Assembly: GCA_945870105.1 (NCBI GenBank)
Contig: CAMBRL010000002.1
Coordinates: 4,246-68,245, forward strand
Length of the DNA stretch: 64,000 bases
Origin: Chitinophaga pinensis
GTDB lineage: Bacteria; Bacteroidota; Bacteroidia; SXHM01
Direction: 5' to 3'
A program made the translations under genes and the position numbers. Each line of letters starts with the position of its first letter. Position 1 is the first letter of the stretch. Below, one piece after another: positions 1 to 64,000 of the stretch. The notes under the pieces are model-generated. The model saw only the letters and a list, made by a program, of their open reading frames with translations, was not told where the DNA came from and did no database searches.

Positions 1-1591
1 TAATATTAGCTGTTGTTGTATTGCCGATTGAATCTGTAACTATAATTGAATAATTACCTGCGCAAAGCCCAGTTACTGTTTGAGTCGTTTCTGAATTAGA
101 CCAAAGGAAAGAATAGGGTGGTATTCCGTATGCAGGATTTATTGTGGCGCTGCCATCACAATCGTCTTTACATTTTGGATAACTATAGCTGATATTCCCT
201 GAGAGTGTAGGTTCGCAAGAACTGAATTTTACAAGATATGCATCTTGTGTTCCTCCTCCATAACTGTTTTGAAATCCATCAAACGCAATACCCGAATTAC
301 TATTAGTAGCTCCTGACAAATAAACATTACCAAATTTATCTGCGGCTACTAAACCATATTCATCATGCAGTTGCCCAAAATAGGTAGCGCAAGTCTGTAT
401 TCCGTTGCTGTCAAACTTAACTATGAATTCGTTCTCCTGCCCTACAAGACTATCCTGAAATCCGCTATAAGCTATACCTGCTGTGCTGTAAGTATCTCCT
501 GCCAGAAAAACATTTCCATTGTTATCCGTTGCTATTGCTACTTCCTCTTCCTCCTCAGCACCTCCATAATATGTAGCCCAAAGTCGTTCGCCCGATGAAT
601 TGAATTTTACAAGAAAAGCATCATTGCCTCCTGCATAATTATTTTGAAAACCATCTGCTGATATACCAAAGCTGCTGTTTGTTATTCCTGACATAAAGAC
701 ATTGCCGAAAGTATCCGTAGCAATAGAATTGCAGATATCCCCACTGGTTCCGCCATAATATGTAGCCCATAAACGGTTGCCATCAGAATCGAATTTTACA
801 AGAAATGCATCTCCACCTCCACTGTAAGTGTTCTGAAAACCTCCCAAACTTATTAAGGAAGAACTGTAAGTTTTTCCTCCCAGATAAACATTTCCGAAAA
901 TATCGGTAGCTACACTGTATCCGTAATCATAGTCAGGTCCGCCATAATATGTAGCCCAAAGCCGATTGCCATCAGAATCAAACTTTACAAGAAAAGCATC
1001 ATCTATTCCGCTAATACTATTCTGAATGCCATTGTACGCAATACCTGATGAACTGCGTGTCAATCCTGAAAGGTAAACATTTCCAAAAATATCAGTAGCT
1101 GTACTGTAAGATCTTTCAAGACTCGGTCCACCATAATATGTTCCCCAAATACGGTTACCGATAGAATCAAATTTTATAAGGCAGGCATCCTCAGCTCCTG
1201 CATAGTTATTCTGAAAGCCACCGGAAGCAATACCTGTATCTTGCATAGCGCCTCCACTGAGATAAACATTTCCATTGTTATCTGTTGTAACATTAACGCC
1301 ACCTTCATAATAGGTAGCCCATAAGCGGATACCAGAAGAATCAAACTTTACAATGAAAGCATCTGAATTACCACGAATTTCATTCTGAAATCCATTATAA
1401 GCTATTCCAGAAGCACTAAAAGTAGCTCCTGACATATAGATGTTTCCCCTGCTATCGGTGTTAATACTGAACGGTCTATCACGGTCATCCCCTCCATAAT
1501 ACGTTGCCCATATCCGCTGGTCCTGCCCAAACACCAGATGCTGAACCAAGTTCAGCATGACGAAGAGTACCATCACCAATATTTTCCGCAT
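1..1591 (-). CDS. Secreted SBBP-type beta-propeller repeat protein, partial (N-terminal ~530 aa; C-terminus lies beyond the window start)
   Basis: Own reverse-strand translation from ATG at 1591 gives MRKILVMVLFVMLNLVQHLVFGQDQRIWATYYGG... About 8 repeats of ~55-60 aa follow, with GNVY(L/M)SG, DAFLVKFDS and (R)LWATYYGG. A SprB-like repeat (CKDDCDGSATINP..YSFLWSN..TQTVTGLCAGNYSIIVTD) lies near position 1. The frame is open to position 1, so it is missing from the closed-ORF track. Confidence 0.8.
   Translation of the reverse strand, partial: MRKILVMVLFVMLNLVQHLVFGQDQRIWATYYGGDDRDRPFSINTDSRGNIYMSGATFSASGIAYNGFQNEIRGNSDAFIVKFDSSGIRLWATYYEGGVNVTTDNNGNVYLSGGAMQDTGIASGGFQNNYAGAEDACLIKFDSIGNRIWGTYYGGPSLERSYSTATDIFGNVYLSGLTRSSSGIAYNGIQNSISGIDDAFLVKFDSDGNRLWATYYGGPDYDYGYSVATDIFGNVYLGGKTYSSSLISLGGFQNTYSGGGDAFLVKFDSDGNRLWATYYGGTSGDICNSIATDTFGNVFMSGITNSSFGISADGFQNNYAGGNDAFLVKFNSSGERLWATYYGGAEEEEEVAIATDNNGNVFLAGDTYSTAGIAYSGFQDSLVGQENEFIVKFDSNGIQTCATYFGQLHDEYGLVAADKFGNVYLSGATNSNSGIAFDGFQNSYGGGTQDAYLVKFSSCEPTLSGNISYSYPKCKDDCDGSATINPAYGIPPYSFLWSNSETTQTVTGLCAGNYSIIVTDSIGNTTTANI
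1538..1568. repeat. Family F1 palindromic hairpin repeat (GATGCTGAAcCAAGTTCAGCATGACGAAGAG), inside the signal-peptide codons of CDS 1..1591
   Basis: 30 of 31 nt match 3129..3159. The same GCTGAAC..GTTCAGC core occurs in intergenic DNA at 12475, 57065 and 60038. Confidence 0.7.
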
Positions 1592-1594
1592 ACA

Positions 1595-1602
1595 CAAACT
1601 TA
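1595..1602 (-). promoter_or_regulatory. Bacteroidetes-type -7 box TAAGTTTG
   Basis: Matches TAnnTTTG. It sits 3 nt upstream of the ATG at 1591. The same AAATTGCTTAAGTTTG string recurs upstream of the next gene. Confidence 0.4.
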
Positions 1603-1608
1603 AGCAAT

Positions 1609-3177
1609 TTATTCCTTCACCACCTTCTCCGCCTTTACCAACCCGCCTTTGGCATCAAACACTTGCAACACATATAAACCCTGCGGCAAGGTGCCAAGTA
1701 ACAATGTAGTGGTGTTTGTTGCCTCTGCTACTGTTTGCCCAAGGGTGTTGCACAGTTTAAGGTATGCGGGTGTGTAGCCGGTGATGGTGAGTTGGGTGGT
1801 GGCGGGGTTGGGGAAGAGGGAAATCTCAACTTTCAAATCATCTATAACTGAAGTTCCTAGGCTATTGCTTAGTTTTATTATCCAACAATCTATACTTCCA
1901 TGGTTGTTTGTAACATCTCCATCATTAGAACCTGTATATCCTGCAACAATATATTCTTCATCATTTACTTGAATTACACACTGTCCCCAATCAGCGGCAG
2001 TTCCACCAAGCGATTTTTGCCATTGAATACTTCCTGCGGTATCTAATTTAATTAACCAATAATCCGCAGCACCGTGATTACCTGTTACATCGCCATCATT
2101 AGAAAAAGAAACCCCCGCTACCAGGAAGCCATTGTCATTAGTTTGGATACCTGAATAAGTATATTCCGTATTTGTTCCTCCTAATGATTTTTGCCATTGA
2201 ATAGTTCCTAAGCTATCTGTTTTAACTACCCAAGAATCATCTGAGTTGCCGTGATGCCCGGTTACATCACCTCCATCTGGTGACCTAGAGTTACCCGTTA
2301 TGAAATATCCGCCATCAGTGGTTTGCTGAATATCACGGAAAACATCAGATCCAATCCCGCCATAAGATTTTTGCCATTCAATAAAACCAAGGGTATCTAA
2401 TTTTACTATCCAATAATCAGTGTTTCCGTGATTGCCTGTTACATCACCATCAACAGAGGTTGAATTACCTCCCAAAATAAATCCTCCGTCAGAGGTTTCT
2501 TGAATTGTCATAAACGACTCATCTCCTGAACCACCATAACATTCTTGCCAGGTTATCTGACCATTTGTATTTAATTTTACAATCCAACCATCTCCATTAC
2601 CATGTCCAAGACACGTAACGTTTCCATCTGTGGAGTTAACCTTGCCTGCTACTATATACCCGCTATCAGCTAATTGTAAAACAGAGGTCGACATTTCTGA
2701 AGACCCAGTGCCACCTAAACATATCTGCCAATCTATAATTCCAACGGAATCTGTTTTTACCACCCAGCCATCATAAGAAGTTGACATAGGCCATCCATTG
2801 TTATGATAACCGGAAACATCTCCTCCGTTTGCAGTTGTAAGTGCTGCTATAATATATCCACCATCAAAAGTTTGTTTAACCTCTACAGGGCTTTCAGACC
2901 CCGGACCGCCTAAGCTCTTTTGCCATTGAATAGTTCCTTCATCATCTAATTTTACTATCCATAAGTCGTCTTCTCCTTGATTACCTGTAACATCTCCATC
3001 AATAGAACCAGAGCCACCAACAAAAATATATCCTCCATCAGTTGTGAGTTGAATATCTGACACAGATTCACCGCTTGTTCCTCCATAACATTTCTGCCAT
3101 TCAATTGCCGGAACCTGCGCCACCACCCGATGCTGAAACAAGTTCAGCATGACGAAGAGCAGAAGTAGTTTTTTCAT
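1609..3177 (-). CDS. T9SS-secreted beta-propeller-like repeat protein (7-8 repeats DGGYI..DGDVTGNHG..DYWIVKLD..G.IQWQKS.GG) with a C-terminal T9SS sorting domain
   Basis: ORF 1609..3237 trimmed to the MKKLLLLFVMLNLFQHRVVAQ signal peptide (ATG 3177). The C-terminus FPNPATTQLTI...GLYVLQVFDAKGGLVKAEKVVKE is a typical type-A T9SS CTD. Confidence 0.85.
   Translation of the reverse strand: MKKLLLLFVMLNLFQHRVVAQVPAIEWQKCYGGTSGESVSDIQLTTDGGYIFVGGSGSIDGDVTGNQGEDDLWIVKLDDEGTIQWQKSLGGPGSESPVEVKQTFDGGYIIAALTTANGGDVSGYHNNGWPMSTSYDGWVVKTDSVGIIDWQICLGGTGSSEMSTSVLQLADSGYIVAGKVNSTDGNVTCLGHGNGDGWIVKLNTNGQITWQECYGGSGDESFMTIQETSDGGFILGGNSTSVDGDVTGNHGNTDYWIVKLDTLGFIEWQKSYGGIGSDVFRDIQQTTDGGYFITGNSRSPDGGDVTGHHGNSDDSWVVKTDSLGTIQWQKSLGGTNTEYTYSGIQTNDNGFLVAGVSFSNDGDVTGNHGAADYWLIKLDTAGSIQWQKSLGGTAADWGQCVIQVNDEEYIVAGYTGSNDGDVTNNHGSIDCWIIKLSNSLGTSVIDDLKVEISLFPNPATTQLTITGYTPAYLKLCNTLGQTVAEATNTTTLLLGTLPQGLYVLQVFDAKGGLVKAEKVVKE
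3129..3159. repeat. Family F1 palindromic hairpin repeat inside the signal-peptide codons of CDS 1609..3177
   Basis: GATGCTGAAACAAGTTCAGCATGACGAAGAG; stem GCTGAAC/GTTCAGC. Confidence 0.7.
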
Positions 3178-3184
3178 TATAGTA

Positions 3185-3215
3185 GAGATTGCTTCGCTGC
3201 GCTCGCAATGACGTA
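3185..3215. repeat. Family F2 repeat, half copy (GAGATTGCTTCGCTGCGCTCGCAATGACG)
   Basis: Shares the GAAGCAATCTC and CTCGCAATGACGG modules with the full inverted-repeat copy at 30921..30994. Lies in the 5' leader of CDS 1609..3177. Confidence 0.55.
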
Positions 3216-3224
3216 ACGCATCCC

Positions 3225-3232
3225 CAAACTTA
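3225..3232 (-). promoter_or_regulatory. -7 box TAAGTTTG for CDS 1609..3177
   Basis: TAnnTTTG match about 48 nt upstream of the ATG at 3177. It duplicates the motif at 1595..1602. Confidence 0.45.
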
Positions 3233-3289
3233 AGCAATTTTTAACACACTTTTTATTTTTGATAAGACTAACAATTAAATCTTATCAAA

Positions 3290-3553
3290 ATGAAAAAAAA
3301 CGATGAAGTAATTACGCTTACACCAAGCGAAAAAGAAACGCTGTTGCTTATTTGCAGTAACCTGAACCAAAAGGAGGTGGCAGACCAGCGCGGTCTTGAT
3401 TTTGAAACCATTCAATCGCAATGCAAAATCATTCGTGCAAAGTTGTATGCCAACAGCATGGCAGTTGCTGTGTTCAGGGCTATGGCGCTTGGCATCATTA
3501 CACAGGATGAAGTTGACCGCATTATGGATACCGACTGGCAAGGACTGAAGTAA
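3290..3553 (+). CDS. Stand-alone LuxR/GerE-family helix-turn-helix regulator (87 aa, no receiver or ligand domain)
   Basis: LTPSEKETLLLICSNLNQKEVADQRGLDFETIQSQCKIIRAKL fits the LuxR C-terminal HTH pattern (LT.rE.evL.l...G.s.keIA..L.is..TV..h...i..KL). Confidence 0.8.
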   Translation: MKKNDEVITLTPSEKETLLLICSNLNQKEVADQRGLDFETIQSQCKIIRAKLYANSMAVAVFRAMALGIITQDEVDRIMDTDWQGLK

Positions 3554-3644
3554 ATTAAAAACCTTGCCGAATTCGGGGTGGCGGAGCATATCCGCCCTGG
3601 AATACATTTGCCCAAAATCGTTCTTTGAATGTAGAAACAACACC

Positions 3645-4142
3645 TACAAACAGCAAAATGCTCCATCCAGTTGGGTGGCGACTAAATCTGTTTGGGTGGC
3701 GACCAAATCTGTCTGGAAATGATTAAATCCAGCAAGAACTACCCTCCACCCAATTGGGTGACGGGTAAATCCAGTTGGGTAGAGCACAAATCCAATTGGG
3801 TGGCGACCAAATCTGTTTAGAAATACCCTCCACCCAATTAGAAATGCAGACCATCCAATTAGGTGACGGGTAAATCCAGTTGGGTGGCGGGCAAATCTGT
3901 CGGGAAATGAACAAATCCAGCGAGAAATACCCTCCACCCAATTGGGTGACGGGTAAATCTAATTGGGTGACGGGTAAATCTGTTTGGAAATACCCTCCAC
4001 CCATTTGGAAAAGCTGACAACCCAAACAGAAATGCTGACAACCCATTTGGAAATGCTGACAACCCAATTAGAAAAACACAAAGCCAAACAGAAATGGCCG
4101 CCACCCAAACAGAATTGATGACCACCCAAACGAATGACACCT
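3645..4142. repeat. Minisatellite array 1: ~23 degenerate units of 21 bp, consensus CCAATTGGGTGACGGGTAAAT, with an ~84-bp higher-order pattern
   Basis: Cut by hand from 3667: units are 21 nt, with three 20-nt exceptions. Many units carry the palindrome CCAATTGG or a one-mismatch variant. Three overlapping minus-strand ORFs in the track are artefacts of stop-free repeats. Confidence 0.9.
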
Positions 4143-4204
4143 TAATACACTTAGAAAACCTTTACTACAAACAAACCAAACCATTAACCTAAACAACAAA
4201 CACC

Positions 4205-4903
4205 ATGAAAAAAGTACATTGCAGCAGAGCTTACCGCAAAACAGCAGCCTCTAAATTAAAAACCTTTGCAGACGGTATAGCAGCCGGCTATTACGCCAAC
4301 AATCCACCCTTTACCATTTTGCCCGAAACGCTTGCCGTTTTTCTTGCATTGGTAACTGATTACGATACCAAATTATCTGCTTACGATAATGGCGGTGAAA
4401 CACAGAGAGGTCCTTTTCTGGTTTCAAAAACTGCCTTAATAAATGTATTGGATTTAATAGCAATAGAAACCGATAAGGTAGCCGATGGAAATACTGATTT
4501 AATAATTCTGGCAGGTTTCACGCCCACCAAAATACCGGGCGAATCGGTTAAACCCGGTCAAACAGTGGTTACTGTAAAAAGAGGTATTGCCGGTGAGTTG
4601 ATTGCTACCTGCGAAAAACTGGTAGGGGCCAAACACTACGGTTGCATTATGACCGAGGGTGCTCTCCTGCCAGAGTGGGTTGTTATAGATGCCAACGGCA
4701 GAATAGTGCTGCAAACAAATAACCCCATACCGGGACCTACACCCGGTCCCACACCCACCAGTGTGCAACTTGATTTTACCGACCAGCGCGAAAAACATTT
4801 TCTTAACCTTACCCACGATGTTACCTATTACTTCTATTACTATGCTGTAAACGCCAAAGGTGTTGGTCCGCTGAGTGAAGTGGTGAGTATGGTGTGCTGG
4901 TAG
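4205..4903 (+). CDS. Hypothetical protein with a helical N-terminal region, a Pro-rich linker (PIPGPTPGPTPT) and an FN3-like C-terminal end; no signal peptide
   Basis: 232-aa ORF. The C-terminal YYFYYYAVNAKGVGPLSE resembles the last strands of a fibronectin type III domain. The N-terminus MKKVHCSRAYRKTAASK is not signal-like. Confidence 0.65.
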   Translation: MKKVHCSRAYRKTAASKLKTFADGIAAGYYANNPPFTILPETLAVFLALVTDYDTKLSAYDNGGETQRGPFLVSKTALINVLDLIAIETDKVADGNTDLIILAGFTPTKIPGESVKPGQTVVTVKRGIAGELIATCEKLVGAKHYGCIMTEGALLPEWVVIDANGRIVLQTNNPIPGPTPGPTPTSVQLDFTDQREKHFLNLTHDVTYYFYYYAVNAKGVGPLSEVVSMVCW

Positions 4904-4932
4904 AACAGCTTGAATAACGAATACAGAACAAG

Positions 4933-4976
4933 GAACACCGAATGAAGAAGGTTTATTCCTTCAACATTCGGTGTTC
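4933..4976. repeat. Family F6 hairpin repeat (GAACACCGAATG ... CATTCGGTGTTC)
   Basis: Perfect 12-bp inverted repeat with a 20-nt loop that contains a smaller GAAGG/CCTTC stem. Partial direct copies (AACATTCG) flank it. Confidence 0.7.
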
Positions 4977-4982
4977 AACATT

Positions 4983-5070
4983 CGATATTTCTTCCCTCTC
5001 TTCAGGCATCTACTACCTCAGCCTTACCGATGGCACACAAGTGGTAAGCACAAAGTTTGTGAAGGAGTAA
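4983..5070 (+). pseudogene. Orphan remnant of a T9SS C-terminal sorting domain
   Basis: The frame ending at TAA 5068..5070 reads ..FDISSLSSGIYYLSLTDGTQVVSTKFVKE*, which is the last ~28 aa of a type-A CTD. There is no upstream ORF body. Confidence 0.5.
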
Positions 5071-5133
5071 CACATCACTAACAACTTCATTCAATAATTA
5101 AGACCTTTGTACCCCTACAATTGTTCTTTTATT

Positions 5134-5499
5134 ATGAATTCACACCGTATATTTTCATTGCTGAAAGGCAAATGCCCTAAATGCGAAACAGGAGCTATCT
5201 TTTCCGATAAAGGTAACCTGTTTGTTTTCAGAATGCCTGTAATGCACGACAATTGCCCGCACTGCGGACATAAGTTTGAACGTGAACCGGGTTATTTTCT
5301 CGGGGCAATGTATGTAAGCTATGCGTTAACAGTTGCCGTAGCAGTTGCCGTATTTGTACTATGGGAATTGTTTATGCCCGGACAGTATGATTACCGCGTT
5401 ATTGTACTTATCGTTCTGGCGCAGGTATTACTCTGGTTTGTCAACTTCCGCTTATCGCGTATTATCTGGATGTACATTTTTACCAGTAAAGAAAGTTAG
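5134..5499 (+). CDS. DUF983 family membrane protein
   Basis: CPKCETGAIF...CPHCGHKFEREPGYFLGAMYVSY followed by 2 TM helices. ATG 5134 preferred over the TTG at 5107. Confidence 0.8.
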   Translation: MNSHRIFSLLKGKCPKCETGAIFSDKGNLFVFRMPVMHDNCPHCGHKFEREPGYFLGAMYVSYALTVAVAVAVFVLWELFMPGQYDYRVIVLIVLAQVLLWFVNFRLSRIIWMYIFTSKES

Positions 5500-6215
5500 T
5501 CGCTTCTTTTGAAAAGACCAATCTGCATCTGCACGCCTACATTCCAACTGGTTGACTTGGCAGCTTCATAATCAATGGTATTAGTTTTATCCAACTCATC
5601 ATGGGTATCAAGATAATTGGTTTTAAAATAAGGCAACTGTATATACGGACGAATAAATAAACCAGCCGGAAGATTTTCAGTTGAAAGAATTATCTGCATA
5701 AAAATAGTGCTGCCAACCACAATATCTTTCTGTACCTCTCGAAATTCCTCAGGATTAAAAACTCCGTTTTCACCTGTTCGTGTAAAAACCTTTTCGTTCC
5801 CCATGTCAATTGAAATACCAATGTTAAGCCTAGCCATGCGGCTTTGACCAAGTGCAACACCAAATCCAAAGTTAATAGTATTCATTCGCCACTTCAGTTC
5901 ACGACCACCTTCAATACCATTAGGCTGAGTACCGCTTGCACTGCGTGTCATATGACGACCTACCCAGGTAATATCATACATCAGTTTATTCTTGCTGCCA
6001 CCAAGAGAAGCACAAAAGCCATTTGGAAAATGAAAGCTACCCATGGGCTCAGTGAGCCATGTGCGGGTTTCATTATACCTGTCAACACCATACGTATGAA
6101 GCGCGTCCAACTTTGCATAGCCAAGGTTGTAGCCAAAATTTAGGTAGAAATGAGATTGTGAAAAGGCTGTTGTAAAAGAAAAAACTGCGGCAATAAGAAG
6201 TAAATATTTTTTCAT
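5496..6215 (-). CDS. Outer-membrane beta-barrel protein, hypothetical
   Basis: Signal peptide MKKYLLLIAAVFSFTTAFSQ, alternating amphipathic strands and a C-terminal aromatic-rich end. Confidence 0.7.
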   Translation of the reverse strand: MKKYLLLIAAVFSFTTAFSQSHFYLNFGYNLGYAKLDALHTYGVDRYNETRTWLTEPMGSFHFPNGFCASLGGSKNKLMYDITWVGRHMTRSASGTQPNGIEGGRELKWRMNTINFGFGVALGQSRMARLNIGISIDMGNEKVFTRTGENGVFNPEEFREVQKDIVVGSTIFMQIILSTENLPAGLFIRPYIQLPYFKTNYLDTHDELDKTNTIDYEAAKSTSWNVGVQMQIGLFKRSD

Positions 6216-6236
6216 GGTTTTAGGTTATGGTTATAC

Positions 6237-6244
6237 CAAAATTA
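6237..6244 (-). promoter_or_regulatory. -7 box TAATTTTG for CDS 5496..6215
   Basis: TAnnTTTG match 21 nt upstream of the ATG at 6215. Confidence 0.45.
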
Positions 6245-6247
6245 AGT

Positions 6248-6284
6248 AAAAACAAACAACCCCTGCAAATTGCAAGGGTTGTTT
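6248..6284 (-). terminator. Rho-independent terminator of CDS 6310..9216
   Basis: The minus strand reads AAACAACCCTTGCAATTTGCAGGGGTTGTTTGTTTTT, a GC-containing stem followed by a T-run. Confidence 0.7.
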
Positions 6285-6309
6285 AGTGAACAATGTATGG
6301 TGGAAAACC

Positions 6310-9216
6310 TTAGTCTTTTGCAATCATCATCCGTTTGGTAGCTCTTACTTCTTTATTACTTAAGGTATAGAAGTAAACTCCCGCAGGAAGATTGCCTGTA
6401 AAGAATTCAATTTTGTTAAATCCTGCTGATGCCTGCACCTGACGGGTTTCTAAAAGTTTGCCTTCAATAGTAGTAACGGTAAGTACATAATCACCCGGAA
6501 GGTCAGAAACAAAGTTGATAACCGTACTGCTGTTAAACGGATTGGGGATGTTCTGCAACAGACTGAAACCCGGTGTTCCATTTTCTTCAATGCCGTTTGG
6601 TGGCTGAGTAATTACAACCGTAAGCGTACGTGTGCAGTTTGCATCGGTAACAGTAATCGTATACGTTCCTGCTGCTACGTTAAACAAGTCTTCAGTAGTA
6701 GCACCGTTGCTCCACGAAAGGGTAAAGGGCTGCGATGCTCCCGTTACCTCCACATCAATAAATCCGTTGGAGCCGTCAAAGGTTGTTACGTTTTGTGCCT
6801 GAATAGAATCAATTGAAATGGTACAGGTCAATTCAGGGAAACAGTTTCTGAGATAAACAGAGTCACGCTGACCAAAACCTGAGCAGGTTTCAACAATGGC
6901 AGGGAACTCACCCGGCACAGGAGGCACAACCAATTGAACCGACTCTGTTTGTCCGGGAGCTAAATCAATATTAAGCTCATCAAATGTATACACCTGATCT
7001 TCTGTAATCAGGTTGCAGCTATCTGCATAGTTTATAATCTGGAAAGGCGGCACAACAACAGATACAGCTCCAACTCCTATATTAGTTGCCGAAATAATCC
7101 ATGTGCCATTTGGGTCGCCCGGGAAAAGAGAAGTAAGCGGAATGCAAGGCAATGTTCCGCCCGGCAACAAATTAATAATCTGCTGTGAAATAACAATGTG
7201 GTTTCCGGGAAGATATTCGTCATTTACATTGTACGAAGTTCCGTCAGGGAAAATAAACACCAATGGGTCAAGTGCCCAACCGCTGTCGCCTGTTATAATC
7301 GGACAAATTTCCATGCGCGGACGGCAGTATGCAGTAAGCGTATCCCAAACCACAGGTTCAATGTTAGCCTCTTCGGCAATGAATGGTGTAATGAAATACC
7401 AGCCTTCTTCCAGACTGTCGGTAAGGTTGGCACACTGGCGTTGAATGGTGTAAGATGAATCATTCAATCCCGGAAAAACATAGCCTGCATCATTGGCAGC
7501 GCTTGCCTGTTGCTGATTGGTTACCGGACCAAAGTCTGAAGGTGTTACTGCCCATGCTACATTAAATCCGGGGCTTGCCACAAAGCCTTCTGAAATTACC
7601 TCTGCAAGATTACCGCAGCACAATGTGTCTTTAGAAACAGAAGCAATACCTCCTGCTAAACAAAGTGTGAAAGGAAATGAAGAACTCTGGCATCCTATAG
7701 CACTTGTAAATGTTACTGTATAAGGTCCGGCTGTGGTCTGTCCGCCAAGTGTGTTACCTGTTGAGTCAACTACAAGCACTCCGTTGTTATACCATTCCAC
7801 ATCATACAATCCGTTGTTGTTGTTGGTTATTTCCAATGCATCTATGCCCGGATTAAAAGTAATGAACGGCTGAGCAGGGTCATTTACAAATGATACACGG
7901 ATTGAGTCTGCACGGTTTAAACAGAAGTTAGTGGTGTCAGTAATCAGCAGGTTGTAATATCCTGTAGGACCGGGAACACTTACCCAAACTGCTTCGCTGT
8001 CTGAGATGAATGTTTCGCTTTGCGACCACTGATAAGTATAAGGACCTGAACTGGTGGTAAGCAATAATGAATCGCCAAGGCAAACGCTGTCGTTAGGTAA
8101 TGCAATCATTGGCGGTACTGGCGGGTTTGCAAAAACGGTGATGGTATCTTGTGTCTGATAAGTGGTGTCCAGCGCTAAAGCAATGGTATAGGTTCCGAAT
8201 GTTTCGGGTGTTGTGAAGTTGAATGTTCCGGGAGCAGAAACAAAGGTTGGATAGTTTCCAAGATTATCGTCTTGTGATGTTCCGTCCTCATCCCAAAAGT
8301 TAAGACTGAAGGCAGGGTTTTCAAGTACACGGTTTAGGTTACTCCAGGAATTGCTGATGTTGTTGCTTCCTGATGAGGAGGTATAATTCTGTGTTCCGTT
8401 TGTAAACGTGAAATACAAATCAGGGGACCCTTGACAAACTCCGAAAAGACTTATCTCTTCCACATCACCGCACCAGCCCGAACCGGAAGTGGTAACAGTT
8501 ACATCGGTCAGTACATAGTTGTAAACGGTAGTAGTAAGACTTGGGTAATAATCACCGGGTGTGGTGTAGGATTGAACCGGAGGATTTTGCTGTGTTGAAG
8601 TATTTCCATTGTCGAAATCCCAGTCATACTCAGTAACCTGATTAGGTGAGAAATCAAGGTAAGCCTCATACGTAACATCCAGTTCACCACAAGCTGATGG
8701 AGGATTGAAACCGAAATAAGGATTGCCGCCCGGAGCAGGTTCAACAATTAAAAACAAAGAGAAACTTGCAGGGTTGTTAATGGTTCCAATAGGTGTAGTA
8801 ACGTTGGCCACTACCGAAACCACTACGTTGTAGTTTCCGGGAACGGTGGGTGTTCCGCAGATTTTTACGCAACCGCGGCTATCCGCTGTTACAGTGTAAG
8901 CGCAGCCGGGCTGGTCGCAACTGTAGGCAAGTCCCGCAGGCATACCAACGATTTGGGTAACGGTAATTCCGTTCAGTGTTACGGATTGACCGCTTTGCTG
9001 GTCAACAAAATCGCGGGGCATAAAAAAGGTCAGGTTCTGGTCGTAAGGCTGGTTTTGAATGGCATTGGGCAACACAGCCGGACAAAGGGTTGGCGCCACA
9101 GGGTTAATACCTACTCCGCACTGGGTATCAATGATGCAGCCAGGGCATTGGGCGTAGGAAGTTAGAAGTGATAAGTTATACGTTATAAGTGCAAACGCAA
9201 GTAAAAATTTCTTCAT
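6310..9216 (-). CDS. Large T9SS-secreted protein with a PKD-like domain, one SprB-type repeat and a T9SS CTD
   Basis: Trimmed to MKKFLLAFALITYNLSLLTSYAQ (ATG 9216). Contains the PKD motif YDWDFDNGNTSTQQNP..YTTPGDY, the SprB repeat DGSNGFIDVEVTGASQPFTLSWSNGATTEDL..AGTYTITVTDANC, and the CTD IPNPFNSSTVINF...GVYFYTL. Confidence 0.85.
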   Translation of the reverse strand: MKKFLLAFALITYNLSLLTSYAQCPGCIIDTQCGVGINPVAPTLCPAVLPNAIQNQPYDQNLTFFMPRDFVDQQSGQSVTLNGITVTQIVGMPAGLAYSCDQPGCAYTVTADSRGCVKICGTPTVPGNYNVVVSVVANVTTPIGTINNPASFSLFLIVEPAPGGNPYFGFNPPSACGELDVTYEAYLDFSPNQVTEYDWDFDNGNTSTQQNPPVQSYTTPGDYYPSLTTTVYNYVLTDVTVTTSGSGWCGDVEEISLFGVCQGSPDLYFTFTNGTQNYTSSSGSNNISNSWSNLNRVLENPAFSLNFWDEDGTSQDDNLGNYPTFVSAPGTFNFTTPETFGTYTIALALDTTYQTQDTITVFANPPVPPMIALPNDSVCLGDSLLLTTSSGPYTYQWSQSETFISDSEAVWVSVPGPTGYYNLLITDTTNFCLNRADSIRVSFVNDPAQPFITFNPGIDALEITNNNNGLYDVEWYNNGVLVVDSTGNTLGGQTTAGPYTVTFTSAIGCQSSSFPFTLCLAGGIASVSKDTLCCGNLAEVISEGFVASPGFNVAWAVTPSDFGPVTNQQQASAANDAGYVFPGLNDSSYTIQRQCANLTDSLEEGWYFITPFIAEEANIEPVVWDTLTAYCRPRMEICPIITGDSGWALDPLVFIFPDGTSYNVNDEYLPGNHIVISQQIINLLPGGTLPCIPLTSLFPGDPNGTWIISATNIGVGAVSVVVPPFQIINYADSCNLITEDQVYTFDELNIDLAPGQTESVQLVVPPVPGEFPAIVETCSGFGQRDSVYLRNCFPELTCTISIDSIQAQNVTTFDGSNGFIDVEVTGASQPFTLSWSNGATTEDLFNVAAGTYTITVTDANCTRTLTVVITQPPNGIEENGTPGFSLLQNIPNPFNSSTVINFVSDLPGDYVLTVTTIEGKLLETRQVQASAGFNKIEFFTGNLPAGVYFYTLSNKEVRATKRMMIAKD
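9158..9186 (-). repeat. Family F7 repeat (ATAACgTATAACTTATCACTTcTAACTTC) inside signal-peptide codons
   Basis: 27 of 29 nt identical to 12577..12605, which lies in an unrelated gene. Both encode ITYNLSL(L/I)TS. Confidence 0.5.
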
Positions 9217-9288
9217 GATTTTAATAGATTTTAGAACGCGAATATATAAATTTTTGGCATCTTGCGCTGCCTTATGCCTGCAAAACAA

Positions 9289-9870
9289 ATGATAGCCGTA
9301 AAAGACACCCTTGTAAGTGATGAAATATTGTCTAAAAAGTTTGTGTGCGACCTTGGCGCCTGCAAAGGTGCCTGTTGTGTGGAAGGCGAGGGAGGCGCAC
9401 CCATTGACGAGGAAGAAGCACTTATACTTGAAGAGATTTATGAGCAGGTAAAACCCTTCATGAACGAAACGGGCATAAAAACCATTGCCAAAAAAGGCAA
9501 GTGGGTTAAGAACGAAGCCAACGAACTGGAAACTCCTTTGAACTCACGCAACAAACACTGCGCTTACGTGGTGTTTGACGAAAACAAAATAGCCAAGTGC
9601 GCCATTGAAATGGCCAACCGTGCCGGCAAGATTGACTTCAAGAAACCCGTTTCGTGCCACCTCTACCCCATCCGTACTAAGGATATGAAAAGCTACCTTG
9701 CTTTGAACTACGAGAAGTGGAGCGTATGCAAACCCGCCCTGAGTTGTGGCGAAAAACTCAATGTTCCCGTTTACAAATTTCTGAAAGAACCTTTAATACG
9801 CAAGTTTGGAAAGGCGTGGTATAAGGAACTGGAGGCGATTGCTGCGGAGTGGGAGAAAGGGAAAGAATAA
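9289..9870 (+). CDS. DUF3109 family protein
   Basis: KFVCDLGACKGACCVEGEGGAPIDEEE... is the characteristic Cys cluster. ATG 9289 (MIAVKDTLVSDEI) is preferred; ATG 9274 is also possible. Confidence 0.8.
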   Translation: MIAVKDTLVSDEILSKKFVCDLGACKGACCVEGEGGAPIDEEEALILEEIYEQVKPFMNETGIKTIAKKGKWVKNEANELETPLNSRNKHCAYVVFDENKIAKCAIEMANRAGKIDFKKPVSCHLYPIRTKDMKSYLALNYEKWSVCKPALSCGEKLNVPVYKFLKEPLIRKFGKAWYKELEAIAAEWEKGKE

Positions 9871-9915
9871 TATTTTTGATTTACTGCGGTCAGCGACTGC
9901 CGACTGCTATGCGGC

Positions 9916-11106
9916 TTATTCCCGTATAGCCTTCACCCCCGGCAACTCAATGCCTTCCATGTATTCCAGCAGTGCGCCACCGCCTGTTGATACATAGCTA
10001 ACCTTATCGGTAAGGTGAAACTGGTTGACGGCAGCCACCGAGTCGCCACCGCCTACTAAGGAATAAGCGCCTTTGGCTGTTGCTGCTGCTACTGCTAGTG
10101 CCACTTCTTTGGTTCCGCTTTCAAAGCTGCTCATTTCAAAAACGCCCATGGGTCCGTTCCACAAAATGGTTTTAGAGTTTTCAATTACCAAGGCATATTC
10201 CTCTGCCGCCTGCGGACCAATATCCAGGCCCATGAAGCCATCGGGTATTTCAAACGAAAGGCAGTGAACGGTTTTGGCTGCATTGTCAAATTTATCACCG
10301 CAAATCGAATCGCTGGGAAGATAAATCTGTACTCCTTTTTCTTTGGCTGCTTTAAGAATATCTAAAGCCGTTTGCAACTTGTCGTCTTCCACCAACGAAG
10401 AGCCAACCTGTTTGCCCATCGCTTTAAAAAACGTGTAGCTCATGCCTCCACCTATAATAATGTTGTCAACCTTATCCAGCAAATTGGTAATGATGGATAT
10501 TTTGCCCGAAACCTTTGCGCCACCCATAATGGCCGTGAAGGGACGTTCGGCATTTTTTAAAACTTTGTCGATGCTGTTCAGCTCACCACTCATCACATAG
10601 CCAAACATTTTTTCTTCAGGGAAGAAATGCGCAACAATAGTGGTAGAAGCATGGGCGCGGTGTGCCGTGCCGAAGGCATCGTTGATATACACATCGCCCA
10701 GCGAGGCGAGTTGCTTGGCAAAATCCTCCGTTCCTGCCTCTTCCTGTTTATGAAAACGCAGGTTTTCCAGCAAAAGAACTTCACCCGGTATTAAAGCAGC
10801 TGCAGCAGAAGTTGCTTTCTCACCAATGCAATCCTCAGCAAACTTTACCTCCACCGAAAGAAGTTTAGAAAGATGCGCAACAATATGTTTCAGTGAATAT
10901 TTGTTGGTAGGCCCGTCCTTTGGTCTTCCCAAATGCGACATCAGAATAACAGAACCGCCACCGCTAAGCACCTTCTTTATAGTAGGTATGGCAGCACGTA
11001 TGCGGGTATCATCGGTAACAACATGCTCGGCATTCAGCGGCACATTAAAGTCAACGCGTATCAGGGCTTTTTTGCCGCTGAAGTTATAGGTGTCAATGTT
11101 TTTCAT
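9916..11106 (-). CDS. pgk: Phosphoglycerate kinase
   Basis: Full-length 396 aa with [17 protein letters not shown]-like and GGGDS motifs. Confidence 0.97.
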
Positions 11107-11111
11107 GCACG

Positions 11112-11119
11112 CAAAAGTA
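11112..11119 (-). promoter_or_regulatory. -7 box TACTTTTG, 5 nt upstream of the pgk ATG
   Basis: Exact TAnnTTTG match; the spacing implies a leaderless or near-leaderless mRNA. Confidence 0.5.
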
Positions 11120-11156
11120 AAAGAAAAAGATTGCGGAAATGTGGTTTAGTACTCTG

Positions 11157-11199
11157 CTCTCCTCTCCTTTTTTCAAGGAGAGGGGTAAGGGGGTGAGGC
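11157..11199. repeat. Family F5 hairpin repeat (CTCTCCTCTCC..GGAGAGGGGTAAGGGGGTGAGGC)
   Basis: Stem CTCTCC/GGAGAG followed by a GGGGTGAGGC tail. Lies between the MFS stop and the pgk start. A related copy is at 60568..60600. Confidence 0.65.
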
Positions 11200-12386
11200 T
11201 ACTCCACCGCCTTCAACCTCCTACCCACCACAATACAAAGCAAGGTAGCCGCAATTGCCAGGTAACCGGCATACTGATAATTTATCATTTTGCCCGAAGC
11301 TTCTGTCATAACAATCATACCGCCAATCATAGAAGCGCCTGCGGAAGAAAACTGCTGCACAGCTGAATTGATACTCATAAAACTGGCGCGGTGCTGCGGC
11401 TCAACAGCGCTTGTTATCATAGTCATACCCGGAACAGTTCGCCCCGAAATAAAAACAAAAAACAAAACTGAAACCACCAACACAATCCACAACGGAGTGG
11501 TCTGCACATTGGTAACAATAAACAACGGAATAACTGAAAGTAAAGCAAGAATAGTAAACACCTTTGGCTTGCCGTATTTATCTGAAAGCCTTCCAATCCA
11601 GGGCGAGGTAAAGAAGGTAGCAGTGCCGCCCAGCAGGTAAACATACGTCAGTTCCTTTTCGGAAACGCCCATGTTGCTTACCATATACGGACTGATAAAG
11701 GGTATCACCACAAACTGCCCCATCACCATCAGAAACATAAAGAGTAATGCCTTCAGTAAGTTGGGAGTTCGGCCAATGTTGAGCAGAAAATCAAAGATGC
11801 GCTCGTCTTTATTACTCTTACCAATATGAGCGTGCAGGGTAGGAATGTAAAAATAAATGCCCGCTGTAATCACTACACCCGCCAGACCTAATGCATGAAA
11901 AGGCAAATGCCAATCGGCAATAGACGCCAGAAACAAACCCAGCGGAACACCTACTGCCGAAGCAAACGAAAACGAAGCCATCACCACACCCATTGCCCCT
12001 GCCCTTCGCTCAAACGGGAAAGCATCGGCAATGATGGAATAAACCAAGGCATTCATTACACCGCCAAAAGCACCGGTAAGAATGCGGGCAGCCAGCAAAA
12101 ACTCATACGAGTTGGCAAAGCCGCAGGAAAAAGTTCCCATAGTAAAACAGATGTATGAAAAGAGCAACACTTTCTTGCGGTCGAACCTGTCGGCCACAAA
12201 CGCAAACATAAAACCAACAACCCCTGCGCTAAACGTATAAGACGAAACCATCAACGCAAACTGCTGCGGATTCATTTCCAGCAAACGCATCAACTGCGGA
12301 CCCAAAGGCATCACAATCATAAAGTCCACAATGTGCGTGAACTGTATAGCTGCCAGAAGGAAGAGAAGGATTTTTTCTTTGCTCAT
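11199..12386 (-). CDS. MFS transporter
   Basis: 395 aa, about 12 TM helices, DRFDRKKV loop motif after TM2. Confidence 0.9.
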   Translation of the reverse strand: MSKEKILLFLLAAIQFTHIVDFMIVMPLGPQLMRLLEMNPQQFALMVSSYTFSAGVVGFMFAFVADRFDRKKVLLFSYICFTMGTFSCGFANSYEFLLAARILTGAFGGVMNALVYSIIADAFPFERRAGAMGVVMASFSFASAVGVPLGLFLASIADWHLPFHALGLAGVVITAGIYFYIPTLHAHIGKSNKDERIFDFLLNIGRTPNLLKALLFMFLMVMGQFVVIPFISPYMVSNMGVSEKELTYVYLLGGTATFFTSPWIGRLSDKYGKPKVFTILALLSVIPLFIVTNVQTTPLWIVLVVSVLFFVFISGRTVPGMTMITSAVEPQHRASFMSINSAVQQFSSAGASMIGGMIVMTEASGKMINYQYAGYLAIAATLLCIVVGRRLKAVE

Positions 12387-12400
12387 AAAATGGAGGGCGG

Positions 12401-12408
12401 CAAAGCTA
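12401..12408 (-). promoter_or_regulatory. -7 box TAGCTTTG for the MFS gene
   Basis: TAnnTTTG match 14 nt upstream of the ATG at 12386. Confidence 0.45.
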
Positions 12409-12456
12409 AATGTATTTTGTTTGAAATGAATTGAGCAGCGTAAACAAATACATCGT

Positions 12457-12464
12457 TACTTTTG
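12457..12464 (+). promoter_or_regulatory. -7 box TACTTTTG for the 12550..13787 operon
   Basis: TAnnTTTG match. The F1 composite repeat would lie in the resulting 5' UTR. Confidence 0.45.
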
Positions 12465-12474
12465 TTTTCTATAA

Positions 12475-12535
12475 CGTCATGCTGAACTTGTTTCAGCATC
12501 TTAAAATAAAAATCCTGAAACAAGTTCAGGGTGAC
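12475..12535. repeat. Family F1 composite element: two hairpins forming a ~61-bp inverted repeat
   Basis: CGTCATGCTGAACTTGTTTCAGCATC..spacer..ATCCTGAAACAAGTTCAGGGTGAC. Same architecture as 57065..57126 and 60038..60098. Confidence 0.8.
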
Positions 12536-12549
12536 ACCCCGAATACAAA

Positions 12550-13221
12550 ATGAAAAAACTACTCCTCTTTGCATTCATAACTTATAACTTATCACTTATA
12601 ACTTCTTCCACCCACGCACAAAGCTTTGGCGGAGGTTTAATAGCAGGCGCCACTTTTAGTCAGTTGCTCGGCACAGATATTTATGGTTTTCAGAAAGCGG
12701 GTTTTGTTGGCGGTGTGTATGCCAACCGCAAAATCAAAACCAAATCAGCGGTTCAGATTGAAATGGTTTTTGTGCAAAAGGGGCTCAGAAAATTTTACAA
12801 AGACACTATCAGTGGCGGAACACGCTTTGTTAACCGCAATCTTAATTACATAGAAGTTCCGTTAGTATTTAAATCAAAACTGATAGGACGTTTCGATTTT
12901 GAGCTTGGATTATCGGGAGCAGTATTGATAAGCACAAAATTCAGAAACGAAAATGGTGAAGGTGAATTGTATGATTTCAACCAGCAAACTTTCAATCGTT
13001 TTGAGTTTGGCTGTTTGGGCGGCCTTAACTTCCGCATCTCCGATAGTTTTGACCTTAACCTGCGTTACCTCAATTCCGTTCTCCGGGTTCGCAAACACCA
13101 GGCAGGACAAACACAGATGTATGGCGGCCTGCGTCTAAATAATGGTGAGTATAATTCTGTATTGCAAGTGAGCTTGCGCTACAAGTTCAATACTAATAAA
13201 GAAGAGAACAAAGCCGAATGA
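12550..13221 (+). CDS. Outer-membrane beta-barrel (porin-family) protein
   Basis: Signal peptide MKKLLLFAFITYNLSLITSSTHAQ, beta-strand pattern, C-terminal ..VLQVSLRYKF. Confidence 0.75.
   Translation: MKKLLLFAFITYNLSLITSSTHAQSFGGGLIAGATFSQLLGTDIYGFQKAGFVGGVYANRKIKTKSAVQIEMVFVQKGLRKFYKDTISGGTRFVNRNLNYIEVPLVFKSKLIGRFDFELGLSGAVLISTKFRNENGEGELYDFNQQTFNRFEFGCLGGLNFRISDSFDLNLRYLNSVLRVRKHQAGQTQMYGGLRLNNGEYNSVLQVSLRYKFNTNKEENKAE
12577..12605 (+). repeat. Family F7 repeat (ATAACTTATAACTTATCACTTATAACTTC) inside signal-peptide codons
   Basis: See 9158..9186. Confidence 0.5.
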
Positions 13222-13787
13222 GTAAACATAAAATAGTAGTAGCCGTTACCGGTGCCAGCGGAGCCATTTATGCCAAAGTGCTGTTTGATAAACTGCAACA
13301 ACTGCACGAACAGATTGAAGATGTTGGCGTGGTGATGAGTGACAATGCGCGTGATGTCTGGAAGTTTGAATTGGGCAATACCGATTATGAAAAGCTGCCT
13401 TTTAAAATCTACAGCAAGAATGATTTCTTTTCGCCCTTTGCATCCGGCTCGGCAAAATATAACACCATGATTGTTTGTCCTTGCAGCATGGGAACACTGG
13501 CAAGAATAGCGACTGGTATATCCAATGATTTAACCACTCGCGCAGCCGATGTAATTTTGAAAGAGCGCAGAAAGTTAATCCTCATTCCCCGCGATACGCC
13601 TTACAGCTTGATTCACATCAACAATATGAAAACCATTACCGAAGCAGGTGGAATAATTTGCCCTGCTTCGCCATCATTTTACAGTCAGCCAAAAAGCTTT
13701 GAAGATCTTGCCGCCACCGTTGTTGACCGCGTTCTGGATTTAGCCGGACTGGAAATAAAAAGTTTTCGCTGGAAAGAAAATAACTAA
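13218..13787 (+). CDS. ubiX: Flavin prenyltransferase UbiX
   Basis: VAVTGASGAIYA..., CPCSMGTLARIA, 189 aa. ATGA overlap with the upstream gene. Confidence 0.93.
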   Translation: MSKHKIVVAVTGASGAIYAKVLFDKLQQLHEQIEDVGVVMSDNARDVWKFELGNTDYEKLPFKIYSKNDFFSPFASGSAKYNTMIVCPCSMGTLARIATGISNDLTTRAADVILKERRKLILIPRDTPYSLIHINNMKTITEAGGIICPASPSFYSQPKSFEDLAATVVDRVLDLAGLEIKSFRWKENN

Positions 13788-13795
13788 GTTTGGAG

Positions 13796-14848
13796 ATGAA
13801 AAACCTCTGGCTACTATTCTTAGTATTCTTTGCTTCCTGCGCTGCTCCCATTCTTGATGAGCCAACCATCATCACTACCTTTCAGGAAAGCGGACTTGAT
13901 TGCTCATGGGATCCATCAGGCAGTAACCGCATACTCTACTCGCAAAAAGGAACTGACACTTATTATGATATTCACATGTCCTATCCTGACGGAACGGAAG
14001 ATACGTGTTTAACCTGCGACCATTCTGCTTTGCCCAATAAACATATCGCCAACATGGCCTGGAGTTATGATGGCAAATGGTGCATTTTTGTTGCCGAAAA
14101 AGCTGTGCATTCCGGCTCTTCAACAGACGCACTTCCGGGATTTGGTGCATACTGCGATATCTGGATTATGCGTGTTGACAGCAGCGCCATCTTTAAAATA
14201 GTTGACATCCCGAATGATTACGACCACGGTGTTATATGTCCACGCTTTTCACCCGACATGACCAAGATTTCATGGACAGACAGAGTGGAAGCACCTAATG
14301 TTTTGGACGGGAAAAAACTTGCGGGTTATTGGGTAATTAAGATGGCTGATTTTGCTTTTGATTCAACAGGTATTCCTGTGGTAAGTAATGTTCAAATCGT
14401 ACCGACAGGCGAACCTTCGTTTTATGAGTGTTACGGATTTTCACCCGACAACCAGCAACTGATTTATTGCAGCAGTGTTAATCAGCCTTCATTTTGGGAT
14501 CAACACATTTATACCATTAATGTTGACGGAACCAATATTCAAAAACTCACCGACAAAAATTATAACGAACATGGGCACTACCGTCATGACGGAAACAAAA
14601 TTGTGTGGATGAGCAACACCGAAAGCAAAGCCGGTGGCACCGACTGGTGGATAATGAACTCTGATGGCAGTGATAAAAAACGCCTCAGTTATATGAACGA
14701 ACCCCAGAACGGACAATATGCAGGACACGCTGTCTGGGCGGGCCTTGGTTCGTTTGACCCTGTAAATCAAAACCGCTTTATCAGCGGAGTGCAATTAGAC
14801 CTTATCTCACAGGAAGGTAAAATTGTGATTGTGGAAATTCTTCCCTGA
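13796..14848 (+). CDS. Secreted PD40/TolB-like beta-propeller protein, hypothetical
   Basis: Signal or lipoprotein-like N-terminus LFLVFFASCAAP. Repeated FSPD..(I/L).(W/Y) motifs (FSPDMTKISWTD, FSPDNQQLIYCS, HDGNKIVWMS). Confidence 0.7.
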   Translation: MKNLWLLFLVFFASCAAPILDEPTIITTFQESGLDCSWDPSGSNRILYSQKGTDTYYDIHMSYPDGTEDTCLTCDHSALPNKHIANMAWSYDGKWCIFVAEKAVHSGSSTDALPGFGAYCDIWIMRVDSSAIFKIVDIPNDYDHGVICPRFSPDMTKISWTDRVEAPNVLDGKKLAGYWVIKMADFAFDSTGIPVVSNVQIVPTGEPSFYECYGFSPDNQQLIYCSSVNQPSFWDQHIYTINVDGTNIQKLTDKNYNEHGHYRHDGNKIVWMSNTESKAGGTDWWIMNSDGSDKKRLSYMNEPQNGQYAGHAVWAGLGSFDPVNQNRFISGVQLDLISQEGKIVIVEILP

Positions 14849-14955
14849 AAATTATTTTTTATTTTTTGTAACGAATGACTGTTGCATGTATTATGTGAGT
14901 ATAACCCACATACTATATGCTGCAATTCTACGTTAACTAATTAAAACCAATCAAC

Positions 14956-16194
14956 ATGAAAAAGTCCATCTGCGTTTTCGCCTTAGTAATTACACTTTGC
15001 GGAAACATCCAAGCACAACCTGTTCAACGTGCCAATGTTTATTTTGAAAACAACAGCGCTGAACTTACTGCAAGCGTTAGCGGTTTGCTCGACACCATTT
15101 ATTCCAAACTGCCCGAGGGCAAAAAAATTCGCATTGGTCTGGTAGGCGATGGCGAAGATTTTTCGATGACACGTTTCAGCGATGAACGTTTTAACAGTGT
15201 GCAGCAATACCTACTTTCAAAAAATGTAAAGCCTGAATTTATCCGTTATGAAATTACTGCATCGGGTGGCGAAGCAGTAATTGAAAAAGAAGTAATTATT
15301 TCTGCAAAAAGCATCTTGGGTATTGATGATTATTTCTCCAAGAATATTCAATCGTTCACGATCAATCCTGCGGAAGAAAATACAATTCGCGGTGAGAAGG
15401 GGACTGAGATCACTTTTCCGGCTTATGCTTTTTTGTGCGCTGATGGTTCAGAGCCCGGAGATAAAATTCGCATTGAGTTACAGGAGTTTTACAGCCGCGG
15501 TGATTTGCTGAAAGCTGACCTGCATACCATGTCAGGGAGTAACATTCTGGAAACCGGAGGCACCGTTCACATTGCTGCATTTTGTGGTGATGAAGAGGCA
15601 CAACTTGCAGATGGCGCGCAAATGACTTTAGCTTTTCCTTACAAACAATACAAAGAAGGGATGCAAACCTTTAACGGTTTTGCTGAAGACGGAAATCTTG
15701 ATTGGGTAGCTTCGGGTGAACCGGTTGATGCACCCGTTTCAGAAGAAGACATGTATTATGACCCCGAAACCGAACAATATTACAGCAACATAGGTGATGT
15801 TTATTTCCAAGTAAATAAAAACGAAGCAGGGTTAGATAACTATTTACTAAGTAGCGGCTCTTTAGGCTGGATTAACTGCGACCGCTTTTATGACGACCCA
15901 ACCGAAAAAATGGAAATTGTGGTAAGCGTTGATACTGCATTACATCCATCCGTGCGTTTGGTTTTCAAAAACATTCAATCGGTAATGTCAGGCTACGCTG
16001 ATGAGAACGGGAAAATACGTTTTGAAGGGATTCCGCAAGGCAGTGAAGTAAGTTTAATTGCTTACAGCATTGTGGATAACAAACCCTACATGGCTATGAA
16101 AAACATTGCTGTAACTGCAAATAGTGAAGAGAAAATGCTGCTTACCGAAACTAGCAAAAAATGGATGGAGCGGGAACTACTGAGTTTGAAGTAA
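14956..16194 (+). CDS. Secreted hypothetical protein with a degenerate OmpA-C-like N-terminal segment
   Basis: Signal peptide MKKSICVFALVITLCGNIQAQ. VYFENNSAELT...LVGDGED...ERFNSVQQYL loosely follows the OmpA-like pattern. Confidence 0.6.
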   Translation: MKKSICVFALVITLCGNIQAQPVQRANVYFENNSAELTASVSGLLDTIYSKLPEGKKIRIGLVGDGEDFSMTRFSDERFNSVQQYLLSKNVKPEFIRYEITASGGEAVIEKEVIISAKSILGIDDYFSKNIQSFTINPAEENTIRGEKGTEITFPAYAFLCADGSEPGDKIRIELQEFYSRGDLLKADLHTMSGSNILETGGTVHIAAFCGDEEAQLADGAQMTLAFPYKQYKEGMQTFNGFAEDGNLDWVASGEPVDAPVSEEDMYYDPETEQYYSNIGDVYFQVNKNEAGLDNYLLSSGSLGWINCDRFYDDPTEKMEIVVSVDTALHPSVRLVFKNIQSVMSGYADENGKIRFEGIPQGSEVSLIAYSIVDNKPYMAMKNIAVTANSEEKMLLTETSKKWMERELLSLK

Positions 16195-16230
16195 AACTAT
16201 TAACGGGCGTTTCCCGTCTCATTATTTGCC

Positions 16231-16461
16231 GGCAACCAATGAACGGGGGAAGGTAAAACGCCACTCAGGGACGGCAACCAATGACAGGGGGAAGGCAACG
16301 CACCATGCAGGGAGGGCAACGCATGGCTCGGTGACAGCAACCAATGGCAGGGGGAAGGCAACGCGTCATTCAGGGAGAGCAACGCATGGTTCGGGGACAG
16401 CAACCAATGACTGGGGGAAGGCAACGCATCGCTCGGAAAAGGCAAAAAATGAACAGAAAGG
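16231..16461. repeat. Minisatellite array 2: 11 units of exactly 21 bp (GGCAACCAATGACAGGGGGAA / GGCAACGCAYSNTKCAGGGAG / RGCAACGCATGGYTCGGKGAC) with a 63-bp higher-order repeat
   Basis: Hand-cut units all 21 nt. G-runs recur every 21 nt on the + strand. ORFs open on both strands across it are artefacts. Confidence 0.9.
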
Positions 16462-16469
16462 GGGTAATT

Positions 16470-16976
16470 CTATCCTTTTTTGATCTTTTCCTCTATGGCA
16501 GAAGTGGAATAACCCGGCACAAAGTCAATGGTTTTTACTTCGCCATTGTAGGTTTGCAGAATGTCGTAACCAACAATTTGCTCGGGTTTGTAGTCGCTGC
16601 CTTTTACAAGCACAGCCGGGCGGATGAGGGAAATAAGATTGTAAGGAGTGTCTTCATCAAACAGCACCACGGCATCCACAAATTGGAGCGAAGCAAGAAT
16701 GGTGGCGCGTGAGTTTTCGTTCTGCAAGGGGCGATGGTTGCCTTTCAGGCGCTTTACTGAACTGTCGGTATTGAGACCAACAATTAATATATCGCCCAGG
16801 TCTTTGGCTTTTGAGAGATAGTCCACATGTCCGTAGTGGAGCAAATCAAAGCAACCGTTGGTAAATACAATCTTCTTTTCATAAAAACGCCAGGTGTTCA
16901 GTGCCTTCTGAAGCGAATCTCCTGAAAGGATTTTTGCGCGAATGATATCAAGCTTTGTTTTGTGCAGTTGTACCAT
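16470..16976 (-). CDS. rfaE2: D-glycero-beta-D-manno-heptose 1-phosphate adenylyltransferase (RfaE domain II type cytidylyltransferase)
   Basis: IVFTNGCFDLLHYGHVDYL (HxGH nucleotidyltransferase motif), 168 aa. Confidence 0.85.
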   Translation of the reverse strand: MVQLHKTKLDIIRAKILSGDSLQKALNTWRFYEKKIVFTNGCFDLLHYGHVDYLSKAKDLGDILIVGLNTDSSVKRLKGNHRPLQNENSRATILASLQFVDAVVLFDEDTPYNLISLIRPAVLVKGSDYKPEQIVGYDILQTYNGEVKTIDFVPGYSTSAIEEKIKKG

Positions 16977-17970
16977 TTTTATTGAGATGCTGAACCAAAA
17001 TAAGTGAAGCTATTGCAAGGAGAATTAACAACAAAGTTTGCGATGTCCAGGTAAGCCAGCCAAAAGCAAAGCCCCCTATCTCCGATGCTCCGTAAAGCTG
17101 CAAGGTAACTTGTAAAATAAGCGGGTAAAATCCAATTCCGCCTTGCGAAAATACCATTCCAAATGTTCCGAAAACAAAAGCTGCAAGCATCGCATCCATT
17201 GATAAGCCCTTGGTTTCAGCCAACGCAAACGTGCTGAAATACAGCATGAGGATATACAATGTCCAGATGGCAAGGGAATGAAAAATAAAAGCTCCTTTGT
17301 TTTTAACGTTCTTAATTGCAACCAACCCTTCAGCAAAGCTTTTTGTAATGCCTGAGATTTTATTAAAAAATGATTTTAATTTATTTCTGAAGACAAAAAA
17401 CAGGATGACGGGCACAACCAAAAATAGTATTCCGAGCACTGTTGCCATAACAATGGAGTTTTGTAACAAGCCAATTTTTTCTCCCAGCGGAACCAAAAAA
17501 TATTTAGAGGTATTTTCAGCTAAAAGCTCGTATTGCGTAACCAGCGTAATAAATGTAAGCAGCAACAGTATCAACATATCTATGAGCCTTTCCGCCACCA
17601 CGGTTCCAAGCAAAGGTGGCAGCGGTATTTTCTCATATTTATTCATTACTCCGCAGCGCACAACTTCACCCAAACGCGGAAAAAGCAAGTTGGCTCCATA
17701 ACCTATAGCTACGGCAAAAAAACTATTTCGGAACTTAGATTTATAACCCAGCGGCTCAAGCATAAGCAACCACCTGTATGCCCTACTTAAATGGCTAAAT
17801 AAGCCAGCAAGCATCGCAATTAAAATCCAAAAGTAATTTGCTTCTAAAAAAGATTTCCGGATGTCTTCCTTATCTTTTGCATCAAGGTCTTTTACAACCC
17901 ACCAAATAAGAAAAACCCCAAGTCCGAGGGGAATAATGAACTTGAGGATATTAATGAGCGTTTTGGTCAA
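16948..17970 (-). CDS. UPF0104 / lysylphosphatidylglycerol-synthase-TM-region-like (flippase-like) membrane protein
   Basis: 340 aa, about 8 TM helices, [11 protein letters not shown] motif. TTG start overlapping the panD stop (TTGA). Confidence 0.8.
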
Positions 17971-18320
17971 ACGGTAAGTTTGTTCGTAGCTGTGTCAGGA
18001 AAAACAAGAGAGGGTTTGTGATTTCTCGCTTCTTCAAAATCCACAAAACCATAGCCAATGATGATGATGATATCGCCTGTTTGTACTTTGCGTGCCGCAG
18101 GTCCGTTCATGCAAATAACGCCCGAACCGCGTTTGCCTTTTATCACATAGGTTTCAAGGCGCTCACCATTATTGATGTCCACCACCTGCACCCGTTCGTT
18201 TTCCAACAGGTTGGCGGCATCCATCAGATCTTCGTCAATAGTAATACTGCCGATATAATTAAGGTCCGCCTGAGTAACCGTTACCCTGTGGATTTTGGAT
18301 TTCATTACTTGTATCATCAT
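17967..18320 (-). CDS. panD: Aspartate 1-decarboxylase
   Basis: [24 protein letters not shown] (Gly-Ser self-cleavage site), 117 aa. Confidence 0.95.
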
Positions 18321-18333
18321 AGCGGGCGCAAAA

Positions 18334-19179
18334 CTATGGAAATATTAACAGATTATCTATCAGCCTCACATCTCTTATCCAAACGGCAACACAACCTACG
18401 GCCTTCCTTTCAGAATTCCATTCCTGAAGAGGAAGAAGCGTTTCAGAATCAACAATTTCAAAATACTCAAATTTGAAAATGGGATTATGGCTGATGCTGT
18501 TTTCAAAAAGCTCTTTTACTTTTTCTGGCAGAAGCGCTTTAGCATTTTCTTTTGCCTCAACCATTGCTTTGTAAATAGCTGCGGCTTCAACTTTCTCTTT
18601 CTCGGTAAGGCGCATATTGCGCGAACTCATTGCTAAGCCATTGGTTTCTCTCAGTGTTGGGCAGCCGATTATATTAACCGGCAGATTTTCAGCCCTAACC
18701 ATATACCTTATAATAGCCAGTTGCTGAAAATCCTTCTCACCGAAATAAGCATTGTTGGGCTGCACAATTTCAAATAGCCTTTTTACCACCATGGCCACCC
18801 CGTTAAAATGCCCGGGACGAAATTTACCTTCCATTAAGGTATCTAATCCTCCCAAGTTAAAAACAGTACTATCTTTTTCAGGGTAAATTTCTTCCACCGA
18901 AGGAAAGAACAAAACATTGCAACCGTGTTTTTCCAATAAAGCTTTATCGGCTTCTATTGTGCGTGGGTATTTCTTTAAATCATCGGGGTTATTAAATTGG
19001 GTTGGATTTACAAATACACTTGCCACCACCACATCATTCCCTTGCTTTGCTTTATTAATGAGTGAAATATGCCCGCTATGCAATGCCCCCATAGTGGGAA
19101 CAAAGCCCACAGATTTGCCATTTGCCCGCCCCAAGGCAAGAAATTGGTTCAGTTCAGCCGCTTTTTCAAATACCTTCAT
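18334..19179 (-). CDS. panC: Pantoate--beta-alanine ligase
   Basis: [16 protein letters not shown]..., 281 aa. Confidence 0.95.
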
Positions 19180-19249
19180 GAATAATAATTAGGAGCAGAA
19201 ACTACTGTAAATCAAGCAAAAACGAAATTATATTTCAGAAAAAACCGTT

Positions 19250-19257
19250 CAAAGCTA
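19250..19257 (-). promoter_or_regulatory. -7 box TAGCTTTG for the panC operon
   Basis: TAnnTTTG match about 70 nt upstream of the ATG at 19179. Confidence 0.4.
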
Positions 19258-19289
19258 TATTAAAGTTTGAATTGTCGTTTTTTATTGCT

Positions 19290-19297
19290 TACTTTTG
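19290..19297 (+). promoter_or_regulatory. -7 box TACTTTTG for the glgA-like gene
   Basis: TAnnTTTG match about 118 nt upstream of the ATG at 19416. Confidence 0.45.
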
Positions 19298-19415
19298 CAT
19301 ACTTATTTCCAAAAGCCTGTTGTTCTATGAAGTCCAAAAATCTCTCCCCGGAACAACCAGAAATAAGCAAAACATTGGCAGAATAATTCACAAATTGTTA
19401 AACTAAATACAACAC

Positions 19416-20243
19416 ATGAAAAAAGCTAAAGTATTATTCGTTTCATCAGAAATTACGCCTTACTTAGAGGAAAGTCCAATAGGAACTATCGGAAGAAAAC
19501 TTCCGCAGGGAATTCAGGAGAGAGGTAAAGAAATCAGAACTTTTATGCCGCGCTTTGGTTGCATTAATGAGCGCAGAAATCAGTTGCACGAAGTTATCCG
19601 TTTATCAGGCATGAACCTTATCATCAACGATAACGACCATCCGCTTATTATTAAAGTAGCTTCTATACAATCTGCACGCATGCAGGTTTATTTCATAGAC
19701 AACGAAGAATATTTTCAGCGCAAACTTACGTATGTTGACAGCGAAGGAAGCCTTTTTGAAGACAGCGATGAGCGTTCTATTTTCTTTTGTCGCGGGGTAA
19801 TTGAAACCGTAAAAAAACTAGGATGGGCTCCCGATGTTATTCATTGCCATGGCTGGATGACCAGTATGTTGCCTTTGATGGTTAAAAAATCATACAGCGA
19901 AGATCCTATTTTTGCAGAATCAAAAATTGTTTATTCCGTTTATGACGATGCTTTTACAGGTCAGATGAACGCTAAAACCGCTCAGAAACTGAAACTGGAA
20001 GGTATGAACGATAAAGACCTTAAGCATTACAAAACACCAAACTATATCAACCTTACCAAATCTGCAATTGACCATAGTGATGCAGTAATCAAAGGAAGTG
20101 AAGCTACCGAGAAAGAAATCAATACCTACCTCCGCGCTTCAGGCAAACCGGTTCTGGAATACCAAAGCCCCGAAGATTACATGGATGCTTACTCAGAATT
20201 TTACGATGCCGTTCTGGAAGAAGAAGGTGTTTTGGCTGACTAA
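19416..20243 (+). CDS. Short glycogen/starch-synthase-like protein (N-terminal GT5 half only, 275 aa)
   Basis: KVLFVSSEITPY...G.IG..LPQ.. and DVIHCHGWMTS match the GlgA N-terminal domain. No C-terminal Rossmann half is present. Confidence 0.8.
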   Translation: MKKAKVLFVSSEITPYLEESPIGTIGRKLPQGIQERGKEIRTFMPRFGCINERRNQLHEVIRLSGMNLIINDNDHPLIIKVASIQSARMQVYFIDNEEYFQRKLTYVDSEGSLFEDSDERSIFFCRGVIETVKKLGWAPDVIHCHGWMTSMLPLMVKKSYSEDPIFAESKIVYSVYDDAFTGQMNAKTAQKLKLEGMNDKDLKHYKTPNYINLTKSAIDHSDAVIKGSEATEKEINTYLRASGKPVLEYQSPEDYMDAYSEFYDAVLEEEGVLAD

Positions 20244-20278
20244 GAATTGAAATCAAAAACTTTGTAAATAATTATTTT

Positions 20279-20313
20279 GCGGTCTTGCCTACAGGCGAGA
20301 CCGCAATTTTTTT
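20279..20313 (+). terminator. Rho-independent terminator after the glgA-like gene
   Basis: GCGGTCTTGCC-TACA-GGCGAGACCGC followed by AATTTTTTT. Confidence 0.65.
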
Positions 20314-20321
20314 AAACCCAT

Positions 20322-21647
20322 ATGCAAAACATTTTTTCTGGTAAGAGTTCAGGGTTATTAAGTGCTCTATTTTTATTTCTGTTAGTTTTTAATTCCTGCA
20401 AAAAAGCAGATACCGTTGGATTGGAAGTATTGCCGGAAGAAGATCGCCTGCAAGGAGAGCATACAGACACGATTACTGTTTGGGCTTATACACTACGGGA
20501 AGATTCATTGAGTACAACTGGAACTTCTTTTAATATTGTAGGAAGCCACAACGACCCTATTTTTGGATTATCAAAAGCAAGCATTTACACACAACTGAAA
20601 CTTTCTGCAGCTAATCCTGCTTTCGGAACTAATGCTACAGTTGATTCGGTAGTTCTTTCATTGGCCTATGCCGGTTACTATGCCGATATTATGAAATTAG
20701 CAGGCGAACAAAGTTTCAGTGTTCACAGAGTCCTTGAAGATATGGGGGATTCGACCACTTATTATTCAGACGATACGCTAGATTATCAAAAATTGCCATT
20801 GGGAACTTATACCGGGTTGATTGACACACGCGACAGTGTTTTAGTAAACGGCACAAATGAGCCGCCTCAAATGCGAATTCGCCTGAATGACAATTTTGGA
20901 AATGAACTTTTAAGCTCAACAGCACTTACTTCTGATGAAAGTTTTCTAAGCGACTTCAAAGGTTTTTATATTACTCCAACTACACAAAATTTATTGACAG
21001 GTCAGGGTTCTCTGCTCTACATCAGTCCTAGCTCTCCGTACACAAAAATGACATTGTATTATCACAATGATGATACCACAGCGCAGCAAAATTTCAATTT
21101 TGTGGTAACTGCAAACACGGTGCGGTTTAATAATTTCTCACACAATTATTCCAATGCGTTTGATGTGGCTGCTCAGTTGGCAGATTCAACGCTTGGAACA
21201 GAACGCTTATACCTTCAGTCAATGCAGGGATTAAAAGCAAAAATTACTTTTCCGCACCTGAATAACTTAGTTGCCAACGGACAAGAAATTGCAATCAACA
21301 AAGCCGAATTGATTTTCCCTATTTCGGCTGGAACAACCTCTCGTTTAAGCCCGTCTTCAAGACTTGTTGTAGTTAAGAAGGGAGCCGATGGAAAAGACAA
21401 AGTTCTTGACGATAACATCAGCGAATCTCCTGAATTTGTTGGCGGCTACTATAACTCAACCAAGTTAGAATATGCTTTTAATATACCTAGACACATTCAG
21501 GGATTACTAAAAGACACCACAGCAGACAAATCAATTTACCTGCGCGTTGCAGGTGCATCGGTTAGCGGAAACCGTGTGGTAATAAATGGAACCGGGAACG
21601 CAGATAAGCCGTTAAAGCTTCGCTTGACTTATACAATTTTAGAATAA
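20322..21647 (+). CDS. DUF4270 family lipoprotein
   Basis: Lipobox LLVFNSC. Size and position between the glgA-like gene and glmS are as in many Bacteroidota. Confidence 0.7.
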   Translation: MQNIFSGKSSGLLSALFLFLLVFNSCKKADTVGLEVLPEEDRLQGEHTDTITVWAYTLREDSLSTTGTSFNIVGSHNDPIFGLSKASIYTQLKLSAANPAFGTNATVDSVVLSLAYAGYYADIMKLAGEQSFSVHRVLEDMGDSTTYYSDDTLDYQKLPLGTYTGLIDTRDSVLVNGTNEPPQMRIRLNDNFGNELLSSTALTSDESFLSDFKGFYITPTTQNLLTGQGSLLYISPSSPYTKMTLYYHNDDTTAQQNFNFVVTANTVRFNNFSHNYSNAFDVAAQLADSTLGTERLYLQSMQGLKAKITFPHLNNLVANGQEIAINKAELIFPISAGTTSRLSPSSRLVVVKKGADGKDKVLDDNISESPEFVGGYYNSTKLEYAFNIPRHIQGLLKDTTADKSIYLRVAGASVSGNRVVINGTGNADKPLKLRLTYTILE

Positions 21648-21673
21648 ATTTGCCCCATTAAATACAAATTAAG

Positions 21674-23512
21674 ATGTGTGGAATTGTAGCATATATCGGT
21701 GAAAAAGAAGCCTATCCTATAGTAATAAAAGGCTTGCACCGTCTTGAATATCGTGGTTACGACAGCGCAGGAGTTGCGCTCATAAACGACAAATTGAACG
21801 TTTACAAATGCAAGGGCAAAGTTGCCGACCTTGAAAATTTTACAAAAGACAAAGACAAGTCCGGAACGCTTGGAATGGGACATACCCGTTGGGCAACACA
21901 CGGAGAACCGAATGATGCAAATGCGCATCCGCACGTTTCGCAAGACGGAAAAATCACCATTATTCACAATGGTATTATCGAAAATTATCATCCGCTGAAA
22001 GAAGAGCTTATTAAACGAGGTCATACTTTTAAAAGCGATACCGATACCGAAGTGCTGGTTCACCTTATTGAAGACATTCAGAAAAATGAAAAAACCGATT
22101 TGGCAGAAGCTGTTAGAATTGCGCTGAATGAGGTGATTGGCGCTTATGCAATTGTTGTAATTTCTCAGGAAGAACCAAACCAATTAATAGGAGCCAAAAA
22201 AGGAAGTCCTATGGTTGTTGGAATTGGAACAGATGAATTTTTTATTGCCTCGGATGCAACTCCCATTGTGGAATTTACCAAGAATGTAGTGTATCTTGAA
22301 GATGAAGAAATTGCCATTATCCGAAGAGGCGAAGAACTGAAAATAAAAACCATCAAGAACAAGGATAAAACTCCGTATGTTCAGGAATTAGAGTTGCACC
22401 TTGAAGCATTGGAAAAAGGCGGTTACGACCACTTTATGCTGAAAGAAATTTATGAGCAACCGCGCTCTATTATGGACAGTATGCGCGGCAGACTGAATGC
22501 AAAAGAAGGGATTGTAAGACTTGGAGGTTTGAGCGATTACGAGCAGAAAATGATAAATGCCGACCGCTTTATTATTGTTGCCTGTGGAACTTCATGGCAC
22601 TCAGGTTTGGTTGGCGAATATCTGATTGAAGACCTGGCACGAATTCCGGTTGAGGTGGAATATGCTTCTGAATTTCGTTACCGCAATCCCATTATAACCG
22701 AAAAAGACGTAGTTATAGCTATTTCGCAAAGTGGCGAAACTGCTGATACGCTTGCAGCTATAGAACTTGCAAAAAGCAAAGGCGCAACTATTATTGGAAT
22801 TTGCAATGTAATCGGTTCAAGCATTCCAAGAATGAGCCATGCAGGTTCTTATACACACGCAGGTCCTGAGATTGGTGTGGCATCAACAAAAGCATTCACT
22901 TCGCAGGTTACTGTATTAACGTTAATGGCTCTTTCGCTGGGACGCAAAAAAGGAACAATTCCCGAATCGCGTTTCCGTCAATTGCTGAGCGAATTGGAAT
23001 TAATTCCTTCAAAAGTTGAAAAACTTTTGAAAGCCAACGACCAGATAGAATATATTGCTTCGCTATTTAAAGATTCGCGCAATTTCCTTTACCTGGGAAG
23101 AGGCTACAATTTTCCGGTTGCTTTGGAAGGCGCACTGAAACTGAAAGAAATCTCCTACATCCATGCAGAGGGCTACCCGGCTGCAGAAATGAAACACGGA
23201 CCAATTGCCTTGATTGACGAAGAAATGCCTGTAGTTTTTATCGCCACCAAAAAAGGTGCTTACGAAAAAGTAGTCAGCAACATTCAGGAAGTAAAAGCCC
23301 GCAAAGGAAAAATTATTGCAATAGTAACCGAAGGGGACACCACTGTAAAAAGCATGGCAGATTTTGTAATTGAAATTCCAGAAACGGAAGAAGAATTAAT
23401 GCCGATACTTTCTGTAATTCCACTGCAACTGCTTTCTTACCACATTGCAGTTATGCGTGGCTGCAATGTTGATCAGCCTAGGAATCTGGCAAAAGCTGTC
23501 ACGGTAGAGTAA
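21674..23512 (+). CDS. glmS: Glutamine--fructose-6-phosphate aminotransferase
   Basis: MCGIVAYIG Ntn start, two SIS domains, C-terminal ..NLAKAVTVE. Confidence 0.97.
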   Translation: MCGIVAYIGEKEAYPIVIKGLHRLEYRGYDSAGVALINDKLNVYKCKGKVADLENFTKDKDKSGTLGMGHTRWATHGEPNDANAHPHVSQDGKITIIHNGIIENYHPLKEELIKRGHTFKSDTDTEVLVHLIEDIQKNEKTDLAEAVRIALNEVIGAYAIVVISQEEPNQLIGAKKGSPMVVGIGTDEFFIASDATPIVEFTKNVVYLEDEEIAIIRRGEELKIKTIKNKDKTPYVQELELHLEALEKGGYDHFMLKEIYEQPRSIMDSMRGRLNAKEGIVRLGGLSDYEQKMINADRFIIVACGTSWHSGLVGEYLIEDLARIPVEVEYASEFRYRNPIITEKDVVIAISQSGETADTLAAIELAKSKGATIIGICNVIGSSIPRMSHAGSYTHAGPEIGVASTKAFTSQVTVLTLMALSLGRKKGTIPESRFRQLLSELELIPSKVEKLLKANDQIEYIASLFKDSRNFLYLGRGYNFPVALEGALKLKEISYIHAEGYPAAEMKHGPIALIDEEMPVVFIATKKGAYEKVVSNIQEVKARKGKIIAIVTEGDTTVKSMADFVIEIPETEEELMPILSVIPLQLLSYHIAVMRGCNVDQPRNLAKAVTVE

Positions 23513-23703
23513 TCCGGAAAATCTGTTTTCTGCAATTTTTTTGAACTCGTTTTTAGCTTGTCATCTCAGGCCAAAAATCTCAGTTGTCGTTCATTAGGAA
23601 TTCTTGCCGACAAGATATTGCCTTTCATCGGCAGTATTGCTTATGTTGTTTATAATAATATACCTTTCCCCACTTATTAAACAACTAACAATTATCTTTT
23701 ACC

Positions 23704-26700
23704 ATGAAAAACCTTTACTTCTCACTAATCACCTTGCTATCCTTTTTAATAGTATTCATTCCGGATGATGCGAATGCTCAATTTTGCAATGCTTTTACAT
23801 CGCAACAAAATGCAACCTGCAATGGCGTATGCAATGGTTCAGGTACAGTAACATTTTTCACTGGCGGTGGTTTTGGCACTCCAACCTATTCATGGAATAC
23901 AAATCCTGTGCAAACAACTGCAACAGCAACTAACTTGTGTGCCGGAACTTATATAGTTACAGTAACAGGTACCAATGGCTGTGTTGATCAGGCAACAATT
24001 ACTATCACTCAACCACAACCTATTAACGCAACTACAAGTCAGGTTAATGTATTGTGCTATGGAGGAACAACTGGCACAGCAACTATTACCGTAAGCGGAA
24101 ACGGGAACTACACTTATTCATGGAATACCAATCCTGTGCAAACTACCCAAACTGCAACAGGACTTACAGCGGGAACTTATACCGTAATTGCAACAAATAC
24201 TAATTCAGGTTGCACGGTTACCAGAACTGTTACCATTACTCAGGGGCCTCAAATAACAGGAAGCATCTCTACAACGCCTTCAGACTGCGGACAAAGCACC
24301 GGAACAGCAACAGCTTCAGCAAGCGGAGGAACCGGTGGTTTTACCTATTCATGGAATACAAATCCGGTTCAGACTACCTCAACAGCTACAGGACTTGCAG
24401 CAGGTGGCTACATCGTTACTGTTACCGATGCAAATGGTTGTACTCAATCAGGTCCAGCAACTATTGAAAATATCGGAGGGCCTGAATTGACACAATCAGT
24501 AACAAATATAAACTGTAGTGGGGGAGATAATGGAACCGCAACCGTTACAGCTACAGGTGGAACAGAACCATACTCCTATTCGTGGAACACTACTCCTGTT
24601 CAAACCACTCAAACTGCTATTGGATTAACAGCAGGAACTTACACCGCAACAGTTACGGACGGAGAAGGATGTTTTGAAACTATTGATGTTACAATTATTG
24701 AAGTAAATTCAATGATTGTAACTACCACTCAGATTAATATCTCCTGCAATGGAGGAGCATCGGGTTCAGCTACGGCTACAGGTGCCGGAGGAACAGCGCC
24801 TTATTACTATTTATGGAATACAGTGCCTTCTCAAAACGGACCAACTGCATCGGGGCTTACAATTGGAAGTTATACGGTTACAGCCGTAGATGCTAACAGT
24901 TGTTCAGCAACTGCAACGGTAACAATTACGCAGGCGGATGTATTTGTAACTACCACCGATCAAACCAACCTAAGTTGCAATGGCGAAAATGATGGAACAG
25001 CAACCGTAAATGTTTTTGGCGGAAATCCTCCTTACCAATTCTCATGGAACAGTAATCCTGTTCAAACTACACAAACCGCAGTTAATCTTGGCGCAGGAAA
25101 TTACACGGTAACAGTAACAGATGTAAGCGGGTGTGTTACAACAGCAGGTGTAACAATTACTCAACCGGCTGCAATTACTTTAAGTGCAAGCGCTACAACT
25201 ACTTCTTGCGGACAAACAGCAGGAACAGCTACTGCAACAGCCAGCGGAGGAACCGGAGTACTCACTTATTCATGGGATACTAATCCTGTGCAGACAACGG
25301 CAACTGCAACAGGGCTTTCAGCGGGTACTTATACTGTAACCGTTACAGACGAGGGCAATTGCTCTGCAACCGCATCTGCAACCGTAACCTCACCGGGCGG
25401 ACCTTCATCTACAGTTACACATACTAACGTTAGTTGTAACGGGGGAAATAATGGAACAGCAACGGTTACAGCAACAGGAGGCTCACAACCTTATACTTAT
25501 TCATGGTCGGGCGGACAAACCACACAAACTGCATTTGGTTTAATTGCAGGAACCTATACAGTTACCGTTACTGATCAGTCAAACTGCACCACACTTTCTA
25601 CTGTAACTATTACAGAGCCACTGCCGCTTTCAATCAGTATTGAAAGTGAAAACGTTCAGTGCAACGGATTGGCTTCCGGCTCAGCAACAGCAATTGTTAC
25701 GGGAGGCGTTTCGGCTTACTCTTATTCGTGGGACACACAACCTGAAGAAACTACCGCTGCAATAAGCGGATTGGATGCAGGCACATACACTGTAACGGTT
25801 GCAGATAATAATGGATGTGAGGCAACAGCATCTGCAAGCATCACTGAACCGGATGAATTAACAGCCGCCACTATTCAAACACATGTATCGTGCTTTGGAG
25901 AAACAAATGGTGCAGCAACTGTAAATCCGGTGGGAGGAACACAACCGTATTCTTATTCATGGAATACTAATCCTGTGCAAACAACTCAAACAGCTATTGC
26001 TTTAACTGCAGGCGGCTATTCGGTTTTGGTTACAGATACCAATGGATGTACTGTTACCAAACAAGTTACTATTACTAAGCCATCGGTTTTAACTACTAAC
26101 TATATAACAACGCCTGAAGATTGCGGTCAAAGCAACGGAAGTATTGCTGCTACGGTTAGCGGAGGAACAGGTGCTTATTCTTATTCATGGAACACTAATC
26201 CTGTTCAAACAACAGCAACGGCAACAGGGCTTGCATCAGCAAGCTATACCTTAACGGTTACGGATGAAAACGGATGCGTTGCAACACTTACCGTAAATCT
26301 TCCTAACGCAGGCGGACTTTTCGCAGAAGCAACCAGCACCAACGTAAGTTGCAATGGAGGTGATAACGGAACGGTAACAGGCAATGCTTCAGGAGGAGCT
26401 CAGCCTTATTCTTATGCATGGGACACAAACCCTGTTGAAACTACACAATCAGTTACAGGCTTATCAGCAGGAACTTATACCGGAACAGTTACGGATGATA
26501 ACGGCTGTGTTTTTACTATAACGGCAACGGTTACTGAACCGGAAGCACTTACCGTAAGCGCTGAATTTGAAAATATTCTGTGCAATGGACAGGCAACTGG
26601 TTCAGCAACTGCAAATGTTGCCGGAGGAACTACTCCTTATGTATATGCATGGGATACTGACCCGGCACAAACCACAACTGCAATTTCAGGGCTTATAGCC

Positions 26701-27969
26701 GGCACCTATACGGTTGAAGTTACAGATGACAATGGATGCGTTGCTTCGGCAACAGTAAATATTACACAACCGGCAACTGCGCTTACCGCAAGTGTTATAA
26801 AAACCAATGTTTCGTGCAACGGAGGAAACAACGGAGCGGCAACTGCCAACCCTGCAGGGGGAACAGGACCTTATACCTATAGCTGGAATACCGTTCCTGC
26901 TCAATCTGCACAAACTGCTTTTGGTTTACCTGCCGGAAGCTACACGGTTGTAATTACCGATGCCAACGGTTGCACCATTTCAAAAAACACAACTATCACC
27001 CAGCCTGCAGCAGTTGAAACAAGTTTAAGTGTTGTTCCTGCTGCCTGCGGTCAACCAAACGGCTCGGCAACAGTTACAGCAAGCGGTGGAGTGGGTAACT
27101 TTATCTATTCATGGAACACCAATCCTGAGCAAACTACTGCTACTGCTTCAGCACTTGAAGCCGGAATTTATACTGTTACTGTTACCGATGGAAACGGATG
27201 CGTTTCAACTGAAACAGCAACCGTAAATAATGAAAATGCTCCGCTTTTAGATGCTACAGCTACTAACGCAAGCTGCTTTGGTGCCGACAACGGTATAGCA
27301 ACAGTAGCGGCAACAGGTGGTTCATCGCCATACTCTTATTCGTGGAACACAAACCCGGCACAAACTATTGCAACTGCTACAGGGCTTGCTCCCGGCACTT
27401 ATGTGGTTACTGTTACTGACGATGGAGGATGCTCATCCTTTGCAACTTTAACCATTACAGAGCCAACCGCTATTACCACTTCTACCAACAGCACAGACCC
27501 AACCTGTGATGTGTGTGCAGACGGAAGTGCAACTGTAACACCTTCAGATGGAACTCCGGGATACACTTATCTTTGGAGTAACGGACAAACAACAGCAACT
27601 GCTTTAGACCTAGCTGAAGGAACGTATTGTGTTACTGTAACGGATGACAATGGTTGCGAAACCAATACCTGTGTTACATTAACTGCTCTTGTAACCGGAG
27701 TTGTAAATGCATCTCTGTCTGATAATTCATTCACCGTTTACCCTAACCCTACTTCAGGATTTGTAACTGTTGAATTGGAAACCACGCACCTTTCAACTAT
27801 TACCTTAACGCTTACAAACATGCTTGGACAAAACATCGTAACCCAGCAAAGCGAAGTAAATGGTTTGTTCAAACAAGTGTATGACTTATCTGCTTTTGCT
27901 GAAGGACTATACTTTATTACCGTGTGTTCAGAAAACGAAACGCTGTTGAGGAAGGTGATTAAGAAGTAG
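23704..27969 (+). CDS. Giant T9SS cargo protein made of 17 SprB-type repeats plus a T9SS CTD
   Basis: Seventeen repeats of the form C.G...G.A(T/S)....GG..PY.YSWNTNPVQTT.TA.GL.AGTYTVTVTD.NGC. C-terminus FTVYPNPTSGFVTVE...GLYFITV. Confidence 0.9.
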   Translation: MKNLYFSLITLLSFLIVFIPDDANAQFCNAFTSQQNATCNGVCNGSGTVTFFTGGGFGTPTYSWNTNPVQTTATATNLCAGTYIVTVTGTNGCVDQATITITQPQPINATTSQVNVLCYGGTTGTATITVSGNGNYTYSWNTNPVQTTQTATGLTAGTYTVIATNTNSGCTVTRTVTITQGPQITGSISTTPSDCGQSTGTATASASGGTGGFTYSWNTNPVQTTSTATGLAAGGYIVTVTDANGCTQSGPATIENIGGPELTQSVTNINCSGGDNGTATVTATGGTEPYSYSWNTTPVQTTQTAIGLTAGTYTATVTDGEGCFETIDVTIIEVNSMIVTTTQINISCNGGASGSATATGAGGTAPYYYLWNTVPSQNGPTASGLTIGSYTVTAVDANSCSATATVTITQADVFVTTTDQTNLSCNGENDGTATVNVFGGNPPYQFSWNSNPVQTTQTAVNLGAGNYTVTVTDVSGCVTTAGVTITQPAAITLSASATTTSCGQTAGTATATASGGTGVLTYSWDTNPVQTTATATGLSAGTYTVTVTDEGNCSATASATVTSPGGPSSTVTHTNVSCNGGNNGTATVTATGGSQPYTYSWSGGQTTQTAFGLIAGTYTVTVTDQSNCTTLSTVTITEPLPLSISIESENVQCNGLASGSATAIVTGGVSAYSYSWDTQPEETTAAISGLDAGTYTVTVADNNGCEATASASITEPDELTAATIQTHVSCFGETNGAATVNPVGGTQPYSYSWNTNPVQTTQTAIALTAGGYSVLVTDTNGCTVTKQVTITKPSVLTTNYITTPEDCGQSNGSIAATVSGGTGAYSYSWNTNPVQTTATATGLASASYTLTVTDENGCVATLTVNLPNAGGLFAEATSTNVSCNGGDNGTVTGNASGGAQPYSYAWDTNPVETTQSVTGLSAGTYTGTVTDDNGCVFTITATVTEPEALTVSAEFENILCNGQATGSATANVAGGTTPYVYAWDTDPAQTTTAISGLIAGTYTVEVTDDNGCVASATVNITQPATALTASVIKTNVSCNGGNNGAATANPAGGTGPYTYSWNTVPAQSAQTAFGLPAGSYTVVITDANGCTISKNTTITQPAAVETSLSVVPAACGQPNGSATVTASGGVGNFIYSWNTNPEQTTATASALEAGIYTVTVTDGNGCVSTETATVNNENAPLLDATATNASCFGADNGIATVAATGGSSPYSYSWNTNPAQTIATATGLAPGTYVVTVTDDGGCSSFATLTITEPTAITTSTNSTDPTCDVCADGSATVTPSDGTPGYTYLWSNGQTTATALDLAEGTYCVTVTDDNGCETNTCVTLTALVTGVVNASLSDNSFTVYPNPTSGFVTVELETTHLSTITLTLTNMLGQNIVTQQSEVNGLFKQVYDLSAFAEGLYFITVCSENETLLRKVIKK

Positions 27970-27990
27970 GCTGAATTAGTTTTGATTATA

Positions 27991-28025
27991 AAAAAGGACG
28001 GGGCAGATGCTCCGTCCTTTTTATT
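27991..28025 (+). terminator. Rho-independent terminator
   Basis: AAAAAGGACGG-GGCAGATGCT-CCGTCCTTTTT. Confidence 0.8.
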
Positions 28026-28075
28026 TATACATAGAACCAAAAATTCTACTTTTACCCTTTCACAAATTTTTACTG

Positions 28076-30913
28076 ATGTCCGACAATAACGATAAACGAT
28101 TATTCCTGCTTGATGCCTTTGCTCTTATTTACCGTGCCTATTTTGCTTTTGGCACTAATCAGCGTGTAACCTCAACCGGGTTGAACACTTCTGCAGTATT
28201 TGGTTTTACTAATACCTTGCTTGAAATTTTACAGAAAGAAAAACCAACCCACATTGCTGTTGTTTTTGATACCGCTGCACCAACTGCCCGCCACATTGAG
28301 TTTGCCGAATACAAAGCCCACCGCGATGCCATGCCTGATGATATTGTGGTCGCCATTCCGTATGTGAAGCGGCTGATAGAAGGTTTCAGAATTCCTGTTT
28401 TATTTAGCGATGGCTATGAAGCCGATGATGTAATTGGCACGTTGGCGAAGAAAGCCGAGAAAGCCGGTTACGTTACCTACATGATGACCCCCGACAAAGA
28501 TTACGGACAATTGGTGAGCGATAATATCTTTATGTATAAGCCTGCTAAGTTTGGTAACCCTGCAGAAATACTTGGTCCGAAAGAAATCTGTGCGAAGTAT
28601 AATATTCAACGACCTGAACAGGTGATTGACATCCTAGGTTTGATGGGCGATACGGCTGATAATATTCCGGGTATTCCGGGTGTGGGTGAGAAAACTGCCA
28701 TTAAATTAATCACCGAATATCATAGCGTTGAAAATCTTTTAGACAATGCCGACAAGCTAACCGGCTCATTAAAAGAGAAGGTGATGAACAATAAAGACAA
28801 AGCTATTCTTTCAAAAAAACTGGCAACTATTTTATTGGATGCACCTGTGGAGTTTGAAGAAGACAAGCTGATAATGGAAGCTCCTGACAAGGAAAAATTA
28901 AAAGAGCTTTTCACAGAACTGGAGTTTCGTCAGATTGCAAAACGTGTATTGGGTGAAGAAATTTCTTCAGAAGCAACCGAACAAAAGAAAGAGAAAAAAG
29001 CAATTGCTGCCACCAAGCAGGAAACCGGTCAGTTTGATATGTTTGGCGGTGATGATGAAACTGCAGCAGAAAATAACACCGAACAACCGCACGAGATTTT
29101 TAAAACAATTGCAGATGTTCCGCACACCTATCATTTAGTTGATACCAAAGAAAAAAGAGCGGAACTAATTCACCTTCTCTCCTCTCAAAAAAGTTTTTGC
29201 TTTGATACCGAAACAACAGCGCTTGATGTTTTTGAAGCAGAGATTGTAGGACTTTCTTTCTCCTTCAAAAAAGCAGAAGCCTATTACGTTACCATTCCCG
29301 AAAACCAAACCGAGGCGAAGGAAGTAATCACTGAATTCAAAGCATTACTTGAAAACGAAAGCATAGAAAAAATCGGACAGAACATGAAATATGATATTTC
29401 TGTTCTTCGCAATTACGGGGTTGAAGTGTTAGGAAATAAATTCGACACGATGATTGCGCATTACCTGATACAACCCGATATGCGCCACAATATGGATGTG
29501 TTGGCGGAAACGTATTTAGGATATTCGCCCGTTTCCATTACTACACTCATTGGTGCGAAGGGCAAGAACCAACTCAGCATGCGCGATGCTCCCGTTGAAA
29601 AACTAGTGGAGTATGCTGGTGAAGATGCAGACATCACCTTACAACTGCGCGAAGTGTTTGAACCCATGCTGCAAAAAGACGGCACCAATAAAGTGTTTGA
29701 TGCCATTGAAATGCCGTTGGTTGCTGTTTTGGCTGACATGGAAAACGAAGGAATCAATCTCGACACCGCTGCGCTTGCCTCCTTCTCATTAGAACTACAG
29801 GACGAGTTATTAAAAGTGCAAAGTGAGATTTATCAGATGGCAGGAACCACGTTTAACATTGCATCACCGCAACAGCTGGGTAAAATTTTGTTTGACCACA
29901 TGAAGATTTCGGACAAGGTTAAAAAAACCAAAACCGGTCAATATGCAACAGGTGAAGACATCCTGGAAAAACTTGCAGCCGCAAATCCAATCGTTGAAAA
30001 AATTCTCATCTTCCGCGAGTTGCAAAAACTCAAGAACACTTACGTTGACCCGCTGCCCACAATGCTCAATCCCAAGACAGGAAAAATTCACACCTCTTAC
30101 AATCAAGTGGTAGCAGCAACTGGAAGATTGAGTTCCGACAAACCTAATTTGCAAAACATTCCCATCAGAACAGAAAAAGGTCGCGAGGTGCGCAAAGCAT
30201 TTATTGCCCGCAACGATGAGTTCACTATTCTTTCTGCCGACTATTCGCAAATTGAATTGCGCATCATTGCAGAACTCAGCGAAGACCCGGGAATGATGGA
30301 AGCCTTCCGTCAGGGCTTAGACATTCACTCCGCAACGGCTTCCAAAGTTTTCAATGTTCCGTTAGAGGCTGTAGACAAAGAAATGCGCAGAAAAGCAAAG
30401 GCCGTAAACTTCGGCATCTCCTACGGACAAACTGCTTTCGGTTTATCGCAAACGCTCAACATTCCGCGAAAAGAAGCCAGTGATATTATTGATAATTATT
30501 TTGCACAATATCCCAATGTGCGTGGACTAATGGACAAGAACATCAACTTTGCACGCGAGCATGGTTACGTGGAAACCATCATGGGACGCAGAAGATACCT
30601 ACGTGATATTAACGACAGCAATGCCAACGTGCGTTCAGGTGCTGAACGAAATGCCATCAACGCACCCATTCAAGGCTCTGCTGCCGACATGATTAAGATT
30701 GCCATGATCAATATTCATCGCGAACTGAAAAATCAAAATCTGAAATCGCGTCTGCTTCTTCAGGTGCATGACGAATTGGTTTTCGATGCCCACAAAGATG
30801 AAGTGGATGTATTAAAACCGTTAATCCGTGAGGGAATGGTGAATGCAATTCCAATGAAAGTTCCCATTGAAGTGGATATGAATACAGGCAAAAATTGGTT
30901 GGAAGCGCATTGA
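28076..30913 (+). CDS. polA: DNA polymerase I
   Basis: Trimmed to MSDNNDKRLFLLDAFALIYRAYFA (5'-3' exo). Contains the 3'-5' exo motif FDTETT, and the pol motifs RRKAKAVNFGISYG and QVHDELVF. Confidence 0.97.
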   Translation: MSDNNDKRLFLLDAFALIYRAYFAFGTNQRVTSTGLNTSAVFGFTNTLLEILQKEKPTHIAVVFDTAAPTARHIEFAEYKAHRDAMPDDIVVAIPYVKRLIEGFRIPVLFSDGYEADDVIGTLAKKAEKAGYVTYMMTPDKDYGQLVSDNIFMYKPAKFGNPAEILGPKEICAKYNIQRPEQVIDILGLMGDTADNIPGIPGVGEKTAIKLITEYHSVENLLDNADKLTGSLKEKVMNNKDKAILSKKLATILLDAPVEFEEDKLIMEAPDKEKLKELFTELEFRQIAKRVLGEEISSEATEQKKEKKAIAATKQETGQFDMFGGDDETAAENNTEQPHEIFKTIADVPHTYHLVDTKEKRAELIHLLSSQKSFCFDTETTALDVFEAEIVGLSFSFKKAEAYYVTIPENQTEAKEVITEFKALLENESIEKIGQNMKYDISVLRNYGVEVLGNKFDTMIAHYLIQPDMRHNMDVLAETYLGYSPVSITTLIGAKGKNQLSMRDAPVEKLVEYAGEDADITLQLREVFEPMLQKDGTNKVFDAIEMPLVAVLADMENEGINLDTAALASFSLELQDELLKVQSEIYQMAGTTFNIASPQQLGKILFDHMKISDKVKKTKTGQYATGEDILEKLAAANPIVEKILIFRELQKLKNTYVDPLPTMLNPKTGKIHTSYNQVVAATGRLSSDKPNLQNIPIRTEKGREVRKAFIARNDEFTILSADYSQIELRIIAELSEDPGMMEAFRQGLDIHSATASKVFNVPLEAVDKEMRRKAKAVNFGISYGQTAFGLSQTLNIPRKEASDIIDNYFAQYPNVRGLMDKNINFAREHGYVETIMGRRRYLRDINDSNANVRSGAERNAINAPIQGSAADMIKIAMINIHRELKNQNLKSRLLLQVHDELVFDAHKDEVDVLKPLIREGMVNAIPMKVPIEVDMNTGKNWLEAH

Positions 30914-30920
30914 GTAAATT

Positions 30921-30994
30921 CCGTCATTGCGAGGGTTTTTCACCCGAAGCAATCTCCAAATAATAAGATTGCATCGCTACGCTCGCAATGACGG
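30921..30994. repeat. Family F2 element, full copy with 13-bp terminal inverted repeats (CCGTCATTGCGAG ... CTCGCAATGACGG)
   Basis: Perfect termini. The internal GAAGCAATCTC module is shared with 3185..3215. Confidence 0.75.
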
Positions 30995-31037
30995 AAATAT
31001 TCCTTTTCTTTGAACTCTTAAAATCAAAAACAAAAAA

Positions 31038-31871
31038 ATGAACAAACTATTTTTTGCACTACTATCTTCTGTTCTTTTTCTTGCTGCCTGCAGCAACGAA
31101 GCTAAAAAAGAAAGCACCGAAGAAAAACCTTTTGTAGCCGAAGAACCTGTTGACCTTACCAATTCCGAAGCCATGATGAATAACATGCCTTCGCCCATTG
31201 AATTAGCAATCCTCATAAAAGCCGAAGGCGCCAAATACAACAAGGAATTGCTGAACGATGTAAAAAACATTTCAAAATACACCACCAACGCTAAAAAAGC
31301 CATCAACATTGGTGTTTACAGTGCCGATGTAGGTTACACCACCCTCTTCAAACAAACACAGGAAACCTATTTTTACTTCAATAATATCCGCAAACTTTCT
31401 GATGAAATCGGCTTGTCAAGCGCCTTTGACCAAACGATGTTTGACCGTGTGGAAAGCAATGTAGAAAACCGCGATTCGCTTATCGGTATCATCACGCAAG
31501 CATATCAGGTTGCCAACAAATTTTTGAAAGACAATAACCGCATGAGTACATCGGTTCTCATGGTTTCGGGCGCGTGGGTTGAGTGCATGTATATTGCCAC
31601 CCGCCTCAGCAGCAACGGAAAAATAAACCCGCAGATTGCAGCCCGTGTTGCTGAACAAAAAATTACACTCGCCAAACTTCTTTCAACCATGAACGAGTTT
31701 AAAAGCGATGAAAATGTAGCCGCTCTCATTCCGCAATTTGAAAGCCTGAAAGCCATTTTGGAAAAAGGTGAAATGGCAACTCCGAAAGACGATGATTTTG
31801 TAATTAACGAAGCTCAATATAAAGAACTGGTTGCAAAAACTGAGGAGGTTAGGGCTTCGTTTGTGAACTAA
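31038..31871 (+). CDS. Lipoprotein, hypothetical
   Basis: Lipobox LFLAACSNE; 277 aa, helical. Confidence 0.7.
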   Translation: MNKLFFALLSSVLFLAACSNEAKKESTEEKPFVAEEPVDLTNSEAMMNNMPSPIELAILIKAEGAKYNKELLNDVKNISKYTTNAKKAINIGVYSADVGYTTLFKQTQETYFYFNNIRKLSDEIGLSSAFDQTMFDRVESNVENRDSLIGIITQAYQVANKFLKDNNRMSTSVLMVSGAWVECMYIATRLSSNGKINPQIAARVAEQKITLAKLLSTMNEFKSDENVAALIPQFESLKAILEKGEMATPKDDDFVINEAQYKELVAKTEEVRASFVN

Positions 31872-31919
31872 AGCTTAGCATTTCACATATATAGCGGTTT
31901 GATTTAAGCAGGAAAATCC

Positions 31920-31927
31920 TAAATTTG
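31920..31927 (+). promoter_or_regulatory. -7 box TAAATTTG for the sprE-like gene
   Basis: TAnnTTTG match about 84 nt upstream of 32011. Confidence 0.45.
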
Positions 31928-32010
31928 CACTGCTTTAATAAACAACACCTCAACAAAAACACTTCACATCGGGAAATTTCTACTATTTTAGATTTTCATT
32001 TTCAGCTATT

Positions 32011-34659
32011 TTGAATTCTGTGAAGTTCCGCCTTTCAAGCAAAAGTTCGTTCGTATGGTTTTTAACCATAGCTGTTTTCGTGTTCAGTTTTTACGGCTGC
32101 TCGCGCAAGAAAAACAGTTTCCTTAACCGCGCCTGGCACAACACCACCTCACATTACAACGGCTATTTCAATGGCCGCGAAGCCCTGAAAGAAGGTGTTG
32201 CCACCCTTGAGACCAGTCATACCGATGATTACGATAAGATATTGGAAGTTTTCCAAACAGGCGCACCCGAGCAGGCAAGCGCTATAAACCCAAATGCCGA
32301 CAAAGCCATAAAAAAAGCAGGAACCATGATAGCCAACCATTCCATGCTCATCAAAGGCAAGGAATATTGCCGCTGGATTGACGATTGCTACATGCTCATA
32401 GGAAAGTCAAACCACTACAAAAAAGATTTTTATCAGGCGGCTGAAATATTTAATTACGTCATCAAGCAGTACAAAGACAAACCGGCTACCATTGCAGACG
32501 GTCGCATCTGGCTGCTGCGCAATTACACCGCAATGAGCCGCCTTTCGAGTGCGCAGGGCGTTATTGATAACATTGAAGCAGACATTGAGGTGCTTCCCGA
32601 AAAACAGGTGGGTCATTATGCCGCTGCCTATGCCGATTTCTTGATTAAAAAAGAAGAATATGCCAACGCCATTCCTCAGTTGGAAAAAGCCATTGCCAAC
32701 ACCAAGAACAAACGCCTTATAACACGATATACCTACATTCTTGCACAGCTTTACGAGAAGATAAACGACAAAGCGAAAGCTTCCTATTACTATGCACAGG
32801 TGCTGAAAAAGAACCCCACCTATGACATGGCTTTCAATGCACAGATCAATCAGGCACTTATGTTTGATGTAGCATCGGGGAGCAGCAGTGCCGACCTGAA
32901 AAAAATACTGCGCAAAATGTCGCGTGACGATAAAAACATCGAATACTTAGATCGTATTTATTATGCGCTTGCCGGAATTGCCATCAACGAAAGCGAATAC
33001 GATGAAGCCATTAAACTGCTGAAACAATCCGTTCTCGCAAGCACTTCCAACACCAAACAAAAAGGACTCTCCTATCTTGGTCTTGCCGATCTGTATTTTG
33101 ATAAACCAGAATACGAAAACTCAAAACTATATTACGACAGCACACTCACTGCCCTTCCGAAAGAACATGCAGAGTTTCCGCGTGCTGAAGCAAAGCGCAA
33201 CAGTCTGGAAGACTTAGTAAAAAACCTGCACATCATTGCCTTTGAAGACAGTGTTCAGAAACTGGCAAAAATGAGTTCAACCGAACTGGATATTTATATT
33301 GACGATATGATTGCAAAAATCATTGAAGAAGAAGAACGTAAACGTTTTGAAGAAGAAAATGCAGCGCTCAACCCAATCAACACCAATACAAATACCAACG
33401 CCAACACCAATGCTACCTCAGGCGGCAAATGGTATTTTGATAATCCCACAACAATCAGTTTTGGTTATGGTGAGTTTGCACGAATCTGGGGCAACCGAAA
33501 ACTGGAAGACAACTGGCGCAGAAAAAATAAAGAAAGCGTTGCACCAACTATAGCAGAAAATGCGTTACAGGATTCTTTAGCTGCAAAAAAAGATACGTTT
33601 GATGTAAAGTCAAAAGCTTATTACCTCAGAAGCATACCCACCACGCAGGCAGCAATGGACAGTTCAAACGGCAGAGTCATTGAAGCCTATTACAGCCTTG
33701 GTATGATTTACCGAGAACAGCTTGACGACAAACCGCGCTCCGTTGATGCCTTTGAAACACTGCTGAAACGTTATCCTAAGAACAAATACACGCTTGCTTC
33801 TTATTACCAGCTTTACAGACTTAATCTGGCAATGGCCAACAAACCACGCGCAGATTATTACCGCAACCTGATTATTAAAGAATACCCAGAAAGCGAATAC
33901 GCCAGCATTCTGCAAAACCCAAATTACCTGAAAGAATTGGAAGCATTTAAAGGTCGTGCTGCCGAGTTTTATGGCGAAACATTTGCCGCTTACGAAGCAC
34001 AGGATTACGATGTGGTAATTCAAAATGCAAACCAGGCGCACATCCGTTTCGAGAAAAGCGACCAGCTTCCGCGCTTTGATTTATTGAAAGCAATGGCAAT
34101 CGGCAAAACACAAAAGCTAAATGAATTTGAAGCTTCGCTGAAAGAACTGATTGCAAAATATCCCCAAGGTGAAGAACGCAAGGAAGCCGAAAACATTCTG
34201 AAATATATTGAAGGAATTCGCGGTGGAGCTGATGAAAGAATGCCTGACGACAAGATTTTAAACCTCCCTGCAATTGTTGACCAAAGTCTGTATCGCCTCA
34301 ATAAAGATACTGTTCACTATTACGTTACGGTTGTTGGCAAAATGGGCTACAACAACAGTCCGCTGAAAGCAAAAATTTCAGACTTTAACACGGAGTTTTT
34401 TAGTCTTGATGGGCTTACGATTAAAAATATTATGCTCAACCCTCTTTCACAATTAGTGTATGTTGAGAAATTTGAAAATGCTGCCAAAGCCAAAGCTTAC
34501 TTTGAAGCCATCAAACAAAAACCTGAAATTTTTGAAGGGCTTGCAGTTGAGGAATACCGTCACTTTATTATTTCGGCTGGCAACTTCAACATCTATTACA
34601 AGGATAAAAACATTGACAAATACTTAGAGTTCTTCAACACCAACTACGCTAATAATTAA
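32011..34659 (+). CDS. sprE: TPR-repeat lipoprotein, probable T9SS/gliding component PorW/SprE
   Basis: Lipobox FSFYGCS followed by RKKNSFLNRAWHNTTSHYNGYFNG, which matches my recollection of the SprE N-terminus. About 880 aa and TPR-rich. No in-frame ATG, so a TTG 32011 or GTG 32020 start. Confidence 0.6.
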   Translation: MNSVKFRLSSKSSFVWFLTIAVFVFSFYGCSRKKNSFLNRAWHNTTSHYNGYFNGREALKEGVATLETSHTDDYDKILEVFQTGAPEQASAINPNADKAIKKAGTMIANHSMLIKGKEYCRWIDDCYMLIGKSNHYKKDFYQAAEIFNYVIKQYKDKPATIADGRIWLLRNYTAMSRLSSAQGVIDNIEADIEVLPEKQVGHYAAAYADFLIKKEEYANAIPQLEKAIANTKNKRLITRYTYILAQLYEKINDKAKASYYYAQVLKKNPTYDMAFNAQINQALMFDVASGSSSADLKKILRKMSRDDKNIEYLDRIYYALAGIAINESEYDEAIKLLKQSVLASTSNTKQKGLSYLGLADLYFDKPEYENSKLYYDSTLTALPKEHAEFPRAEAKRNSLEDLVKNLHIIAFEDSVQKLAKMSSTELDIYIDDMIAKIIEEEERKRFEEENAALNPINTNTNTNANTNATSGGKWYFDNPTTISFGYGEFARIWGNRKLEDNWRRKNKESVAPTIAENALQDSLAAKKDTFDVKSKAYYLRSIPTTQAAMDSSNGRVIEAYYSLGMIYREQLDDKPRSVDAFETLLKRYPKNKYTLASYYQLYRLNLAMANKPRADYYRNLIIKEYPESEYASILQNPNYLKELEAFKGRAAEFYGETFAAYEAQDYDVVIQNANQAHIRFEKSDQLPRFDLLKAMAIGKTQKLNEFEASLKELIAKYPQGEERKEAENILKYIEGIRGGADERMPDDKILNLPAIVDQSLYRLNKDTVHYYVTVVGKMGYNNSPLKAKISDFNTEFFSLDGLTIKNIMLNPLSQLVYVEKFENAAKAKAYFEAIKQKPEIFEGLAVEEYRHFIISAGNFNIYYKDKNIDKYLEFFNTNYANN

Positions 34660-34682
34660 GCGACTTTACGAGAAATAAAAAG

Positions 34683-35021
34683 ATGGATTCAACTAGACAA
34701 AATAAAGTAAACAGGTTGTTGCAAAAAGAACTCGGGGAGTTTTTTCAACGCGAAAGCCGCACCTTTTTTGGCGGCACGTTTATAACAGTAACTGCGGTGC
34801 GCATCACGCCCGACCTTTCCATGGCACGGGTGCACCTGAGCATCTTTATCGCAAAAGACAAACAATCCGTGCTGGATAAAGTAATTGAATTGAAAAAAGA
34901 AATCCGTAAACGCATCGGTAACAAAATTGGAAAACAGGTTCGCATTGTTCCCAACTTTGAATTTTTTATTGACGACTCGATGGACTACGCTGAAAACATT
35001 GACAAACTGCTGAAGAAATAA
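34683..35021 (+). CDS. rbfA: Ribosome-binding factor A
   Basis: RQNKVNRLLQKELGEFF...VTAVRITPDLSMARVHLS. Confidence 0.93.
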   Translation: MDSTRQNKVNRLLQKELGEFFQRESRTFFGGTFITVTAVRITPDLSMARVHLSIFIAKDKQSVLDKVIELKKEIRKRIGNKIGKQVRIVPNFEFFIDDSMDYAENIDKLLKK

Positions 35022-35023
35022 GT

Positions 35024-35830
35024 ATGCAATACGATCCGATAAAACGAAGACTCGGCAGTTTTTTTAACCAAAGTCCTTTCCTCCGCAAAACATTTTACAA
35101 ACTGCTTGATTTACTCTTGCTGCGCTCATGGCACGTTCACAAAGAATTAAAAACATGGAAAAAAACAGCGCCCGGAAAAGTATCTGTTCTGGATGCAGGT
35201 TCAGGCTTTGGACAATACTCTTATTACCTTTCTAATCTTCTTCCTGCCTGCGAAATTCTGGCTGTTGATGTAAAAGAAGAACAGGTTGCCGACTGCAATA
35301 ATTTTTTCAAAAGCATAGGAAAAAACAATGTGCAGTTTGAAGTAGCCGACCTTACCAAATTTGTAAAAGCGGATAGCTATGATTTGGTTTTGTCGGTTGA
35401 TGTAATGGAACACATTCTGGAAGATGTGCAGGTATTTAAAAACTTTGTTGCTTCCATGAAAAAGGGCGGAATGCTTCTGATATCAACGCCTTCAGACCAG
35501 GGTGGCTCTGATGTTCACGAAGACGATGATTCATCTTTTATTGAAGAGCACGTTCGTGACGGATACAACATCACCGAGATTGAAAATAAACTTAAAGAGG
35601 CAGGTTTCAGCAAAGTGGAAGCACGTTATTCGTATGGTGCTCCCGGAAAAATTTCGTGGCGTCTTTCTATGAAATATCCAATTCTGATGCTGGGTGCAAG
35701 CAAATTATTTTTCATCATCATTCCGTTTTACTATTTGGTTACTTATCCAATTTCATTTGTGCTCAATTATTTTGATACCACAATGAAACACCCGACAGGA
35801 ACGGGATTGATAGTGAAAGCCTGGAAGTAA
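35024..35830 (+). CDS. Class I SAM-dependent methyltransferase with a C-terminal membrane segment
   Basis: VLDAGSGFGQYS motif I, DLVLSVDVMEHI; hydrophobic tail ILMLGASKLFFIIIPFYYLVTYPISFVL. Confidence 0.85.
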   Translation: MQYDPIKRRLGSFFNQSPFLRKTFYKLLDLLLLRSWHVHKELKTWKKTAPGKVSVLDAGSGFGQYSYYLSNLLPACEILAVDVKEEQVADCNNFFKSIGKNNVQFEVADLTKFVKADSYDLVLSVDVMEHILEDVQVFKNFVASMKKGGMLLISTPSDQGGSDVHEDDDSSFIEEHVRDGYNITEIENKLKEAGFSKVEARYSYGAPGKISWRLSMKYPILMLGASKLFFIIIPFYYLVTYPISFVLNYFDTTMKHPTGTGLIVKAWK

Positions 35831-35870
35831 ACACTGCAACCCTTTCACATTTAATTGAGAGGGGAATGAT

Positions 35871-35878
35871 TATTTTTG
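35871..35878 (+). promoter_or_regulatory. -7 box TATTTTTG, 7 nt upstream of the ATG at 35886
   Basis: Exact TAnnTTTG match. Confidence 0.5.
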
Positions 35879-35885
35879 AAACAAA

Positions 35886-37097
35886 ATGAATCTTTCTCTC
35901 TTCATCGCCAAACGGTATTTGTTTTCTAAAAAATCGTACAACGCGATTAATATTATTTCGTTGGTTTCTGTTTGCGGAGTTACGTTGGTTACTGCTGCAC
36001 TGGTAGTTATTCTTTCAGTCTTTAATGGCCTGGAAGAAGTGGTGGTTTCGCTTTACAATGCCTTTGAACCCGATATCCGCATTATGCCTGCCGAAGGCAA
36101 AACCATTGACACCAATACATTTCCTAAAGATGCAGTTGTAAAAATTCCCGGTGTTGCCAACTACTGCGAAGTAATAGAAGAGAATGCTTTGTTGAAATAT
36201 AAAGACAAACAATACATCGCACGTATTAAAGGTGTTGACAGTTCATTTATAAAAATGACAGGAGTCGATACCATGATGAGGCGTGGTGAACTTTTGCTGG
36301 AAAGCGGTGAAAATAATTTTGCTGTGCTTGGCTTGGGTGTTGAATATTATTTGTCGGCAAACATCAAGGATTACCTTAATCCAATTGAAGTCTATGTGCC
36401 GAAACGCGGTAAAAAAGGCTCATTAAATCCTGCTGAAGCATTTAATATCAAAAGCATTTTCCCGACAGGAACATTTTCCATACAAATGGAATACGACCAA
36501 AAATATGTGTTGGTGCCTAAACGTTTTGCAGCAAATTTGTTAGATTATGAAAACAAGGTCAGCAACATTGAACTGGCTCTGAAACCTGGAACAGATCTGG
36601 AAGACACAAAAGAAGAGTTAAAAAAAATATTAGGGAATACCTTCAAAGTTAAAGACCGTTTTGAGCAGCATGAACTATTTTACAAAATCCTGAAATCCGA
36701 AAAATGGGCAGTGTATCTTATCCTTACTTTTATTCTGATGATTGCCATCTTCAACATCACCGGTTCATTGATGATGTTGATTCTGGACAAGAAAAAAGAC
36801 ATCGGAATTTTGCGCAACATGGGAGCGGAAACATCCCTACTTAGAAGAATTTTCATCAATGAAGGAATGATGATTTCCATGTCGGGGGCGGTTATCGGGT
36901 TGTTGCTGGGTTTTATTATTTGTGCAGCTCAACAATATTTTGGCTTGATAAAACTGGAAGGCAGCGGGTCATTTGTGGTAGAAGCATATCCTGTAAGAAT
37001 GCAGGCAACTGATTTTATTTATATTTTTTTAACTGTGTTTGGAATTGGTTTGCTGGCTTCATGGCTTCCTGTTTCAAAAGTTTTGAAGAAAACATGA
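35886..37097 (+). CDS. FtsX-like ABC transporter permease (LolC/E-type)
   Basis: MNLSLFIAKRYLFSKK..., 4 TM helices, large periplasmic loop, 403 aa. Confidence 0.88.
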   Translation: MNLSLFIAKRYLFSKKSYNAINIISLVSVCGVTLVTAALVVILSVFNGLEEVVVSLYNAFEPDIRIMPAEGKTIDTNTFPKDAVVKIPGVANYCEVIEENALLKYKDKQYIARIKGVDSSFIKMTGVDTMMRRGELLLESGENNFAVLGLGVEYYLSANIKDYLNPIEVYVPKRGKKGSLNPAEAFNIKSIFPTGTFSIQMEYDQKYVLVPKRFAANLLDYENKVSNIELALKPGTDLEDTKEELKKILGNTFKVKDRFEQHELFYKILKSEKWAVYLILTFILMIAIFNITGSLMMLILDKKKDIGILRNMGAETSLLRRIFINEGMMISMSGAVIGLLLGFIICAAQQYFGLIKLEGSGSFVVEAYPVRMQATDFIYIFLTVFGIGLLASWLPVSKVLKKT

Positions 37098-37972
37098 GTG
37101 CAAAAAAGTTCACCACTAAGGCACTAAGTACGCTGAGGCTCACTGAGAATAATTTCTCCGTGAAACTCTGTGCTTCTCTGTGTTCTCTGTGTTTATTTTT
37201 TTTACCTGTTTCATCACAAGTTCTACAAGACTGGGATTTTTATTTCACCAACATTGACGACAAACCGGCTTCAGTAGGTTTAAATCTGTCATTACACGAC
37301 ACGGCACGGCTTACAGATAAAACTTATTGCTTGTGGATTATTATTCCATTTCAGCAAAGTGATTCGCTTGGTTTTCCTTTGGAAAAAGAAAACGAGACAC
37401 TAAATAAATTAGAAGACGAACTGGAAAATTTTCTTCAAACAAAATCACAAACAATTTATGCAGGAAGAACAACAGGGAAAGGTGAACGCTATTTTTATTT
37501 CTATTCCAAAAGCCTTGACAGTATTGATGTATTTATTGAAGACTTTTTCAAAAACTATTTACAATACAAATACAAACTTGGTCAGCGTTATGATGAAAAC
37601 TGGACACTCTATTTTGAATTTTTATATCCTTCTCCGCTGGATTTACAATTAATTTACAATCATCGCATCGTTGAAGCGCTGACTGAAAATGGCGACAACG
37701 CTGATCTTCCTCATCATATCGACCACTGGCTGAACTTTGAAAAGAAGAAGGATTTAAACGATTTTATTAAAGCCCTGACCGGGAAAAATTTCACTATCGA
37801 AAAAGATACCGTTGATAAAGTCAATAATATATATCCATACACTTTGCAGGTTTCAGAAGAAAATAAAACCGACCTTGAAACGATTGACAACTCGGTGCTT
37901 CAGCTTTTTGAACTTGCCAAAAAACACAATGGAATATATGGCGGGTGGGAAACTTTTGTGGTTACTGAATAA
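37094..37972 (+). CDS. DUF695 plus RraB-like (regulator of ribonuclease activity B family) protein; the N-terminal ~40 aa is repeat-derived and the start is uncertain
   Basis: DWDFYFTNIDDKPASVGLNL is the DUF695 signature. The C-terminal half is ..HHIDHWLNFEKKKDLNDFIKAL. ATG 37094 overlaps the upstream stop (ATGA). Confidence 0.7.
   Translation: MSAKKFTTKALSTLRLTENNFSVKLCASLCSLCLFFLPVSSQVLQDWDFYFTNIDDKPASVGLNLSLHDTARLTDKTYCLWIIIPFQQSDSLGFPLEKENETLNKLEDELENFLQTKSQTIYAGRTTGKGERYFYFYSKSLDSIDVFIEDFFKNYLQYKYKLGQRYDENWTLYFEFLYPSPLDLQLIYNHRIVEALTENGDNADLPHHIDHWLNFEKKKDLNDFIKALTGKNFTIEKDTVDKVNNIYPYTLQVSEENKTDLETIDNSVLQLFELAKKHNGIYGGWETFVVTE
37111..37191. repeat. Family F4 repeat (ACCACTAAGGCACTAAGTACGCTGAGGCTCACTGA ... 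CTCTGTGCTTCTCTGTGTTCTCTGTG) inside the 5' end of CDS 37094..37972
   Basis: About 80 percent identical (by eye) over ~35 nt to the intergenic copy at 59341..59404. Confidence 0.6.
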
Positions 37973-38010
37973 TATTTTTCGCATCACATCATAGCGAATT
38001 CAAAATAATA

Positions 38011-38018
38011 TACTTTTG
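38011..38018 (+). promoter_or_regulatory. -7 box TACTTTTG for gcvH
   Basis: TAnnTTTG match 17 nt upstream of the ATG at 38036. Confidence 0.5.
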
Positions 38019-38035
38019 GCAAAAATTAATTTACA

Positions 38036-38416
38036 ATGAACGTTCCTGCAAATCTTAAATACACCAAAGACCACGAGTGGGTTTTAGTAGAAGGCGATAC
38101 CGCCACAATAGGCATCACTGACTTCGCGCAAAGCGAATTGGGCGATATTGTTTTTGTTGACATCAACACTGTAGGCGATAACGTTGCCAAAGAAGCCGTT
38201 TTCGGAACAGTAGAAGCGGTGAAAACCGTTTCAGATTTGTTTATGCCTCTTTCAGGCGAAGTTTTGGAAATGAATTCAGGTGTTGAAACAAATCCTGAAA
38301 CCGTTAACAAAGATCCTTACGGAGCGGGTTGGATGATAAAAGTAAAATTATCCAACACTGCTGAAGTTGCTTCTCTTCTTTCTGCTGACGATTACAAAAA
38401 ACTTATCGGAGCTTAA
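38036..38416 (+). CDS. gcvH: Glycine cleavage system H protein
   Basis: [10 protein letters not shown]..., lipoyl-Lys context [10 protein letters not shown]. Confidence 0.96.
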
Positions 38417-38421
38417 TTCAA

Positions 38422-38796
38422 TTGAAGTATCTGGCACCTGCATTTTTATGGGCGCTGGTAATACTTTGGCTGTGCGCTATTCCCGGACAGGATATCCCCA
38501 ACTGGAAGTTGTTGAGTTTTGATAAAGCAGGTCACGCTTTTATCTTTTTTACACTAACTATTCTGTTGTTTTGGGGATTCTTTAAACAGAAACCTGACAG
38601 CTTCTTTCAAAGATATTTTCTACCAGCTTCCATTCTGATTGCAGTCATTTATGGCGGAGCAACAGAACTGATGCAGCAATTCTGGTTTGAAAACCGCAAA
38701 GCCGACATATTAGATTTTTTTGCCAACTCAATTGGTGCATTCGCTGCTCTTGCTGTTTATTTCTTTTTGCTGAAGAAAAAACTCTTCAGACATTAA
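38422..38796 (+). CDS. VanZ family membrane protein
   Basis: 124 aa, 4 TM helices, DKAGHAFIFF motif; TTG start. Confidence 0.8.
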   Translation: MKYLAPAFLWALVILWLCAIPGQDIPNWKLLSFDKAGHAFIFFTLTILLFWGFFKQKPDSFFQRYFLPASILIAVIYGGATELMQQFWFENRKADILDFFANSIGAFAALAVYFFLLKKKLFRH

Positions 38797-38843
38797 CACA
38801 ATTTTCATTTTCAATTAGGGTTTTTGAACTAATTTAGCCGTCC

Positions 38844-39599
38844 ATGTCCGACAGCATTGTCATCATACCAACATACAACGAAAAAGAAAACATTGATGCG
38901 ATGATTCGCAAAGTGTTTTCATTGGCAAAAGATTTTCATTTGCTGATTGTTGATGACGGCTCACCGGATGGAACAGCAGGAATAGTAAAGTCATTACAAA
39001 AAGAATTTTCTGGAAAATTATTTTTGGAAGAGCGCAGCGGAAAACTTGGTTTAGGAACAGCATACATACACGGTTTCAAATGGGGATTACAACGGCAATA
39101 CCAATACTTTTTTGAAATGGATGCCGACTTCTCTCACAATCCTGAAGATTTACTGAAACTCTACAATGCTTGTGAAAAAGGTGGTGCTGATTTAGCAATC
39201 GGTTCACGCTACATTACGGGAGTTAATGTGGTGAACTGGCCAATGGGTCGGGTGCTGATGTCCTACTACGCATCTGCTTATGTACGTTTTATCACTGGCA
39301 TGAAAATACGTGACACTACTGCCGGTTTTAAATGTTACAAACGCGAAGTGTTGGAAACAATTCCCTTAGATAAAATCAAGTTTTTCGGATACGCCTTTCA
39401 GATAGAAATGAAGTTCACTGCATGGAAATTCGGTTTCAATATTATTGAAGTTCCTATCATTTTCACCGACCGCACACACGGTGAATCCAAGATGAGCAGC
39501 GGCATTTTCAGAGAAGCATTTTTTGGTGTGTTGGAGATAAAATGGAAAAGTTTATTTCGCAGTTACAATAGGATAAAACACAGAACTACAGAAAAGTGA
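38844..39599 (+). CDS. GT2 polyprenol-phosphate mannosyltransferase (Dpm1-like)
   Basis: IVIIPTYNEKENI, LLIVDDGSPDGT, FEMDADFSH. Confidence 0.88.
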   Translation: MSDSIVIIPTYNEKENIDAMIRKVFSLAKDFHLLIVDDGSPDGTAGIVKSLQKEFSGKLFLEERSGKLGLGTAYIHGFKWGLQRQYQYFFEMDADFSHNPEDLLKLYNACEKGGADLAIGSRYITGVNVVNWPMGRVLMSYYASAYVRFITGMKIRDTTAGFKCYKREVLETIPLDKIKFFGYAFQIEMKFTAWKFGFNIIEVPIIFTDRTHGESKMSSGIFREAFFGVLEIKWKSLFRSYNRIKHRTTEK

Positions 39600-40927
39600 A
39601 CTACATCATCCGCAACGCGAACATTGTAAACGAAGGGAAAATTATCTCTTCTGATGTTTTACTCGAAAATGGAATTATTTCCAAAATTGGCAGTGGATTT
39701 AAAGCAGAAAATGCAACAGAAATAAATGCAGAAGGAAAATATCTTTTGCCTGGAGTAATTGACGACCAGGTACATTTTCGTGAGCCGGGATTAACGCACA
39801 AAGGAGAGATTTATACCGAAGCAAAAGCGGCTGTAGCAGGCGGAATTACTTCCTACATGGAAATGCCTAATACAGTCCCCAACGCGCTGACACAAGATCT
39901 ACTGGAACAAAAATATCAAAGGGCTTCAGAGGTTTCACTGGCGAATTATTCGTTTTTCATGGGTGCTTCAAACGACAATATTGAAGAAGTACTGAAGACC
40001 GATGAAAAAAATGTGTGCGGAATAAAAATCTTCATGGGCTCTTCCACCGGAAATATGCTGGTGGACAATGAAAAAACACTGGAGGGAATCTTTTCGCGCT
40101 CGCCTATGTTGATTGCAACGCACTGTGAAGATGAGGCAACCATAAGACACAACACCGAACTTTATAAACAGAAATACGGAGAAGATATTCCGATTGAAGC
40201 TCATCCGTTAATCAGAGATGTGGAAGCCTGTTACAAAAGTTCTTCGCTGGCGTTTTCGTTGGCAAAAAAACACAATACACGTTTACACATTTTGCATATT
40301 TCAACAGCAAAAGAATGTGGATTATTTGACAATAAAACACCACTGAAACAAAAACGAATAACTGCAGAGGCCTGCATTCATCACCTTTGGTTTGACGACA
40401 GTTATTACAAAACAAAAGGTAATTTGTTGAAATGGAATCCGGCTGTGAAAGCGGCAAGCGACAGAGATGAAATTCTGAGAGCTGTGCTGGATAACCGCAT
40501 TGATATTATTGCCACCGACCACGCACCGCATACGTGGGAAGAAAAACAAAACAAGTATCTGAAAGCACCTTCGGGCGGGCCATTGGTGCAACATGCGTTG
40601 CCTGCTATGCTTGAATTTTACAAGCAAGGTAAAATCTCGCTTGAAAAAATTGCAGAGAAAATGAGTCATGCTGTAGCTGATTGTTTTCAGATTAATAACA
40701 GAGGATATATCCGTGAAGGATACTTTGCAGATTTGGTTTTAGTTGACTTGGAAAAGCCGTGGACAGTGACGAAAGAAAATATTTTATACAAATGCGGATG
40801 GAGCATTTTTGAAGGACAACAATTTTCATCAGGCATTACACACACTTTTGTAAATGGGCATCTCGCCTATGAAAACGGCAGGTTTGATGAAAGCACAAAA
40901 GGCAAAAGAATGACATTTAACAGATGA
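39596..40927 (+). CDS. pyrC: Dihydroorotase (long, allantoinase-like type)
   Basis: LPGVIDDQVHFREPG, ATDHAPH; GTG start overlapping the upstream stop (GTGA). Confidence 0.9.
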   Translation: MNYIIRNANIVNEGKIISSDVLLENGIISKIGSGFKAENATEINAEGKYLLPGVIDDQVHFREPGLTHKGEIYTEAKAAVAGGITSYMEMPNTVPNALTQDLLEQKYQRASEVSLANYSFFMGASNDNIEEVLKTDEKNVCGIKIFMGSSTGNMLVDNEKTLEGIFSRSPMLIATHCEDEATIRHNTELYKQKYGEDIPIEAHPLIRDVEACYKSSSLAFSLAKKHNTRLHILHISTAKECGLFDNKTPLKQKRITAEACIHHLWFDDSYYKTKGNLLKWNPAVKAASDRDEILRAVLDNRIDIIATDHAPHTWEEKQNKYLKAPSGGPLVQHALPAMLEFYKQGKISLEKIAEKMSHAVADCFQINNRGYIREGYFADLVLVDLEKPWTVTKENILYKCGWSIFEGQQFSSGITHTFVNGHLAYENGRFDESTKGKRMTFNR

Positions 40928-41277
40928 AGAAACTGATTTTAATTGCGTTTGTATTTCTTGTCTTTTCATGCAAACAAAAAGGAGTTGAAACACCAGGACA
41001 TATTCTTAAGAAAAAAGAGCTGGTTAATGTGCAGGTAGATTTATATTTAGTGGAAGCTGCTCACAACATGAATGTGCTGAAGCCTGACAGTGCTGATACC
41101 GAATACAAAGCACTGTTTGAGACAGTGATGAAAAAACACAACATCACTAAAGAAGATTACGAAAGTTCATTACGCTATTACGCGATTGATAACGAATCGC
41201 TGAATGAGATTTATGACAGTGTACTGGTGAAACTGACGCATCTGGAGAATACGGTCACTTATTCAAAAGACCAATAA
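40924..41277 (+). CDS. DUF4296 family lipoprotein
   Basis: Lipobox LVFSCKQK, then ILKKKELVNVQVDLYLVEAA. Position after pyrC is typical. Confidence 0.75.
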   Translation: MKKLILIAFVFLVFSCKQKGVETPGHILKKKELVNVQVDLYLVEAAHNMNVLKPDSADTEYKALFETVMKKHNITKEDYESSLRYYAIDNESLNEIYDSVLVKLTHLENTVTYSKDQ

Positions 41278-41283
41278 TTCTCA

Positions 41284-42267
41284 TTAAAATTTACAGGCAT
41301 TCTCCACCGCCTCTTTCACCGGAATAAAATTCCAATTCAATCTTTCTTTTACTTTTTTATTGCTGTAAACATTGCGCTGCTGTCCGGTCATTGCTGTTTC
41401 GCGGGTGATGAAAGGATTTGAATTGGTAAGCAATCCTGCGAACCAAGCCGCTCTCCATGCTAAGGCAGACATCAGCGCTGTTGCACGAATAGCAGGTGCC
41501 GGCTTATTCAATGCAGTAGCAATTAATTCAAATACTTTTTTGTAGTCGAGGTTTTCTGCGGCAAGAATAAAGCGCTCGTTTTTGATTTCACTTTGCATTA
41601 AGGCAATCATCAGTTTTGCCACATCGCGCACATCAATAAATGCATTGGCGCCACCGGTATAAAACTTTAAACCATTGCGAACACTTTGTATCATTCTGCC
41701 GCTGCTTTTGGTCAAATCTCCCGGGCCGATAATGATGCAGGGATTTACAATCACAGCATTCAAACCCTCTTCTGTTGCGCGCCATACTTCGCGCTCGGCA
41801 GCATATTTACTAATTGCATAAGCAGAATTTTTATCAGAGATTTTCCAGAACGTTTCTTCTGAAATTATTTTGTCGTTGTCTGCTCTGCCAAGCGCAGCGG
41901 TGGAACTTACATGACATACTTTCTTTACACCCTTTTCCATTGCAGCATTCACCACATTGGCTGTGCCTTCTGCATTTACTTTCATCAAGGTTTCTTCATC
42001 ATTTGCAGAAAACGAAACCATTGCCGCGCAATGATAAACCTGCTCCACTCCTTCCATGACATCCAACAAAGAAAAGTAATCGCATATATCGCCTTCTACC
42101 CAAACGGATTTGTCAGGAGCAGCCAAATTGTAGTGCGCAAAAATTTTGTCAACCAATGAAACAGAAGAGCCTGCCCGTTTCAGCGCACGCACCTGCTTTC
42201 CGTTTTGGAGCAACTCCAGCAAAAGATGCGAACCTACTAATCCTGTTGCGCCTGTTATTAATATCAT
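41284..42267 (-). CDS. NAD-dependent epimerase/dehydratase (extended SDR)
   Basis: MILITGATGLVGSHL, YAISKYAAE (YxxxK). Confidence 0.85.
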   Translation of the reverse strand: MILITGATGLVGSHLLLELLQNGKQVRALKRAGSSVSLVDKIFAHYNLAAPDKSVWVEGDICDYFSLLDVMEGVEQVYHCAAMVSFSANDEETLMKVNAEGTANVVNAAMEKGVKKVCHVSSTAALGRADNDKIISEETFWKISDKNSAYAISKYAAEREVWRATEEGLNAVIVNPCIIIGPGDLTKSSGRMIQSVRNGLKFYTGGANAFIDVRDVAKLMIALMQSEIKNERFILAAENLDYKKVFELIATALNKPAPAIRATALMSALAWRAAWFAGLLTNSNPFITRETAMTGQQRNVYSNKKVKERLNWNFIPVKEAVENACKF

Positions 42268-42321
42268 GGCTTAAAAGTATTGAATTGAACATTAATGCTG
42301 ATGTTTGCGTATCACTTAATC

Positions 42322-44130
42322 ATGAAAAAACTCTACTACTCCATTCTGCTGCTGTGTTTGAGCATTTCTTCAAGCGCACAAATTATTCCCGAAGCCAACC
42401 TTGTTGACTGGTCAGATGCAGGTTATCCGGGAGAATTCCCTGACCCGACAACCGTTGTCAGCGTTATGGATCATGGCGCTGTTGGTGATGGAGTAGCGGA
42501 TGATAGACCCGCAATTCTTGCAGCCATTGCTGCATTGAGTAGCCAACCCGGTGTAGTTCTTTTTCCTGCGGGCAGCTATAAAATTTCTTCCACCGTAAGC
42601 CTTCCTTCCGGAGTTGTTTTGCGGGGCGAAGGTGTAACAGCTACCTTCATCAAACTAAATATGGGTGGCTCTGCCATCAATGGTTTTCAGACTTCGGGGA
42701 GCATAACCGCCACGGAAGTTCCTGTTGTTTCGGGCAACACAAAAGGTTCAACGCAATTAGTAATTGACGGTGCTTACGAAAACTTTTTTGCAGAAGGTGA
42801 TTACGTTGAACTGCGCCAAACCAACGGAACCTGGGACACCAACCCCGCAACATGGGCAACCTACTCGGTAGGACAAGTTGCAAAAATTACAGTCGTTTCA
42901 GGAACAACACTTACGCTCAACCAACAACTACGCATTGATTACGATGCACTGCTAAATCCGCACGTGCGAAAAATGACTCCAACGCAAAATGTTGGAATTG
43001 AGTGCATGAATATTCAGCGCGTTGATGAACCGGTGAGTGGCGCGGGCTACAACATTTTATTCAGCAATTCGGCCAACTGTTGGGTAAAAGGAATTGAAAG
43101 CAACAAAAGCGTAGGCAGCCATGTGATGATTGAAAACAGCACCAACATTGAGGTGCGCAGCAGTTATTTTCACGATGCGTTTACTTACGATGGCAGCGGA
43201 ACCCGTGGCTACGGTGTTACCATCAACAACCACAGCGGATTGTGCCTGATTGAAAACAACGCCTTCAAACACCTGCGCCACGCCATGATGGTGAAACACG
43301 GGGCAAACGGAAATGTGTTCGGCTACAATTATTCGCTTGACCCTTTTCGCAGCGAAACACCGGCAAATGCAGGCGGTGATATTTCGGTGCACGGTCATTT
43401 TCCCTATGCCAATTTGTTTGAAGGCAACATCATTCAAAACTATATGATTGACCACTACTGGGGGCCTGCCGGACCATACAACACGTTTTTCCGCAACCGC
43501 ACCGAGCTTTACGGAATTATAATGACCAACTCCAACGGCTACGACAGCAACCTGCAGAATTTTGTGGGCAACGATGCACCCAACACCGGCTTGTTCATGG
43601 GCAATTATGTAATTACCGGAACTGGACACATTCAGCACGGAAACAATATTCGCGGAACGGTTACCCCATCGGGAACCGGAACGGTGAATGATGTTTCTTT
43701 CTACCTCAGCTCTGCTCCCGACTTCTGGACTAACTCCGGAAACTGGCCAACAATAGGCTACCCAAATTCAGGAAACACAGGAAGCATTCCCTCAAAAGTT
43801 CGCTACGATGCGGGTGGCGATATCACACTTTGTAACGATGATTTTGTAACCACTGTTGCCGGAAATTCTTCTTCCGAAAAAATTATCATTGCCTTTCCAA
43901 ATCCGTTTTCAGATGGATTATCACTTTCCTATTTCTCTGAAAAAGCGGAAAACATTTTCATTTCGTTGCAAGATGTTTCGGGGAAAAGTGTTTTTCAAAA
44001 AAATGTGAGTGTTGTAAAAGGCGAAAACACTATTCGCGTTTTTGAAAACACTGCATTAAGCAGCGGTATCTATTTTCTGAAACTGCAAACAGGTGAAAAT
44101 ATCCTCAACCTGAAGGTTGCAAAGAGGTAA
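42322..44130 (+). CDS. T9SS-secreted right-handed beta-helix protein (pectate-lyase-3 / glycosidase-like N-terminus)
   Basis: Trimmed to MKKLYYSILLLCLSISSSAQ. VMDHGAVGDGVADDRPAILAAI..VLFPAGSYKISSTV. CTD FPNPFSDGLSLSY..GIYFLKLQ. Confidence 0.8.
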   Translation: MKKLYYSILLLCLSISSSAQIIPEANLVDWSDAGYPGEFPDPTTVVSVMDHGAVGDGVADDRPAILAAIAALSSQPGVVLFPAGSYKISSTVSLPSGVVLRGEGVTATFIKLNMGGSAINGFQTSGSITATEVPVVSGNTKGSTQLVIDGAYENFFAEGDYVELRQTNGTWDTNPATWATYSVGQVAKITVVSGTTLTLNQQLRIDYDALLNPHVRKMTPTQNVGIECMNIQRVDEPVSGAGYNILFSNSANCWVKGIESNKSVGSHVMIENSTNIEVRSSYFHDAFTYDGSGTRGYGVTINNHSGLCLIENNAFKHLRHAMMVKHGANGNVFGYNYSLDPFRSETPANAGGDISVHGHFPYANLFEGNIIQNYMIDHYWGPAGPYNTFFRNRTELYGIIMTNSNGYDSNLQNFVGNDAPNTGLFMGNYVITGTGHIQHGNNIRGTVTPSGTGTVNDVSFYLSSAPDFWTNSGNWPTIGYPNSGNTGSIPSKVRYDAGGDITLCNDDFVTTVAGNSSSEKIIIAFPNPFSDGLSLSYFSEKAENIFISLQDVSGKSVFQKNVSVVKGENTIRVFENTALSSGIYFLKLQTGENILNLKVAKR

Positions 44131-44142
44131 GCCACAATCTAT

Positions 44143-44373
44143 AACTACGAAGCTATAACTTAGCTGAACGAAACCGAAGTTCAGCAAGGAGAAGTTGTGG
44201 CGTAGCTGTGCGAAGCTATAATCAAGTGCACCGAAGAGAGCATCAACAAGAGCGAAACCAAGTTGTAAGTGTGCGAACCTAAACTGTATTAGTGCGAAGA
44301 CAAAACCTAGCCGGGGGAAGACACAATCAAGGCGGGGGAAGCTACGTTCAAGCAGTGCGAAGCCATTTTGTAG
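44143..44373. repeat. Minisatellite array 3: 11 units of exactly 21 bp (NNGTGCGAAGNNNNNNNNYAAG-like)
   Basis: Hand-cut units all 21 nt, with (C/G)GAAG at unit positions 6-10 and YA(A/G) at the end. Starts 13 nt after the stop of CDS 42322..44130. Unit 2 contains an F1-like GCTGAAC..GTTCAGC stem. Confidence 0.85.
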
Positions 44374-44408
44374 AACAAATTTGTTACTTCGCACTTATAA
44401 AGTGCGAG
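44374..44408. repeat. Perfect 12-nt palindrome AACAAATTTGTT followed by an inverted array-3 unit forming a hairpin (TCGCACTT-ATA-AAGTGCGA)
   Basis: Read directly from the sequence. It closes array 3 on the side facing the convergent enoyl-CoA hydratase gene. Confidence 0.6.
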
Positions 44409-44487
44409 TTCCGTCCGATAATTTATACCATCAGTCGATGAAACATTCTACAACCCTTACTGGATAAGGGTTTCGGAAGATTAGGAT

Positions 44488-45267
44488 TTACTTTCCGGTG
44501 AAGTTTGCTTTGCGTTTTTCCAGAAAAGCAGATGTTCCTTCTTTGAAATCTTCGGTTTCGCAGCAAGCGCCAAACTGGTCGTATTCAAAACGGAAGCCAT
44601 CGTTGCCCGGCTCAAAGTATTTGTTTACGCAATCAATTACCCGTGAAATGGCAAAAGGCGATTTGCTCATTATTTTTTTTAGCAATTCTATTGTTTTCGG
44701 CAATAAATCATCTGAAGTTGTAACGTAGTTTACCATCCCTAATTGCAGGGCTTCCTGTGCACCAATCATGTCGGCAGTCATCATCAGTTCCATTGCTTTG
44801 CCTTTGCCAATGAGTTGTATCAGGCGTTGTGTACCGCCATAGCCGGGTATTAAACCAAGGTTTACTTCGGGCTGACCAAACTTTGCGTTTTCTGACGCTA
44901 AACGAAAATGACAAGCCATTGCCATCTCGCAACCGCCACCCAATGCAAAACCGTTTACGGCAGCCACAATGGGTTTAGGGCAATTCTCAATCTGGAATAA
45001 AACATTCTGTCCCACCTTGGCAAGGTTGCTGCCCGATGTTTTGTCCATTCCCTGAAAACCGCTGATGTCGGCACCTGCCACAAACGCCTTGTTGCCCGAG
45101 CCGGTGATGATAGCCGCTTTAACCGAATCGTCCTTCACTACATCGTGCATCACATCCTGAATTTCACTTAACGTTTGTCCGTTAAGTGCGTTCAGTTTAT
45201 CAGGGCGGTTAATGGTAATGATCAGAATTCCTTCTCTGTTTTCGGTAAGTAAGTTTTGGTATGCCAT
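44488..45267 (-). CDS. Enoyl-CoA hydratase/isomerase family protein
   Basis: ITINRPDKLNAL, FVAGADI, GGGCEMAMACH. Confidence 0.9.
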   Translation of the reverse strand: MAYQNLLTENREGILIITINRPDKLNALNGQTLSEIQDVMHDVVKDDSVKAAIITGSGNKAFVAGADISGFQGMDKTSGSNLAKVGQNVLFQIENCPKPIVAAVNGFALGGGCEMAMACHFRLASENAKFGQPEVNLGLIPGYGGTQRLIQLIGKGKAMELMMTADMIGAQEALQLGMVNYVTTSDDLLPKTIELLKKIMSKSPFAISRVIDCVNKYFEPGNDGFRFEYDQFGACCETEDFKEGTSAFLEKRKANFTGK

Positions 45268-45288
45268 GGTTTGGTGTAAGTGTTTTTA

Positions 45289-47232
45289 TTAATGATGGTC
45301 AACTCTTTTCAGGTGAATGTCTTTGGGCGGTGCAATAATAAGCGGAGCTTTTTCTACCAGCACCGAACTGGTGTCGAGCCCGAATGCTTTTTCTTCGCTC
45401 ATGCTCAACTCTTTCAGCACAAAATAAATGTCAAGAACTATTTTGGTATAAAAAGGAATTTCGTTGTCATACGACAGGAATTTTTCAATCACCACAAACT
45501 TAAAATCGCCAATCACATTGTTTTTGTTCAGCGATTCGTAACGGCTGGTTATATCCACTTCATGATTTTTCACCATATCGGCCACCACTTGGCGAAACAT
45601 GAGGTTAATCCTTGGCTCTACCCTGAAACCGATGATAAAATCAACACGAATGGCATCATTCTCAACCATCTGTTTTACCGAATATTCCATGCGGTAGGGT
45701 TCGTCAATTACGTCCACATGTACAAACCAATAAATATCTGCCCGCTTGGGTTGCTTCTGCAAAATAGAATACATCACTTTTGATTCTATTTCGCTTTTGC
45801 GGTCGGCACTGGTCAGGTAAACCAAGTGGGTTGCAAACTTGGGAACACTTAAATCATTACTCAAATCCTTAAGCAGTGTAAAATACTTGTCGATTTTTAC
45901 AAACTCGACATAGCGGTTTTTAATTTTTCGCGCCTGATACCAGGTAAACATTACTGCCACCAGCAACGAAGCAATCAGCAATGTTACCCAACCGCCATGC
46001 TCAAACTTGCGCAGGTTGGCAACCAGAAAAGCTACCTCAACAATAACAAATACTGAAATAATAAGCGTTCGTGGTATAACATGCAAATGGCGCAAACGCA
46101 TATAGAAAGCAAGCAAAGTGGTGGTCATCAGCATGGTCATAACAATCGCTAAACCATAAGCAGCCTCCATGTTTGCAGATTCTTTAAAATAAAGAACAAC
46201 ACCAATACAGCCTGCCAACAATAACCAGTTTACAGAGGGAATATAAATCTGCCCGCGCAAATCTGTAGGAAATTTCACTTTCACCTTTGGCCAGAAATTA
46301 AGACGGATAGCCTCGTTAATCAATGTAAACGAACCGCTTATCAATGCCTGACTGGCAACAATTGCAGCACCGGTTGAAATAACAATGCCCGTGATAAGAA
46401 ACCATTGCGGCATAATGGCAAAGAACGGATTTGTACCATCGAGCAAAGTACCTTCGTGAGAAAGCAGCCAGGCACCTTGTCCGAAATAATTAAGCAGAAG
46501 CGCAATTTTTACAAACGACCAGGTAATGCGAATATTGTCTCTTCCGCAATGTCCTAGATCTGAATAAAGTGCTTCGGCTCCTGTAGTACAAAGAAAAACT
46601 GCACCTAAAATCCAGAAACCTTGAGGACGGTTTACCAACAGATTATAACCATAATAAGGGTTAATGGCTTTTAATACTGCCGGACTTCCTATCAGCTGAC
46701 TTAGACCTAAAACTGCCAGCATCGAAAACCAGATTAACATCACAGGCCCAAAAAATTTGCCTACAAAACCGGTTCCGAACTGCTGTATAAAAAACAACAG
46801 CGACAGAATAAAAATAACAATAGGTATTGTAGGAATATCTGCATTCAATACCCGCAAACCTTCTACAGCAGAAGCAACTGAAATGGGAGGAGTAATAATT
46901 CCATCGGCAAGCAAGGTACTGCCACCCAGTATAGCAGGAATGTAAAGCCACTTGGATTTCATTCTGCGCACCAAAGCAAATAGTGAAAAAATTCCACCCT
47001 CACCTTTGTTATCGGCACGCAGTGTTATAATAACATATTTAAGGGTGGTCTGTAGCGTAAGTGTCCAGAAGATACAAGACAGTCCGCCCAATACCAAATC
47101 AGGAGCAATAGGACTTTTATCAATAATTGCTTTAAAAACGTACAGCGGAGAAGTTCCGATGTCGCCAAAAATAATACCAAGCGTAACAATTAATCCGCCT
47201 GCGGTAACAGCCTGATGCCGCGTTATTGACAT
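45289..47232 (-). CDS. kup: KUP/HAK/KT potassium transporter
   Basis: GIIFGDIGTSPLYVFK, 12 TM helices plus a cytoplasmic C-terminal domain, 647 aa. Confidence 0.96.
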   Translation of the reverse strand: MSITRHQAVTAGGLIVTLGIIFGDIGTSPLYVFKAIIDKSPIAPDLVLGGLSCIFWTLTLQTTLKYVIITLRADNKGEGGIFSLFALVRRMKSKWLYIPAILGGSTLLADGIITPPISVASAVEGLRVLNADIPTIPIVIFILSLLFFIQQFGTGFVGKFFGPVMLIWFSMLAVLGLSQLIGSPAVLKAINPYYGYNLLVNRPQGFWILGAVFLCTTGAEALYSDLGHCGRDNIRITWSFVKIALLLNYFGQGAWLLSHEGTLLDGTNPFFAIMPQWFLITGIVISTGAAIVASQALISGSFTLINEAIRLNFWPKVKVKFPTDLRGQIYIPSVNWLLLAGCIGVVLYFKESANMEAAYGLAIVMTMLMTTTLLAFYMRLRHLHVIPRTLIISVFVIVEVAFLVANLRKFEHGGWVTLLIASLLVAVMFTWYQARKIKNRYVEFVKIDKYFTLLKDLSNDLSVPKFATHLVYLTSADRKSEIESKVMYSILQKQPKRADIYWFVHVDVIDEPYRMEYSVKQMVENDAIRVDFIIGFRVEPRINLMFRQVVADMVKNHEVDITSRYESLNKNNVIGDFKFVVIEKFLSYDNEIPFYTKIVLDIYFVLKELSMSEEKAFGLDTSSVLVEKAPLIIAPPKDIHLKRVDHH

Positions 47233-47268
47233 GAATAGAAATTTGAAGAGCGGGGCAAAAGTATATAA

Positions 47269-47616
47269 TTAAGAAACCGCATCCACAACATTTTTATTTT
47301 TAAATCGCCTGATATAGTAAACGAAAATAGAAACAGCTCCTGCAACAAACCCAATTGCCGCAAAATCTTTGTACTGCAGGTAGTCAAAAAACTCGCAGCA
47401 CATCCAGAAAGCGTTGGCACTAATCCATGCAAGGATGGCAAGATTTACATAAAACTCCTCCTCCCCTTTTGTTCGACAGGTTAATAATGCTGCCACAAAA
47501 ATGGTGGGCACAATCATTATTACGCCAAGTGTTTTCCATTCCATCATCCAACAGGTATCTTTTAACAGCCAGAGTGGAATGTGAATGTTTTCGTATTTGC
47601 GGAGAGGGTGTATCAT
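47269..47616 (-). CDS. Small membrane protein, hypothetical (3-4 TM helices), upstream of kup
   Basis: 115-aa ORF with hydrophobic helices. No family recognised. Confidence 0.55.
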   Translation of the reverse strand: MIHPLRKYENIHIPLWLLKDTCWMMEWKTLGVIMIVPTIFVAALLTCRTKGEEEFYVNLAILAWISANAFWMCCEFFDYLQYKDFAAIGFVAGAVSIFVYYIRRFKNKNVVDAVS

Positions 47617-47668
47617 GTCTGGAAATTTTGCACGAATATAATGAGGCTTTGAATTTGAATGTAATTAT

Positions 47669-47676
47669 TACCTTCG
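47669..47676 (+). promoter_or_regulatory. Imperfect -7 box TACCTTCG within a conserved 19-nt upstream motif AATGTAATTATTACCTTCG
   Basis: The motif is duplicated at 49330..49348 upstream of the paralog. Confidence 0.35.
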
Positions 47677-47708
47677 TGTAAATTAATAATAACCTAAAAC
47701 AAAAAAAC

Positions 47709-49229
47709 ATGAAAAAAATTTTACAATTAACTATTGCAGTTTTTGCCTTAACTGCAACGTCAGGTGCGTTTGCGCAGCAACGCTACTGGGACGAAATCTT
47801 TACCGATGTTGACGTTGACACTTCCATTCAGTACGGCACCAACATTTCGGTTTTAAGCGGAGCACCGGCATCTCAGAACCTTAAAATGGATGTTTACTCT
47901 CCATCGGGCGACAACGTAACCAGCAGACCTTTGATCGTGTATCTGCACACCGGAAGTTTTCTGCCTTACCCTGTAAACGGAACCTGTTCAGGAAGCCGCA
48001 AAGACAGCGCAACAGTAGAAATGTGCACCCGCTTTGCAAAAAGAGGGTATGTAGTTGCAGCCATTTCTTATCGTTTGGGCTGGAATCCGGTTAGTGGTGA
48101 TCAAGATGTGCGTACCTCAACACTTATCAATGCTGTTTACCGTGGTTTACAGGATGCACATAATGCGGTTCGTTTTTTCCGTTACGATGCAGATTCACTT
48201 GCCAACTCTTACGGAATTAACCCCGGAAAAATTATTGTAGGCGGACAAGGTTCGGGCGGCTACTTAGCAAATGCATACTCAACCTTAAACGATACTACCG
48301 AGATTTACCTGGATAAATTTACAAATGCTACAACCGGTGTTCCTTACATCAATACCGCCTACTCAGGCGACTTTGAAGGTTTTGGTTCTATTCCAGGGAG
48401 TCCTTTGAACTTGGAAAACCTTCCTGGTATCAATTCTGAGGTTCAGTTTATTTTTAATATGGGTGGTGCTTTGGGAGACTCAACCTGGTTAGAAGGCAAT
48501 GAGCCTCCGATGGTGGCTTTCCATGTACCTAACGATCCATTTGCTCCTTATGGTTTTGGTTCTGTAATTGTACCTACCACAGGTGACTTTGTGGTGGAAG
48601 TAAGCGGTTCTTACGAAGCTATCCGCCTTGCAAATGACTCAAGCAATCAGGATGTTTTTGATAACGTTTTGTTCAATGACCCTTATACTGCAAGAGCAAT
48701 GGCAGCTCTAAACCCTTCAAATGCTGCTACCAACCTGAATGGTTTACCTGTGAGCCAACTGGAAGGACTATTTCCTTTTGTTCGCCCGACTGCCGAAAGC
48801 GCTCCATGGGAATGGTGGGATCCAAACTGTCCTAACAACACCAACAGCTTGCTTACCAATCCTGACATGAGCAAAACAAAAGCGTTGGCTTATATTGACA
48901 GTATTCAAGGATACCTTGCACCACGTATTGTTTGCGCACTGCAACTGGGAGGTTGCCAATACATTGGTGTTGAAGAAAACAATGCACAAGAAAGCGTGTT
49001 GGTTTACCCTAACCCTGCTACCGGAATTTTTACCGTTTCAGGTTTTGAAAACGGAAATAACATTCGCAGTATCCGCATGTTTGATTTAGCTGGACGCACT
49101 ATTATCAATGAGTTCAACCTGAATACTTCAAAACTTTCAATTGACGGAAATGCTTTCGCTCCGGGCGTTTATTTCATGAATATTGATTTGGATAAAGGTT
49201 CAGTTTCAACAAAGGTTGTTATTGAATAA
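47709..49229 (+). CDS. T9SS-secreted alpha/beta-hydrolase-fold (esterase/lipase-like) protein, paralog 1
   Basis: Signal peptide; LIVYLHTGSFLP, IIVGGQGSGGY, PNDPFAPYG; CTD LVYPNPATGIFTVS...GVYFMNIDL. Confidence 0.72.
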   Translation: MKKILQLTIAVFALTATSGAFAQQRYWDEIFTDVDVDTSIQYGTNISVLSGAPASQNLKMDVYSPSGDNVTSRPLIVYLHTGSFLPYPVNGTCSGSRKDSATVEMCTRFAKRGYVVAAISYRLGWNPVSGDQDVRTSTLINAVYRGLQDAHNAVRFFRYDADSLANSYGINPGKIIVGGQGSGGYLANAYSTLNDTTEIYLDKFTNATTGVPYINTAYSGDFEGFGSIPGSPLNLENLPGINSEVQFIFNMGGALGDSTWLEGNEPPMVAFHVPNDPFAPYGFGSVIVPTTGDFVVEVSGSYEAIRLANDSSNQDVFDNVLFNDPYTARAMAALNPSNAATNLNGLPVSQLEGLFPFVRPTAESAPWEWWDPNCPNNTNSLLTNPDMSKTKALAYIDSIQGYLAPRIVCALQLGGCQYIGVEENNAQESVLVYPNPATGIFTVSGFENGNNIRSIRMFDLAGRTIINEFNLNTSKLSIDGNAFAPGVYFMNIDLDKGSVSTKVVIE

Positions 49230-49249
49230 TTGATTTGAATTAATAAATA

Positions 49250-49286
49250 AAAAAGCCCCACCAGTTAAACGGTTGGGCTTTTTTAT
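49250..49286 (+). terminator. Rho-independent terminator
   Basis: AAAAAGCCCCACC-AGTTAAAC-GGTTGGGCTTTTTT (one mismatch in the stem). Confidence 0.7.
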
Positions 49287-49340
49287 TTACACAACATTCA
49301 ATTTTGTGAACCAATTGAAATTCAATTTCAATGTAATTAT

Positions 49341-49348
49341 TACCTTCG
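49341..49348 (+). promoter_or_regulatory. Imperfect -7 box TACCTTCG (duplicate of 47669..47676)
   Basis: Same AATGTAATTATTACCTTCG motif about 35 nt upstream of the ATG at 49383. Confidence 0.35.
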
Positions 49349-49382
49349 CAGCATTAACATATAACCATTAAACTAAAAAAAC

Positions 49383-50855
49383 ATGAAAAAACATTTACAC
49401 GTGTCGGCTTTATTACTGATGCTGACAACTGCATTTTATTCTTTCGGGCAGCAACGCTACCTGGATGAAGTATTTACCGAAGTTCAGGTAACAACTGACG
49501 TAAAATACGGAGCAAATTATTCAACCCTTCCGGGAACTCCAACACTTATTGACCTTTTTATGGATGTTTACCAACCTGCAAATGATGATGCAACTGTTTG
49601 CCGTCCTGTAGTTATTGTTCTTCATACAGGAAGTTTTTTACCTCCTCCTGTAAACGGACAGTGCACAGGCACCCGCAAAGACAGTGTAATTAAAGAAACA
49701 TGTACACGTTTTGCTAAAAGAGGTTATATAGCAGCAGCCGTATCTTACCGTCAAGGCTGGAACGCTGTTAGCACCGATCAGGATACCCGCACAAGCACAT
49801 TACTACAAGCTGTTTATCGCGCCCTTATTGATGCTAAAACCGCAGTACGTTATTTCCGCAACGATGCTAATACAATGGGCTATTGGAATAGTGACCCTGG
49901 TAAAGTAATTGTTGGCGGTTACGGATCAGGTGGTTATGTTGCATTGGCTTATGGCGCACTCAATAAGCCTGACGAAATTTATTTAGATAAATTTCAGAAT
50001 GCGAATACAGGAGAGCCTTATGTTGACACCTTAATTTACGGAAACTATGATGGCTTTGGCGGAACCATTCCTAATAACATTGAAAATTACCCGGGATTAA
50101 GCTCAGAAGCACAAATGATTTTTAACATGGGAGGAGCGTTAGGCGATTCATCATGGATGGAAGCAGGAGAAGCTCCTGTTGTAGCATTCCATTGCCCAAG
50201 CGATCCATTTGCTCCTTATGGTTTCGGACAAGTTATTGTGCCTACTACAGGAGATTTTGTGGTAGAAGTTAGCGGCTCTTATGATGCTGTGCGCAGAGCA
50301 AACATGCTTGGGAACAATGATATTTTTGCAAATGCAAATTTTAACGATGCATACACACAACGTGCTGATTTAGTAAATGATGGTTTTGAAGGATTATTTC
50401 CTTTTGTAGTTCCTGGCCAACAAGCCGGTCCTTGGGATTGGTGGGATACAACTTGTGTTCGTCATGCAAACGGTTTGTTGACTAATCCTGATATGAGTGA
50501 AACAAAAGCAAAAAGCTATATTGATAGTATCATGGGGTATCTTGCTCCCCGCGCTTATGCAGTTCTATCTCCATTGGGTACTTGCAACTTCTCTGCTGTA
50601 GAAGAATCCAACATTCAGGAAGTAACTGTTTTCCCTAACCCTGCTGACGGAACATTTACCATCAGCGGTGCAGTTACAGGAAACAACATACGCAACATTC
50701 GTATGTTTGATGTTACCGGGCGCAGCATTTTTGCTTACTCAAACCTGAATCTGAACAAAGTTAATATCGATGGCACTAAATACGCTCCCGGTATTTACAC
50801 GGTGAATATTGATTTTGAAAAAGGTTCGGCTACTACTAAGGTGGTGATAAAGTAA
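49383..50855 (+). CDS. T9SS-secreted alpha/beta-hydrolase-fold (esterase/lipase-like) protein, paralog 2
   Basis: Collinear with 47709..49229 (VVIVLHTGSFLP, VIVGGYGSGGY, PSDPFAPYG); CTD VFPNPADGTFTIS...GIYTVNIDF. Confidence 0.72.
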   Translation: MKKHLHVSALLLMLTTAFYSFGQQRYLDEVFTEVQVTTDVKYGANYSTLPGTPTLIDLFMDVYQPANDDATVCRPVVIVLHTGSFLPPPVNGQCTGTRKDSVIKETCTRFAKRGYIAAAVSYRQGWNAVSTDQDTRTSTLLQAVYRALIDAKTAVRYFRNDANTMGYWNSDPGKVIVGGYGSGGYVALAYGALNKPDEIYLDKFQNANTGEPYVDTLIYGNYDGFGGTIPNNIENYPGLSSEAQMIFNMGGALGDSSWMEAGEAPVVAFHCPSDPFAPYGFGQVIVPTTGDFVVEVSGSYDAVRRANMLGNNDIFANANFNDAYTQRADLVNDGFEGLFPFVVPGQQAGPWDWWDTTCVRHANGLLTNPDMSETKAKSYIDSIMGYLAPRAYAVLSPLGTCNFSAVEESNIQEVTVFPNPADGTFTISGAVTGNNIRNIRMFDVTGRSIFAYSNLNLNKVNIDGTKYAPGIYTVNIDFEKGSATTKVVIK

Positions 50856-50874
50856 ATCTGGTTTTATAAATCAT

Positions 50875-50911
50875 AAAAAAGCCTCTCGTTATAAACGAGA
50901 GGCTTTTTTTA
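50875..50911 (+). terminator. Rho-independent terminator
   Basis: AAAAAAGCCTCTCGTT-ATAA-ACGAGAGGCTTTTTTT, perfect stem. Confidence 0.85.
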
Positions 50912-50943
50912 TTTCTATATTTACGAAACATTAAAAATCAATC

Positions 50944-51780
50944 ATGAAAAAACCACTACTCCTGATTTTATTCAGCATCAGCATTCATTCACTTTTTGCT
51001 CAATACGTTTTTCCAAATTTCAGTTTTGAAAACTGGACAGATGCGGAAGCTGATGGTTGGAACAGCAACAATGTTGTAAGTCTTACCACCCCAATAACAC
51101 AATCGTCAGATGCACATTCCGGGCTTTCTGCCGTGAAAGGAGAGGTTACCAATTACAACACCTGGACAGCACCAAACTTTGGCTCTTATTCTGGAAGTCT
51201 TTTTGAGATTAATCAAAACTATGCAACCCTAAACTTTTACTACAAATTTAACAAGCTGAATAACGATGTAATTGTGGTGACTGCTCAATTGAATACTGCA
51301 ACTGGCTATCCAGCTGGGTTTATCCTTACTAAAATTACTGATGCTGCAGCAACGTACACCCCCATTGCAATCCCTATCACCTATCTTCCGGGCGACAGTG
51401 CCGCTGCTGAAATTGGTATTCTCATTGGCATACAGGATACCGTGCTTAACACCGCAACACCCGGTTCTTATTTTATTTTTGATGACTTTTCGCTGGGTTG
51501 GTTTACCGCTTTAGAAGTGGAAGAAAATATTTTTGCAAATGAAAATGTGAACGTGTTTTCAAATCCCGCAACTGATTTTATTTCGTTTTCAGTGCCTGAG
51601 AAAAATCCGTCTAACACAATTTCAGTTGTTGATATAACAGGAAAACAGGTTGTAAAATCCTTTGTTTCTAAAACTGCACGAACTGATATTCCTGCAACTG
51701 AATTAGCCGATGGAATTTATTTTCTCACTATCAGGAATGGAGATAATCTGAGAGTAAAGAAAATTGTAGTTCTGCACTAA
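50944..51780 (+). CDS. T9SS-secreted hypothetical protein
   Basis: Signal peptide [20 protein letters not shown]; [17 protein letters not shown]...[10 protein letters not shown]. Confidence 0.7.
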
Positions 51781-54700
51781 TAACCAAGGTTGGGACTTAG
51801 CCAACGCTCCGCTTCATCAAAGGTCATCCCTTTGCGTTTTGCATAATCTTCCACTTGGTCTTTTGTGATTTTTCCAAGTCCGAAGTATTTGCTCTCAGGA
51901 TGCGCAAAATACAAACCGCTGACAGCAGCAGTCGGGTACATCGCAAAACTTTCAGTCAGTTTTATTCCTGCATTTTTTTCGGCATCAAGCAAATTGAAAA
52001 TGATTGGCTTCTCGGTGTGGTCAGGACAGGCAGGATAACCTGCGGCAGGGCGAATGCCGCGATACTTTTCAGAAATTAATTCTTCTGTGTTCAGTGTTTC
52101 ACTTTTATCATACGCCCAGAATTCTTTTCTCACACGTTCGTGCATGCGCTCTGCAAAAGCTTCTGCAAGCCTGTCGGCAAGGGCTTTAAGCATGATGCTG
52201 TTGTAATCATCATGATCTTTTTCAAATTTCTCAATCCATTTTTCTATTCCGATTCCTGCGGTAACTGCAAATGCTCCGATGTAATCTTGTAAGCCACTTT
52301 CTTTAGGAGCAATAAAATCTGCCAACGCAATATTGGGTGCAGATGCAGTTTTTTTCGTTTGCTGACGAAGGGAGTGAAGAACTGTTCCGTTTTCTAATTC
52401 AATATCATCTCCAGTCGCATTTGCTTGCCAAAATCCAATGACTGCGTTTGCTGAAATCCATTTTTCTTCCACAACTTTTTTCAGTAATGCCTGAGCATCG
52501 TTGTAAAGTTTTTTGGCTTCTACTCCAACTACTTCATCTTCTAATATTTTGGGGAAACGCCCCGCCAATTCCCACGTCTGGAAGAAAGGCGTCCAGTCAA
52601 TGTAAGGAACTAATTCTTCCAACGGGTAATTTTCAAATGTCTTTACTCCTGTGAAAGTTGGCTTGGCAATGTCTTCGGCTTTCCAATCAATGTTGAATTT
52701 GTTTTTTCTTGCGACTTCAATTGAAACAAATTCTTTTGCAGATTGCGATTTACGATGATGCTCACGCAATACTTCGTATTCGTTTTTAATCGCTAGCGAA
52801 TAAATCTTTTCCTGCTCGGGGCTCAGCAAACTTCCAACCACAGGAACAGAGCGGCTAGCATCCAATACGTGAACGGTATTTCCGCTGTAATGCGGCTGAA
52901 CTTTCACCGCAGTGTGCACACGTGAAGTAGTTGCTCCTCCTATCAGCAAAGGAATTTTAAAGCCAAGTCTCTCCATCTCTTTTGCAACAAAAACCATCTC
53001 GTCCAATGAGGGAGTTATCAATCCGCTCAAGCCAATCACATCTACTTTTTCTCGGATAGCAGTTTCCAGAATTTTCTCACACGGAACCATTACGCCCATA
53101 TCAATCACTTCGTAATTATTGCAGCCTAACACTACGCCTACAATATTTTTTCCAATGTCATGCACATCGCCTTTTACTGTTGCCATCAGCACTTTACCCG
53201 CAGAAGAACTTGCTCCATCTTTCTTTTCGGCATCCATAAAGGGAAGAAGATAAGCCACGGCTTTTTTCATAACACGTGCACTTTTTACCACCTGTGGCAA
53301 GAACATTTTTCCCGCTCCGAATAAATCACCCACCACATTCATTCCATCCATCAACGGACCTTCAATAATGTGCAATGGTTTCGGATATTTCTGACGCGCT
53401 TCTTCTATGTCCACATCAATGAATTCCACAATTCCTTTCACCAAAGAATGTTTCAGTCGTTCTTCAACAGTTGTGTTTCTCCAGGCATCATCTCTCACCT
53501 GAACTTTCCCTTTTGCTTTGATTGTTTCTGCATACTCAACAAGTCGCTCCGTTGCATCCTGTCTGCGATTCAGCAAAACATCTTCCACTCTTTCCAATAA
53601 ATCTTTCGGGATACTTTCATACAGTTCTAATTGACCGGCATTCACAATTCCCATATCCAATCCCGCTTTGATTGCATGATATAAAAATGCTGAGTGCATA
53701 GCCTCACGCACTAAATCATTACCACGAAACGAGAATGAAATATTGCTCACACCACCGCTCACCTTCGCTCCCGGCAAATGTTGTTTTATCCATTTGGTTG
53801 CACGGATAAAATCAACAGCATAATTATTGTGGTCTTCAATACCAGTGGCAACGGTGAGAATGTTCGGGTCAAAGATTATGTCTTCAGGTGAAAAGCCAAC
53901 TTTTTCTGTCAGTATTTTGTAGGCACGTTCACAAACCGAAATTCTTTTTTCATACGAATCAGCTTGTCCCAACTCATCGAATGCCATCACAATCACAGCG
54001 GCTCCGTAGCGTTTTACTTTTTTAGCTACTGCAATAAATTTTTCTTCACCTTCTTTCAGTGAAATGGAATTCACTACCGATTTTCCCTGCACACATTTCA
54101 GCCCTGCTTCAATAACACTCCATTTACTGCTGTCAATCATAATGGGAAGTTTGGCAATATCCGGCTCGGAAGCGATAAGATGCAGAAATGTTGTCATCGC
54201 TTTTTCGCTGTCCAACATTCCTTCATCCATGTTCACATCAATCATCTGCGCACCGCCTTCTACCTGGCTTCTGGCAACTACAAGCGCATCCTCGTATTTG
54301 CCATCAATGATCAGTTTTGCGAATTTGCGCGAGCCTGTCACGTTGGTTCGTTCACCCACATTTACAAAATTGCTTTCTTTGAAAATGGTAAGAGGTTCCA
54401 ATCCGCTATAACGTGGAAGTGGGTCTATATGTGGTTTTTGGCGTGGAGGATATTTTGCGGCAACTTTTGCAATTGCACGGATATGGTCAGGTGTTGTACC
54501 GCAACAACCACCTACAATATTCACAAAATTATTTTGCAGCCAGTCTTCAATCTGTGCTGCAGTTTCTTCAGGTGTTTCATCATATTCACCAAAAGCATTG
54601 GGCAATCCTGCGTTAGGATATGCACTTACTCTGAACGTTGAATTCTTAGATAATGTCTGAATATGCGGTCGCAATTGCTTTGCACCCAATGCGCAATTAA

Positions 54701-55421
54701 AACCAATACTCAATAAAGGAATGTGCGAAACAGAATTCAGAAAAGCTTCAACCGTTTGCCCCGATAAAGTTCTGCCGCTTCCATCCGTAATTGTTCCTGA
54801 AACCATAACCGGCAATTTCTTTCCAATAGTTTCAAAATACTGGTCAACCGCATACAGAGCCGCTTTGCAATTGAGCGTATCAAAAACAGTTTCAATCAGC
54901 AACATATCAACGCCACCGTCAATTAATCCCTTCACTTGTTCGGTATACGCATCCACTAATTCATCAAACGTGATGGCACGAAACCCTGGGTCATTTACAT
55001 TGGGTGACATAGAAGCTGTGCGGTTGGTTGGACCCATTGCACCTGCGACAAAACGTGGTTTCTCAGGATTTTTCTTGTTGAACTCATCCGCCACTTGACG
55101 GGCAATTTTTGCACTCTGGAAATTTATGTCGTAAACAGCAGATTCTAATTTGTAATCAGCCTGCGCAATCCATGTTCCTGAAAATGTATTTGTCTCGGCA
55201 ATATCAGCTCCGGCTTCAAAATATTCGGCATGAATAGCTTTTATAATATCGGGACGAGTGATGGAAAGCAAGTCGTTATTGCCTTTCAGTAAATGTGAAT
55301 GGTCTTTAAAGCGCTCACCCCTGAAATCTTCTTCCGAAAGATTGTAGCGCTGAATCATGGTGCCCATTGCGCCATCCAAGACTAAAATTCTTTTTTCTAA
55401 ATCTTTATAAATATCTGCCAT
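51777..55421 (-). CDS. metH: Cobalamin-dependent methionine synthase
   Basis: 1214 aa. Hcy-binding N-terminus ([12 protein letters not shown]), pterin-binding domain, B12 motif [12 protein letters not shown]-terminal AdoMet reactivation domain. Confidence 0.97.
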
Positions 55422-55461
55422 AATAGTTCATAAAATCAGCATTCTATAAACACCACAAAAC

Positions 55462-55490
55462 AAAAAACCCCTCTGTTTAGCAGAAGGGTT
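55462..55490 (-). terminator. Intrinsic terminator forming the expression platform of the SAM-I riboswitch
   Basis: The minus strand reads AACCCUUCUG-CUAAA-CAGAGGGGUUUUUUG, directly after the aptamer and before the metH ATG. Confidence 0.75.
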
Positions 55491-55515
55491 GGATATTTTT
55501 AAAAACCTGTTTCTG

Positions 55516-55614
55516 CTTATCTATCTCGCCTTAGGCGAGAGGAGTTGGCACCTTCTCCTTTCGGGCGGGTTGCCAAGACGTCAAAGGGCCTTTCCCTCAG
55601 TCTTTCTTGATAAG
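55516..55614 (-). promoter_or_regulatory. SAM-I (S-box) riboswitch aptamer upstream of metH
   Basis: The minus strand reads CUUAUCAAGAAAGACUGAGGGAAAGGCCCUUUGACGUCUUGGCAACC...AAGGUGCCAACUCCUCUCGCCUAAGGCGAGAUAGAUAAG. The P1 arms CUUAUC/GAUAAG, GAGGGA..GGCCC, GCAACC and GGUGCCAA.UCC cores, and a perfect P4 hairpin, all match the SAM-I consensus. Confidence 0.9.
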
Positions 55615-55633
55615 TAATGTTAAAGAACTAGCG

Positions 55634-55641
55634 CAAAGATA
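55634..55641 (-). promoter_or_regulatory. -7 box TATCTTTG driving the riboswitch-metH transcript
   Basis: TAnnTTTG match about 20 nt upstream of the aptamer P1. Confidence 0.5.
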
Positions 55642-55692
55642 CGTAATGGACTTGAAATACAAAACCAGTAACAAAATATAGTGTCAATTCCC

Positions 55693-55700
55693 TACCTTTG
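55693..55700 (+). promoter_or_regulatory. -7 box TACCTTTG, 4 nt upstream of the rlmN ATG
   Basis: Exact TAnnTTTG match. Confidence 0.45.
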
Positions 55701-55704
55701 TCCC

Positions 55705-56766
55705 ATGCCTGAAATAGCTGAAAAGAAAGACATACGTGCGGTTTCGCTGGAAGAAATCAAAACCTTTTTGTCGGAAAACGGAGAAAAACCTTTCCGCGCA
55801 AAACAGGTTTATGAGTGGTTGTGGCAGAAATCAGTTCGCTCGTTTGACGATATGAGTAATTTGTCAATTGCGCTGCGCGGATTGCTGAAAGAAAACTTTG
55901 AAATCAATGCAGCTGAGATAGATTTGATGCAGATAAGCAACGACCGCACCATAAAAACTGCTTTTAAGTTATTTGACGGCAAGGTGGTGGAAGGTGTTTT
56001 AATTCCTACCACTTCGCGTATGACGGCCTGCATTTCTTCACAGGTTGGCTGCAGCTTAACATGTAAGTTTTGCGCGACAGGAAAATTAGAACGCCTGCGC
56101 AACCTCAATGCTGACGAGATTTACGACCAGGTGGCACAACTGCGAAATCTTGCGATAGACAAATACGAAATACCGCTTTCGAACATTGTGTATATGGGCA
56201 TGGGCGAACCATTGCTGAACTATGCCAATGTTCTGAAATCTATTGAGCGCATTACTTCGCCTGACGGGCTAAATATTTCTCCGCAACGCATTACCGTTTC
56301 CACTGCCGGAATTGCCAAGATGATTAAGAAGCTGGCTGACGATGATGTAAAATTTAACCTTGCACTTTCACTGCATGCTGCCAATGATGAAAAGCGTAGC
56401 CAGATTATGCCCATCAATGATACCAATTCATTAGAAGTATTGGCTGAAGCGCTGCAATATTTTTACGAAAAAACAGGAACTCGACCGACTTTTGAATACA
56501 TCATTTTAAAAGATTTTAACGATAAAGTTGAAGATGCACGTGAGTTGGCTGAGTTTTGCAAACTTGTTCCCTGTAAGGTGAATGTGATTGAATACAATGC
56601 TATTGAAGACGGTGAGTTTCAGAAAGCGGATGAGCGTAACATTAAAGAGTTCTGCAATTATTTAGAGAACAGAAATATTATTGTAAACGTGCGCAGAAGT
56701 CGCGGTAAAGACATTGATGCTGCCTGCGGGCAACTGGCAAATAAAAAAGAAAATAAAACTGTATAA
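55705..56766 (+). CDS. rlmN: 23S rRNA/tRNA (adenine-C2)-methyltransferase RlmN (radical SAM)
   Basis: FRAKQVYEWLW, radical-SAM CSLTCKFCATG, ..IDAACGQL. Confidence 0.95.
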   Translation: MPEIAEKKDIRAVSLEEIKTFLSENGEKPFRAKQVYEWLWQKSVRSFDDMSNLSIALRGLLKENFEINAAEIDLMQISNDRTIKTAFKLFDGKVVEGVLIPTTSRMTACISSQVGCSLTCKFCATGKLERLRNLNADEIYDQVAQLRNLAIDKYEIPLSNIVYMGMGEPLLNYANVLKSIERITSPDGLNISPQRITVSTAGIAKMIKKLADDDVKFNLALSLHAANDEKRSQIMPINDTNSLEVLAEALQYFYEKTGTRPTFEYIILKDFNDKVEDARELAEFCKLVPCKVNVIEYNAIEDGEFQKADERNIKEFCNYLENRNIIVNVRRSRGKDIDAACGQLANKKENKTV

Positions 56767-56790
56767 TTGGCGTTTGAATAGTATGAACTT

Positions 56791-56880
56791 TAACCGCAAA
56801 GAACGCGAAGTCTTTCGCAAAGAAAACAGCCAAGAGAATACAAACTCTTTGCGGGCTTTCCTTTGTGCCCTTTGCGGTAA
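56791..56880. repeat. Family F3 MITE-like element (~90 bp; termini TAACCGCAAAG ... CTTTGCGGTAA)
   Basis: Collinear with 63078..63173, sharing ...AACGCgAAG..TTTCGCAAAG... and CTTTGCGGGCTTTCCTTTG.GC.CTTTGCGGT. Confidence 0.75.
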
Positions 56881-57064
56881 AATTTTCTTATTGCTGGCTC
56901 TCGCAATTATTACAACTTCCTGCTCCCGAAAGCGCGCACCAAGCAAAGGTTGCGATTGTCCGCATGGAATGTTAAAAGAGAAAAACCTACCTGAACCTGC
57001 CGCTGCCATATACCTTAAAAGCGGTAGCAAGCCCTCCTGATTTTTTGGGTATTTTCGCGCTCCC

Positions 57065-57126
57065 CGTCATGCTGAAGTTGTTTCAGCATCCTATGAAGAG
57101 ACCCTGAAACAAGTTCAGTGTGACGG
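57065..57126. repeat. Family F1 composite double-hairpin element
   Basis: CGTCATGCTGAAGTTGTTTCAGCATC..CCCTGAAACAAGTTCAGTGTGACG, immediately upstream of feoA. Confidence 0.8.
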
Positions 57127-57137
57127 ACAAGACAAAC

Positions 57138-57368
57138 ATGAAACTCTCCGAACTTAAACCGGGCCAAACTGCCATTATAAAAGATTTCAGCGATGATGAT
57201 CTATCGCTGCGCTTTTTAGAAATGGGGTGTGTTCCCGGTGAAGAAATTTTACTGGAGCGCATTGCTCCATTGGGAGACCCGATTGCTATCCGGGTTTCGG
57301 GTTATTCGCTTTGTTTAAGATTTTCAGAAGCAGAGAGCATTTTAATTTCTACAACAGAAAATAAATAA
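57138..57368 (+). CDS. feoA: Ferrous iron transport protein A (FeoA family)
   Basis: MKLSELKPGQTAIIKDF...LRFLEMGCVPGEEI. ATG 57138 preferred because the GTG at 57120 lies inside the repeat. Confidence 0.85.
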   Translation: MKLSELKPGQTAIIKDFSDDDLSLRFLEMGCVPGEEILLERIAPLGDPIAIRVSGYSLCLRFSEAESILISTTENK

Positions 57369-57369
57369 A

Positions 57370-59337
57370 GTGGCTGCTGAGAAAACCTTAAAAGTTGCCC
57401 TTGCCGGAAATCCCAACAGCGGGAAAAGCACTCTGTTCAATATTCTCACGGGCCTTAATCAGAAGATCGGGAATTTTCCGGGTGTTACGGTTGACAAAAA
57501 ATCGGGCTTTGCGAAAATCAAAAACATAGCTGTTGAGTTTATTGATTTCCCGGGTTCTTACAGCCTTAATGCACTTTCGGAAGATGAAAAAGTTTTACCC
57601 GATGTGCTGCACGACAAAAATAATTCGGTGCATCCCTATGTAGTTTTATATGTTGCCGATGCTACCAATATCAGACGCAGTTTGTTTTTATGCACACAAA
57701 TTATGGACACCGGAATTCCGGTAATTCTGGTGCTGAACATGATTGACTTGCTGGAGAAAAGCGATGAAGCAATTGATGTTGCCAAACTTGCTGAAGAACT
57801 GGGAATAAAAATATTTGCCGTTACCGCCCGCGATGCAAAAGGAATTGAAGAACTGAAGCTTGCATTGATTGAACCGCTTGAACTTCCGAAGAAAAAAATT
57901 CTCAGTGAAGAAACTAACGAACCCGATAAAGCCAAAAAACAGCGCACCGAAACTATTCAACGTTACAAAGCAATTGGAGAAATTCTGAAAAAGACAGTTG
58001 CCAAAAAAGAAAGCGGAGTCGGTTCATCTGTCACCAAAAAAATAGATGATATTCTTACGCACCGCATTTATGGCTTCCTGATTTTTTTCGCGGTGTTGTT
58101 TTTGGTTTTTCAATCCATTTTTTCGTGGTCGGCTTACCCGATGGAATTGATTGAACAGCTTTTTTCAGCAGGTGAAGAATTTTTATTGAACCACCTTCCC
58201 GCAGGAATGCTGACCAAATTATTGGTAAACGGAATTCTTGCCGGCATCAGTGGTGTGGTGGTTTTTATTCCGCAGATAGCGTTGTTGTTTGCCTTTATCG
58301 GCATATTGGAAGACACTGGCTACATGGCGCGTGTTAGTTTTATCACCGACCGTTTACTTCGCAAATTTGGATTGAACGGGCGCTCTGTTATTCCGCTCAT
58401 AAGCGGTGTTGCCTGTGCCGTTCCTGCTATTATGGCAACGCGCACCATTCCCAATTGGAAGGAAAGAATTATCACGATTATGGTAACGCCACTGATGAGT
58501 TGCTCGGCACGCTTACCTGTTTACACGCTGCTAATCTCATTGGTTGTTCCTTCTGAAAAAGTATTTGGTTTTTTAAATCTTCAAGGAGTTATTTTGATGG
58601 CACTTTACATGATTGGTTTTATAGCCGCCATACTTACAGCACTGCTGATGAAGTTTATTATCAAAGCACGCGAACGTAGTTTCTTCATTATGGAATTACC
58701 GGTGTATCGCGCACCGCGCTGGAGCTCGGTGGGGTTGGGAATTCTGGAAAAAGTAAAAGTATTTGTGTTTGAGGCGGGGAAAGTAATTGTTGCTATTTCC
58801 ATTGTGCTGTGGGTACTTTCGTCACATGCTCCGGGCGATCGATTTCAGAAAATTGAAGAACATTTCCGCCCTCTCGAATTTTCACAACAACATTCACCCG
58901 AAGAACTGGAAAAACTGATTGCTACTGAAAAGTTAGAACAGAGTTATGCAGGCATCATGGGTCATGCTATGGAGCCTGTTATCCGTCCGCTGGGGTTTGA
59001 TTGGAAAATAGGAATTGCGTTGGTTACTTCCTTTGCCGCCCGCGAAGTATTTGTAGGAACCATGGCCACCATTTACAGCGTGGGCGATGAAAACAATACT
59101 ATGTCTATCCGCGAAAAAATGCAGGCAGAAATAAATCCCGAAACGGGAGAAAAACGCTACTCAACCGCAGTAGCTTTTTCGCTGATGATATTTTATGCTT
59201 TTGCCATGCAGTGCATGAGCACCATTGCCATTGTTTACAGCGAAACCAAAAGCTGGAAATGGCCAGCTCTGCAGTTTGCATACATGAGTTTCCTTGCCTA
59301 CTTTTCGGCACTGGTGGTTTACCAGTTGATGAAATAA
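57370..59337 (+). CDS. feoB: Ferrous iron transporter FeoB
   Basis: G-domain VALAGNPNSGKSTLFN, DFPGSYSL, plus a polytopic membrane domain; GTG start. Confidence 0.96.
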   Translation: MAAEKTLKVALAGNPNSGKSTLFNILTGLNQKIGNFPGVTVDKKSGFAKIKNIAVEFIDFPGSYSLNALSEDEKVLPDVLHDKNNSVHPYVVLYVADATNIRRSLFLCTQIMDTGIPVILVLNMIDLLEKSDEAIDVAKLAEELGIKIFAVTARDAKGIEELKLALIEPLELPKKKILSEETNEPDKAKKQRTETIQRYKAIGEILKKTVAKKESGVGSSVTKKIDDILTHRIYGFLIFFAVLFLVFQSIFSWSAYPMELIEQLFSAGEEFLLNHLPAGMLTKLLVNGILAGISGVVVFIPQIALLFAFIGILEDTGYMARVSFITDRLLRKFGLNGRSVIPLISGVACAVPAIMATRTIPNWKERIITIMVTPLMSCSARLPVYTLLISLVVPSEKVFGFLNLQGVILMALYMIGFIAAILTALLMKFIIKARERSFFIMELPVYRAPRWSSVGLGILEKVKVFVFEAGKVIVAISIVLWVLSSHAPGDRFQKIEEHFRPLEFSQQHSPEELEKLIATEKLEQSYAGIMGHAMEPVIRPLGFDWKIGIALVTSFAAREVFVGTMATIYSVGDENNTMSIREKMQAEINPETGEKRYSTAVAFSLMIFYAFAMQCMSTIAIVYSETKSWKWPALQFAYMSFLAYFSALVVYQLMK

Positions 59338-59340
59338 TTT

Positions 59341-59404
59341 TACCACTAAGAACACAAGTTCACTGAGGCCCACTCAAACTTGTGAACTTAGTGGTCTTAG
59401 TGGT
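59341..59404. repeat. Family F4 element with long inverted arms (CCACTAAGAACACAAGTT ... AACTTGTGAACTTAGTGG)
   Basis: 18-nt arms with 2 mismatches, directly after the feoB stop. Possibly acts as a terminator. Confidence 0.7.
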
Positions 59405-59412
59405 TATTTTTG
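59405..59412 (+). promoter_or_regulatory. -7 box TATTTTTG, 4 nt upstream of the ATG at 59417
   Basis: Exact TAnnTTTG match. Confidence 0.5.
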
Positions 59413-59416
59413 CACC

Positions 59417-60037
59417 ATGCAAAAGCCCAAACGCACCGACCGCGAAATCATCGCCAAATACATTCCAGAGCAAACGGTGGATATGGTTTTGGTTTGGATT
59501 GAGCAGTACAAATTCCGGATGCGCATTAAGCGCAAACGCAATACCAAGCTGGGTGACTACCGTCCGCCATTTGACGGGCGCGGACATTTTATCACCATCA
59601 ACCACGACCTGAATAAATTTGCTTTTCTGATTACGCTGGTGCATGAAGTGGCCCACCTCACCAATTGGGACAAGAATAAAAATCGTGTAAAACCACATGG
59701 TGCCGAATGGAAAAAAGATTTTCAGGAGTTGATGTTGCCGCTGCTGAAGCAAAACATTTTCCCTGATGATGTGCACCATGCTATTGATAAATACATGCGT
59801 AACCCTGCGGCTTCCAGTTGTTCAGACCTGCACCTGATGCGGGTGTTGAAACGTTACGATACACACAATCATTCCGTACATCTGGAAGAATTGCCGCACG
59901 GAGCAACATTTAAAATCGCAAATGGTAAAGTTTTTATCAAAGGCGAAAAACAACGCACACGTTTTAAGTGTTTGGAAGCAGGAACCCGACATACTTATTT
60001 AGTAAGTGCACTGATGGAAGTTGAAGCAGTTGAATAA
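59417..60037 (+). CDS. SprT-like zinc metalloprotease-domain protein
   Basis: LITLVHEVAHL (HExxH) and KPHGAEWK, 206 aa. Confidence 0.8.
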   Translation: MQKPKRTDREIIAKYIPEQTVDMVLVWIEQYKFRMRIKRKRNTKLGDYRPPFDGRGHFITINHDLNKFAFLITLVHEVAHLTNWDKNKNRVKPHGAEWKKDFQELMLPLLKQNIFPDDVHHAIDKYMRNPAASSCSDLHLMRVLKRYDTHNHSVHLEELPHGATFKIANGKVFIKGEKQRTRFKCLEAGTRHTYLVSALMEVEAVE

Positions 60038-60098
60038 CGTCACCCTGAACTTGATTTAGGGTCTTATAATAAGATGCTGAAACAAGTTCAGCATGACG
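60038..60098. repeat. Family F1 composite double-hairpin element
   Basis: CGTCACCCTGAACTTGATTTAGGGTC..AGATGCTGAAACAAGTTCAGCATGACG. Confidence 0.8.
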
Positions 60099-60110
60099 AA
60101 TGGTAAATAC

Positions 60111-60118
60111 TACTTTTG
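60111..60118 (+). promoter_or_regulatory. -7 box TACTTTTG, 6 nt upstream of the mqnA ATG
   Basis: Exact TAnnTTTG match. Confidence 0.5.
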
Positions 60119-60124
60119 CGCCTG

Positions 60125-60886
60125 ATGGAAAAAATCCGCATCTCTGCTGTTTCTTATCTTAATTCGTTGCCTTTTGTTTATGGCCTCAATCATTCTGCGC
60201 TGAAAAATGAGTGCGACATTTCATTAGACATTCCTTCGGTGTGTGCCGAGAAATTAATCAGCGGAAAAGTAGATATTGGCCTTATTCCGGTGGCCGCTAT
60301 TTCACAAGTTACACATGCAAACATCATCAGTGATTATTGCATTGGTGCCAATGGAAAAGTAAGAACGGTTTGTCTCTTCAGCGAAGTTCCGCTCAACGAA
60401 ATAAAAACCATTTTGCTGGATTACCAAAGCCGCACTTCGGTGATGCTGGTAAAAATTCTTGCCAAAGAATACTGGAAAATAAATCCTGAATTTGTGAATG
60501 CAGAAGTGGGGTTTGAGCAGAACATTAAAGGAACAACTGCTGCGGTTGTTATTGGCGACCGCACGTTCTCCCTCTCCTTTGGAGAGGGTCGGGGTGAGGC
60601 TTTTGACCTTAGTGAAGAGTGGAAAAACTTCACCGGCCTGCCTTTTGTCTTTGCGTGCTGGGTGGCCAATAAAAATCTTCCTGCCAAATTTATTACCGAC
60701 TTTAACAACGCACTTAAAAACGGTTTGGATAATATTGACAAAACGCTGGAAGAATTTCCACCTTCTATTATCAGCAAAGCAGAAGCAAAAAAATACCTGA
60801 CCGAAAACATCAGCTATGAGTTGGACGAGGAGAAGAAAAGAGCAATGAAACTATTCATAGCCTTTGCTGATAAAAATCACTACTAG
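60125..60886 (+). CDS. mqnA: Chorismate dehydratase MqnA (futalosine menaquinone pathway)
   Basis: MEKIRISAVSYLNSLPFVYGL..., LLDYQSRTS, GLPFVFACWVAN. Confidence 0.9.
   Translation: MEKIRISAVSYLNSLPFVYGLNHSALKNECDISLDIPSVCAEKLISGKVDIGLIPVAAISQVTHANIISDYCIGANGKVRTVCLFSEVPLNEIKTILLDYQSRTSVMLVKILAKEYWKINPEFVNAEVGFEQNIKGTTAAVVIGDRTFSLSFGEGRGEAFDLSEEWKNFTGLPFVFACWVANKNLPAKFITDFNNALKNGLDNIDKTLEEFPPSIISKAEAKKYLTENISYELDEEKKRAMKLFIAFADKNHY
60568..60600. repeat. Family F5 hairpin-repeat-like sequence lying in frame inside mqnA (encodes SLSFGEGRGEA)
   Basis: CTCCCTCTCCTTTGGAGAGGGTCGGGGTGAGGC compared with the intergenic CTCTCCTCTCC..GGAGAGGGGTAAGGGGGTGAGGC at 11157..11199. Confidence 0.6.
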
Positions 60887-60933
60887 TTCTTAATATCTTA
60901 TTTACCTTAGCTACGGATTTAAAACACAACACC

Positions 60934-62523
60934 ATGAAATACTTCTTCGCACTACTGCTTACCGTTTACTGCTTACAGCCTGCGGCCTACGCTCAAACCG
61001 CCACAGCCGACAAACTGAAAATGACTGCTGCGCGCCTGAAATACAATGAAAAAGATTTCAACGGTGCGCTCCGTATTTACCGCGAAGAATTTGCAAAAGC
61101 TCCCGATGATGCCATGTTGAATTACCGCATGGGCGAGGCACATTTTGCACTGAAAGAATATGAACTGGCGCTTGAAAAATTCAATGCTGCCGAAAAAGCT
61201 AACAACGCGGTTGATATTGATCTATACCTGTTTCTGGGCAAAACAAATCAGGCACTTGCCAACTTAGACAAGGCTTTGGAGCAGTATGAAAAATACCGCG
61301 CACAGGATTTGAAGAAGCCTCAAATGGAAGAAATAAACACGCTTATCGCACAGGTGAAAACTGCACAGGAACTGTTGGCACGACCGGTGAATGTGGTTAT
61401 CAGCAATCCCGGAACGCCTATCAATTCTAAGTACAACGATTACCATCCATCACTGACTGCCGACCAAAAGGTGATGGTATTTACTTCGCGCAGAGGCGAG
61501 GGAAAAGTAGTGGGCGTAGATGTAAACGATCAGGGATTTTATGAAGATGTGTACATCACTTTTTGGAACGATACCATTCACGATTGGGTAGATGCGGTAA
61601 TGGCTCCGGGCGCTATCAATGGCGTTGAGCACGATGCCTGCCTCAGTATTTCGCCTGACGGAAAACAGATTTTTATGTACAAAAACGAGAACGGTGGCGA
61701 CATTTATGTTTCCAAGAAAAGCACTTCCGAGAAATGGAGCAGCGCCAAACCGATGGAAGGAATCAACTCAACGTATTGGGAAAGTTATGCCAGTCTGAGT
61801 GCTGACGGCAAACACCTTTATTTCTGCAGTGAGCGCAAAGGCGGACAGGGCAATGGCGATATCTGGGTATCAAAAAGAATAAGCAAAAACGAATGGGAAA
61901 AACCGGTGAACCTGGGCGAAATTGTAAACTCGGATGACGATGAGATAAGTGTGTTTGCACATCCTGATGGCAAAACACTTTTCTTCAGTTCAAAAGGACA
62001 CATGAACATGGGCGGCTACGATATTTTTAAGACTGTGAAAAACGAAAAAGGCGAATGGAGCCAACCCGAAAACATGGGCTACCCCATTAACTCACTGGGC
62101 GATGATATTGACTTTGTGCTGAACACCGAAACAGGTCGCGCCTACTTCAGCAGCATACGCCCCGATGGCGAGGGCGAGTTTGATATTTACGAAATTGACA
62201 TGAGCAACTACGGATTGAAAACGGGTGATGCAAAAGAAAAATCGAACCTCAGCATATTAAAAGGCGAAGTAATAAGTGCGCACGATGCAGCCAAACTTTC
62301 GGTTACCATAAAAATAACGAACAAAAACTCGGGCAAGGCAGAAACCGAAATTCAAAGTGATGAAGAAGGCAACTACTTTATTATGCTGCCCGGAAAAAAT
62401 GCTTACGAACTAACCGTGGAGCACGAGGGCTACAAACCTTATAAACTAAGTGTTGACCTTCCGCTGGGTGCGCACGAGGTGGCTACTACTATTAAGCCGA
62501 TTGTGTTGGAGAGGGCGCAGTAG
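60934..62523 (+). CDS. Secreted TPR plus PD40 (TolB-like beta-propeller) plus CarboxypepD_reg-like protein
   Basis: Signal peptide; TPR-like N-terminus; repeated ..D..P.(L/I)S.DGK.(L/I)(F/Y)F.S.R motifs; C-terminal beta-sandwich (GNYFIMLPGKNAYELTVEHEGYKP). Confidence 0.75.
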   Translation: MKYFFALLLTVYCLQPAAYAQTATADKLKMTAARLKYNEKDFNGALRIYREEFAKAPDDAMLNYRMGEAHFALKEYELALEKFNAAEKANNAVDIDLYLFLGKTNQALANLDKALEQYEKYRAQDLKKPQMEEINTLIAQVKTAQELLARPVNVVISNPGTPINSKYNDYHPSLTADQKVMVFTSRRGEGKVVGVDVNDQGFYEDVYITFWNDTIHDWVDAVMAPGAINGVEHDACLSISPDGKQIFMYKNENGGDIYVSKKSTSEKWSSAKPMEGINSTYWESYASLSADGKHLYFCSERKGGQGNGDIWVSKRISKNEWEKPVNLGEIVNSDDDEISVFAHPDGKTLFFSSKGHMNMGGYDIFKTVKNEKGEWSQPENMGYPINSLGDDIDFVLNTETGRAYFSSIRPDGEGEFDIYEIDMSNYGLKTGDAKEKSNLSILKGEVISAHDAAKLSVTIKITNKNSGKAETEIQSDEEGNYFIMLPGKNAYELTVEHEGYKPYKLSVDLPLGAHEVATTIKPIVLERAQ

Positions 62524-62527
62524 ATAA

Positions 62528-63052
62528 TTAATGCACCTGCTTCCACACCGCCCCATCCTTAAGCGAATCTAAGTAGGCTTCAAATTCTTTTAAAGCCGAG
62601 GGTGCCCCTGTTCCGTTCATAATTTCCTTGCGTTTGCCGTCTAAAATTATTGCCGTTTTTACCGAAGGAAAATCTGAAGCTGTTTTCGGGTACTGGTCTC
62701 TGAAACCGAAATAATTGATGTCGTTTACTTTTGTTTTTATTTCTTGCAGAGCAGCCGCGCTCAGGTGTGTTTCGTACAGACCAATTTTTTCTACAAAGCG
62801 CTTGCCTTCATACAGCGCATAGCCCGAGTTGTAAATTTTGAATTTATACATGGGGCATTGTCCGTAACAAGGGGTGCGCTCAAGGTAAACAAACAGCGAA
62901 TCCTGGGTTACAGCAGTGGCGGGAGCTACAACTGTTTCAGTTTTGGGTTCAGCAGTCGTGTAGTTATCGGGGTTGGTCTGAGTTGATTGTTTGGGTGTTT
63001 TGCAGGCAACTAAAACAGCACAAAAAGAAAGAGCTAAGAGTAATTTTTTCAC
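62528..63052 (-). CDS. Lipoprotein, hypothetical (possibly DUF6438-like)
   Basis: Lipobox AVLVACKTP; CYGQCPMYKFKIYNSG motif; GTG start. Confidence 0.65.
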   Translation of the reverse strand: MKKLLLALSFCAVLVACKTPKQSTQTNPDNYTTAEPKTETVVAPATAVTQDSLFVYLERTPCYGQCPMYKFKIYNSGYALYEGKRFVEKIGLYETHLSAAALQEIKTKVNDINYFGFRDQYPKTASDFPSVKTAIILDGKRKEIMNGTGAPSALKEFEAYLDSLKDGAVWKQVH

Positions 63053-63066
63053 GGAATATTTTTTGA

Positions 63067-63074
63067 CAAAAGTA
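63067..63074 (-). promoter_or_regulatory. -7 box TACTTTTG for CDS 62528..63052
   Basis: TAnnTTTG match 14 nt upstream of the GTG at 63052. Confidence 0.4.
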
Positions 63075-63077
63075 GAT

Positions 63078-63173
63078 TAACCGCAAAGAACGCAAAGATT
63101 TTTCGCAAAGAGGCGCAAAGGCAAAATCACTTAGCGGCCTTTGCGGGCTTTCCTTTCCGCACTTTGCGGTTAA
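63078..63173. repeat. Family F3 MITE-like element (TTAACCGCAAAG ... CTTTGCGGTTAA)
   Basis: See 56791..56880. Confidence 0.75.
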
Positions 63174-63176
63174 AAA

Positions 63177-63764
63177 TCATTGAAACGGCCGCTCAAACTT
63201 TTGCAGCTTGTTTTTAGAAGCCACATCTTTTAAGAATCTGCCCAGATTAATTTCCAATGTTAAGCGGTGCGAAAGATAATCTCCGAAATTCTCGCCAAAA
63301 AACCGTGCATACCTCACCGTAAACGATTTGCCGAATAGCCCGAAACGAAAACCTGCACTTACATTAGCTCCGTATTGCCAGCGCGTTCCCACCGACTGAA
63401 AGCTGTAACCGGCACCCGCAAAAACTCCCCACCATTTGCGGAAATCCCTGGTGGCAAAATGCCCGTAATTAATCTCGCCCATCAGGGGAATATCGCTGAA
63501 GAAAAACATATTGCCCAAAACCTTGGTGCGGAAATGTACTCCTGCCGTAATGGGCGAAACAAAGGCAACGCTGAAATTACCCCTTGGCTGCCACAGGTTA
63601 AACTGCGGGCTTATTCCAAAAGCATGAGCAGGAGAAACTTTGGTTCCCGTCTCCAGCAAATAAGCACTATAGCCGGTTGAAAATTTGAACCTCTTGCCTA
63701 TCTGGGCTTGCGAAGCTGAGGCGAACAACAGACTGAGCAGTAGTATAGAAAAAAGAGGACGCAT
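63177..63764 (-). CDS. Outer-membrane beta-barrel protein, hypothetical
   Basis: Trimmed to MRPLFSILLLSLLFASASQAQ (ATG 63764), with a beta-strand pattern. Confidence 0.7.
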   Translation of the reverse strand: MRPLFSILLLSLLFASASQAQIGKRFKFSTGYSAYLLETGTKVSPAHAFGISPQFNLWQPRGNFSVAFVSPITAGVHFRTKVLGNMFFFSDIPLMGEINYGHFATRDFRKWWGVFAGAGYSFQSVGTRWQYGANVSAGFRFGLFGKSFTVRYARFFGENFGDYLSHRLTLEINLGRFLKDVASKNKLQKFERPFQ

Positions 63765-63894
63765 TTGTAATCGTTTAGTTATGCCAAAGAAAAATGAGGT
63801 ATTTGTTGCAAGAATCAAAATTTTACTACTTTTAGCCGCCTCAGAATAATAACAATTACTTAACCAAACCATAAAATCAATAATTCAAACCACT

Positions 63895-64000
63895 ATGAAA
63901 AGACTGTTACAATTTTCATTGTTTTTCATTTTTGCAGGGCTGTTAAGCCTTAGCGTTTCTGCTCAGGAAAAAACAATCACGGGTAAAGTTACCGATAATA
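63895..64000 (+). CDS. Probable SusC/RagA-type TonB-dependent receptor, N-terminal fragment (continues past the window end)
   Basis: Own translation MKRLLQFSLFFIFAGLLSLSVSAQEKTITGKVTDN: a signal peptude-like start followed by the TITGKVTD opening of a carboxypeptidase-regulatory-like plug-preceding domain. Confidence 0.5.
   Translation, partial: MKRLLQFSLFFIFAGLLSLSVSAQEKTITGKVTDN

Follow-up and report, generated by a model that had tools for sequence, protein, structure and literature searches.

Intergenic tandem arrays of unrelated sequence share an exact 21- or 42-bp period in uncultured freshwater Bacteroidia

Non-coding minisatellites in bacteria are usually regarded as unstable curiosities or as typing markers. 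Several systems of short repeated elements are known. Iterons of the R6K/RK2 type are 17-22 bp long, the half-sites of AraC-type regulators lie 21 bp apart, and the REP/BIME elements of enterobacteria have been linked to mRNA stability and gyrase binding, REPs being dispersed in hundreds of copies of one sequence with no fixed 21-bp register. LytTR regulators recognize 9-bp repeats separated by 12 bp, corresponding to a 21-bp period (PMC2766830), while in the F plasmid, the sopC locus is built of a 43-bp unit that is repeated 12 times and harbours a 16-bp inverted repeat in every copy (PMC3177203). TAACTGA heptamer repeats occur in Beggiatoaceae, Cyanobacteria and a few Bacteroidetes (PMC4679880). 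Finally, BrickBuilt of Porphyromonas gingivalis is a minisatellite MITE with a 23-nt unit, present as one sequence family at 19 loci (PMC4596501).

The DNA considered here (the window, or W) is a stretch of 64 kb assigned to Chitinophaga pinensis; loci of relatives are designated by L-numbers, and W_A1 and W_A3 denote arrays 1 and 3. A lag scan of the window (lags 5-130) revealed exactly three strongly periodic regions, all at multiples of 21, the sole additional signal being a weak one at lag 114 within the ORF at 23704-27969. Lag-21 identity across the three arrays was 0.54-0.58, as compared to a background of 0.26-0.29 (sd 0.07-0.09). TRF returned rows with periods of 21, 42, 63 and 104/105 at 3665-4075 and 16230-16436, and a single row, of period 21 at 44296-44341, for array 3. 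The lag scan and TRF thus bear out the sequence-only reading as to the number, position and common base period of the arrays. Array 1 (3645-4142, + strand) comprises ~23 units of 21 nt (22-23 upon in-register cutting), four of which are 20 nt long, where three such units had been claimed. Array 2 (16231-16461, + strand) consists of 11 units of 21 nt that fall into three sub-types, with GGCAAC...GGG.A being conserved, and array 3 (44143-44373, + strand) of 11 units of 21 nt in which the core, (GT)GCGAAG, and an AG at the end are conserved. Higher-order periods, also noted earlier, were found at 83/84/104/105 in array 1 and at 63 bp in array 2. Array 3 is the weakest of the three, with GCGAAG and the terminal AG alone being conserved, yet its period is equally exact. 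The arrays are mutually dissimilar, as judged by blastn-short, and begin 92, 37 and 13 nt past the upstream stop codons, close to the distances given before. Likewise as described earlier, they are richer in GC (0.46, 0.58 and 0.47 for arrays 1, 2 and 3) than are their flanks (0.41-0.42) and rich in purines on the + strand (0.56, 0.69 and 0.63).

The overlapping ORFs stacked over the arrays are present, as had been noted, but spurious. Indeed, such arrays draw spurious gene calls and break short-read assemblies. That the arrays are remnants of protein-coding heptad repeats, as the sequence-only reading had allowed, or else a k-mer assembly artefact, is extremely improbable. In favour of these readings, seven codons make up 21 nt, certain frames stay open, ORFs are called within some of the arrays and L012 holds a 42-bp YadA-type coding repeat; 21 is, moreover, the smallest k in common assemblers. 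Against this, stops interrupt all + strand frames of arrays 1-3, and per-position information content showed the conserved positions of the units to form uninterrupted blocks of 6-12 nt ahead of a variable remainder, with no 3-nt rhythm or third-position pattern. No orthologous locus contained an intact long gene, the relatives lacking a gene at these sites and their flanking genes abutting or overlapping. As to artefacts, units are ~55% identical, too divergent to share 20-mers, and different samples assembled by MEGAHIT, SPAdes and JGI yield the same arrays. Because the same arrays are present in assemblies from other samples (L001-L003, L010 and L011), arrays 1-3 are real and an assembly artefact is ruled out. 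Within the reach of the tools used, these results refute both the coding and the artefact explanations. A CRISPR array, in which unique spacers separate identical repeats of 23-47 nt, was also rejected, since the units here are 21 nt long and lie head to tail, their variable parts being diverged copies and not unique spacers; no cas genes were found among the annotated neighbours. Heptamer repeats of the STRR/TAACTGA type were rejected as well, with lag-7 and lag-14 identity being at background in all arrays.

The sequence-only reading had proposed a census of repeat periods and a comparison of copy number. When tandem units of 19-49 bp were sought in 326 kb of related metagenome genomes, 17 clusters of 21 bp and 12 of 42 bp were found, together with one of 20 bp, one of 41 bp and none of any other length, such that an excess of periods 21 and 42 was indeed observed. 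The host group of these non-coding arrays is uncultured freshwater Bacteroidia. In 16 of 16 arrays examined, the period was exactly 21 or 42 bp. The ~250 units compared diverge at ~40% of positions, yet indels among them are rare, being limited to the four 20-nt units of array 1 and to occasional shifts in L021. Species, and strains too, vary in copy number. In agreement with the earlier statement that no such class had been described, no account of a comparable array class was found in the literature, the closest being the 23-nt BrickBuilt minisatellite (PMC4596501). Arrays of unrelated sequence sharing an exact 21/42 period thus appear to be undescribed.

Array 1 lies between a regulator gene and a gene of a distinct family. 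Its upstream neighbour (3290-3553, + strand) encodes a small LuxR/GerE-type helix-turn-helix protein of 87 residues, with a weak match to Pfam GerE and a match to a sigma-factor region-4-like PHROG (E 3.7e-10), orthologues of which hold the equivalent position in L010, L012 and L020. There follows a conserved non-repeat leader (3554-3644, + strand) containing a hairpin (3580-3596), a -7 box, TACATTTG, at 3603-3610 and a motif, CGTTCTTTGAATGTAGAAA, at 3619-3637. This motif occurs once in the window and is kept in L010, L012, L020, L022/23 and L036, with a variant form in L021. Downstream of the array, an A/C-rich leader (4143-4204, + strand) includes TTAACCTAAA, which begins exactly 21 nt before the ATG, both motif and spacing being identical in L010, L012 and L015. 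The gene thus reached (4205-4903, + strand) encodes a protein of 232 residues that matched no family in Pfam or PHROG, with an AF2 model (pLDDT 88) comprising an N-terminal long helical hairpin and a C-terminal FN3 domain, the latter matched in PDB and BFVD.

Of 51 homologues of this FN3 protein, 13 were distinct and had readable upstream DNA, and in all 13 (49-98% identity) a 21/42-bp array of 10-23 units, in most cases 16-23, lies directly upstream of the gene. Sequence comparison indicates that the position of an array before this gene family has been conserved through deep divergence. At the same time, the sequence of the array has mostly been swapped between lineages. Array 1 and its counterpart in L010 are collinear and ~96% identical (4.6% differing), with zero indels, and a single 126-bp block distinguishes the L022 and L023 arrays. 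Palindromic or inverted-repeat cores are found in most FN3-gene arrays, namely CCAATTGG, CAATATTG, AAAGCTTT, TTTAATTAAA, TTAATTAA, TAATGCATTA and GGAGA-N7-TCTCC. In array 1, units occur in both orientations about the palindromic core CCAATTGG, and the outer arms are inverted (3664-3716 versus 4084-4136). The earlier proposal that the arrays always lie 3' of genes is not supported, since array 1, with its conserved position before the gene at 4205-4903, is more plausibly a 5' element of that gene than a 3' element of the gene upstream.

It is tentatively proposed that the arrays consist of short, putative protein-binding cores spaced two helical turns apart. Each element would comprise a recognition core of 6-12 bp, often a perfect palindrome, and a freely varying spacer, with cores recurring every 21 bp, i.e., two turns of B-DNA, and so lying on one face of the helix. 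A dimeric or oligomeric DNA-binding protein could then load cooperatively, as on plasmid iterons and centromeres or on direct repeats of the AraC or LytTR type. In a long array, every site would be in phase solely at exactly 21 or 42 bp, a requirement that would account for unrelated sequences having one period and for the near absence of indels. Turnover would proceed through unequal exchange, in steps of a single unit or of several, giving rise to higher-order repeats and copy-number differences; the core could thereby drift or be replaced without loss of the period. Located downstream of a conserved promoter and ahead of the FN3 gene, array 1 may serve as a multi-site operator or roadblock controlling that gene, the likeliest binder being the regulator encoded immediately upstream, while arrays 2 and 3 are of the same build, young and placed between convergent genes. 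The period, anatomy, conserved position and turnover of the arrays, and the recent gain of arrays 2 and 3, are matters of observation; from the exclusive 21/42 period, the core-plus-spacer units, the palindromic cores, the scarcity of indels and the transcription-factor neighbours, we infer protein binding, the identity of the binder and a regulatory effect. Iterons and operators are characterized by direct repeats of ~17-22 bp at whole helical turns and by a conserved core beside a variable spacer, and both features are shown by the arrays, with their exact period of 21 or 42 bp and conserved blocks of 6-12 nt; the cognate protein of such sites is usually encoded nearby. Moreover, variant units break the symmetry of the core on one side only, as fits degenerate protein sites, whereas base-paired stems would show compensating changes.

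Other observations argue against binding sites. The regulators neighbouring seven FN3-gene arrays fall into four families, being of the LuxR type in W, L010, L012 and L020, of the AraC type in L023, LytTR in L015 and an XRE-type helix-turn-helix protein in L036. It is also hard to see how one palindrome could give way to another at ~20 sites while a protein changes to match, and beyond plasmid centromeres, we know of little precedent for at least 20 tandem operators. Arrays 2 and 3 adjoin no regulator gene and their cores are not palindromic. Nor would helical phasing alone force a period of exactly 21, given that plasmid iterons and BrickBuilt tolerate 20-23 bp. Membership in the LytTR sites was specifically considered. 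With [TA][AC][CA]GTTN[AG][TG] as consensus, no match repeated at 21 bp was found in arrays 1-3 (array 3 has a lone match, on the minus strand, and arrays 1 and 2 have none); among the 16 arrays, such repetition was seen in L036 alone, where four exact copies of ACAGTTAAG fit the published consensus. Jackhmmer searches with two LytTR proteins found no LytTR-domain regulator in the window, with matches only in L015 and L036.

Array 1 is, furthermore, probably within a transcript, a position that an RNA-level role would fit equally well. TAnnTTTG is the consensus of the Bacteroidetes -7 box. In four lineages, a perfect copy of this box precedes the array by 33-45 nt, no copy being present within any of the arrays or in the interval from array to ATG, and since this conserved box precedes the array, array 1 is probably a transcribed leader. 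A second possibility, considered rather unlikely, is that the arrays act at the RNA level: they would be part of untranslated regions, either offering repeated modules to numerous molecules of an RNA-binding factor, in the manner of CsrB-type sponge RNAs with their ~20 repeated motifs, or folding into rows of hairpins that stabilize or regulate the mRNA. For the FN3 gene, array 1 would form a 5' leader of 290-590 nt, while the 42-nt arrays, like arrays 2 and 3, would be 3' tails. The 16-23 units of most FN3-gene arrays are in keeping with this, as is the fact that arrays other than those of FN3 genes begin 13-40 nt past a stop codon. A further example is offered by a single hairpin unit (9878-9914, + strand) found between the convergent gene at 9262-9870 (+) and pgk at 9916-11106 (-), which in three related species is a 42-bp array of 2.3-6.9 copies at the equivalent site; its stem, GCGGTC/GACTGC, contains a G.U pair, which exists on the + strand only. 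Strong excess structure was seen in W_A1 (folding z-scores of -8.8 on the + strand and -18.4 on the - strand), L015, L020, L021, L036 and L007_pgk. By contrast, structure was not in excess in arrays 2 and 3, L012, L019 and L025, such that an RNA structure common to all arrays is not supported. Rfam matched no array, the only hit in the window being a SAM riboswitch elsewhere, and a permissive search of the array 1 region returned nothing credible. The uncompensated symmetry-breaking variants also speak against stems, and we know of no 21-nt ruler in RNA biology.

Arrays 2 and 3 were each inserted precisely, as segments of ~275 and ~357 bp, bearing hairpins in a non-repeat head and/or tail. The stretch at 16195-16469, i.e., the whole array 2 insertion, is missing from L004-L007, whereas array 2 itself is identical in L002 and partly so in L003, which is from a different sample; the head of the insertion (16195-16230, + strand), as read from the sequence, includes a terminator-like hairpin (16203-16217). 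Array 3 is missing from L032-L035 and L039-L041, the genes on either side sharing 14 bp there, and its tail (44386-44472, no strand assigned), as read from sequence and folds, contains hairpins at 44386-44409 and 44452-44472, the stem of the former comprising the array 3 repeat core and its complement. Since in sister species (four to five relatives) the same convergent genes either are separated by no more than a few bases or have 14 bp in common, arrays 2 and 3 are recent insertions.

Such insertions are what would be expected were the arrays by-products of a mutational or mobility process that is peculiar to the lineage and works in a 21-bp register, be it slippage, template-switching, a recombinase or several BrickBuilt-like families of minisatellite-bearing MITEs, most arrays then being neutral passengers. 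The range in copy number at the pgk locus (1 to 6.9), the 126-bp block differing between L022 and L023, the break in synteny at the array 3 site in L027 and the existence of a minisatellite MITE in another member of the phylum (PMC4596501) are all compatible with such a process, which is nevertheless doubtful. Heads, tails and terminal inverted repeats are not common to the arrays; those of arrays 1-3 share nothing, and no inverted ends were seen by eye, such that BrickBuilt-type ends were rejected. A dispersed MITE family is likewise unsupported within the DNA covered, no second copy of any array being found in the window (~1.5% of the source genome) or in ~326 kb of related DNA; further copies may exist elsewhere in the source genome. 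A protein-level search with an array ORF returned only unrelated repeat proteins. No enzyme with a 21-bp ruler is visible nearby, nor, to our knowledge, is one known. The FN3-gene array is kept in every lineage over 49-98% protein identity, whereas neutral DNA in compact bacterial genomes would be lost.

That the sequence of the arrays is free to vary while period and approximate length are kept, that the period equals two helical turns and that several arrays sit between convergent genes would also suit a sequence-independent physical element, in which small bends add in phase to yield curved or superhelical DNA that absorbs supercoils between convergent genes or shapes a promoter. This is very unlikely. 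Two dinucleotide geometry (wedge) models disagreed with one another and revealed no consistent excess curvature over column-permuted periodic controls, leaving the DNA bending raised earlier without support; W_A3, L012_alaS and L024 were predicted to be straight in both. No common 10.5-bp W/S harmonic was found, and the spacing of the conserved flanking motifs varies modulo 21 and modulo 10.5.

It is conceivable, if improbable, that the arrays represent a new class of cis-element, the function of which would be set by an exact 21-bp/nt register and copy number rather than by sequence, long kept before one FN3 family with its sequence being repeatedly replaced, and also seeded at other gene ends by something that measures 21 bases. 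One exact period shared lineage-wide by unrelated sequences, one array kept at the same gene as its sequence is replaced and two gained recently between abutting or overlapping genes point beyond curiosity, and suggest either a strong physical constraint, namely helical phasing of many protein sites, or an undescribed molecular ruler. The system is easily tested, as the arrays are short and open to editing in both period and copy number, with the downstream gene as a read-out.

Returning to the systems introduced above, heptamer repeats (cyanobacterial STRR and TAACTGA) resemble the present arrays in being non-coding, of fixed period, near gene ends and of restricted lineages, but have a 7-nt period and a defined sequence per family, whereas the arrays lack a 7- or 14-nt sub-period. 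REP/BIME elements are likewise found between gene ends, often convergent, with units in both orientations, as in array 1, yet form dispersed families of a single sequence without a 21-bp register. BrickBuilt, from the same phylum, is closer, being strictly intergenic and composed of head-to-tail imperfect units of ~20 nt without spacers, in 1-23 copies, with conserved and variable positions in each unit, a flanking non-repeat head and tail, and a suggested effect on transcription. Unlike the present arrays, BrickBuilt shares its leader, tail and inverted ends among loci; the arrays described here have a 21/42 period and a locus-specific sequence, revealed no ends in common and include one that is linked to a gene family. 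Iterons and plasmid centromeres share tandem direct repeats, a conserved and often palindromic protein-binding core, near-whole helical turns and many sites, but are plasmid-borne beside rep/par genes, with known binders and periods of 19-23 or 43, whereas the present arrays are chromosomal, with no rep/par genes nearby, and are many, unrelated and of exactly 21 or 42. Finally, LytTR and AraC sites show the same 21-bp centre-to-centre spacing, with a core of 9-10 bp and a spacer of 11-12 bp; genes for both types of regulator adjoin two of the arrays upstream, and the L036 array contains the exact LytTR consensus. The known sites, however, are paired, as opposed to the runs of 10-23 units seen here.

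The sequence-only reading held that three intergenic minisatellites in the window, namely, arrays 1 (3645-4142), 2 (16231-16461), and 3 (44143-44373), are unrelated in sequence and share an exact period of 21 bp. This was confirmed by TRF, by lag identity, and by a scan of the window, with all three regions appearing at multiples of 21. TRF returned rows at periods of 21, 42, 63, and 104/105 for 3665-4075 and 16230-16436, and one period-21 row for 44296-44341, while identity at lag 21 was 0.54-0.58 in each array region, as compared to a background of 0.26-0.29. When the whole window was scanned at lags of 5-130, the array regions alone were periodic, always at multiples of 21, the sole further match being a weak lag-114 signal within a long ORF. 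Cut in register, array 1 comprises about 23 units, four of which are 20 nt long, and arrays 2 and 3 comprise 11 units each. No sequence common to the three arrays was found, bearing out the claim that they are dissimilar; earlier remarks on their positions after stop codons, on their GC and purine content, and on the stacked spurious ORFs that cover them were likewise correct. Array 1 is unusual in that units occur in both orientations around a palindromic core, so that its outer arms are inverted and its self-complementarity is very strong.

MEGAHIT contigs from a lake metagenome contain the genes flanking the arrays, and an assembly artefact was rejected, given that independent assemblies contain the same arrays. 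Array-bearing contigs tend to end inside arrays (L003, a contig from another sample, ends in array 2), and gene callers have placed spurious genes on arrays at L015 (9448-9924) and L036 (9688-9924); the arrays thus damage short-read assemblies and annotation. By coordinate arithmetic, contigs k141_47137 and k141_2727568 of the same metagenome assembly end at about 38866-39181 of the window, with an overlap of about 300 bp; the assembly behind the window is accordingly another one, of greater contiguity. Coverage overall amounted to 64 kb from the source genome plus about 260 kb from relatives.

The sequence-only reading had called for a tandem-repeat census, which was run on 326.6 kb of non-redundant clade DNA for unit lengths of 12-49 bp, with adjacent units being at least 80% identical. 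This revealed 17 clusters at 21 bp, a count inflated by part of the DNA having been fetched for carrying the FN3 gene considered below, together with 12 clusters at 42 bp, one each at 20 and 41 bp, and none at 19, 22-40, or 43-49 bp. The sampling bias does not explain why those other periods are empty. Non-coding arrays were found at six independent loci. Three are the FN3-gene locus and the sites of arrays 2 and 3. Two more hold 42-bp arrays, one separating a DUF-type gene from pgk and the other, in L012, separating an SGL gene from alaS. The sixth is a 21-bp array in L015. At the pgk locus, lying between convergent genes at 9262-9870 (+) and 9916-11106 (-; pgk) of the window, relatives L005, L004, and L007 contain 2.3, 5.3, and 6.9 copies, respectively, and the window a single unit (9878-9914). 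Coding repeats presented periods of 114, 117, 126/129, 60/120, and 72/27, with the exception of a YadA-head repeat of 42 bp. In a weak control on viral contigs (IMG/VR) using the core GCGAAG, non-ORF arrays were similarly frequent at periods of 20 (about 7), 21 (at least 8, a lower bound, with several of these 'non-ORF' cases appearing to be coding), and 22 (about 6). Elsewhere, in L006 (2601-2790), palindromes of the TGTAAC-N-GTTACA type spaced by 41 bp lie upstream of a gene encoding an 821-aa protein and resemble a row of operator sites. Any explanation of the arrays must account for a single exact period common to unrelated sequences.

Array 1 belongs with the FN3 gene downstream of it (4205-4903, +), which encodes a 232-aa protein with 51 homologues (P0001-P0051), metagenomic without exception. 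A 21- or 42-bp array directly precedes this gene at every locus with readable upstream DNA (L010/11, L012-14, L015-18, L019-L025, and L036-37; 49-98% identity), comprising 10-23 units, mostly 16-23. The sequence of the unit or its core varies between lineages, being CCAATTGGGTGACGGGTAAAT in the window, ATCGGGAAGTGCGTTGAAAGC plus two sister types in L012, GGAGAAACGGTCTCTCCAGTT in L015, ..AAAACAATATTG in L019, ..TAAAGCTTTAAAG.. in L020, ..TTTAATTAAAG.. in L021, TAAAGCATTATCGA.. in L022, and AAAACAGTTAAG.. or ..CTTAATTAAAG.. in L036. A TTAAAG-like core is still common to the L020, L021, L022, and L036 arrays, which suggests gradual turnover of the array and not independent origins. On a short time scale, the array changes little. 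Array 1 differs by 4.6% between the window and L010, with no indel and equal unit numbers, as compared to 2.4-3.4% in the flanking genes, and L022 and L023, at 98% identity, are set apart by a single 126-bp block.

Conservation at the FN3-gene locus lies outside the repeats. In four lineages, a perfect -7 box, TAnnTTTG, the Bacteroidetes consensus, is found in the leader 33-45 nt 5' of the array. This box is followed by the leader motif CGTTCTTTGAATGTAGAAA, and TTAACCTAAA starts exactly 21 nt upstream of the ATG. No -7 box was found inside the arrays or in the stretch leading from array to ATG, and inspection by eye 5' of array 1 revealed nothing convincing as a canonical -33 element or an ECF-type promoter. 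From a -7 box that precedes the array and is absent from the array and from the stretch before the ATG, we infer that array 1 would be part of the transcript, as a long 5' leader. Such positioning within probable transcripts, together with the hairpins formed by 42-nt units, speaks for the arrays acting at the RNA level, a rival reading that nonetheless gives no reason for the number 21. In L024 (3333-3782) and L025 (2706-3113), but not in the window, the array can be read as an open frame in the sense direction, with its end 6 nt 5' of the start of the FN3 gene; such a frame may be a translated upstream ORF. The upstream neighbor of the FN3-gene array encodes a transcription factor of varying family, namely, LuxR type in the window, L010, L012, and L020, AraC in L023, LytTR in L015, and XRE-type in L036.

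The 232-aa protein family is uncharacterised, and its distribution is limited to a narrow set of Bacteroidia from metagenomes. Its members contain conserved cysteines, and neither a Pfam or PHROG match, a signal peptide, nor a T9SS tail was detected in the family. In L024 and L025, it is represented by a variant whose N-terminal domain is different. The model of the 232-aa protein, a confident one (pLDDT 88), shows a long helical hairpin followed by an FN3 domain, with structural matches being limited to the FN3 part. A role as a nucleic-acid binder was considered and set aside, the predicted fold saying nothing on nucleic acids.

Comparison with relatives shows that arrays 2 and 3 are recent gains. 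The 412-aa protein encoded beside array 2 shares 90-96% identity with relatives in four uncultured Bacteroidia MAGs (L004-L007), in which only a few bases separate its gene from the cytidylyltransferase gene convergent with it; 275 bp of the window (16195-16469), corresponding to the array 2 insertion, are missing there. Over 4.2 kb of aligned DNA, L005 is closest to the window (92.4%), followed by L004 (89.6%) and L006/L007 (85-86%), such that a single gain after the split from L005 would be the parsimonious reading of the tree. For array 3, the T9SS pectate-lyase-like and enoyl-CoA hydratase genes overlap by 14 bp in L032-35 and L039-41, with 357 bp in the window instead. In L027-L031, which are closest to the window for the pectate-lyase-like gene, only about 20 nt past the stop codon are shared before gene order breaks (at about 11830-11960) exactly at the place of array 3 (window position 44131), giving way to a tryptophan dioxygenase block in place of the enoyl-CoA hydratase/Kup block. 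Both insertions include non-repeat parts bearing terminator-like hairpins, one stem in the array 3 insertion consisting of the repeat core paired to its own complement. Divergence among the array 2 sub-units is about 40% despite the insertion being young, and so the array probably arrived already diversified; a search for its source found none. A second rival reading, in which the arrays would have arisen through mutation or mobility in a 21-bp register, is consistent with arrays 2 and 3, which look like insertions, yet is at odds with the FN3-gene array having been retained for so long. As a separate matter, a composite hairpin between gene ends at 63074-63175 of the window comprises four direct CGCAAAG and then inverted CTTTGCG copies; a hairpin of this kind lies directly 3' of the FN3 gene in L036 (10673-10795), and the element may be a dispersed REP-like terminator of the clade.

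Among the causes raised in the sequence-only reading, coding heptads are contradicted by stop codons, by contiguous conserved blocks, and by there being no gene at orthologous sites. Intrinsic DNA bending was not supported either, as the two geometry models, computed with the Bolshoy wedge and Olson step parameters, disagreed and column-permuted periodic controls were not consistently exceeded; no common 10.5-bp W/S harmonic was found in the arrays. Assembly from heptamers was rejected for want of a 7- or 14-nt sub-repeat. Seven-nt repeats do occur elsewhere in the window, where four ATAACTT copies (12577-12604, +) and their reverse complement (9159-9190) lie within the signal-peptide coding parts of two genes and encode nearly the same peptides, MKKLLLFAFITYNLSLITSS and MKKFLLAFALITYNLSLLTSYAQ. 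The array as a spacer maintaining helical phase was dismissed on the distances from conserved motif to ATG (modulo 21: 18, 18, 13, 12, 19, 19, 14, and 16), and a common RNA structure on folding z-scores spanning -16 to +3 across arrays; the conserved leader yielded no consensus structure. The arrays are neither a known RNA family nor a CRISPR. The window does contain an ordinary SAM riboswitch (55514-55616, -; Rfam RF00162, 85 bits), upstream of the methionine synthase gene (51777-55421, -). A LytTR consensus or gene was found near arrays in L036 and L015 only. Within the data at hand, the arrays are not a dispersed family. Motif searches within the window and blastn of each array against all loci found no dispersed copies, a search of one array ORF against 1.8 billion proteins returned only unrelated repeat proteins, and the array 1 core had no match in viral contigs.

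The only explanation of the period from established principles is that many copies of a short protein-binding core would be held on one face of the helix, a placement that, in a long array, would be feasible at 21 or 42 bp only. AraC half-sites and iterons are precedents for such phased sites. Further precedents are LytTR sites of 9 + 12 bp (PMC2766830) and sopC, with 12 x 43 bp (PMC3177203). In favor of phased binding cores were counted the anatomy of core plus spacer, the many palindromes, variants that alter one side without compensation, the rarity of indels, and the regulator genes nearby. Against them were counted the different families of those regulators, the lack of any regulator beside arrays 2 and 3, and the awkwardness of replacing cores wholesale. 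On balance, phased protein-binding cores are adopted tentatively, as a reading that is possible rather than probable. Phased binding, action at the RNA level, and a mutational or mobile origin are not mutually exclusive.

In the literature searched, no report was found of an exact 21/42-bp register extending across a lineage, nor of a module combining an array with the FN3 gene, and there is a real chance that these arrays hide something new. They are classed with bacterial non-coding minisatellites or phased site arrays. Among described elements, the closest is BrickBuilt (PMC4596501) from Porphyromonas gingivalis, whose 23-nt minisatellite lies within a MITE that has the same leader and tail at its 19 loci. 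By contrast, the period here is 21/42 bp, each locus contains its own unique array, and, for array 1, what is conserved is linkage to a gene, independently of sequence.
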